IMG/VR virus record: IMGVR_UViG_3300010883_000251
Span: 1-31,185 of that record
DNA: 31,185 bases
From: a virus
Reading direction: 5' to 3' (one strand)
The notes below the pieces were generated by a model, which worked only from the letters and a program-made list of their open reading frames with translations, made no database searches and was not told where the DNA came from. Below are positions 1 to 31,185 of the stretch, in pieces. The first letter of the stretch is position 1. Each line of letters begins with the position of its first letter. The position numbers were made by a program, and so were the translations under genes.

Positions 1-123
1 GTTAATATTTAGAAAAACATCACCATTTTCAATCGGATCAAATCCAAGCATGACACGTTGTTCATTCAATGTCAAGACACTTGCTGGTTGAATATCTGAA
101 AGATATGAAATCGGTGGTTCATA
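1..123. repeat. Left copy of 123-bp terminal direct repeat (identical to 31063..31185)
   Basis: Bases 1-123 (gttaatatttagaaaaacatcacc...tcggtggttcata) recur exactly at 31063-31185. The repeat lies inside the portal ORF, so it is the overlap of a circular or circularly permuted assembly. Unit length is 31062 bp. Confidence 0.9.
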
Positions 124-1224
124 AATTATTTCAAGATCATCAGAATTCAAGTTCGTTTGATCTGAAATGACTTTTCTGATTTTTTTAAGGATCAACCCTT
201 CAACATCTTTGATGATCGTTCCCATCACCATTTCCCATGCGATCCGAATTTCATTTCCAGTGTTCGAAAGATTTCCACCAGAAACAATTCCAGACATTGC
301 TGGTTGCCAACGATGTGCGGTGATTATGTTTTGACTTGTCAATTTTTGAAGTTCCATGAATGAACCATCTGAATTGTCTGACAACATTGTGATGTTTGCT
401 GGTTTTGTATCACCATTTTTCACAAGAAACAAGATCTTTGAATTGTTGTTTTTTCCAGTCCATCGTGCTTGTGCATCTTTCACAAGTGCTTCGGCTTCTT
501 CTTCGCCCATGTCACCATTGATTTCAACGATCGCTGATGGCATGAAATTGTTGTCGAATTTTGTCTTGTTGTATTTTTGAAGAAGATTATCGATTGCCAA
601 CCATGAAAGTGATCCGATGAAATCTGGCATTCCATAATAGGAAAAAGTCGGTTCATAGTCTTTGAAATGTATCACCGAAACGTTTTCTTCAAATTCTGGA
701 TACATCGGAAGGATCAACTGATCTTTTCTTGTTGAATTGTAGTTTGCCCAGTCACCATGAACATAGACGTGTTTCATGTCTTTTGCAAGTCTGACTTTCG
801 TTGCGTCAATGTGATACAAATTGATTCCATTTTTATGCTTCACGATTTCAAGATATGCGTTTCCGAAACAATAATAGTCGAACATCATTTTTCCATAGAT
901 GTCACGCAATGATTCACCATTGTTGACATCGTCAACGAAAGACATCAAAGATTCACTTTGTGATTGAAATTCTTTTCCAACTGACAAGATTTTCTTTTGC
1001 CCAAGAATTGAACGATGCGTTGGCGAAAGTCTTGAAACTTCTGCAAGGTAGTTCGGAAACAAATTGTTCACACCGAATGGAATGTAAGGTGTTGCAGAAC
1101 TTGCAGTTCCAGACATTTCTTCAATTTTTTCTGGAACTGAAAGATTGATCACTTCAAATTTTGCAAATCCAGAATTCTTGACGATTCTATTGATCGTCTG
1201 ATCCAGTTTTTTCTTCTTTGACAT
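1..1224 (-). CDS. Portal protein (412 aa); ORF crosses the circular junction, with the last 4 codons and stop at 31048..31062
   Basis: Not in the ORF track because it runs off the window edge. My translation from ATG 1224 reads MSKKKKLDQTINRIVKNSGFAKFEV...YYGMPDFIGSLSWLAIDN...FDNNFMPSAIVEINGDM...SVLTLNEQRVMLGFDPIENGDVFLNIN, then KEKK-stop across the junction. The C-terminal LNExR..LGF motif and the length are typical of HK97/PBSX-type portals. An alternative internal start is ATG 1116. Confidence 0.8.
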   Translation of the reverse strand, partial: MSKKKKLDQTINRIVKNSGFAKFEVINLSVPEKIEEMSGTASSATPYIPFGVNNLFPNYLAEVSRLSPTHRSILGQKKILSVGKEFQSQSESLMSFVDDVNNGESLRDIYGKMMFDYYCFGNAYLEIVKHKNGINLYHIDATKVRLAKDMKHVYVHGDWANYNSTRKDQLILPMYPEFEENVSVIHFKDYEPTFSYYGMPDFIGSLSWLAIDNLLQKYNKTKFDNNFMPSAIVEINGDMGEEEAEALVKDAQARWTGKNNNSKILFLVKNGDTKPANITMLSDNSDGSFMELQKLTSQNIITAHRWQPAMSGIVSGGNLSNTGNEIRIAWEMVMGTIIKDVEGLILKKIRKVISDQTNLNSDDLEIIYEPPISYLSDIQPASVLTLNEQRVMLGFDPIENGDVFLNIN

Positions 1225-1396
1225 TTGATTTCTTTTTTGATGGTTTTGGTGAATTTTCTTCAATTACAAATGGACATTCTTTTTTGTGAAGTGCTTTCAA
1301 ATTCAATTGTGTCACATCTTTCGTTGTGTATTTTCGTCCATCAAATCGAAATGATTGTGATTTTGCAACGTTGTCGATCAGTTTATATTTTGCCAT
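1187..1396 (-). CDS. Hypothetical small basic protein (69 aa)
   Basis: ATG at 1396 (MAKYKLIDNVAKSQ...) sits just downstream of the terminator hairpin. The 87-aa ORF-track version starts inside that hairpin. The 3' end overlaps the portal start by 38 nt. Confidence 0.5.
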   Translation of the reverse strand: MAKYKLIDNVAKSQSFRFDGRKYTTKDVTQLNLKALHKKECPFVIEENSPKPSKKKSNVKEEKTGSDDQ

Positions 1397-1420
1397 GATT
1401 TTTTTTTTCAAAATTAGTAA

Positions 1421-1464
1421 ATTAAAAACAAAAATGGTGACACCTTGCATGAAAGTGTCACCAT
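1421..1464 (-). terminator. Rho-independent terminator after the 184-aa structural gene
   Basis: Perfect 10-bp stem ATGGTGACAC / GTGTCACCAT (1434-1443 / 1455-1464) with an 11-nt loop. On the minus strand it is followed by TTTTTGTTTTT. The plus strand has only T4. Confidence 0.75.
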
Positions 1465-1509
1465 TTTGATGTTCATATCTTCATGAACTGCATGAATAAG
1501 TGTTTCCGA

Positions 1510-2064
1510 TTAAGGTGTCACTGGAATTGTCAACGTTGTCACGTCACGTGGATATTCTCCTTGTTGTGTCGTCAACGTGATCAAAGTTCCATTTGCAGTT
1601 TGAAGTCCAGTTCCAGTTCCTTGTTCACCAGATGTGAATTCCATGTATGCAGTTTCTTCAAAAATTTCATCCCATCCAAGAACGAATTTATACGTCACCG
1701 CTGGTGAAGCACAATCGTCTGCATAAGTTTCAATGATTGCAGTGATTCCACAACTTGTCGCCAACATCATCAAATCTTCATTGACAACACCAGTGATTTT
1801 TGGAATGTAAAATTCAAGCGAAACATCCATCAAAGTTGATCCATTTTCACGTGTTGCATTTGATGTGAAACCAGCCGTTCCACGTTCAAATTCCCACACC
1901 CAGAAGTAGTCACCAGCAGCAACCATTGTCACCGCAGTATAGTCGTGATCAGATCCAGCAGTGAATGAAGCAATTTTGTCAGTATCAACCAACCAGATTT
2001 TTTTTATTCCACCACGTCTGTTTCTATCGCAACAAATAACGTCATGCCCTCTTGTAATACCCAT
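1510..2064 (-). CDS. Virion structural protein candidate (184 aa), possibly major tail tube or capsid-associated
   Basis: Lies directly after the capsid gene and is followed by a strong terminator. The sequence looks beta-rich (GGIKKIWLVDTDKIASFT..., FYIPKITG..., LITLTTQQG). The function is inferred from position only. Confidence 0.3.
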   Translation of the reverse strand: MGITRGHDVICCDRNRRGGIKKIWLVDTDKIASFTAGSDHDYTAVTMVAAGDYFWVWEFERGTAGFTSNATRENGSTLMDVSLEFYIPKITGVVNEDLMMLATSCGITAIIETYADDCASPAVTYKFVLGWDEIFEETAYMEFTSGEQGTGTGLQTANGTLITLTTQQGEYPRDVTTLTIPVTP

Positions 2065-2099
2065 AATTTTTTATTTTTTATTTTAATATTTCCAGTTAA

Positions 2100-3080
2100 T
2101 TAGTAGCCAATTTGAACAAGTGAATCATGTAAAAATTGAACACCTAATTTGAAATAAGCACGAACATAAACTTTTTCAGTTAAGTCATCATAGAACATTT
2201 TCATTTCACCTTCTGGATCATTTGTGTCAGTTCCAACTGCAAGATTTTGTTTAGCAACATAAGCAATTCTAACATTGTCAGTGATCAACCTTTGTGTCAT
2301 TGCAGTTTCCCAGATATACATCGGAATGATTTCAACCCCTCTGAAATATACTTTCACTGATCCATCAACTAATTGTGAAAACCCTTCTGCATTTCCTAAA
2401 GATTCAAGACTTGTCAAATAGTCATCATAAACTAATCTTGAAACATAAAATGCTTTTTCATTATTTGCAACACCTTGCAAAGCCGCTGGTGCTTGTGTCC
2501 ACATTTTACGAAGTGCAAGAATTCCATCACCAGTTGCGAATGCACCAGAATTTGCGATTGCAACTTTTCTTGCATCAACCGCAGTTGAAGCGATGAAATA
2601 TTTCCACCATCCATCAGTTGAATTGTAACATGCAGCATTTGATCCACTTTCAGTTGTATCACCGAACCAAGCCAATTTGACAACATCTTCTGAAATTCCG
2701 TTTCTTACATTTTGCAAGATTGTGTCTGCAAGTTCAGTTCCTTGAAGATCAAAGACATTGATTCCATTTCTGAAAGATTCTTCAAGATAAGTTCCGAAGA
2801 ACGCATCTTGACATTGTGAAACCGCCACACGCATTCTTCCAGCAGTGATCGTTTTGTCATTCACATTGAAATCACCACTTTCTGCACCACCGCATCCATC
2901 GTATTTTTGAACGATGCAACCAAGTGCGTCCGCAGTGTATAAATTCATTACATGTTTTACATTCGGAATCACTCTGAATTGCATTAAGTCAGAATCTCTG
3001 AATATCGGTTCAAGAAATAACGTGCTAAAATTCGCACCGCTATAAGTTGCCGAAATGTTGTCAAGTGCTACATTTGCCAT
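2100..3080 (-). CDS. Major capsid protein (326 aa)
   Basis: Immediately downstream of the protease-scaffold gene, with typical size and position for an HK97-fold capsid protein. No diagnostic motif could be verified by eye. Confidence 0.65.
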   Translation of the reverse strand: MANVALDNISATYSGANFSTLFLEPIFRDSDLMQFRVIPNVKHVMNLYTADALGCIVQKYDGCGGAESGDFNVNDKTITAGRMRVAVSQCQDAFFGTYLEESFRNGINVFDLQGTELADTILQNVRNGISEDVVKLAWFGDTTESGSNAACYNSTDGWWKYFIASTAVDARKVAIANSGAFATGDGILALRKMWTQAPAALQGVANNEKAFYVSRLVYDDYLTSLESLGNAEGFSQLVDGSVKVYFRGVEIIPMYIWETAMTQRLITDNVRIAYVAKQNLAVGTDTNDPEGEMKMFYDDLTEKVYVRAYFKLGVQFLHDSLVQIGY

Positions 3081-3124
3081 AATTATTGATTTTTTTTGTT
3101 ATTGATTAAGTTTAATTTGATTTT

Positions 3125-4207
3125 TTATTGTCCACCGCTTTTTCTTTGCAACCCCTTCAACATTGCATTGTAAAAAGTAGCATTTGCATCCACAACTTTT
3201 TCAGTTCCGATGTTTGGATCATGTGATGCTTTCACATCAACTTTTGTTGCTTTCATTTTTGAAATATCATTTTCAAGATTTTCAATTGTATCGATTGCAG
3301 TTGCTAATTCACCAGACTTGTCTGCAATTTCTTTTTCTGCATTTTCAACAAGATCTTCAGTCATTCCAACTTTTTCTTTCAATTCATTGATTGTGTTTTC
3401 CATTGCATCAACACGATCTTTCAATTCTTCATAAGTCAAAGCCCAGTCAACATCTTCGGCTGGTTCATCACCATCGTGACCTTCTTCATGTTCATTGATT
3501 ATGTTTTCATTTCTGAAAAGTTCTTTGATCTTGTTCAAGATTCCTTTTTCTTCGATTACTTCTGCAACATTTTCTTTTTTTGCCATTTTAGTTTCTGTAT
3601 ATTTATTGATTAAAGTTGAATTGATTTGTTCTTGTGATATATTGTTGAATTTTGAAATGTCATAATTGTTCACGATTTCAACTGAATCACCGATTGCATT
3701 TGCAAATCCGATTTCAAGTGTTTCTTCAGCATTGAACCACGTTTCCGCAGACATCAGACCGATCAGTGTGTTGTGATCTTCGCTTGTTTTGCTTGAATAG
3801 ATCGATGCTATTTCATCACGTATCTTGTCAAGCACGTTTGCAGTTTTTCGAAGTTCATCAGCATCACCACCAGCCATTGTGAACGGATTGTGAATCATAA
3901 ACAATGAATTTTTTGACATTTCAATTGTATCACCAGCCATTGCGATCACTGATGCAATGGATGCTGCAATTCCTTCAACAATTGTTGTGACTTTTCCTTT
4001 GTGTGATTTTAGTGCATTATATATTGCAAGACCATCAAAGACCGAACCACCAAGTGAATTGATGTGAACATTCAGATCTTTTCCCTTTACTTCTTTCAAT
4101 TCATCAATGAAAGATTTTGCGTTGACATCAAATCCACCAATTTCAGAATATATCCAGATGTCCGCAGTTCCTTTTGCTTTGTTGTTTATTTCGAACCAGT
4201 TTTTCAT
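3125..4207 (-). CDS. Prohead protease (ClpP/S14-like) fused to a C-terminal coiled-coil scaffolding domain (360 aa)
   Basis: N-terminal half has INSLGGSVFDGLAIYNAL, GIAASIASVIAMAG (Ser motif) and MIHNP (His motif), typical of ClpP-type head maturation proteases. The C-terminal 150 aa are acidic, heptad-like and coiled-coil. Confidence 0.85.
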   Translation of the reverse strand: MKNWFEINNKAKGTADIWIYSEIGGFDVNAKSFIDELKEVKGKDLNVHINSLGGSVFDGLAIYNALKSHKGKVTTIVEGIAASIASVIAMAGDTIEMSKNSLFMIHNPFTMAGGDADELRKTANVLDKIRDEIASIYSSKTSEDHNTLIGLMSAETWFNAEETLEIGFANAIGDSVEIVNNYDISKFNNISQEQINSTLINKYTETKMAKKENVAEVIEEKGILNKIKELFRNENIINEHEEGHDGDEPAEDVDWALTYEELKDRVDAMENTINELKEKVGMTEDLVENAEKEIADKSGELATAIDTIENLENDISKMKATKVDVKASHDPNIGTEKVVDANATFYNAMLKGLQRKSGGQ

Positions 4208-4212
4208 TGTTG

Positions 4213-4220
4213 CAAAAATA
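4213..4220 (-). promoter_or_regulatory. Bacteroidota-type -7 box TATTTTTG abutting the protease start codon
   Basis: The minus strand reads TATTTTTGCAACAATG, a perfect TAnnTTTG match only 5 nt before ATG 4207. Confidence 0.4.
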
Positions 4221-4258
4221 GAAACATTGAATTTCTTATCTTCGAAATTTTTGGAACT

Positions 4259-4594
4259 TTATTTTCTGCGAATTTTTTTCTTGATGTTGGAATCTTTTTT
4301 GAACTTGTTTCTGTATTTATAGACAACACCTTGAACTTGACGATCAGACAATTCATAAATGATTGAAAGATCCATGAAAGTGTGTGTGACATGTCCTTCA
4401 TTTTGAACAAGAATCCGATCGAATTCTTTTATGATCAAATAGTTTCGCAATCTTGTCGGTTCGATCACACCTTTTTCAATTAGATGATAGACAATGTCTT
4501 TCGGTGTTGCATATTCACCGAATCGAACTTGAATTTCATTCCATACCAATTCAATGAAATTTTCAACGTGATCAATGTCGTTCGGTTTAGACAT
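4259..4594 (-). CDS. Putative HTH transcriptional activator, Mor/C-like (111 aa)
   Basis: C-terminal RLRNYLIIKEFDRIL...FMDLSIIYELSDRQVQGVVYKYRNK resembles the Mor-family pattern R..I..eF...n...La..Y.lS.r.vy.Ii...r. This is a weak by-eye match. Confidence 0.35.
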   Translation of the reverse strand: MSKPNDIDHVENFIELVWNEIQVRFGEYATPKDIVYHLIEKGVIEPTRLRNYLIIKEFDRILVQNEGHVTHTFMDLSIIYELSDRQVQGVVYKYRNKFKKDSNIKKKIRRK

Positions 4595-4889
4595 GTGACC
4601 AGTGACTTTTCAATTCGACCATTTTATTCAATACATTTGTGACGCAACCACCACAACCGAAAATGTTTTTTCCGACTTTTGAATCAATATATTTGTTGAA
4701 AAATGGCAACAATGCAAGTGCGTCTTGTTTGTTATACATAAAGCGACCACGTGCATCTTTTCGAATTTTTTTCATTGCATCGTCAATTGACATTTGATCT
4801 TCATGTGAAACTTTTTCTGCAATATCTTTCATATTGTTTTTTTTTAGTTCTTCAAAAATACGTTCCTTTTTTATTGATCCGATGAACAT
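4587..4889 (-). CDS. Hypothetical protein (100 aa)
   Basis: The ORF-track version (to 4952) starts at GTG inside the upstream gene. ATG 4889 (MFIGSIKKE...) follows an A-rich leader. It contains FGCGGC near the C-terminus. Confidence 0.45.
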   Translation of the reverse strand: MFIGSIKKERIFEELKKNNMKDIAEKVSHEDQMSIDDAMKKIRKDARGRFMYNKQDALALLPFFNKYIDSKVGKNIFGCGGCVTNVLNKMVELKSHWSHV

Positions 4890-4923
4890 CAAATTTCTTT
4901 TTTTAACAAGTTGTTGTTTATTG

Positions 4924-5121
4924 TTACCATTTGCCGATCGGACATTCACCACCCATTTCTTTTGACATCAATGTCTTTGCTTTCAAATTGCATTTGCAAA
5001 TTGAACAAGATTCCGCATTGAAAATTCGCAAGAATTTCTTGTTTATATTTTCGCATTTTCTACAAATTTTTAGTCTGTTTTTTATCGTTTCTTCGTTTTC
5101 TGTAAATTTCATTTTAAGCAT
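4924..5121 (-). CDS. Small Cys-rich zinc-ribbon-like protein (65 aa)
   Basis: Cysteine pattern CRKC...CSICKC...ECP. It is the first gene after a 156-bp intergenic region carrying a promoter-like element. Confidence 0.5.
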   Translation of the reverse strand: MLKMKFTENEETIKNRLKICRKCENINKKFLRIFNAESCSICKCNLKAKTLMSKEMGGECPIGKW

Positions 5122-5171
5122 GTTTTTAGTTGATTTAAGCGACTTTCACTGGTTTGGCATATACTAACATT

Positions 5172-5201
5172 CAAAACTTCTGTTCATTGAATAGCATCAA
5201 A
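5172..5201 (-). promoter_or_regulatory. Putative promoter (TTTG-N18-AAGTTTTG), a diverged relative of the repeated early promoter element
   Basis: The minus strand reads TGATTTGATGCTATTCAATGAACAGAAGTTTTGAATG. Upstream, GAAAAATAAAAAAAACTTTCA resembles the distal part of elements a, c and d. Confidence 0.3.
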
Positions 5202-5277
5202 TCACTAGAGAACAAAAAGTGAAAGTTTTTTTTATTTTTCTGATTGCAAATCATTTCAATTTTTCTATTTTTTACCA

Positions 5278-8200
5278 TTAAAAAGTCGCTTGTGCTTCAA
5301 TATTTTTGACCACTAATTGTGTCGAAGTCACGTCAGATTCTACAAGGAAAACTTTTTGATCAACACGTTCGTTCACTGCATTTGACATTGCAAGTGATTG
5401 TGTTTCCATCATATCAGTTGCCATCACCATCCCACCATCAGCGAATTTTCTTCCACCACCAGCGACATTCATTTGCGACAACATCGGCTTGAACATTGCA
5501 GTTGACTTTTTGTTGATCACCGCTTCACCACCTTCAAGTTCAACAACACGTCCACCCACTGCAAATTTTTCACCACCATTCGCATGTGATTTTCCATTGA
5601 CCATTCCACCAGTTTGAAAAAATGAATCATCCATCACACCACCAAGTTCCGCAGTTGGCGGTGCTTGTGCGTTTATTGAAGCAACTTGAATTCCAGTCAT
5701 TGCAACTTGTGCCGCAGTCAAAATTGATTTGATGATCGCATCAGCAAGTGGATTTCCAGTGATGTTTCCAGCCCAGATCGTCATGATTGCCATTGCACCA
5801 GACATGATCGCTTGTGCTTTCATCATTTTTTTGTCACGATCAAATTGTGCAACTTTCAATGCAAGAATTTTTGCATCATGTTTCTTTGTGATCTTTTCTT
5901 CCATCTTCGCTTGATCTTCAGAACTTGCGATTTTGTATTCTTGTGTTTCACGAATTGCTTTCAATTCAGTTTCCTTCGCACCTTCAATTCCTTGAATTTC
6001 AGTGTTCATTTGTTCATTCTGCAATTGTGTCACCGCAGACATGATTCCCATGACTTGACCGATCGTTGTTGAAATTGAATTGATCAAATCTTCACCAGTG
6101 AATCCTTCACCATCTTCAGATGATCCGAACAAAGTTTTTCGCATGAATCCTTCATTGCCAGTTTCAGCACCTAGATTCGAAAGATCTTTTTGATATCCAG
6201 TGATCGTTCTTTTCAAAGTGTTGATGTTGTCAACTTGTGCTTGTGTTGATGAATCAGAACTTTGAATTGTGATCAATGCAAGATCCAGTTGTGATTTTGC
6301 AATTTTCAGTGCTTGTGAAATTCGTTCTTTCGTTAATTTCGCACCAGCGTCTTCAAGTTTTTTCATTGAATCAAGTTGAAGTGTGTCCGCATCAATCACT
6401 TTGTTGATCTTTTCAATTTGATCAGCAAGTGCATCACTTGTCGGTTTCAAAGATTCTGCAATTTTTTTGTTTTGTTTGATCACCGCATCATCAACCACCA
6501 TCAAATTCTTTTTTGCAGTTTTCAATTTTGCAACTTGTTTCACAATTTGTTCATCACTTGCTTTTCCAATTGCTTTCAATGCGATCAATGACTTCAATTG
6601 TTTTTCTTCAATTGACACCGCTTCACGTAGTTTTTCATATTGTGTCAACACTTTTCCTTTTGCTTTGTCTTCTTCAACCACCGCAGTCACAAGTCCATTC
6701 ACAATTTCTTGTGCTTTTGACATTTTTCCATTTTGTTGTTCTTGAATTGCAACAATCTTTTTCTGTATTCCTTCACGTTTTGAAATTGCATCTTGATAGT
6801 CTTGTTCAAATTCAGTGTTTTGTTGTGTTCGAACACCATCACGTTTTTTGACATCAAGATTTGAAGCAATCGCATTTCCTTCTGAATCAAGCATCTGAAT
6901 TGTGCTGTTTTTTTGAAGATTGTCATTTGCCGCAATTGCTTCATTTTCTTTCATCACCGAATTTCTGATGTTAAGTTGAAGATTTTCAGCGGCTTGTGCT
7001 TTTTCCAGATCTTTCATCAGTTCAACTTCTTCTGCAACCAGTCCAAGAACTTCACCTTTTGCAAGGTCAAGAATATATTTTGCCTTTATATTGTCAACCG
7101 CTGATTTGTATGCTGCGGCAAGTTCAGTTGTCAGTTTCTTTTCATTGTCAAGATTTGTGATGTTAGTTCCAGCAATTGCATTCAAGTTCTTCACCGCAGT
7201 CATTCGATCTTCACGTGACTTTGTTTCATCTTTTATTGAAGCGATCAATGATTTCACATTTGCAAGTTCATCAACTTGTGTCTTTTCAAGATTCTTTTGA
7301 AGTGTTGACATTCTTTCAGTTTCCTTGTTTATCTTTTCAAGTCCTTTTGCTGAATCTTCAGTTTCATCAGACATTGTTGAAAATAAAGCAACACCAGCCG
7401 CCAATGCACCGACAAGAAGTCCAACTGGATTCGCTTTGATTGCTATATTCAACAACTTCATTGCACGTGTTAAACCTTTGACACCGCCACTTGTAGCAAC
7501 TGCGACAATTCGCATTGCAGTTGTTGCGATTGACCACAATCTTGTTGCAACACTTGCAGCGATCACGACAACTTTGTATGCTACGAATCCAGCGGTCAAA
7601 GAAACAATGACTGGTGAAACCGCTTTCAATACACCGAATAGTGACATCAAAACTTCCATAATTACAGACAAGACTGGTTGCAAATTGTCAGTCAATTCAA
7701 GTGCGAATCCTTCCGCTGAACTTTTCACTTCATCAATTTGTCCTTTCAATGAATCACGCATGACATCGGCAAATCTTTTCGTTGTGCCTTGTGCATTTTG
7801 AAGTTTTTCAGACATTTCAGTGATTGATTCTGATCCAGACAACATTGAAGCGAATGCAGTCACCGATCTTTTGTCAGTGATGTCAAGCATTCCAGCAACA
7901 TCAATTCCACTTGCAACCAGTTCATTCATTGCTGGAACTAATTCATCAACCGAAGTGATGTTTCTTCCAAGTGATTTCGCAAGATCACCAGTCGGATCAG
8001 CAAGTTTCAAGAATATATTTTTCAAAGACGTTCCAGCGGTTGAAGCATCAAGACCAGCATTCGTCAAAGTTCCAAGAATTGCAGTTGTGTCTTCAAGTGT
8101 GAATCCGAGTGCTTGTGCAACTGGTGCTGATTTTGCCATTGCAGTTTCAAATTTCGCAAGATCAAGTGATGAATTTGCGAATGCAGTTGCCATCACATCA

Positions 8201-9030
8201 GTGACACGTGTTGCTTCACTAGAATCAAGATTGAATTGTCGAAGTGTTGAACCAACCGCAGTCGCAGTCGTTCCAAGATCATCACCGAATGCGAATGCAA
8301 GATCAAGAACTGAAGATGTCATGTTTTCAATTTCAGTTGGATCAAATCCAAGTTTTGCAAGTTCCTTTTGTAGTCCAGCAACTTCACCAGCGGTGAATGC
8401 AGTTGATGATCCAAGATCTTTCGCAGACTTTTCAAGCATTGCAAGTTCAGTTGCAGTCGCACCAGAAATCACACCGACTTGTTTGATCTGGAATTCAAAG
8501 TCAACAAAAGTTCCGATGACACGTTCCAACGTTTTGAATGCTAAAATTGCAGCACCTAATTGAACACCCATTCCTTTGATCGCACCACCATAGTTTCCGA
8601 CATTCCTTTGTGATCGTCCCATTTTCGCATCCATCTTTGTCAATGCAGCGGTGTTTGTATTTATTTGACCAGATAGTTTCTGAAATGCTTTTGCATCTTT
8701 TCCAAGTGGATCAGCAAGTTTTTTCAATTGAACAACAAGTGAAGCGTTTTTCTTTGTCAAATCATTATAAGATTTTCCAGTGATTTTTGCGGCTTCAGAA
8801 ACTTTGATCAAATCATTCTTTTGACCGACCAGTCCTTTTTTCAGTGCTTTCAATTTTGTTTCTTGTTCAACAATGTTCTTTGAAAATTTTGATCCTTCAG
8901 CACCAGCGGCTTTTTGTTCGGCTTTCAGATCCTTCAATTCCTTTTGTGTCTTGTCAATTTCATCTTTGAATTTGACCATGTCTGAAGTTCCTTCAACTTT
9001 TATCGAAAGTATTGTTTCTAAATTTGCCAT
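5278..9030 (-). CDS. Tail tape measure protein (1250 aa)
   Basis: TP901-type TMP core (FEFQIKQVGVISGATATELAMLEKSAKDLGSSTAFTAGEVAGLQKELAKLGF...LDASTAGTSLKNIFLKL), central hydrophobic segments, long coiled coils and a Gly-rich C-terminus. At about 0.15 nm per residue the length suggests a tail near 190 nm. Confidence 0.9.
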   Translation of the reverse strand: MANLETILSIKVEGTSDMVKFKDEIDKTQKELKDLKAEQKAAGAEGSKFSKNIVEQETKLKALKKGLVGQKNDLIKVSEAAKITGKSYNDLTKKNASLVVQLKKLADPLGKDAKAFQKLSGQINTNTAALTKMDAKMGRSQRNVGNYGGAIKGMGVQLGAAILAFKTLERVIGTFVDFEFQIKQVGVISGATATELAMLEKSAKDLGSSTAFTAGEVAGLQKELAKLGFDPTEIENMTSSVLDLAFAFGDDLGTTATAVGSTLRQFNLDSSEATRVTDVMATAFANSSLDLAKFETAMAKSAPVAQALGFTLEDTTAILGTLTNAGLDASTAGTSLKNIFLKLADPTGDLAKSLGRNITSVDELVPAMNELVASGIDVAGMLDITDKRSVTAFASMLSGSESITEMSEKLQNAQGTTKRFADVMRDSLKGQIDEVKSSAEGFALELTDNLQPVLSVIMEVLMSLFGVLKAVSPVIVSLTAGFVAYKVVVIAASVATRLWSIATTAMRIVAVATSGGVKGLTRAMKLLNIAIKANPVGLLVGALAAGVALFSTMSDETEDSAKGLEKINKETERMSTLQKNLEKTQVDELANVKSLIASIKDETKSREDRMTAVKNLNAIAGTNITNLDNEKKLTTELAAAYKSAVDNIKAKYILDLAKGEVLGLVAEEVELMKDLEKAQAAENLQLNIRNSVMKENEAIAANDNLQKNSTIQMLDSEGNAIASNLDVKKRDGVRTQQNTEFEQDYQDAISKREGIQKKIVAIQEQQNGKMSKAQEIVNGLVTAVVEEDKAKGKVLTQYEKLREAVSIEEKQLKSLIALKAIGKASDEQIVKQVAKLKTAKKNLMVVDDAVIKQNKKIAESLKPTSDALADQIEKINKVIDADTLQLDSMKKLEDAGAKLTKERISQALKIAKSQLDLALITIQSSDSSTQAQVDNINTLKRTITGYQKDLSNLGAETGNEGFMRKTLFGSSEDGEGFTGEDLINSISTTIGQVMGIMSAVTQLQNEQMNTEIQGIEGAKETELKAIRETQEYKIASSEDQAKMEEKITKKHDAKILALKVAQFDRDKKMMKAQAIMSGAMAIMTIWAGNITGNPLADAIIKSILTAAQVAMTGIQVASINAQAPPTAELGGVMDDSFFQTGGMVNGKSHANGGEKFAVGGRVVELEGGEAVINKKSTAMFKPMLSQMNVAGGGRKFADGGMVMATDMMETQSLAMSNAVNERVDQKVFLVESDVTSTQLVVKNIEAQATF

Positions 9031-9032
9031 TT

Positions 9033-12000
9033 TTATCTATTTTTTAAAATTTTTCGGTAGTTTTTATCCAGAAAACCGATTTCTGCATACACTTCAACAT
9101 AGTTTCCACTTGCATCTTGTGCAACGATTGCACCACCACCACCTTCTTGAAACATTCCAGATCCATCAACAACGAATGCTGGATTTTTAGTGTTCGCACC
9201 TTGAACAATGATTTGTTCTGCATTGTTTCTGATTGAAGTTGTGTTGTTTCCGATTCGAATTCCAGAAGAAACTGAATTGACATTGTTGTTTCCAATGATA
9301 ATTGATCCAGATCCTTTGATCGTTTCATTTTGTGATCCAATTGATATTGATGGAACTTGATTGTTCGTTTGAATGATCATCGCACCATCAGTCGGATTCA
9401 TGATGTTTTCTGAATTTCTATTTTTTGGAACGATATTTGTTGCAGTTGGATTGTTGATCGGCATTTGATTTTTCAATGAAACACCAGAAATTCCAAGTGC
9501 ATCAGAAAAATTTTCAAGTCTGATGTTTTGTGCGAAATTTCGACCAGTGACGTTGTCACGTGATTGTCCAAGATTTGAAATCTTTTTTGTTTGATATCTT
9601 TTTTCTGCAATCTTGTCAACGTTCCATTGATAAAGTTCAACTTTTGTCATTTCATTTCTTGTCGGCTTGTAGTCAACAATTTTGTTGACGATCCAATATG
9701 TTGAAGATTCACCAGTTGATGCGTCAAGATATACAAGTGTTCTGAAGTCAAAGTCGGTGATATCTTTTGCAGTCAACTTCATGAAAACACGTTTGATTCG
9801 TGGACGATCAAGAAGTCCATTGATGTTCTTTTCCCAGAAGACTTTGAACAATCCATCGCAAAATGGATATAGTGGCGGTGCTGCGGCTGGATTCTGATCG
9901 TTTGCTTCAGCATCTTGAAATGGAAGTGTCGGAAAATAATCAAAATTGCCGACTGAAAGTGATGGAAAAAACTGGTGATCTTGTGAATGAAAAGTTCCAG
10001 CGAATGGATATTCAGTCAATTGTTCTGGTGCGTCTGATGGATTTGTTTTTCCGAATCGCCACTTGTTTGCAGAAATTGCACCATCAGCAAGATTCAAAGG
10101 TGTCAGTCCACCCCACAACAAAATTCGTGGTGCAAATTCTTCAACCTTGTCTGGATATTGTGAATTCATTGTGTGTGTCCAGATAGGTGAAAATTCTGAA
10201 TGGATCACTGGAATGAATGGTGCTTTGTCTGGATTTGTTGCAACAACTGGATCATTGAACATGTATGTCGGTGAATAGAATGTCGTTCCGATTTTTGTTT
10301 CTTTGTTTTTGTAAAGATTACCAAGATCCATCGCATAAGAATTCAAAGAACAAAGTTGACCGACACGTGCATTTCGTTCTTCAACAAACACATCAGATGT
10401 GTCATCTTCATAAGTGAAGCAAAGATCACGATTCAATGAATCATAGACAAATTCAGATTTTTGATTTTGTCCCATGTCTAATTTTTCAGACCAGTCAACC
10501 GCAAGATTTTGATCATTGAAAAAATTGTCACGTGGTTCGCAATAAACAATTTTTGCACCTTCGTCCGCATACCAATAAAGATTGAAAAGTCCAGTCAGTC
10601 CATTGATCCATTCAAGTTGTGTCACGTCACATGGTAACATTGAACCGATTGTGACTTGTGTTGATCCATTGATCACGTTTGTCAAACCACCCCATGTTTT
10701 TGCGTCAAGGATTCGATATTTGCATTGTGTAAAGGAAACAAATTTCGAACCACCATTCATGTTTTCTTGCCATTCATTGACCACCACTTCGAACACTTCA
10801 GTGTAAAAGTAATACTTATCACCAACATCAAGAATGTCAACAAGAACGTTTGTTGCTTCAACTTTGAACTGCATGTTTTGTGCTGGAAGTTGTCCATTCG
10901 AAGACCATCCAGCAAAATAGCCACCATAGATTCCAGTTTGTCCATAGTTTGCAGCGGTTTTGCAAGTTCTGTCAAGATGCGTCAAATAGTGATGTCCATT
11001 TCCAGCGTCAATCTTTACAAGCCAAAGATTGCAACAATACATCATTGCATATCGATCGAATTCATCATTTCCAGTCATCGGATCAACACCACCAGATGAC
11101 AAGCCACTTGCGTTGTTAAACATGAAACCTTTGTTGTTGTAGTTTGGCTGAAGTGCTGCATTGTTGTAAGGATCAAATTCTTCTGGTTCATTGTTGATCA
11201 CATAGTCATTGTCCATTTCGACAATTGCTTCAATGTTGAAACTATATTCACCAGCAACCGCAGTTTGAATGATTGAAACATTGTTGATCGGTTCTTCATG
11301 AAATGAAACTGGCGGTGTTGCATTTACAAGAACATCGACTGGATCAGTCCAGACACAATTCCATTCCATTCCCCAGATCCACATTCCAGAATTGCAATAT
11401 GAAGTCGTCAATTCATTCAAGCATGGTGCAGTTGAATTTGTCGCTTGTGCAATTTCACCGAATTGTCCCCAATACCAACCGCAAATAGTTTGTTTCGGAT
11501 CGTTTTCATCATTCCATCCAGCACCAATGATTTGAAATTGTGCGTCATTGATTGTGTTTCCAGCGGTCATCACACCATCTGGATCACAACCAGCACAAGA
11601 AGGATTCGGAAGAAAACCGATCGCACCATCAAAATTGTTTGCAACTTGTGCTGGATTTCTGTAATTCATAGGAATTTTCCATCCAGATTCATTGTCTGGA
11701 TCGGTTGCATACTCCCATGAATTCGGTGTTGCCACTGATCCATCACCACCTTGTTCAAAGATTTGTCGTGGTGAAATTGTCACCAATTTTTTGAACCAGT
11801 CAGTTTCCATGAAATCAGAATTCAATTGATATCCAATTCCAGCAAATGAAGCGATGACAATATCACGAATGAAAACCGCTGGAAACAAATCATCCATGTG
11901 TGCAAAGTCACCATAGATCCATTTTCCAGTGTTCAAAAGTGGGTAAACAATATGCGATCCAACACCGCCAACGATATGACCAGAATAGTTGTGTTTCCAA

Positions 12001-12491
12001 GTGTCTTTGATTGCATCAACATCATATTCAACCGCTGATGGTGTGTCTGGAAACATTCCACCAGCATCAAAGTCAATGTCGCACAAGTTTATGTTTTCAA
12101 GTGCATTCACCCATTCATAGTTTTCACCGAACACGACACATTCATATTCAAGCGGTGTTTCATTTTGTGTTGTTGCTTTGATCTTGAATTTTCCTTGCAT
12201 GATCAATGATCCATCAACAAAGATCATCGCTTGTTTGTCTTCAATATATTCGAACGCATTATAAAATGAATCAGAAAAAATTGATTTGAAAACTTCATTG
12301 TTGTTTCTTGTTGCTGGAATTTTAAACGTTTTCGAATATGATCCTTTCGATTTTGAAATATCTTGAATGTCTTTGATCGAATAAGTGATCGCAACTGGAA
12401 ACGATGTCGGATTCGCAATGTCAAGAAGACCTTCAACATTTCTTGAAGTGTTGTCAATTATTTGAAATTTAATATTCGGAATTTGTGCCAT
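9033..12491 (-). CDS. Large tail-tip / host-recognition structural protein (1152 aa)
   Basis: Size and position next to the TMP. The N-terminus (KGSYSKTFKIPATRNNNEVF) looks like siphophage tail-tip proteins. There is a central Cys/Trp-rich region. No catalytic motif was recognised. Confidence 0.45.
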   Translation of the reverse strand: MAQIPNIKFQIIDNTSRNVEGLLDIANPTSFPVAITYSIKDIQDISKSKGSYSKTFKIPATRNNNEVFKSIFSDSFYNAFEYIEDKQAMIFVDGSLIMQGKFKIKATTQNETPLEYECVVFGENYEWVNALENINLCDIDFDAGGMFPDTPSAVEYDVDAIKDTWKHNYSGHIVGGVGSHIVYPLLNTGKWIYGDFAHMDDLFPAVFIRDIVIASFAGIGYQLNSDFMETDWFKKLVTISPRQIFEQGGDGSVATPNSWEYATDPDNESGWKIPMNYRNPAQVANNFDGAIGFLPNPSCAGCDPDGVMTAGNTINDAQFQIIGAGWNDENDPKQTICGWYWGQFGEIAQATNSTAPCLNELTTSYCNSGMWIWGMEWNCVWTDPVDVLVNATPPVSFHEEPINNVSIIQTAVAGEYSFNIEAIVEMDNDYVINNEPEEFDPYNNAALQPNYNNKGFMFNNASGLSSGGVDPMTGNDEFDRYAMMYCCNLWLVKIDAGNGHHYLTHLDRTCKTAANYGQTGIYGGYFAGWSSNGQLPAQNMQFKVEATNVLVDILDVGDKYYFYTEVFEVVVNEWQENMNGGSKFVSFTQCKYRILDAKTWGGLTNVINGSTQVTIGSMLPCDVTQLEWINGLTGLFNLYWYADEGAKIVYCEPRDNFFNDQNLAVDWSEKLDMGQNQKSEFVYDSLNRDLCFTYEDDTSDVFVEERNARVGQLCSLNSYAMDLGNLYKNKETKIGTTFYSPTYMFNDPVVATNPDKAPFIPVIHSEFSPIWTHTMNSQYPDKVEEFAPRILLWGGLTPLNLADGAISANKWRFGKTNPSDAPEQLTEYPFAGTFHSQDHQFFPSLSVGNFDYFPTLPFQDAEANDQNPAAAPPLYPFCDGLFKVFWEKNINGLLDRPRIKRVFMKLTAKDITDFDFRTLVYLDASTGESSTYWIVNKIVDYKPTRNEMTKVELYQWNVDKIAEKRYQTKKISNLGQSRDNVTGRNFAQNIRLENFSDALGISGVSLKNQMPINNPTATNIVPKNRNSENIMNPTDGAMIIQTNNQVPSISIGSQNETIKGSGSIIIGNNNVNSVSSGIRIGNNTTSIRNNAEQIIVQGANTKNPAFVVDGSGMFQEGGGGAIVAQDASGNYVEVYAEIGFLDKNYRKILKNR

Positions 12492-12506
12492 TGTTTTTTT
12501 GTTTAA

Positions 12507-13961
12507 TTACATTCTAGGAAAAATGTTGTTGTTTGCAAATTGATATTCAAATGAAACTTTTTGCAATCCTTTTGATGTGTTCATGACTTTGATTGATCCA
12601 GACAATATGATGATTGCAGTGTATTGATTGCAAAGTCCAGAATCACGCCAATTTTCATAGGAATTGAAATCACCGAATGATTGCGGATTGAATTCTGAAT
12701 TCATGTCAATTCGCAAATACACAAGTGTCGATGCACCTATTTTTGAAAACCAGATTGCATCAGCATTCGTCATCGGATGTGATTCAATTTTCATGATTTC
12801 ACTTTCAGTGTTCAACCAGTGATTTTGTCCATAGGAATCAATCGTTGCAAATCCTTCAAGTCGTTGTGTGAATTTTTTTCTTTGAATTTTTCTTCTTGTT
12901 TCAAGTTTACCTTCAGAAGAAAACATGTCCCATCCACCCAGTTGATTTTTCCACAAAAAACGTTGATATCCTTTTCCTTTGCAAGTTCTATTTACTTTGA
13001 ACAACCATGCGTTTGAATTTATATATCCATTATTGTTCGCATTTCGAAGTCTATTTTGCACAAGATAATGATCAACATAAGCAAAATTCGTTCCTTCAGA
13101 TGGATCTGGTGTGAATGCTTCTTTGATCGATCTGAATCCAACATCCATTGTGTTCATTCCATTCAGCGGTGAAGATCCGAATCCAGTTGCCCATGCAACA
13201 CTTCTTTGAAATAGTGGTGTTCCATTTTTTGCAAATGTTATGATTTGACATTCTGGAACGTAAGTCAAAGGACTGATCACTTTTCCGATAAAAGTGTTGA
13301 TGAAAAATTGTTCTGAATCACGAATGTTTGTTCTATATAAACCAGAACGTGTATATTGATCAGATCTTTTTTTATAAACATTATCAGTCAACCACAACCA
13401 TCCACCTTGTGTCCCATCAGTTGGAAAAGTCATCATGATATAGTTTGCGAAAGACCTTGTGAAGTCATTGTAAGAACTTGACCACAATGCTTGAAGACGT
13501 GGTGCTGATCCTTCATGAATATTGAAAACGTTTGAAGTTTCAGTTGTTGGATCAATTTCAATGAATCCAGTCGTTGCGTCAAGAAATTCACGTTGACAAA
13601 CAAGTCTGACTTCAAAATTTGATTTGTTGTGCCAGTATGTTTGCGGCAATGCACCCATTGCACCACCATAACATGCACCATTTCCAAGTTGTGCAATTCC
13701 TTTCGCAGTTCCTTTCGGAAGTGAATTCAGAACATCAGCAACTTGCAATTGATATGAACCAGAATATCCAAGAACTGAAGGTGATCGCATTTTTCCACCC
13801 CAATCAGTCCACACACCATTGAAATTGTATTGCAATTGACTGATCACATTCAAAGTGTCACCAACTGGTGTCACTGCGAATTGAAACAAGATCGGTTCAA
13901 GTGTTGATTCAAGTGAATTTTTTTTTGGTTGAATTTGAATTGTTGGTGCGATTCCAGCCAT
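12507..13961 (-). CDS. Tail/baseplate structural protein (484 aa), function unassigned
   Basis: Long ORF within the tail module and tightly coupled to its neighbours. No motif recognised. Confidence 0.35.
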   Translation of the reverse strand: MAGIAPTIQIQPKKNSLESTLEPILFQFAVTPVGDTLNVISQLQYNFNGVWTDWGGKMRSPSVLGYSGSYQLQVADVLNSLPKGTAKGIAQLGNGACYGGAMGALPQTYWHNKSNFEVRLVCQREFLDATTGFIEIDPTTETSNVFNIHEGSAPRLQALWSSSYNDFTRSFANYIMMTFPTDGTQGGWLWLTDNVYKKRSDQYTRSGLYRTNIRDSEQFFINTFIGKVISPLTYVPECQIITFAKNGTPLFQRSVAWATGFGSSPLNGMNTMDVGFRSIKEAFTPDPSEGTNFAYVDHYLVQNRLRNANNNGYINSNAWLFKVNRTCKGKGYQRFLWKNQLGGWDMFSSEGKLETRRKIQRKKFTQRLEGFATIDSYGQNHWLNTESEIMKIESHPMTNADAIWFSKIGASTLVYLRIDMNSEFNPQSFGDFNSYENWRDSGLCNQYTAIIILSGSIKVMNTSKGLQKVSFEYQFANNNIFPRM

Positions 13962-13974
13962 GATTTTTTATTTT

Positions 13975-14511
13975 TTATATTATAATTTCAACACCACCAG
14001 TCAATGATTTGATCATTGTGAAAATGCTTTTGTTGTAAACTTCACCGATTTTCTTGACCTCTTGTTCACGATCAGATTGTGTTTTTCCAATGAAGTCCAG
14101 TTTTGATTTGTCCATCGGATTCCCTTTTCCACCACCACCAGATTGTCCAGTTTGTTTTCTTGCGATTGCGAATGCAATTCCACGAATCACTTTTGAATCA
14201 CTTGCAATTCCTTTGATTTTGATCCATCGCATCAATCCTTCAATATACAAAGACGAATCAGCACCAGATCGATTGTTCGGTGAATAAGGAATCGCAGAAG
14301 GATTCACACCATACTGAACAATTTTCCAATAGTCAAGACCTTTGATGTCAATCGACAAATCAAATTCGTTTGGAATGTTGATCGTGTGCTGAAATGAATT
14401 GATCAATGCACCAGATGCACGTCTTTTCAACTGGATCAATTTCGTTCCAAGAATGACTTCAACTGCAACTGCAATTTCATCGATTTGTGATCTGTCAAGT
14501 GAACCTTCCAT
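13975..14511 (-). CDS. HK97 gp10-like head-tail joining / tail completion protein (178 aa)
   Basis: KRRASGALINSFQHTI ... LDYWKIVQYG resembles the gp10-family pattern (TG.L.nSi ... YA..vE.G). By-eye match only. Confidence 0.4.
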   Translation of the reverse strand: MEGSLDRSQIDEIAVAVEVILGTKLIQLKRRASGALINSFQHTINIPNEFDLSIDIKGLDYWKIVQYGVNPSAIPYSPNNRSGADSSLYIEGLMRWIKIKGIASDSKVIRGIAFAIARKQTGQSGGGGKGNPMDKSKLDFIGKTQSDREQEVKKIGEVYNKSIFTMIKSLTGGVEIII

Positions 14512-14512
14512 T

Positions 14513-15004
14513 CTAGTTTCCGAAGTGTGTGAAACATGTTCTGAAAACTGAAATATTGAATTTGCATTCCAGCATGAACATTGAATCGTTTCCAGCCATC
14601 TTTGTTCTTGTCATGTTCAATGATCCATCACCAAGAACAACTTGATATCCTAAATTAAAAAGAACCATTTCAAGCCATCTGTAAAAACAATTTTCTAGTG
14701 TGTCCCATTGATTTGCTTGTTGCAAATATCCTTTTCCAGACAATTCAGATGGAACAAAGTCATATATTTGAAGCGTGAAATTCATCGTTTGTTTCACAAG
14801 ATCATGTTGCATTTCTGAAAGACTTGTTGATGTTGTCGGTGGTTGAACAACCATGAATGGAAGATCTTTTTTGTGAACATCATTGACTTCATTTGCCCAG
14901 CCAAAAAGAAAACCTTGCAATCCATCGTGACGACAATGCAAATTGATCCAGTCACTTGACATTTGTGCGATTATATTTCGAAGATCATTGTTGTTGTTAG
15001 CCAT
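14513..15004 (-). CDS. Hypothetical structural (neck/tail) protein (163 aa)
   Basis: Its stop is adjacent to the next gene's start. Assigned by position in the structural operon. Confidence 0.3.
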   Translation of the reverse strand: MANNNNDLRNIIAQMSSDWINLHCRHDGLQGFLFGWANEVNDVHKKDLPFMVVQPPTTSTSLSEMQHDLVKQTMNFTLQIYDFVPSELSGKGYLQQANQWDTLENCFYRWLEMVLFNLGYQVVLGDGSLNMTRTKMAGNDSMFMLECKFNISVFRTCFTHFGN

Positions 15005-15018
15005 AATTTTTTATTTTT

Positions 15019-15348
15019 TTATTTGTTGCGTTGTCTTTGTTCGGCTTCATCTTCCATTGATTTTCGAACTTCATTTTCATATTCATTTTTCGAAGACTTC
15101 CAAGAAATGAAAGTAAAAACATCATACAAATTTGTTTTTTCAACTGACTGAATTGCTGAAAGTGGATGTCTTGTGAAGACACCATCAACTGCAAGATCAT
15201 ACAATGTGTTCAACCATCCGAATCCAGCCATCAGATCCCAGTTTTCATTTGCGTGTCGATTGTTGGATCGATCACCATCTTTGAAGATGTTTGGATATTT
15301 TTCCGAAATGTATTTGTTCGTTTCATCAAAAAAAAAACGAACGACCAT
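15019..15348 (-). CDS. -1 frame extension ORF overlapping the 3' end of 15231..15914 (possible frameshift product or a separate 70-aa gene from ATG 15231)
   Basis: (15914-15348) mod 3 = 2, so the ORF is in the -1 frame relative to the upstream gene. It is open across the T10 run at 15328-15337. The alternative start, ATG 15231, overlaps the upstream TGA (CTGATGG). Confidence 0.5.
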   Translation of the reverse strand: MVVRFFFDETNKYISEKYPNIFKDGDRSNNRHANENWDLMAGFGWLNTLYDLAVDGVFTRHPLSAIQSVEKTNLYDVFTFISWKSSKNEYENEVRKSMEDEAEQRQRNK

Positions 15349-15914
15349 GCAATGTTCATCGGAAGTTTTTCAAATATTCTTGTTTTCTTTTCAATCAATT
15401 CATCAGTTGTTTCTTCATTTTTTTCTTTGCACAAGATCGCCATTTGTTTTGCAATCAATCCGAATCGTCCACCTTCAATTTCTTTTGCATTCATCAAGAT
15501 TTGTTCGCTTTCAATATACGATCCGAAAGTTGTTTCAGTCATGTTTTGCAATGGAAAAAAATATTCTTTATTTTTCCAAGTGAATGAATGTGCAACATCT
15601 TTTTCTTTTATTCTTTCATCAACCTTTGTGTTCAAAAAAGTCGCCATCATTTCAAGACATGTGTTCATCTGATCAAGATTGCATTGCAAGATCGTTTGCT
15701 GATCAAGACCAGTCAAAAATTCGAACACGTCACGATTCGCTTTGATGTTGATCATTTTTTGTCTTTGCTTTGCATGATCTTCATCAATGTCTGAAATGTC
15801 AATCACTTCATGTTGTTGCAGTATGTGAACGATCTTTGCATATTGTGAAATATTTAATTCATCCCATTGATTCGGAATTTTGCATTTCGTTTTTCCGACT
15901 TTCAGATTCATCAT
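15231..15914 (-). CDS. Hypothetical protein (227 aa), tail assembly chaperone-like by architecture
   Basis: Helical, acidic protein with a T10 slippery run 33 codons before its stop and a -1 ORF overlapping it, which is the G/GT-like arrangement. No sequence motif proof. Confidence 0.4.
   Translation of the reverse strand: MMNLKVGKTKCKIPNQWDELNISQYAKIVHILQQHEVIDISDIDEDHAKQRQKMINIKANRDVFEFLTGLDQQTILQCNLDQMNTCLEMMATFLNTKVDERIKEKDVAHSFTWKNKEYFFPLQNMTETTFGSYIESEQILMNAKEIEGGRFGLIAKQMAILCKEKNEETTDELIEKKTRIFEKLPMNIAWSFVFFLMKRTNTFRKNIQTSSKMVIDPTIDTQMKTGI
15328..15337 (-). other. T10 homopolymer (A10 on plus strand): candidate -1 ribosomal or transcriptional slippage site
   Basis: The zero frame reads TTC GTT TTT TTT TTG and contains the heptamer T TTT TTT. 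The -1 frame continues ...TTT GAT GAA ACG... for another 100 or so codons. Confidence 0.45.
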
Positions 15915-16360
15915 TTTGTTTGTGTTTTTTTTAGGATTCTTTTTTCTTCAGTGATTTCTTCAAGTGTTTCTTTTGCTTCAAGATCAATGAAGTGATCGTT
16001 CAACATATCATCAAGATCATGAATTGTTTCAGTCATTTCATCAAATAGTTCACGAACATGAAATTCAATGTCTTCTTCATTTTCTTCAGTCTTCAATGCA
16101 AGTGCAAATCCGAATGATCCGAACATCAACAAGTTTGGAAACATGAACACCCATTCTGATTTTGAAATTCTTGAATCGGTTTCAATATCTTTTCCGATTG
16201 TATTGTGAAGCAAAGATGCTTTGTGTTTCAGTGGAATGAAATTTTTGAAAACATTCACCATCTGATCATCAGTGATGTCAAAGATGAAACGATCAACACA
16301 TCTTGAAAATTGTTCAAGGATCAATTCATGTTTCTTGTTTAATGTTTTTATTTTTTCCAT
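15911..16360 (-). CDS. Hypothetical acidic helical protein (149 aa)
   Basis: ATG 16360 (MEKIKTLNKK...). The ORF-track start at 16369 is a TTG lying inside the -7 box. The C-terminal half is rich in D and E. Confidence 0.55.
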   Translation of the reverse strand: MEKIKTLNKKHELILEQFSRCVDRFIFDITDDQMVNVFKNFIPLKHKASLLHNTIGKDIETDSRISKSEWVFMFPNLLMFGSFGFALALKTEENEEDIEFHVRELFDEMTETIHDLDDMLNDHFIDLEAKETLEEITEEKRILKKTQTK

Positions 16361-16366
16361 AAGTTG

Positions 16367-16388
16367 CAAAAGTAAAAAGTTTTTTTCG
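16367..16388 (-). promoter_or_regulatory. Promoter: A-tract plus perfect -7 box TACTTTTG, related to the repeated early core
   Basis: The minus strand reads GAAAAAAACTTTTTACTTTTGCAACTTATG. Compare the early core GAAAAAAAGGTTTACTTTTAC. The box ends 6 nt before ATG 16360. Confidence 0.45.
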
Positions 16389-16420
16389 TTATGTGACGCA
16401 GTTTTCGTGTATAAATTAGA

Positions 16421-17725
16421 TCAACCGAAATATAGAATTTTTGTCCTTGATAAGTCAAAAAAAGATCGCATCGCAATTGCATCTGAAATGTCTGGTGATC
16501 GTCCCAGCATTGATTTGATTTGATCTTTCGGTGTCATTGAAATTCGATTGTCTTTGTCAATGTCATGTTGCTTGACCAGTTCAAGTTCTGAAATGATTTG
16601 ATGTCTGATTTCTGGATCACTTTCATGAATACTGATTTCACCTTTTTCAACTTTGTTTGCTAGGTGATAGTAGCATTGCGTTTTTAAATTTTTATAGTTT
16701 TGATCATTCAATGCTTTTGATCCATTGACGAATGCTTTCGTTCCTTGAATGAAATCTGGAATCGCACCACCGACACCATCTGAATCAGTGATGATGTTTG
16801 ATCTTGAAATCTTGTATTGATTTGCATATTTCTTCACGTTGTCTGCAAGTTCCAGCAACGTGTTCTTTTTCCATGTCTTGATCTTGATCAGTTTCCAACC
16901 GCTAAAAATACAAATCACCGACTTGTCACGACCGAATCGTGCAACATCAACTGACATGATCTTTTCACCATCTGGAATGAAATCATTTGTGAACATGTCA
17001 TTCAATTTGTCAATTGAAAAAAGATTTGAATCATCTTCTGAATAGTTCCAGTCACCGAACAACAATCGTTTCTTGTTCAAATTGTCAAGTCCTTCAAGTT
17101 GTTTGATGTAATGTTTTGAAATGTTTGGATTGTCAGTCACCAGCGATTGAATGAATGCTTTGTTCGGATCAAGCGTTCCATTTGAAAATGGTTTCCAGAA
17201 CTGACTGAACACCCATCCTTTCGAAGGATTGCACGTGATCAACGTTTTCGGAATCAAATTGTTTTCGTCAAGTTTGTATCTGATCCGACTTTGAATGATT
17301 GCGAATGCAGTCGGTGTGATTTCAGCGGCTTCATCAATGAATAGTCCAGAAATTTCCAAAGATCCAAGTGCGTCAAAGTTCGGATCGCTAGGCATAGCGA
17401 ACAAGTCTTTCAAGATGATCACTGATCCAGTCTGAAAAAACTTGATGGTTGATTCTGTTTGATTATAGTTGAAATCAACACCACCTTTCAATCCTTGCAT
17501 TTTGCAGCATTCGAAAAGACTTTGCAATGTCGTTTCCTTCAACGTCTTCAACCTTGATCTTCCGATGCACCATTTTGTGTTCGGAAACTTCAGACATTGT
17601 TTCAATATGAAATAACAACCCAGCATTGATTTGCCACCACCAGCACCGCCACCATAGCAAATCACATTGTGAACATCATCTTCAAGAAGATCAATTGCTT
17701 GTGTCTGTTTGATCGATAGGTGCAT
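16421..17725 (-). CDS. terL: Terminase large subunit (434 aa)
   Basis: Walker A YGGGAGGGKS, Walker B LFIDEA, coupling motif TCNP, and nuclease motifs VDVARFGRDKS and DSDGVGG. Confidence 0.92.
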   Translation of the reverse strand: MHLSIKQTQAIDLLEDDVHNVICYGGGAGGGKSMLGCYFILKQCLKFPNTKWCIGRSRLKTLKETTLQSLFECCKMQGLKGGVDFNYNQTESTIKFFQTGSVIILKDLFAMPSDPNFDALGSLEISGLFIDEAAEITPTAFAIIQSRIRYKLDENNLIPKTLITCNPSKGWVFSQFWKPFSNGTLDPNKAFIQSLVTDNPNISKHYIKQLEGLDNLNKKRLLFGDWNYSEDDSNLFSIDKLNDMFTNDFIPDGEKIMSVDVARFGRDKSVICIFSGWKLIKIKTWKKNTLLELADNVKKYANQYKISRSNIITDSDGVGGAIPDFIQGTKAFVNGSKALNDQNYKNLKTQCYYHLANKVEKGEISIHESDPEIRHQIISELELVKQHDIDKDNRISMTPKDQIKSMLGRSPDISDAIAMRSFFDLSRTKILYFG

Positions 17726-18089
17726 TCAAATATGTTTTTGTTTCTTGCCAGTTGATCGGTGATCCATCAGATCCAGTCAGTTCTTGTCTTTCAACATATC
17801 CACGAACCTTGCCTTTTGTTTTCAAGAAAAAGATGATCGCAGTTGGATTTCCTTCTTTGATAAGTTTCCACAATTCCGCTTCACAAATATCGATCGCCAT
17901 GTTTGAAATGTCATCAACATCTTTTTTGAATTGTTCGTCTTCATCCATGTATCGGTAGAACGTTGACCGACTGCAACCAGTAAAGTGACAAGCCAGTGTG
18001 ATGTTTCCCATGTTTTGACGCATTGATTCAATCAAAGTGTCCTTTGTGACTTCAGTTCTTTTTTGATTCTTTTTTTTAGTGTGTGCCAT
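17691..18089 (-). CDS. terS: Terminase small subunit (132 aa, HTH type)
   Basis: GNITLACHFTGCSRSTFYRYMDEDEQFKKDV...NPTAIIFFLKTKGKVRGY is the common HTH-type TerS pattern. It overlaps the terL start by 35 nt. Confidence 0.7.
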   Translation of the reverse strand: MAHTKKKNQKRTEVTKDTLIESMRQNMGNITLACHFTGCSRSTFYRYMDEDEQFKKDVDDISNMAIDICEAELWKLIKEGNPTAIIFFLKTKGKVRGYVERQELTGSDGSPINWQETKTYLNAPIDQTDTSN

Positions 18090-18109
18090 TTTGTTTCATT
18101 TAAGTTGTT

Positions 18110-18117
18110 CAAAAATA
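18110..18117 (-). promoter_or_regulatory. Putative -7 box TATTTTTG upstream of terS
   Basis: The minus strand reads GTATTTTTGAACAACTTAAATGAAACAAAATG. The box is a perfect TAnnTTTG match 20 nt before ATG 18089. Confidence 0.35.
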
Positions 18118-18165
18118 CAAATTTTATTCAATTACATCTTCAATCCTTTTTGATATTGTTGACAA

Positions 18166-18432
18166 TTAGATGTTGAAACCGCCAAGTGATGCGATCGGAA
18201 CGTTCAATGCTTCAACGATTGCAAATTCAAAGATCTTCGATTTGTTGTCATATCCAAGAACATCACCCCAGTTTTCACAAAGAAGTTCCCATGCTTCAAA
18301 TGTTTCTTCAGACACTTTCAATGTGATCACCTTGTCAAATGATTCATTCAAGAAGATGTCTTTTGTTTTTTCAACCTCTGATTCATTCAGATGATTTTCT
18401 AGTGATTGATATTTGTCAAGATCTTTGTTCAT
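18166..18432 (-). CDS. Hypothetical acidic protein (88 aa)
   Basis: ATG start, A-rich leader, no motif recognised. Confidence 0.5.
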   Translation of the reverse strand: MNKDLDKYQSLENHLNESEVEKTKDIFLNESFDKVITLKVSEETFEAWELLCENWGDVLGYDNKSKIFEFAIVEALNVPIASLGGFNI

Positions 18433-18511
18433 GTTTTTATTTTTAATTTTGTAAAAAAGAAACCGATCACGTCACAAAGTTGGAATCTTCATGATGCAAT
18501 CGGCTTCACCT

Positions 18512-18539
18512 AAAAAAACAACGATCCGAAGATCATTGA
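18512..18539 (-). terminator. Rho-independent terminator
   Basis: Minus-strand RNA is CAAUGAUC-UUCG-GAUCGUUG (8-bp stem including one G-U, UUCG loop) followed by U8. Confidence 0.65.
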
Positions 18540-18595
18540 AAACAATCGCAAAGATTGTATTTTTTAATTCATAAAGTGTTGAAATTTTAAGAAAT

Positions 18596-18985
18596 TTAAT
18601 TCTTTAACACTTGAATGTTTCCAGACTTCACCGCCTTCTTCAATTGTTCTTGCGTTGGTTCTGGCATGTTTTCGATGTCTTGTGTTGCATTTTCAGACAT
18701 ATTCTTTGCAAGTTGATCTTGTGTTTTTTTCATTGCCGCATTTCGCAGTTCTGACATTTCAATGATTTTTTCAAGTCTTTTCAATTCAACTTGAATGAAA
18801 GTGATTCCGATGTTTTCATCACCATGATTTTTGATGTATGTGTTCAACATATTTTCACAACCTTTTTTTTGTTCGCTATTTTTGCAAGACCATATTGCAT
18901 CAATTATCTTGAAGCATTCGTCTTGTGCAGACACCTTGTTCATTGTCTTGATGTTGCCCATCAATTTTTCATTTTGTTTTGCCAT
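18596..18985 (-). CDS. Hypothetical protein (129 aa)
   Basis: ATG start, followed by the terminator at 18512-18539. No motif recognised. Confidence 0.5.
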   Translation of the reverse strand: MAKQNEKLMGNIKTMNKVSAQDECFKIIDAIWSCKNSEQKKGCENMLNTYIKNHGDENIGITFIQVELKRLEKIIEMSELRNAAMKKTQDQLAKNMSENATQDIENMPEPTQEQLKKAVKSGNIQVLKN

Positions 18986-19014
18986 TTTTTTTTGATTTTA
19001 TTTATTAAGATTAT

Positions 19015-19230
19015 TTATTTTATTGATGGAATGAAATGTGATCCATTATTGCAAAGTATTTCACCAGATCCTTTGCAGTCTTCACATGTTTCTGATTCAT
19101 CACCGCAGTGTTCACCGCAATCTGGACAAAGATCTGAATCGTTTCCATGAATGTTGATTCCACAACAAGTCATGTTTGTTTTTCCTTCACCTTCACATCT
19201 TTCGCATTCTACCATTTCAATGATTTTCAT
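19015..19230 (-). CDS. Cys-rich zinc-finger mini-protein (71 aa) with DnaJ-type CxxCxGxG motifs
   Basis: CERCEGEG ... CPDCGEHC ... CEDCKGSG. There are 12 Cys in 71 residues. Confidence 0.6.
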   Translation of the reverse strand: MKIIEMVECERCEGEGKTNMTCCGINIHGNDSDLCPDCGEHCGDESETCEDCKGSGEILCNNGSHFIPSIK

Positions 19231-19247
19231 ATTTTTATTTTTTTTTT

Positions 19248-19274
19248 GAACCGATTATCATTTCAATTCGGTTC
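19248..19274. other. Hairpin GAACCGA-N13-TCGGTTC flanked by T10 (plus-strand 5' side)
   Basis: 7-bp perfect stem. On the minus strand it is followed by A10 and then the ATG of the zinc-finger gene. On the plus strand it is followed by ATTTTATAT. Confidence 0.4.
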
Positions 19275-19375
19275 ATTTTATATGCATTCACAATGATTTG
19301 TGTGTTTTGATGCATTTTATATCTTATTCAATATAATTTCAACTTTGTCTTGTTTTTTCATCAATAAACTGGACA

Positions 19376-19786
19376 CTAGAATTGAACTTCAATTGATTTT
19401 TTCTTGATGTCAATTTCGACATTTTCCACATGAAACATTGTGTCAATTGTTCTTTGATCGTTTGTTTCAACTTCAAATTCTGAAATCAATTTGTTCAACT
19501 GATCTTCTTTGATTTCAACTTCATGATGCTGATCGTCTTTGTCATAGTAAGTGACCACCATTGAATCAGTGAATGAAACTTTTGTTGCATACGCACCGAT
19601 CGATTTGACACCCCATGATCGAATTTCCATGAAGAACGTCCATTCAACTTCAATCGTCAATTCAGTGTCATCAATTTGAATGTCTGGTGATAGTTTGAAT
19701 TCATTGATGAACCATTCATTGAAACTGAAAAGATCGACATCAAATTTTTCACTTGTGTTTTTTGATTTGAAAGTTTCTGACATCAT
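19376..19786 (-). CDS. Hypothetical protein (136 aa)
   Basis: Its ATG overlaps the upstream stop (ATGA type). No motif recognised. Confidence 0.5.
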   Translation of the reverse strand: MMSETFKSKNTSEKFDVDLFSFNEWFINEFKLSPDIQIDDTELTIEVEWTFFMEIRSWGVKSIGAYATKVSFTDSMVVTYYDKDDQHHEVEIKEDQLNKLISEFEVETNDQRTIDTMFHVENVEIDIKKKSIEVQF

Positions 19787-20184
19787 GATACATCGAATTC
19801 AGATTGAACGACAACACAACCATTGTCATTCTTTTTCTTGATCAATTTTTTGAACCCTTCAAAAGTTGTTGAATCACTGAAAGAAGTTCCGAAGACATCA
19901 TTGAATTCAATCCATGATCTGAACTTGTATTGAAATCCATTTTGATAGTTTACAATGATTTTGTAGAAATTTGTTTTCCAGTTTCCACGTGCTTGATCAT
20001 CAGTTGCAACCCACCAGTCAATTTCAGTGAATGAAAATGGTGAAGGAATATCGAAAGAAGTCTTGAATGAATGCATCATTTTGTGCCATTCGGTCATTTC
20101 AAATTTTCGACTTGCCATTTCATGATCACCACACATGACTTTGATGTTTCCATCGGTGACTTTGATTTCCAGATTTTGATCCAT
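19783..20184 (-). CDS. Hypothetical protein (133 aa)
   Basis: Starts 5 nt after the methyltransferase stop. No motif recognised. Confidence 0.5.
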   Translation of the reverse strand: MDQNLEIKVTDGNIKVMCGDHEMASRKFEMTEWHKMMHSFKTSFDIPSPFSFTEIDWWVATDDQARGNWKTNFYKIIVNYQNGFQYKFRSWIEFNDVFGTSFSDSTTFEGFKKLIKKKNDNGCVVVQSEFDVS

Positions 20185-20188
20185 TTTT

Positions 20189-20830
20189 TTATTTTTTTAG
20201 TGATTCAATGATTTCTTCACACAATTGTGATGGAATAACACTTCGAAGAAAATTTCCTTTGATTCCTTGTGTTCCAGTTCTTGAACCTCGTGGTGCTGAT
20301 TGATGACATTTCATGCCATTTTTGCACATTTTTCGTGGTTTCCATTTCAAATGATTTGTCCAGATGTCCGTTGGTTTCATTCTTCTTTGTTCAAGTGGAA
20401 GATCAAGATCATATTGACAATATGTGATTGTATTTCGAACACCAACATTTTCCATGAAGTCCATTTTTCGCAACAATCCTCGTGGATTCTCAATGAAGAA
20501 AAATTCTGGATTGAAATGATTGATGATTTCCAGTGTCTTTTTTACGATTTCAATTCCTTTTTTTGATGCGTCTGATTTTGGTTGTCGTTCTTTTGTCCAG
20601 TGATGATAACAAGACGCAATTGAAAAGGTTGTGCAAGGTGGTGATGCCCAAATGATGTCTGGTTTGAACGGAACTTTTGAAACATCAAACTTCAAGATGT
20701 CAACAACATAGTCAATTTTTTCGAAATTTTTGAAATCAGTGGTGAATGTTTCAAAACCATTTGATTCTGCGACCTTTGAAAAAGATCGACTGCCTGCAAA
20801 AAGTTCTAAAACTTTTAGTTTTTTTTCCAT
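20189..20830 (-). CDS. Compact DNA (cytosine-5)-methyltransferase (213 aa)
   Basis: Motif I LELFAGSRS, motif IV ASPPCTTFS, motif VI FIENPRGL, then QRRMKPTDIWTN and GNFLRSVIPSQLCEEI (motif X-like). The true start is ATG 20830 (MEKKLKVLELFAG). The ORF-track N-terminal extension reads through the promoter repeat. Confidence 0.85.
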   Translation of the reverse strand: MEKKLKVLELFAGSRSFSKVAESNGFETFTTDFKNFEKIDYVVDILKFDVSKVPFKPDIIWASPPCTTFSIASCYHHWTKERQPKSDASKKGIEIVKKTLEIINHFNPEFFFIENPRGLLRKMDFMENVGVRNTITYCQYDLDLPLEQRRMKPTDIWTNHLKWKPRKMCKNGMKCHQSAPRGSRTGTQGIKGNFLRSVIPSQLCEEIIESLKK

Positions 20831-20878
20831 TTGTTTTTGTTTTTTAGGTTGTCCGAAACATTGTGTTTCTTTCATGGT

Positions 20879-20957
20879 GTAAAAGTAAACCTTTTTTTCA
20901 TTCCGCAATGCACAAATCAAAGTTTTTTTCATTTATTTTCACTTTACTAGATAAGGA
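20879..20957 (-). promoter_or_regulatory. Repeated early promoter element, copy a
   Basis: The minus strand reads TCCTTATCTAGTAAAGTGAAAATAAATGAAAAAAACTTTGATTTGTGCATTGCGGAATGAAAAAAAGGTTTACTTTTAC. The 26-nt core (20879-20904) is identical in 4 copies. It contains TTG-N18-TACTTTTA. Confidence 0.6.
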
Positions 20958-21000
20958 AACACAAAAAATTTCTTGATATTTCGTGATCATTTGTTTCATT

Positions 21001-21357
21001 TCACACGTTTTCATTCAAATATTCAGTGATCAGATCGATTGTTTCTTCAAATCCATGTGTGCATTTCGCAAAGTAACCACGTGAATTCAAGTCAGTGATC
21101 CATTCTTTTTGATGCGGTGACAATTTTCCAGTCATTGTTTTCAATTCAATTGCAAGTCCATTGTGTTTCATTGTTGGATGATACAAGAAAAGATCTGGAA
21201 ACCCTTTGACATATCCAGATGCTTTCATTTTCTTTGCAACTGAAAGTGATGTTCGCATTCCACCAGAACTTGCACAATATCTGATTTCTGGAAAATTTGA
21301 TTTGATCCAGTTCACCACCGCAATTTGAATCTTCAATTCGTCTTGTCTGTTTTTCAT
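21001..21357 (-). CDS. VRR-NUC domain nuclease (118 aa)
   Basis: GYVKGFPDLFLY ... LAIELKTMTGKLSPHQKEWITDLNSRGY matches the PD-(D/E)xK VRR-NUC pattern (G.PDL...E.K...G.LS..Q..W). Confidence 0.75.
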   Translation of the reverse strand: MKNRQDELKIQIAVVNWIKSNFPEIRYCASSGGMRTSLSVAKKMKASGYVKGFPDLFLYHPTMKHNGLAIELKTMTGKLSPHQKEWITDLNSRGYFAKCTHGFEETIDLITEYLNENV

Positions 21358-22475
21358 TTGATAAGTATTTTTTCAAGATTGATTTTTTCTGATTTCATTT
21401 TTTCAAATGATTTTCTGAAAATAAAGTTTTTCACCATTTCTTTTGATCGATCTGTTTTCATGAATGATCCGATTCTGTTCTTGCTTGTGCTTTTGATCTG
21501 ATCAGTTGGTTTCAAGTTTGATTTGAATTTTGTGATTTCAACTTGATCATCAAAAAGAAGATTGAATTTTTTCAGTTCGTTTGAAATTAAAGATCCGAAG
21601 TCGTTGATCTTTGGAATTTGATCAGTTTCAATATATTTATTGAATGGATTGATCAAGTTTGAAATGATGAAATCATTGTGAAGTTTCTGTTTTTCTTCAT
21701 TTGAAATTTCTTTTTTCTTGACTTCTTTTCGAATTTGTCTTGTGTGTGATGGATCAACACGTCCCCACCGATCATCAGTCTTTCGTGATTTGAAGATCTG
21801 GATCTTTGCCCAGTTCAAGAAGTGTGTCTTTGTTTCACGAAATGATTTGAATGAATCATCTTTCAATTTTTGTTCTTCAATAAAGTCTTTCAAAAGTGAA
21901 TTGATCCAGAACATTGAAACTTTCAAATGTTTTGCAGTTGATTCAAGCCAGACATGTGAATTTTTTAATTCATCCACTTCAATGCATACTGATCCATTTT
22001 TGATGTCATTCATTTTTTTCAAATCCTTTTTTTCAAATTCAGAAAAACTTTTTGTATTTATTTTTTCTTCTTTTTTAATTGGATTTATATCTTGTTTATT
22101 AAGTGTATTACTATGTTCAAAGTTTTCTTTGATGCTGGTTTCAACTTTTTCTTTCGGCTGCCTTTCGGTTTTCTTGTATGCAGACTGACAAATTTTCAAA
22201 ACCCTTCTGCGACCATCAAATGAAACTTGTTCAACAAATCCAAGATTTTTCAACTTTGAAATTGCTGATGAAATTGTTGTCTTTGTTACGTCTAAGAAGT
22301 CCGCAAAGTAATCATTTGAAGCAAAGCAACCATCTTGATTGTCAAGCGATTCAATTTCAACCAGCATGATTTTTTCCAACCACGAAAGATCTTTGTTCAG
22401 ATACACATCTTTCGGAATCCAGATTCCTAGAAAATTGCGATCTTTTTGTTTTTTGTTTTCCATTTTTTTTTCCAT
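21354..22475 (-). CDS. Replication initiator / replisome organiser-like protein with N-terminal winged-helix domain (373 aa)
   Basis: FLGIWIPKDVYLNKDLSWLEKIMLVEIESLDNQDGCFASNDYFADFLDVTKTTISSAISKLKNLGFV is the common phage replication-initiator HTH pattern. The ORF-track start at 22502 is TTG. ATG 22475 lies 21 nt after a CCTAAAAAAAAA leader motif. Confidence 0.6.
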   Translation of the reverse strand: MEKKMENKKQKDRNFLGIWIPKDVYLNKDLSWLEKIMLVEIESLDNQDGCFASNDYFADFLDVTKTTISSAISKLKNLGFVEQVSFDGRRRVLKICQSAYKKTERQPKEKVETSIKENFEHSNTLNKQDINPIKKEEKINTKSFSEFEKKDLKKMNDIKNGSVCIEVDELKNSHVWLESTAKHLKVSMFWINSLLKDFIEEQKLKDDSFKSFRETKTHFLNWAKIQIFKSRKTDDRWGRVDPSHTRQIRKEVKKKEISNEEKQKLHNDFIISNLINPFNKYIETDQIPKINDFGSLISNELKKFNLLFDDQVEITKFKSNLKPTDQIKSTSKNRIGSFMKTDRSKEMVKNFIFRKSFEKMKSEKINLEKILIK

Positions 22476-22530
22476 TTCAGACTTCTGTTTTTTTTTAGGC
22501 AATACTACAATTTTTTTTCAGTTCATGAAA

Positions 22531-22809
22531 TTAAAATGGAACATCATTGTGATCACTTGTCACAAAAGTTGATCCAGATCCTTTTTCTTTTGGAACGAAT
22601 GTGTTCAATTCAGCATAGTGTGAAATTCCATTTTCGGCTTTTTCACGTCTTTTTTTCAATTCTATACTGACATATCCTTTTTCATTTTTTAATGTCTTCA
22701 GTTGATCGTGAAGTGCATCCACGTTGATGTCGATCTTGATGACCGAACCACCATTGTCAAATTGTTTTTCACGAATGAATAGTCCGTTGATGAATGTCTT
22801 GTCTTCCAT
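22531..22809 (-). CDS. Small SSB-like protein (92 aa) with a C-terminal acidic-aromatic tail ...SDHNDVPF
   Basis: The terminal D-V-P-F mimics the bacterial SSB tip (DD[IL]PF). It lies between the regulators and the replication initiator. The body is too short for a by-eye OB-fold call. Confidence 0.45.
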   Translation of the reverse strand: MEDKTFINGLFIREKQFDNGGSVIKIDINVDALHDQLKTLKNEKGYVSIELKKRREKAENGISHYAELNTFVPKEKGSGSTFVTSDHNDVPF

Positions 22810-22815
22810 TTTTAT

Positions 22816-23061
22816 TTATTTATTGATTGATTGATTGATTATTGATTTCATTTCTTGAATTGATTGAAAAACTTCACGATCTTTTTTTCCAAATTTTTCT
22901 TCATAAATTTTGTTTATTGTTGCCGCAGTCATGTTCAAATCAATTGATGCTTGATGAATTGAAACTTCTTTTTTGTTTATATAGTCAACGACTTTTTGTT
23001 TTTGATCATCATCCATTGATTCGAATGAAGTCAATTTCCTTCTTTGATATCTTCTTTTCAT
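22816..23061 (-). CDS. Small protein (81 aa), possible HTH DNA-binding protein
   Basis: The segment VSIHQASIDLNMTAATINKIY looks like a helix-turn-helix. Its start shares one base with the upstream stop (TAATG). Confidence 0.3.
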   Translation of the reverse strand: MKRRYQRRKLTSFESMDDDQKQKVVDYINKKEVSIHQASIDLNMTAATINKIYEEKFGKKDREVFQSIQEMKSIINQSINK

Positions 23062-23273
23062 TATATTATTTTATTAAGATTTTCAATGCTTGTGTCCATT
23101 AGTTCACCGATCTTTCGAAGTTGATCCAGTCTGAATTTTTGCGGATTTTCGCAATATGCTTTGATCGTTGGTTGTGAAATGTTCATTTCTTCACCCAGTT
23201 TTCTTTTTGAAATACCATGAAATCGAAGTGTCTTCGAAAATTCATTGTCATATTTTTTTGTTTTTTTCGTCAT
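23061..23273 (-). CDS. XRE/Cro-type HTH transcriptional regulator (70 aa)
   Basis: LRFHGISKRKLGEEMNISQPTIKAYCENPQKFRLDQLRKIGELMDTSIENL fits the XRE-family HTH pattern. Confidence 0.65.
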   Translation of the reverse strand: MTKKTKKYDNEFSKTLRFHGISKRKLGEEMNISQPTIKAYCENPQKFRLDQLRKIGELMDTSIENLNKII

Positions 23274-23296
23274 TTTTAAAATTTTATATTATTGAA

Positions 23297-23590
23297 TTAA
23301 TTTTGATCAGCGAAGTCCATGAAGACACCACGTTTGTGCATGTTTTGAAATTGATCTTTCGGATCGTTGAACTTCTGGTGATCCTTTAAATGATCAATGA
23401 AGTCATTCACTTGTGATTCCTTCAAGACATCCATTTTTTCCATCAGATCCTTTTTGCCATTACCATCAAAGATTGAATTGTCAATGAATGATTCAAGCAT
23501 TCCGATCAGATTGAAGTTTGAAATGATAGGATCTTCAATTTCATCGAACCATTTGTCAATGAAACTTGTGTCTTTTTTATTTTTTATCAT
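23297..23590 (-). CDS. Hypothetical strongly acidic protein (97 aa)
   Basis: MIKNKKDTSFIDKWFDEIEDPIISNF..., rich in D and E. An alternative upstream ATG at 23632 would overlap the preceding gene by 56 nt. Confidence 0.45.
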   Translation of the reverse strand: MIKNKKDTSFIDKWFDEIEDPIISNFNLIGMLESFIDNSIFDGNGKKDLMEKMDVLKESQVNDFIDHLKDHQKFNDPKDQFQNMHKRGVFMDFADQN

Positions 23591-23885
23591 TTGATTTTTT
23601 CTTTTTCTTTGAAAATTTCTTTTGAACTGCATTTCTTTTTTCGATCTTCTGACGATCTTTGAAATCTTGAACCCTTTGATCGGCTAACATTTCCGCAACT
23701 GGATTGATGTCTTTCAATTTTTTTCCAGATAAATTTGAATAGACCGCAGCATCAAGACTTCCGAACTTGAAATTCGGATCGTCATTCATTAGATTTTGAA
23801 ATCCTTTTGACATTCCAGCAACATAGGCGATCCACATTGACATGAAAAAGAAAAGTAGTGAAAGTAAGATGTAAACAATAAGCAT
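23577..23885 (-). CDS. Membrane-anchored protein (102 aa) with a Lys-rich tail
   Basis: N-terminal hydrophobic segment MLIVYILLSLLFFFMSMWIAYVAG and C-terminal KKFSKKKKKSNDKK. Confidence 0.55.
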   Translation of the reverse strand: MLIVYILLSLLFFFMSMWIAYVAGMSKGFQNLMNDDPNFKFGSLDAAVYSNLSGKKLKDINPVAEMLADQRVQDFKDRQKIEKRNAVQKKFSKKKKKSNDKK

Positions 23886-23896
23886 GATATTTTTTT

Positions 23897-24286
23897 TTAA
23901 ATTAGTAAATTTTTTATTTTGATTTGATTTGTTTTCAATTGATGATCAAATTCATCAAGTGTTTGATTGAAAATGATTTCACGAAACAAAATGATTTCTG
24001 GAAACAAAAATGGTGATCCATTTTCTTTGATTTTTCCATACACAATCAAGTCATCAATTTTTTCAAGATCCATTTCTTTTCTTTTCATTCTACTTTTGAA
24101 ACTTGTGATCACTTGTGACTGATCAAGTTCTTTATTTGTCCACCAGTTTTTTCCAAGAACTTTTTCAGCGGTGTCATCAAGAATGAATTTCGGAAGTGCG
24201 TCATTGTATTTTTCAAAGAAATACATGTCCGAAGAAATAATTTGATATTCACCACCAAGATAGATTGATTGTTTCATTCTTTTCAT
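23897..24286 (-). CDS. Hypothetical protein (129 aa)
   Basis: ATG 24286 lies 1 nt after the upstream stop (24288-24290). The ORF-track 192-aa version overlaps the upstream gene. Confidence 0.45.
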   Translation of the reverse strand: MKRMKQSIYLGGEYQIISSDMYFFEKYNDALPKFILDDTAEKVLGKNWWTNKELDQSQVITSFKSRMKRKEMDLEKIDDLIVYGKIKENGSPFLFPEIILFREIIFNQTLDEFDHQLKTNQIKIKNLLI

Positions 24287-24287
24287 T

Positions 24288-24698
24288 CTACTGGTTTGAT
24301 TTGTGCATTTGATTCCATTCATCCACTTCGACATCAGAATACACACCAAGTGAATAGAATGACGTAATTTGCAAGACAACACGTGCTTTTGCACGTTTTT
24401 CTGACATTTCAGTGAAATAAGTGTTGTTGCAATTTGCTTTTGTTGCAGTTCCAAAAGTTTCAATTTTGACATCACCTTTCATTCCAGTTGCTTTGATCAC
24501 ACAACCATCAGAATTCAGCGATTCAATTTTGAATTCAATTGTGATTCCATCATGTGCCATGATTTTTTCGATTCCAGTTCTTGTGATCATTACATATCCG
24601 AATTTTTTGTGCTTGAAAATATCTTCTTCATTCAAGTTGTATTGAAGATACAATTCAGTCAGACGTTCACGATTTGTTTTTGATTCCATTTTTTCCAT
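24288..24698 (-). CDS. Hypothetical protein (136 aa), possible Rad52/Sak-like single-strand annealing protein
   Basis: KIETFGTATKAN...EMSEKRAKARVVLQITSFYSLGVYSDVEVDE resembles the G.G...(helix)..KRA....G(IV).. core of Rad52-superfamily annealases. It is the first gene after promoter copy b. This is a weak by-eye call. Confidence 0.3.
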   Translation of the reverse strand: MEKMESKTNRERLTELYLQYNLNEEDIFKHKKFGYVMITRTGIEKIMAHDGITIEFKIESLNSDGCVIKATGMKGDVKIETFGTATKANCNNTYFTEMSEKRAKARVVLQITSFYSLGVYSDVEVDEWNQMHKSNQ

Positions 24699-24721
24699 TT
24701 TAATTTTGTTTTTTTGTTTTT

Positions 24722-24747
24722 GTAAAAGTAAACCTTTTTTTCATTCC
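24722..24747 (-). promoter_or_regulatory. Repeated early promoter core, copy b (core only)
   Basis: GGAATGAAAAAAAGGTTTACTTTTAC on the minus strand is identical to copies a, c and d. The distal half is replaced by the 3' end of the upstream CDS. Confidence 0.55.
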
Positions 24748-24758
24748 ATGAAAGTTTT

Positions 24759-25037
24759 TCATGATTTTTTTTCTTGATCTTGATATATATTTCCACCATA
24801 ACGTGGTGACGAATCAGCATCGATGATTCCTTTTGATTTGACAACAAGTCCCAGAACGATGTCACCTTTCGATGCATTCTTGATCAGTCTTTCCCATTTG
24901 TGAAAATTTCTGAAGGTTGTGTCAACACAAGTTCTGAATGATCTTTCACCATCATTGAAAAAAAGATAATACATTTCACCACCGAATCGTGATGGAACTT
25001 TTTTCTGGTTTTTATAAAAGAATTTTTTCATATCCAT
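24759..25037 (-). CDS. Hypothetical protein (92 aa)
   Basis: ATG 25037 or 25031. No motif recognised. Confidence 0.45.
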   Translation of the reverse strand: MDMKKFFYKNQKKVPSRFGGEMYYLFFNDGERSFRTCVDTTFRNFHKWERLIKNASKGDIVLGLVVKSKGIIDADSSPRYGGNIYQDQEKKS

Positions 25038-25183
25038 TCATTTTTTTGAACATCGATTGTGATCACACCACTGCAATGATCAAGTGTGTGTGTGCATAGA
25101 AGTCCAGATGAAAGAACGATCGTGTCAACCACTTCGAAACGTGGCTTGAATAAAGTTTTGATGTAGCAAATAATTTTTTCCAT
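25028..25183 (-). CDS. Hypothetical small protein (51 aa)
   Basis: ATG 25183 (MEKIICYIK...) lies 1 nt after the upstream stop and 16 nt after a CCTAAAAAA leader motif. The ORF-track 83-aa version overlaps the upstream gene. Confidence 0.4.
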   Translation of the reverse strand: MEKIICYIKTLFKPRFEVVDTIVLSSGLLCTHTLDHCSGVITIDVQKNEWI

Positions 25184-25184
25184 T

Positions 25185-25421
25185 TTAATTTTCTTTTTTA
25201 GGTTTTGATTGCAACTTATTGAATTGAAGTGTTTCTTCAATTGTGTCTTTGATATCGTGTTCAAAAATATCATAAACAATTTTTTCGTGAATGAACGTGA
25301 TGATCACATCACCAGTGAAAAGTGAAATGTAAACTTCAACCACTTTGCAACCCCATGAAATCATTTTCTTGCAAGTGTCTTTCACTATCTTGTTTTTTTG
25401 CTTTGTGTGAATTTTATCCAT
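25185..25421 (-). CDS. Hypothetical protein (78 aa)
   Basis: ATG start, tightly coupled to its neighbours. No motif recognised. Confidence 0.45.
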   Translation of the reverse strand: MDKIHTKQKNKIVKDTCKKMISWGCKVVEVYISLFTGDVIITFIHEKIVYDIFEHDIKDTIEETLQFNKLQSKPKKEN

Positions 25422-25423
25422 TT

Positions 25424-25678
25424 TTAATGATTTAAGTGTGACAAAGATTCATGTGATCTGTAAAAGTCAACAATGTATTTTTCGACTTCTTTGATCATTG
25501 CATTGAAGTCAAATTTGTTTTTTGAATATGTCCATGACATTTCATTCCAGTTTCCTTGACAAGCCCATGACAAAGATTGATACTTCCATGAAACGATGAT
25601 TTCGTTTCCGATCATTTCAGTTGTCGGAAGTTTCACTTTCATTTGATTGCAAATTTGAAGATTGATTTTTGATTTCAT
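25424..25678 (-). CDS. Hypothetical Trp-rich protein (84 aa)
   Basis: IVSWKYQSLSWACQGNWNEMSWTY. It is the first gene after the terminator at 25702-25731. Confidence 0.45.
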   Translation of the reverse strand: MKSKINLQICNQMKVKLPTTEMIGNEIIVSWKYQSLSWACQGNWNEMSWTYSKNKFDFNAMIKEVEKYIVDFYRSHESLSHLNH

Positions 25679-25701
25679 TTTTTTATTTTTTTTATTAAAT
25701 T

Positions 25702-25731
25702 AAAAAAGACCGATCACTTTCGTGACCGATC
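25702..25731 (-). terminator. Rho-independent terminator (shares its hairpin sequence with 26341..26370)
   Basis: Minus-strand RNA is GAUCGGUCAC-GAAA-GUGAUCGGUC (10-bp stem with two G-U pairs, GNRA loop) followed by U6. On the plus strand the wobble pairs become A-C mismatches, so the hairpin is strand-specific. Confidence 0.7.
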
Positions 25732-25743
25732 TTGTTGTTTTTT

Positions 25744-26103
25744 TTATATTGATTTTGTGTTGATGTCCCAGATCGACAATGATGTTTTGAAATCATCAGC
25801 GATTGAAAGATTCACAAGTTCATCTTGTGTCATGTTGTTCAGTGCATCACAAAAAATTGTCGCCATTTCAATTGACATGAATTCACCATAATTTTCAGCA
25901 CCATCATTGATTCTTCTTTCAAGAACTTCATCAGACCAACTTCTGACATCACAAGCCATGATTGAACGATTCACTTTGAATGAATCAACTGATGTGCTTG
26001 AATAGTCCATTTGTCTTTTTGCCATGCTTGATTTTGCGATTTGAAATTTGATTGTTGTGTTCACTGAAATTTCTGATTTCTGAATTGTTGTGATTGTTTC
26101 CAT
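25744..26103 (-). CDS. Hypothetical protein (119 aa), single-gene cassette
   Basis: Bounded by promoter copy c plus leader and the terminator at 25702-25731. No motif recognised. Confidence 0.55.
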   Translation of the reverse strand: METITTIQKSEISVNTTIKFQIAKSSMAKRQMDYSSTSVDSFKVNRSIMACDVRSWSDEVLERRINDGAENYGEFMSIEMATIFCDALNNMTQDELVNLSIADDFKTSLSIWDINTKSI

Positions 26104-26152
26104 TTTTTTGTTTTTTTAGGTGTGATCAAAACTTTTTGTCTTGATTTCTATT

Positions 26153-26230
26153 GTAAAAGTAAACCTTTTTTTCATTCCACAACGTAGAAATCAAAGTTTC
26201 TTTCATTTTTCTTTGTTTACTAGATAAGGA
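26153..26230 (-). promoter_or_regulatory. Repeated early promoter element, copy c
   Basis: The minus strand reads TCCTTATCTAGTAAACAAAGAAAAATGAAAGAAACTTTGATTTCTACGTTGTGGAATGAAAAAAAGGTTTACTTTTAC. Confidence 0.6.
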
Positions 26231-26340
26231 TTGCACAAAATTAGTTGAAAATTTCTTTTATTTTCGAAGATATTCCAGTCATTTTTGTATGTAGTGAATC
26301 AAAAAAACATCGATTTTGATGATCATGTTGTGAAAATAGC

Positions 26341-26370
26341 AAAAAAAAACGATCACTTTCGTGACCGATC
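26341..26370 (-). terminator. Rho-independent terminator (same hairpin sequence as 25702..25731)
   Basis: Minus-strand RNA is CGGUCAC-GAAA-GUGAUCG (7-bp stem including one G-U) followed by U9. Confidence 0.65.
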
Positions 26371-26396
26371 TTTTCAGTTGTTTTCTTTTCTTGATA

Positions 26397-26675
26397 TTAT
26401 AGACGTTGCATTGTTGCATTCACTTTTTTCGTGATGTCGTGTGTCAATTCGTATGTGTCACGAGTTTTGAAAAAGTTTGGCAATGATTCATCAGCATACG
26501 ATCCGATGAAAGTTGCACCCATTTGATAAAAAATTGTAAAACTTTTATCTTCAGAAGTCAATCTGATTGATTGCATTGTGTTGTTTTCATTCGGCTTGAA
26601 TGTCTTTGCTTTTGCTTTTGCCATTTCAAGAAGTTGTTTTGAAGGTGTGATCGTTGATGTTTTTGAATTTTCCAT
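26397..26675 (-). CDS. Hypothetical protein (92 aa)
   Basis: ATG 26675 lies 15 nt after CCTAAAAAAAAAA and the gene is followed by the terminator at 26341-26370. No motif recognised. Confidence 0.55.
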   Translation of the reverse strand: MENSKTSTITPSKQLLEMAKAKAKTFKPNENNTMQSIRLTSEDKSFTIFYQMGATFIGSYADESLPNFFKTRDTYELTHDITKKVNATMQRL

Positions 26676-26702
26676 TTTTGTTTTTTTTTTAGGTATTAAA
26701 AA

Positions 26703-26816
26703 TTATTTACTTAATCGGATTGTTTCTTCAAGTCTTTTGATTTCGATTGCAATTGAAGTGGTTTGTGTTGCACCTTTCAAAAGGTTGATGAATTTTGTTG
26801 TTAGTTCTTTTGTCAT
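26703..26816 (-). CDS. Possible micro-ORF (37 aa): MTKELTTKFINLLKGATQTTSIAIEIKRLEETIRLSK
   Basis: My own translation; it is below the ORF-track size cutoff. ATG 26816 lies 12 nt after the CCTAAAAAAAA leader that follows promoter copy d. Confidence 0.35.
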   Translation of the reverse strand: MTKELTTKFINLLKGATQTTSIAIEIKRLEETIRLSK

Positions 26817-26858
26817 TTTGTTTTTTTTAGGTTGACACAATGTGTGTCGTTTCTATTG

Positions 26859-26935
26859 GTAAAAGTAAACCTTTTTTTCATTCCACAACACGAAAATGAA
26901 AGTTTTTTTCATTTATTTTGTGTTTACTAGAGTAA
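26859..26935 (-). promoter_or_regulatory. Repeated early promoter element, copy d
   Basis: The minus strand reads TTACTCTAGTAAACACAAAATAAATGAAAAAAACTTTCATTTTCGTGTTGTGGAATGAAAAAAAGGTTTACTTTTAC. Confidence 0.6.
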
Positions 26936-26973
26936 AACAACCAAGAAAAAAGATGAAAGTTTTCTTTATTTGA

Positions 26974-28212
26974 TCAAATATTGTGTGCAAATTGACACAC
27001 AAGTCCATCGTTTTCGTCCCATACGAACATTTCACATGACTGAATTCCGCCTTTGTAGCCCTTCAAATTGTGCCATGCATCAGTTCCAGACAAAGATCGC
27101 ATGAATCTGATCACCATTCCTTTGTGTTCTTGTGTTGCCATGAATTTGATTTCCTTCTTGTGATGCAAGTGACCGACATGAACTTCACGAAATTTCGTTT
27201 CAGACCACAATTTCGGTTCTTCTGATGCTACAAGCAAAGGAAGATCAGCAACTTTTTCATTGTTTCCATGTGTGTAGGTGATCAGACATTTTCCGAATTT
27301 ATAGTGCTTTCGTGGATTCGCACCATTGTTCACATGAACGTTCTTGTTGTTATGATACCAGCATTCCATTGCATCACCAACATAGAACGATCTTTCGAAG
27401 TCGTGGTTTCCTTGAACCACAATGACATCAACTGGTGCGATCGTTGTCAACATGTCAATTCCTTTGATCAACAATTCACGTCCACTTTTATAGGTTTTTT
27501 GCCATCGAAGATCTTCATCTTGCGGTGTCAAATTTGAAGTCGTGTTTCTTTGATTGTCAGAATTGAAGAAATCGTTTCCAATAGGAAAAACAATTCGTTT
27601 GATATCGAAACCCTTTGATCGTGTGATCATCGCTGCAATCGCATCAAGAAACCTTTTTGAAGCGATCTTTGTGTCATAGTTTTCACCAGTTTCTTTTCCC
27701 CAGCATAATTTTCCGAAATGCAAATCGAATATATTTATTTCCATCAATTGACCTTTGTCAATGATCTTGTAGTCGATCGGCTTGTATATAGGTGAAAACG
27801 TTTTTACTTCTTGAATGATTTCATTTCTGATTTGTTTCAGATTGAAAATTTCAGTTGATTTCTTCAACCATGCTTTGATCTGAAAAAGTGGTTCAACAAT
27901 GATTTGACCATCAACTTGTGATCCGACTTCCCATTTGTTCACAACATAACGATCAACCATCCAGATCGATTCATCAATGTCACAAGCAATGATCAAGTCT
28001 TGAAGTGTTTTGATCCTTGATGATTTCGGTGAAGTGATCGTTTGATCATTCTTTTTGTTTTCAATTTGAATTTCACCACCTTTTTTTGAATAGTTGATTG
28101 CAGCATTCAGACATTGTTTCTGAATTTCTTCTGGCAACTTTCGAAGATTTTGGATCAGTGGTGTGATTGAATCAGTCCAACGTGGACGAAATTGTTTTTT
28201 GAATTTTGTCAT
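26974..28212 (-). CDS. Calcineurin-like metallophosphoesterase (412 aa) with an N-terminal extension of about 150 aa
   Basis: Ordered motifs are IFDLHFG (DxH), PIGNDFFNSD (GDxxD-like), VQGNHDF (GNHD), YTHGNNE and VGHLHHK (GHxH). Confidence 0.8.
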   Translation of the reverse strand: MTKFKKQFRPRWTDSITPLIQNLRKLPEEIQKQCLNAAINYSKKGGEIQIENKKNDQTITSPKSSRIKTLQDLIIACDIDESIWMVDRYVVNKWEVGSQVDGQIIVEPLFQIKAWLKKSTEIFNLKQIRNEIIQEVKTFSPIYKPIDYKIIDKGQLMEINIFDLHFGKLCWGKETGENYDTKIASKRFLDAIAAMITRSKGFDIKRIVFPIGNDFFNSDNQRNTTSNLTPQDEDLRWQKTYKSGRELLIKGIDMLTTIAPVDVIVVQGNHDFERSFYVGDAMECWYHNNKNVHVNNGANPRKHYKFGKCLITYTHGNNEKVADLPLLVASEEPKLWSETKFREVHVGHLHHKKEIKFMATQEHKGMVIRFMRSLSGTDAWHNLKGYKGGIQSCEMFVWDENDGLVCQFAHNI

Positions 28213-28289
28213 ACTATAAAGAAAAAGATTTTTTGTTGTGAATCAACAATGGATCATCAAGCACAATGAACATGTCAATGTTCACAATA

Positions 28290-28760
28290 TCATCTGAATA
28301 TGCTGAAAATGTCTTTGAAGAAAATTCGAAGAACAAGAAGAAACATTGAAATTGCAAAGATGAACATTGCCCAGTCTTTTGCACGTTCTGCAAATGTCAG
28401 TTCACGAACGATGATTTTTTCAAATGGAACTTTTGTTTCAATGAAGATTGTGTCACCAATACATTCACCAGTCAAGAAAATGATTGAATCTTGTCTGATG
28501 TATTGAATTTTGATTTTGTCTTTCGTGATGATGATCGTGTCTGAATTTGAAAATGGATCATTGAAAAATGATGTGTCAACACTTATTGATTGAATTCGAA
28601 TTGTATCATTCAAGACGATCGTGTCTTTCAATTGAAGTTCTGGAAACTTTTGTGTCAAATTAAAGATCTTTTTTTCCGCACGTTCCACTTTGCAAACACG
28701 TGTTGTGCAGCAACTTGAAATCAGTAAACCAAGAAAAAAGATTATCACTATTTTTTGCAT
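28290..28760 (-). CDS. Unimolecular spanin candidate (156 aa): N-terminal lipoprotein signal plus C-terminal transmembrane helix
   Basis: MQKIVIIFFLGLLISSC has a lipobox I-S-S-C. The C-terminus WAMFIFAISMFLLVLRIFF is hydrophobic, and the middle looks beta-rich. It is the last gene of the lysis cassette and overlaps the upstream gene by 13 nt. Confidence 0.5.
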   Translation of the reverse strand: MQKIVIIFFLGLLISSCCTTRVCKVERAEKKIFNLTQKFPELQLKDTIVLNDTIRIQSISVDTSFFNDPFSNSDTIIITKDKIKIQYIRQDSIIFLTGECIGDTIFIETKVPFEKIIVRELTFAERAKDWAMFIFAISMFLLVLRIFFKDIFSIFR

Positions 28761-28966
28761 TCACAAAAAGTTTTCGTTCCAGAAGATCGTTTTGTTTCAC
28801 CATAGATGTAGCCGATCACAAATGGTGAAAGTGCTGCGAAATATGCTGCAAATTGCGACATGTTGGTGTCATTTTTTATTCCAAGAAATCCGAAGATCAA
28901 CCATGCGATCATCATGAATATTGTGATCAAGAATCTTTTCGAACTTATCATTTCAATGAATTTCAT
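28748..28966 (-). CDS. Holin/antiholin-like membrane protein (72 aa, two predicted TM helices)
   Basis: FLITIFMMIAWLIFGFLGI and FAAYFAALSPFVIGYIYG, with a charged C-terminus. It lies between the endolysin and the spanin candidate. Confidence 0.5.
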   Translation of the reverse strand: MKFIEMISSKRFLITIFMMIAWLIFGFLGIKNDTNMSQFAAYFAALSPFVIGYIYGETKRSSGTKTFCECKK

Positions 28967-28977
28967 ATTTTTATTTT

Positions 28978-29463
28978 TTAAAGATGGACATTTTTCATTG
29001 CAAGTCCAATGTCACAACAATAGTCTGCAACGTTGAATGATGGACATGCTTTTGAAGAAAACTGATTGTGACCAGCAACTTTCAAATCTGGATTTCGCAA
29101 GATTTCGTGTTTGATATATATTTCAAGCGTCTTGCATTGATCATCAGTCAAAGTGTTTTTCGGTTCTTTTGTTTTCTTATCAAGTCCACCAATGTAGCAA
29201 ACATGCTTTGAATGTGAATTTTCACCACGAACACCCCACGTCATTTCAGAACTTTCAATGAATCCATCAAAAGGATTTGAACCTTTTGCGAAATGTAGAT
29301 TGTGAAGTGATCCATCAATTGTGATGACATCTGAATATCCAACACGTGACCATCCACGACCAGATTTTCCCATGTGCCATTCACGAATTGTTTCTGGACG
29401 AATGTCATCACCTTCATAAGTTGCTGAACAATGAATGATCAAGAATTTTTGTTTTTTCATCAT
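28978..29463 (-). CDS. Endolysin: N-acetylmuramoyl-L-alanine amidase, T7-lysozyme/PGRP type (161 aa)
   Basis: IIHCSAT, IREWH..GRGWSRVGY, VCYIGG, VAGHNQF..KACPSFNV are collinear with the zinc-amidase motifs of T7 lysozyme. Confidence 0.9.
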   Translation of the reverse strand: MMKKQKFLIIHCSATYEGDDIRPETIREWHMGKSGRGWSRVGYSDVITIDGSLHNLHFAKGSNPFDGFIESSEMTWGVRGENSHSKHVCYIGGLDKKTKEPKNTLTDDQCKTLEIYIKHEILRNPDLKVAGHNQFSSKACPSFNVADYCCDIGLAMKNVHL

Positions 29464-29643
29464 TTATTTTGGCGGTCGATTCCAGTTTTTCAATTCTTTT
29501 GATATCTTGATGATCGTCCAGATGATTGCGGTTGAATAGGAAACCAACTTCAAAGACATTTCAAATTCAGTCATCGAAATTCCTAATGCACCAACATTCA
29601 AGATGATAGTCATCGGACAAATTCTTTCAATTATTTCATTCAT
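29464..29643 (-). CDS. Holin-like small membrane protein (59 aa)
   Basis: ATG 29643 (MNEIIERICPMTIILNVGALGISM...LVSYSTAIIWTIIKI...KELKNWNRPPK). The ORF-track start at 29655 is GTG. Its stop abuts the endolysin ATG (TAAATG). Confidence 0.55.
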   Translation of the reverse strand: MNEIIERICPMTIILNVGALGISMTEFEMSLKLVSYSTAIIWTIIKISKELKNWNRPPK

Positions 29644-29673
29644 TTTTGTTGACACTTGTTTAATTTTTATATT

Positions 29674-30492
29674 TTAGAAACCGATCATGATGTTTGTGTT
29701 CAAATGAAATGTCATTTCTTCTTTTGCCAAGTGATAAGCAGACAAGACCAGAACTTCATTCGGTTGCATGAATTCGTCCCATCCTTCACAAGTTGAAAAT
29801 GCAGAAACATTGAAACAAATCGGTGTGTTGTTTCCAGTCATTGTCAAATTGATTGCAGAAGATCGGCAAACTGGAATTTCAGATGGAAATTCACCTTCAA
29901 TCGGACATGCTAACTTGACACGCAACAAACTGATTGTCACTTGCGTTCCACTTGATCCATAAGCCCAGCCATTCCAATTTTTCAAAGATGCACCACTGAT
30001 CGGATTTGTCCACACTGATGAATTCACCATGTTTTTCGGTGACATCGATGTCAGATTTGCAGCACCTAAATTCGTGGAAAATTTGTGTTCATTGTTGTAT
30101 TGTGCATTACCAAGACCGAATTCAATTCCACCAACAATTGAACCGAAAGATTTTATATTTCTTGAAACAAAATTGTTTGCAGTTCCAGATGAATTGATCG
30201 TCACGTTGCCAGTTCCACCAGAAGGTGAAATCGTGATTCCAGTCCCAGCAACAATTTGTGAAACACCAGCACCAGCCGCATTGATTGTGACGTTGCCAGT
30301 TCCACCGACTGGTGAAATTGTCACACCAGTTCCAGCAACAATTTGCGAAACCGCACCACCACCACCAGAATCAGCAATCCATTCAAGATTTCCAGTTGCA
30401 TTTTTTGTCAACTTTGTTGAATTTGCCGCAGCAACAAAGTCTTTTGGATGGTGAAGTTGATCATTTTGAAGATCACGATGAAAATTTGACAT
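29674..30492 (-). CDS. Tail fibre / receptor-binding-like protein (272 aa) with tandem 29-aa repeats
   Basis: VSQIVAGTGVTISPVGGTGNVTINAAGAG / VSQIVAGTGITISPSGGTGNVTINSSGTA. It has a Cys-containing C-terminal domain and lies between the head module and the lysis genes. Confidence 0.5.
   Translation of the reverse strand: MSNFHRDLQNDQLHHPKDFVAAANSTKLTKNATGNLEWIADSGGGGAVSQIVAGTGVTISPVGGTGNVTINAAGAGVSQIVAGTGITISPSGGTGNVTINSSGTANNFVSRNIKSFGSIVGGIEFGLGNAQYNNEHKFSTNLGAANLTSMSPKNMVNSSVWTNPISGASLKNWNGWAYGSSGTQVTISLLRVKLACPIEGEFPSEIPVCRSSAINLTMTGNNTPICFNVSAFSTCEGWDEFMQPNEVLVLSAYHLAKEEMTFHLNTNIMIGF
30193..30366 (-). repeat. Tandem 87-bp direct repeat (2 copies) inside the fibre-like gene
   Basis: attgatcgtcacgttgccagttccacc... 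at 30193 and attgattgtgacgttgccagttccacc... at 30280. The period is 87 bp, or 29 codons. Confidence 0.8.
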
Positions 30493-30510
30493 TTTTTTTT
30501 GTTTTTTTTA

Positions 30511-31044
30511 TTAGTATATTATCATTCCATGTGTCTTTGAAACACGTGGTGATCCATCACTGCAAATTGAATTGTTTCCATTTGAATATTCTGGAAAAGA
30601 TTTTGCATTCAAATTGATGAAATCCATCATTTCCTTCAACATGACTTTTCCTTTTCGATATGTGTCTTGTTTATAAACATTCAATTCGTTTGAAGAAACT
30701 GCATGTGAAAATTCTGGAATGTTTGTCACGATTCCACTTGAAGTTGATTGATGTTGAATTTCAACGATCAGTTCAAATCTTGTGAACCATGCAAGTGTCG
30801 GTTTTATCCAGTCAGTCATCAAAGTTGTTTCATCAGCGGTTTCAGTTCCAGCATCAAATGCATCTTTCAAATGAATGTAAAACTTTGAAGACAAAGGTTC
30901 TTTGATGTGTGCAATTTCTGAAAGAATTCTGATTTCACGTGATATCAATTGCGGATCAGTGTTTTGATTTGTGAATGCAAGTGCGATCACTTCAGATTCA
31001 AGCATGAATGGATCATCGTTCATGTAGTTGTTTGATAATGGCAT
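30511..31044 (-). CDS. Hypothetical protein (177 aa), possible head-tail connector by position
   Basis: Starts 3 nt after the portal stop (TAAAAAATG). No motif recognised. Confidence 0.3.
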   Translation of the reverse strand: MPLSNNYMNDDPFMLESEVIALAFTNQNTDPQLISREIRILSEIAHIKEPLSSKFYIHLKDAFDAGTETADETTLMTDWIKPTLAWFTRFELIVEIQHQSTSSGIVTNIPEFSHAVSSNELNVYKQDTYRKGKVMLKEMMDFINLNAKSFPEYSNGNNSICSDGSPRVSKTHGMIIY

Positions 31045-31047
31045 TTT

Positions 31048-31185
31048 TTATTTTTTTTCTTTGTTAATATTTAGAAAAACATCACCATTTTCAATCGGAT
31101 CAAATCCAAGCATGACACGTTGTTCATTCAATGTCAAGACACTTGCTGGTTGAATATCTGAAAGATATGAAATCGGTGGTTCATA
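31048..31185 (-). CDS. Portal protein 3' end (duplicate of 1..123 plus the true last 4 codons and stop)
   Basis: The frame continues ...GDVFLNIN-KEKK-TAA with the stop at 31048-31050. The same ORF runs off the left edge of the window. Confidence 0.75.
   Translation of the reverse strand, partial: YEPPISYLSDIQPASVLTLNEQRVMLGFDPIENGDVFLNINKEKK
31063..31185. repeat. Right copy of the 123-bp terminal direct repeat
   Basis: Exact identity with 1-123. Confidence 0.9.

What the first reader, a model, noticed from the sequence alone, without database searches (positions are those of the whole stretch)
1..31185. Apparent total absence of six 4-bp palindromes (AGCT, GTAC, GGCC, CCGG, GCGC, CGCG)
I read through every agc, gct, gta, tac, ggc, gcc, ccg, gcg and cgc context I could find, and I found no AGCT, GTAC, GGCC, CCGG, GCGC or CGCG anywhere in the 31 kb. 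Base composition alone would predict tens of each GC-only tetramer and on the order of a hundred each for AGCT and GTAC (rough zero-order estimate). Non-palindromic tetramers of the same composition (GCCG, CGGC, CCGC, CGCC, TGCT, AGCA) are common. Other palindromes (GATC, CATG, TGCA, TCGA, ACGT) are present. Codon choice appears to bend to achieve this: Ala after an A-ending codon is GCA or GCC, never GCT. This is the classical signature of selection by 4-base type II restriction systems (AluI-, RsaI-, HaeIII-, HpaII-, HhaI- and FnuDII-like specificities) in the host lineage. CCWGG may also be missing.
Basis: seen in the sequence. Interest (0 to 1): 0.65.

Follow-up and report, generated by a model that had tools for sequence, protein, structure and literature searches.

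The report
Marine phage purged of restriction sites
This complete ~31 kb genome of an uncultured marine phage contains no copy at all of six 4-base palindromes and lacks several other short words; this is an extreme, still-evolving case of the known trick of deleting the sequences that bacterial restriction enzymes cut.

Summary
AGCT, GTAC, GGCC, CCGG, GCGC and CGCG each occur 0 times in 31,185 nt. Base composition predicts 29-98 of each, a maximal-order Markov model 5-28, and a shuffle of synonymous codons that keeps proteins and codon usage 4-38.

The window is a complete circular genome of a tailed phage, assembled independently from several marine metagenomes. Its relatives point to Bacteroidota/Flavobacteriia hosts.

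The restriction-avoidance reading is supported:
- Absent 4-mers are strongly enriched for palindromes (6/16 vs 2/120, p=2.5e-5).
- Avoidance works through context-dependent synonymous codon choice.
- Clade members only 72-75% identical in DNA all keep the zeros.
- Sister clades lack different palindrome sets, and targets turn over between close relatives.

ACNGT, CGNCG, CTGCAG, CAGG/CCTG, CCCG/CGGG, ACAG/CTGT and ACGG/CCGT are also independently avoided. Three features are not explained by classical type II enzymes:
- The trinucleotide GAG/CTC is nearly eliminated (15 seen, ~620 expected).
- TA is at 0.24 of expectation, with measurable loss of tyrosine.
- CCC is missing from the coding strand only.

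A compact C5-methyltransferase gene is a recent add-on and does not cause the pattern.

The principle is known; the degree is exceptional. The host and its enzymes remain unidentified.

The parts
1..31185 (.). Whole genome free of AGCT, GTAC, GGCC, CCGG, GCGC and CGCG. Also 0 of ACNGT, CGNCG, CTGCAG, CCNGG, GGNCC and CCCG/CGGG; 1 of CAGG/CCTG; 15 of GAG/CTC. TA is at 0.24 of expectation.
1..123 (.). Left copy of a 123-bp exact terminal direct repeat (assembly overlap of a circular or circularly permuted genome of about 31,062 bp)
   Evidence: contigs of 30.5-31.2 kb for the same phage in other samples
31063..31185 (.). Right copy of the 123-bp terminal direct repeat
20189..20932 (-). Compact C5-cytosine DNA methyltransferase. 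The real start is probably Met35, giving about 213 aa, because homologues are 200-210 aa. Motifs: I LELFAGS, IV SPPCTTFS, VI ENPRG. It is a recently acquired second anti-restriction device and not the cause of the avoidance.
   Evidence: PF00145 at 38.6 bits against a cutoff of 22; phrog_757; alignment; AlphaFold model with pLDDT 83.6 matching DNMT2/DNMT3/M.HaeIII/M.HhaI at probability 1.0. Present only in the window's own species (L001-L005) and absent from L007-L009 and L027. Its GAG/CTC density is 8x the genome's.
20287..20491 (-). Three of the genome's 15 residual GAG/CTC trinucleotides (at 20287, 20479, 20489), clustered inside the methyltransferase gene
16421..17725 (-). Terminase large subunit, the marker used to define the phage family and its sub-clades
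   Evidence: PF03237/PF04466; homologues
1..1224 (-). Portal protein, N-terminal 408 aa; the ORF runs off the window start, consistent with a circular contig opened inside this gene
   Evidence: phrog_12 and other portal families
5278..9030 (-). Tape measure protein (1250 aa)
   Evidence: PF10145 listed for the identical gene in L001
21001..21357 (-). VRR-NUC family nuclease (118 aa)
   Evidence: PF08774; phrog_824/5702
26974..28212 (-). DNA repair exonuclease-like protein (412 aa)
   Evidence: phrog_704, E=1e-76
28978..29463 (-). Endolysin amidase (161 aa)
   Evidence: phrog_822, E=4e-37
5204..5228 (-). Intergenic element AAACTTTCACTTTT-N4-CTCTAGT (coding-strand view) holding one of only four coding-strand CTC trinucleotides
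26926..26962 (-). Second intergenic copy of AAACTTTCATCTTT...CTCTAGT, holding another residual CTC

Best explanation
The window is the complete genome of an uncultured, probably virulent, tailed phage of marine Bacteroidota. Selection by host restriction-modification systems has purged it of their recognition sites. Any genome that acquires one of these words is cut on infection and lost. Synonymous codons and codon pairs are therefore chosen so that the words never arise in any frame, on either strand, or between genes.

Shown: at least nine palindromic specificities are independently eliminated (AGCT, GTAC, GGCC, CCGG, GCGC, CGCG, ACNGT, CGNCG, CTGCAG), along with several asymmetric words (CAGG/CCTG, CCCG/CGGG, ACAG/CTGT, ACGG/CCGT). 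The set differs between sister lineages and changes between close relatives, as expected if each lineage tracks the changing restriction repertoire of its own hosts.

Inferred: that the selective agents are type II (and some type IIS-like) endonucleases, and that the host is a flavobacterium.

A second layer (GAG/CTC nearly absent, TA at a quarter of expectation with loss of Tyr, CCC missing from the coding strand only) is real and maintained by selection or a strong directional force. Its agent is unknown.
For: (1) Zero counts against composition, Markov and codon-preserving nulls; about 131 sites are expected even with the proteins and codon usage fixed.

(2) Absent 4-mers are enriched for palindromes: 6/16 vs 2/120, p=2.5e-5. 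GATC, TGCA, CATG, ACGT, TCGA, AATT, GCNGC, TCNGA and CANTG are normal or high.

(3) Codon choice depends on context: A|GCT 0/89, C|GCG 0/67, G|GCC 0/50.

(4) Clade members (L007-L009, L027) are 72-75% identical in DNA yet share the zeros. About 3,495 positions are one substitution from a site, so roughly 100-300 new sites would be expected neutrally.

(5) None of 103 SNPs among six >99.6%-identical assemblies creates a site, against about 3.8 expected.

(6) Taboo sets are lineage-specific. Clade b lacks GATC, CATG, CCGG and GGCC. Clade d lacks GATC, TCGA, CTAG and GTAC. Clade f lacks 18 words. Phage 11b lacks only GGCC.

(7) Targets turn over: ACGT is purged in L007/L008 (0 of 25 and 0 of 37 aligned window sites), and CCGG is tolerated again in L027 (12 sites).

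(8) Further words are independently avoided under a null that already enforces the six palindromes, GAG/CTC and TA.

(9) No integrase was seen in the ORFs scanned. Avoidance is known to be strongest in non-temperate dsDNA phages and for orthodox type II sites (Rusinov et al. 2018, PMC6286503).

(10) The same phage was assembled in several independent datasets.
Against: The host is unknown and no restriction enzyme has been linked to any of the words. The matches to named enzyme specificities (AluI, RsaI, HaeIII, HpaII, HhaI, FnuDII, Tsp4CI, Hpy99I, PstI) come from memory and were not checked against REBASE.

Nine or more simultaneous specificities would need an unusually restriction-rich host pangenome or a broad host range. 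Several avoided words (GAG/CTC as a 3-mer, CAGG, ACAG, ACGG, coding-strand-only CCC and GACC) do not match classical type IIP sites, so at least part of the signature needs another agent. The enrichment of one-step neighbours (CCAG/CTGG and others) is also what methylation-driven deamination would leave.
Confidence: 0.8

Rival explanations
1. The zeros are a by-product of base composition, extreme codon usage or a context-dependent mutational bias (for example deamination of methylated cytosines), with no selection against the words themselves.
For: Codon usage is extreme (GAA 542 vs GAG 3; CTC 1; CCC 0; GCC 12 of 507 Ala). One-step neighbours such as CCAG/CTGG, GCAC and CGTG are enriched. Most of the GATC, TGCA and CATG enrichment is a by-product of the restricted vocabulary.
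Against: A shuffle that keeps proteins and the phage's own codon usage still expects about 131 sites where 0 are seen. Mutational decay gives a reduced equilibrium frequency, not all-or-none absence of exactly the palindromic words. Sister clades with the same GC content and homologous proteins lack different words. The SNP spectrum shows no dominant hypermutation class.
Confidence: 0.03
2. The avoidance is real and defence-driven, but the agents are not classical type II restriction endonucleases. The words could be targets of host methyltransferases, so that phage DNA marked in one host is cut by methylation-dependent (type IV) nucleases in the next. Or they could be targets of other sequence-reading systems such as restriction glycosylases or phosphorothioate-based systems.
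For: Removing the sites altogether escapes both modification and restriction. The phage carries its own C5-methyltransferase, so methylation status matters in this system. Several avoided words are not classical type IIP sites.
Against: Nothing here tells this apart from ordinary R-M pressure. The palindromic 4-5-mers have the canonical architecture of type IIP sites. Published surveys attribute nearly all avoidance to orthodox type II systems (PMC6286503).
Confidence: 0.1
3. The phage avoids these words because its own nuclease(s) cut them, for example to degrade host DNA, so the genome must be free of its own enzymes' targets.
For: The genome encodes a VRR-NUC nuclease and an exonuclease-like protein.
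Against: Nine or more specificities would need many sequence-specific nucleases; only one small VRR-NUC and one SbcD-like exonuclease are present. Neither family is known for 4-bp sequence specificity (from general knowledge). The same genes occur in clade members whose taboo sets differ.
Confidence: 0.02
4. It is a technical artefact of assembly, library preparation or sequence selection.
For: None was found. The only conceivable route is that a restriction-based library would enrich for site-free DNA.
Against: The same genome was assembled in at least six samples from different projects and assemblers (Tara scaffolds, SPAdes NODE contigs, MEGAHIT k141 contigs). Relatives are present in JGI IMG/VR. 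The coding sequence is intact with homologous proteins.
Confidence: 0.01
5. For the GAG/CTC component only: the trinucleotide is a CRISPR protospacer-adjacent motif, or the target of a very frequent nicking or cutting enzyme, of the host lineage. Eliminating it makes the genome invisible to that system.
For: Depletion is strand-symmetric, holds in all frames and is about 40-fold. It recurs in a distant relative (L038, TerL ~50%) that does not share the AGCT/GTAC loss, so it is a separable module. Three-base recognition exists in nature (chlorella-virus nickases and 3-nt PAMs; from memory).
Against: No host, CRISPR array or enzyme is known. Published PAM depletion in phages is weak (PMC4246573, listed, abstract only). 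GAG/CTC co-occurs with TA depletion, which hints at a common, possibly different, cause.
Confidence: 0.2

Closest known systems
Restriction-site avoidance in virulent dsDNA phages (surveyed by Rusinov et al. 2018, PMC6286503; classical examples recalled from memory are Bacillus phages lacking GGCC and staphylococcal phage K lacking GATC)
   Same: Complete elimination of short palindromic type II-like recognition words through synonymous changes, in a dsDNA phage with no sign of lysogeny.
   Different: The number of targets eliminated at once: at least nine independently supported palindromic specificities plus several asymmetric words, in a 35% GC genome. Avoidance extends to a trinucleotide and a dinucleotide, with an effect on amino-acid composition. 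It is documented in an uncultured marine phage family whose sub-clades each carry a different taboo set.
Flavobacterium phage 11b and Cellulophaga phage phi10:1 (nearest cultured relatives by terminase)
   Same: TerL is 46% and 42% identical. Phage 11b has a similar genome size (36 kb), and both have Flavobacteriia hosts.
   Different: Phage 11b lacks only GGCC and has normal AGCT and GTAC (5.4 and 2.8 per kb) and normal TA. There is no DNA-level similarity.
Phage-encoded orphan C5-cytosine methyltransferases used for self-protection
   Same: PF00145 domain, catalytic PC and ENV-type motifs, and a C5-MTase fold.
   Different: It is only about 205-213 aa with a minimal target-recognition module and 13-20% identity to solved enzymes. 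No sequence-level PDB match reaches significance: the single sequence found none at E<=1 and the family profile's best C5-MTase hit was E=0.63. Specificity is unknown. It cannot target any of the avoided words, since the genome has none.
Orientation bias of asymmetric sites as escape from type III restriction (T7 and EcoP15I; from memory)
   Same: CCC (1 vs 91) and GACC (4 vs 47) occur almost only in one orientation.
   Different: The words are 3-4 nt, shorter than known type III sites. An mRNA-level cause is equally possible, because all genes are on one strand.

Membership tests
Restriction-site avoidance by a phage | Specific short words are absent or strongly under-represented relative to composition, Markov and codon-aware nulls | tested here: met
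Restriction-site avoidance by a phage | Avoided words are predominantly short palindromes (type IIP site architecture), while other palindromes are not avoided | tested here: met
   6/16 palindromic vs 2/120 non-palindromic 4-mers absent, p=2.5e-5; GATC, TGCA, CATG, AATT and GCNGC are normal or high
Restriction-site avoidance by a phage | Avoidance is independent of reading frame and achieved by synonymous, context-dependent codon choice | tested here: met
Restriction-site avoidance by a phage | Avoided set is lineage-specific and turns over among related phages (tracks hosts, not proteins) | tested here: met
Restriction-site avoidance by a phage | Maintained by ongoing purifying selection | tested here: met
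   Zeros are shared at 72-75% DNA identity with about 3,495 one-off positions; 0 of 103 SNPs create a site against about 3.8 expected, which is weak on its own
Restriction-site avoidance by a phage | Host encodes restriction enzymes that recognise the avoided words | not testable with these tools
   No close prophage or host was found (cellular TerL relatives are at most 52% identical); REBASE is not available
Restriction-site avoidance by a phage | Each avoided word corresponds to a known enzyme specificity | not tested
   Matches to AluI, RsaI, HaeIII, HpaII, HhaI, FnuDII, Tsp4CI, Hpy99I and PstI are recalled from memory only. GAG/CTC, CAGG, ACAG and ACGG have no match I can recall.
C5-cytosine DNA methyltransferase (PF00145) | Pfam domain above the gathering threshold | tested here: met
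   38.6 bits vs 22
C5-cytosine DNA methyltransferase (PF00145) | Catalytic motifs I (FxGxG), IV (PC) and VI (ENV) conserved | tested here: met
   LELFAGS, SPPCTTFS and ENPRG are invariant across 21 homologues
C5-cytosine DNA methyltransferase (PF00145) | C5-MTase fold | tested here: met
   Foldseek probability 1.0 to DNMT2, DNMT3A/B, M.HaeIII and M.HhaI; TM-score (query) 0.41-0.56 among the listed hits; model pLDDT 83.6
C5-cytosine DNA methyltransferase (PF00145) | Target-recognition domain of usual size between motifs VIII and IX | tested here: not met
   The family is 200-210 aa with only about 40 residues in that position, so it is a compact variant
C5-cytosine DNA methyltransferase (PF00145) | Defined methylation target | tested here: inconclusive
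   Among 67 carrier loci, TGCA and GCNGC/GCWGC are essentially never avoided and GCWGC is often 2-4.5x enriched. This is a lead only.
Type III restriction escape by site orientation bias | Asymmetric word present almost only in one orientation | tested here: met
   Coding-strand CCC 1 vs GGG 91; GACC 4 vs GGTC 47, against codon-shuffle expectations of 50 and 40
Type III restriction escape by site orientation bias | Word length of 5-6 nt, typical of type III sites | tested here: not met
   The minimal biased words are 3-4 nt
CRISPR PAM depletion | A 2-5 nt motif depleted on both strands | tested here: met
   GAG/CTC: 15 observed vs about 620 expected
CRISPR PAM depletion | Host CRISPR system uses that motif as its PAM | not testable with these tools
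   Host unknown

The most novel reading that the evidence does not exclude
The near-elimination of GAG/CTC, the four-fold TA depletion that has cost the proteome about a quarter of its tyrosines, the coding-strand-only loss of CCC, and the ten-fold CG depletion in the distant relative L038 may together be footprints of nucleic-acid-targeting systems in aquatic Bacteroidota that read only 2-3 nucleotides. Candidates are very frequent nickases or cutters, a 3-nt PAM-dependent system, or an mRNA-level nuclease. This would be a class of selective agent not so far inferred from phage genomes, and this phage family would be a natural read-out of it.
Probability: 0.2. Interest if true: 0.8.

Novelty: new member of a known kind. 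Interest (0 to 1): 0.58.

Why it matters
Restriction-site avoidance is textbook biology. It is usually shown for one or a few sites in cultured phages with known hosts. Here an abundant, uncultured marine phage family carries a different list of forbidden words in each lineage, with gains and losses visible between close relatives.

That makes the phage genomes a culture-free record of the restriction repertoires of marine Bacteroidota. It gives a natural system for measuring how fast such arms races run, and a possible host-prediction signal: matching taboo sets to host methylomes.

The degree of constraint shows how far defence pressure can reshape a genome. Codon pairs, codon usage and even tyrosine content are all affected. 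The unexplained trinucleotide, dinucleotide and strand-specific components point to selective agents that are not yet identified.

Tried and rejected
1. DNA similarity to cultured phages: none (blastn). Only protein-level relatives were found.

2. Host identification through prophages: the genome-contig scan found only TerL relatives of 52% identity or less. They are nearly all Bacteroidota, but there is no close match. No tRNA genes.

3. The methyltransferase as cause or beneficiary of the pattern: rejected. It is absent from clade members that share the zeros and the GATC enrichment.

4. GATC, TGATCA, TGCA and CATG enrichment as a selected feature (for example Dam-related): mostly rejected. 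A null that also enforces TA and the taboo words reproduces TGCA, CATG and TGATCA, and leaves GATC only about 1.3-fold high.

5. TTAA, CTNAG, CCWGG, GGWCC and most 6-bp palindromes as independent targets: not supported once the six palindromes, GAG/CTC and TA are imposed. They are absent or rare but are by-products or have too little power. CTGCAG, ACNGT and CGNCG survive that test.

6. General palindrome or hairpin avoidance: rejected.

7. Sequence search of the MTase against the PDB: the single sequence found nothing at E<=1 and the family profile's best C5-MTase hit was E=0.63. The fold search was needed.

8. Literature: I found no description of this phage family's avoidance or of trinucleotide elimination in phages. 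A marine methylome paper gave no Flavobacteriia-specific motifs.

9. The intergenic motif AAACTTTCAYYTTT: 3 copies, not significant against shuffles (2 of 100 shuffles reach that count).

Full report
**1. The observation**

Exact counting confirms the finding. AGCT, GTAC, GGCC, CCGG, GCGC and CGCG each occur 0 times in the 31,185-nt window.

| Word | Zero-order expectation | Maximal-order Markov | Codon shuffle |
|---|---|---|---|
| AGCT | 98 | 28.4 | 37.9 |
| GTAC | 98 | 13.2 | 35.0 |
| GGCC | 29 | 4.8 | 4.2 |
| CCGG | 29 | 21.0 | 19.1 |
| GCGC | 29 | 18.3 | 14.5 |
| CGCG | 29 | 18.2 | 20.6 |

The codon shuffle is the strictest null. It shuffles synonymous codons while keeping every protein sequence and the phage's own codon usage. 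It still expects about 131 sites in 24.4 kb of coding sequence. Only GGCC is individually weak under the conservative nulls.

- Same-composition non-palindromes are present, as are GATC, TGCA, CATG, TCGA and ACGT.
- Ala is never GCT after an A-ending codon (0/89). GCG never follows a C-ending codon, and GCC never follows a G-ending codon.

**2. What the sequence is**

All long ORFs lie on the minus strand. They encode:
- a portal protein;
- terminase small and large subunits;
- a tape measure protein;
- an amidase endolysin;
- a VRR-NUC nuclease and an exonuclease-like protein;
- a compact C5-cytosine methyltransferase.

No integrase appeared in the ORFs scanned, and there are no tRNAs. A 123-bp exact terminal repeat shows the contig is a complete circular assembly of about 31.06 kb.

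The identical terminase is encoded on 16 contigs, up to 31.2 kb long, from several independent marine metagenome assemblies including Tara Oceans. Six of them are more than 99.6% identical to the window and also have zero sites. So the sequence is real and not an artefact.

No cultured phage is similar at the DNA level. The nearest by terminase are Flavobacterium phage 11b (46%) and Cellulophaga phage phi10:1 (42%). Cellular homologues are at most 52% identical and are overwhelmingly in Bacteroidota. A Bacteroidota, probably Flavobacteriia, host is therefore inferred, not shown.

**3. Is it restriction avoidance?**

Several independent predictions were tested.

- **Palindromes.** Of the eight strand-merged 4-mers that are entirely absent, six are palindromes: 6/16 palindromic vs 2/120 non-palindromic, Fisher p=2.5e-5. 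Other palindromes are normal or frequent, so this is not general palindrome avoidance.
- **Frame independence.** The avoidance holds in every frame and operates at codon junctions.
- **Persistence.** The window's clade (TerL at least 82% identical; L007-L009, L027) is only 72-75% identical in DNA, yet all members keep the zeros. About 3,495 positions in the window are one substitution away from one of the six words, so neutral divergence of this size should have created on the order of 100-300 sites.
- **Population level.** None of 103 SNPs creates a site, against about 3.8 expected. This is weak alone but points the same way.
- **Lineage specificity.** This is the decisive result. Sister clades with similar GC content and homologous proteins lack different sets:

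| Clade | Words lacking |
|---|---|
| L010-L012 | GTAC, GCGC, CGCG, CTNAG, GANTC |
| L013, L014, L025 | GATC, CATG, CCGG, GGCC, GGNCC |
| L016 | GATC, TCGA, CTAG, GTAC, ACNGT |
| L019-L021, L023 | 18 words, including AGCT, CATG, CTAG, GTAC, CCGG, GGCC |
| Phage 11b | GGCC only |

- **Turnover.** Targets change between close relatives. ACGT is completely purged in L007 and L008, where 0 of 25 and 0 of 37 aligned window sites are retained. CCGG is tolerated again in L027 (12 sites). ACGG/CCGT return in L009 and L027.

This is the pattern expected if each lineage tracks the changing restriction repertoire of its hosts. It fits published surveys, in which avoidance is concentrated on orthodox type II sites and in non-temperate dsDNA phages (PMC6286503).

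**4. The full list of avoided words**

I used a null that already enforces the six palindromes, GAG/CTC and non-increase of TA. Under it, the following are still strongly depleted (observed / expected):
- ACNGT 0 / 18.6
- CGNCG 0 / 14.4
- CTGCAG 0 / 12
- CAGG 1 / 60 and CCTG 0 / 24
- CCCG 0 / 9.4 and CGGG 0 / 14.8
- ACAG 17 / 61 and CTGT 1 / 35
- ACGG + CCGT 5 / 54

CCWGG, GGWCC, CTNAG, TTAA and most 6-bp palindromes are absent or rare. They are by-products or lack statistical power once those constraints are imposed.

Most of the striking enrichment of GATC (343), TGATCA, TGCA and CATG comes from the restricted vocabulary. A constrained null reproduces TGCA, CATG and TGATCA and leaves GATC about 1.3-fold high.

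**5. A second, unexplained layer**

- **GAG/CTC.** The trinucleotide occurs 15 times against about 620 expected from composition. The codon shuffle expects 155 + 136 and 10 + 1 are seen, on both strands and in all frames. Glu is GAA 542 times and GAG 3 times.
- **TA.** TA is at 0.24 of expectation. TAA/TTA is 4.5-fold lower than in sister clades. Tyrosine, the only unavoidable TA, falls from 3.95% to 2.86% of residues. In TerL orthologues Tyr falls from 19.1 to 13.8 while Phe rises.
- **Strand-specific words.** CCC is essentially absent from the coding strand only (1 vs 91 GGG). GACC shows the same orientation bias (4 vs 47 GGTC).
- **Separability.** A distant relative, L038, is a 30-kb contig binned in a freshwater MAG with TerL about 50% identical. 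It shares GAG/CTC (0.03) and TA (0.21) depletion but keeps AGCT and GTAC, and has CG at 0.10 of expectation. So this layer is separable from the palindrome set and recurs elsewhere.
- **Candidate agents**, none testable here: very frequent nickases or cutters, elimination of a 3-nt CRISPR PAM, orientation-dependent (type III-like) systems or mRNA-level nucleases for the strand-specific words, or a context-specific mutational process.

**6. The methyltransferase**

The gene at 20189-20932 belongs to a very abundant family of 200-210-aa proteins on marine viral contigs.
- Motifs I, IV and VI are invariant.
- The AlphaFold model (pLDDT 83.6) matches DNMT2, DNMT3, M.HaeIII and M.HhaI at probability 1.0 but only 13-20% identity, and the target-recognition module is minimal.
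- It is present only in the window's own species and absent from the other clade members.
- It carries 3 of the 15 residual GAG/CTC sites, 8x the genome density, and a low GATC density, but none of the six palindromes.

I read it as a recently acquired, not yet fully ameliorated, second anti-restriction device. I also read this as a sign that the palindromes are under harder, all-or-none selection than GAG/CTC. Its target is unknown. Across 67 carrier loci, TGCA and GCNGC/GCWGC are almost never avoided, and GCWGC is often enriched. That is only a lead.

**7. Verdict**

The phenomenon is a known kind. This is an exceptionally extreme and evolutionarily dynamic instance in an uncultured marine phage family. 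Among 113 loci compared over equal lengths, the window clade ranks at the top for absent 4-mers, with 10-12 against a median of 1. The GAG/CTC, TA and CCC layer is the part that could lead to something new.

Noticed in passing
window 20189-20932 (-); loci L109-L188: A very abundant family of unusually small (200-210 aa) C5-cytosine methyltransferases on marine viral contigs: all 8,000 candidates scored passed E<=1e-5 (the search scores only the top 8,000) and 560 viral loci were confirmed. It has a true C5-MTase fold but a minimal target-recognition module and no significant sequence match in the PDB. Carriers almost never avoid TGCA or GCNGC, and GCWGC is often 2-4.5x enriched.
   Followed up: partly
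L038 (JBIPMB010000304.1, 30.5-kb contig binned in a freshwater 'Gammaproteobacteria' MAG): A phage-like relative (TerL ~50%) with CG at 0.10 of expectation, TA at 0.21, GAG/CTC at 0.03 and no GATC, while AGCT and GTAC are present. This is extreme dinucleotide-level depletion in a phage, and the contig is probably mis-binned.
   Followed up: partly
window, whole genome; TerL 16421-17725: Tyrosine content is about 28% lower than in sister clades (2.86% vs 3.95%; TerL 13.8 vs 19.1 Tyr, with Phe up). This fits TA avoidance acting at the protein level.
   Followed up: partly
window, coding (minus) strand: Strand-specific avoidance: CCC 1 vs GGG 91; GACC 4 vs GGTC 47; TAAG 4 vs CTTA 32. Pro codons are essentially never preceded by a C-ending codon.
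   Followed up: partly
window 5204-5228 and 26892-26962 (-): Intergenic motif AAACTTTCAYYTTT (3 copies), twice followed by CTCTAGT, which holds two of the four coding-strand CTC trinucleotides. It may be a regulatory element that tolerates the taboo word. Not significant against shuffles.
   Followed up: partly
L016-L018, L019-L021, L023, L024, L026: Several sister clades lack the non-palindromic 4-mer CCAG/CTGG, and subsets of them also ACAG/CTGT, AGAG/CTCT or GACC/GGTC; the window has CCAG/CTGG 2.4x enriched. Asymmetric 4-mers are recurrent targets in this family.
   Followed up: no
L055 (Bacteroidia MAG contig) and L036 (contig binned as a Methanobacteriota archaeon): More distant TerL relatives with 7 of 16 palindromic 4-mers absent in their first 12 kb, so extreme palindrome avoidance recurs across the wider family. 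The archaeal binning of L036 looks doubtful.
   Followed up: no
window, genome-wide: GATC remains about 1.3-fold above a null that enforces all taboo words and TA avoidance (277 vs about 212 in coding sequence). The enrichment is shared by clade members that lack the methyltransferase.
   Followed up: partly
window 29674-30492 (-): A 272-aa protein with an internal tandem repeat (VSQIVAGTG[VI]TISP.GGTGNVTIN), probably a tail fibre or receptor-binding protein. It had no family hit.
   Followed up: no
L009 7226-7423: Weak tblastn match (53% over 66 aa) to the window's methyltransferase in a clade member that lacks the orthologue. It may be a different C5-MTase or a remnant.
   Followed up: no
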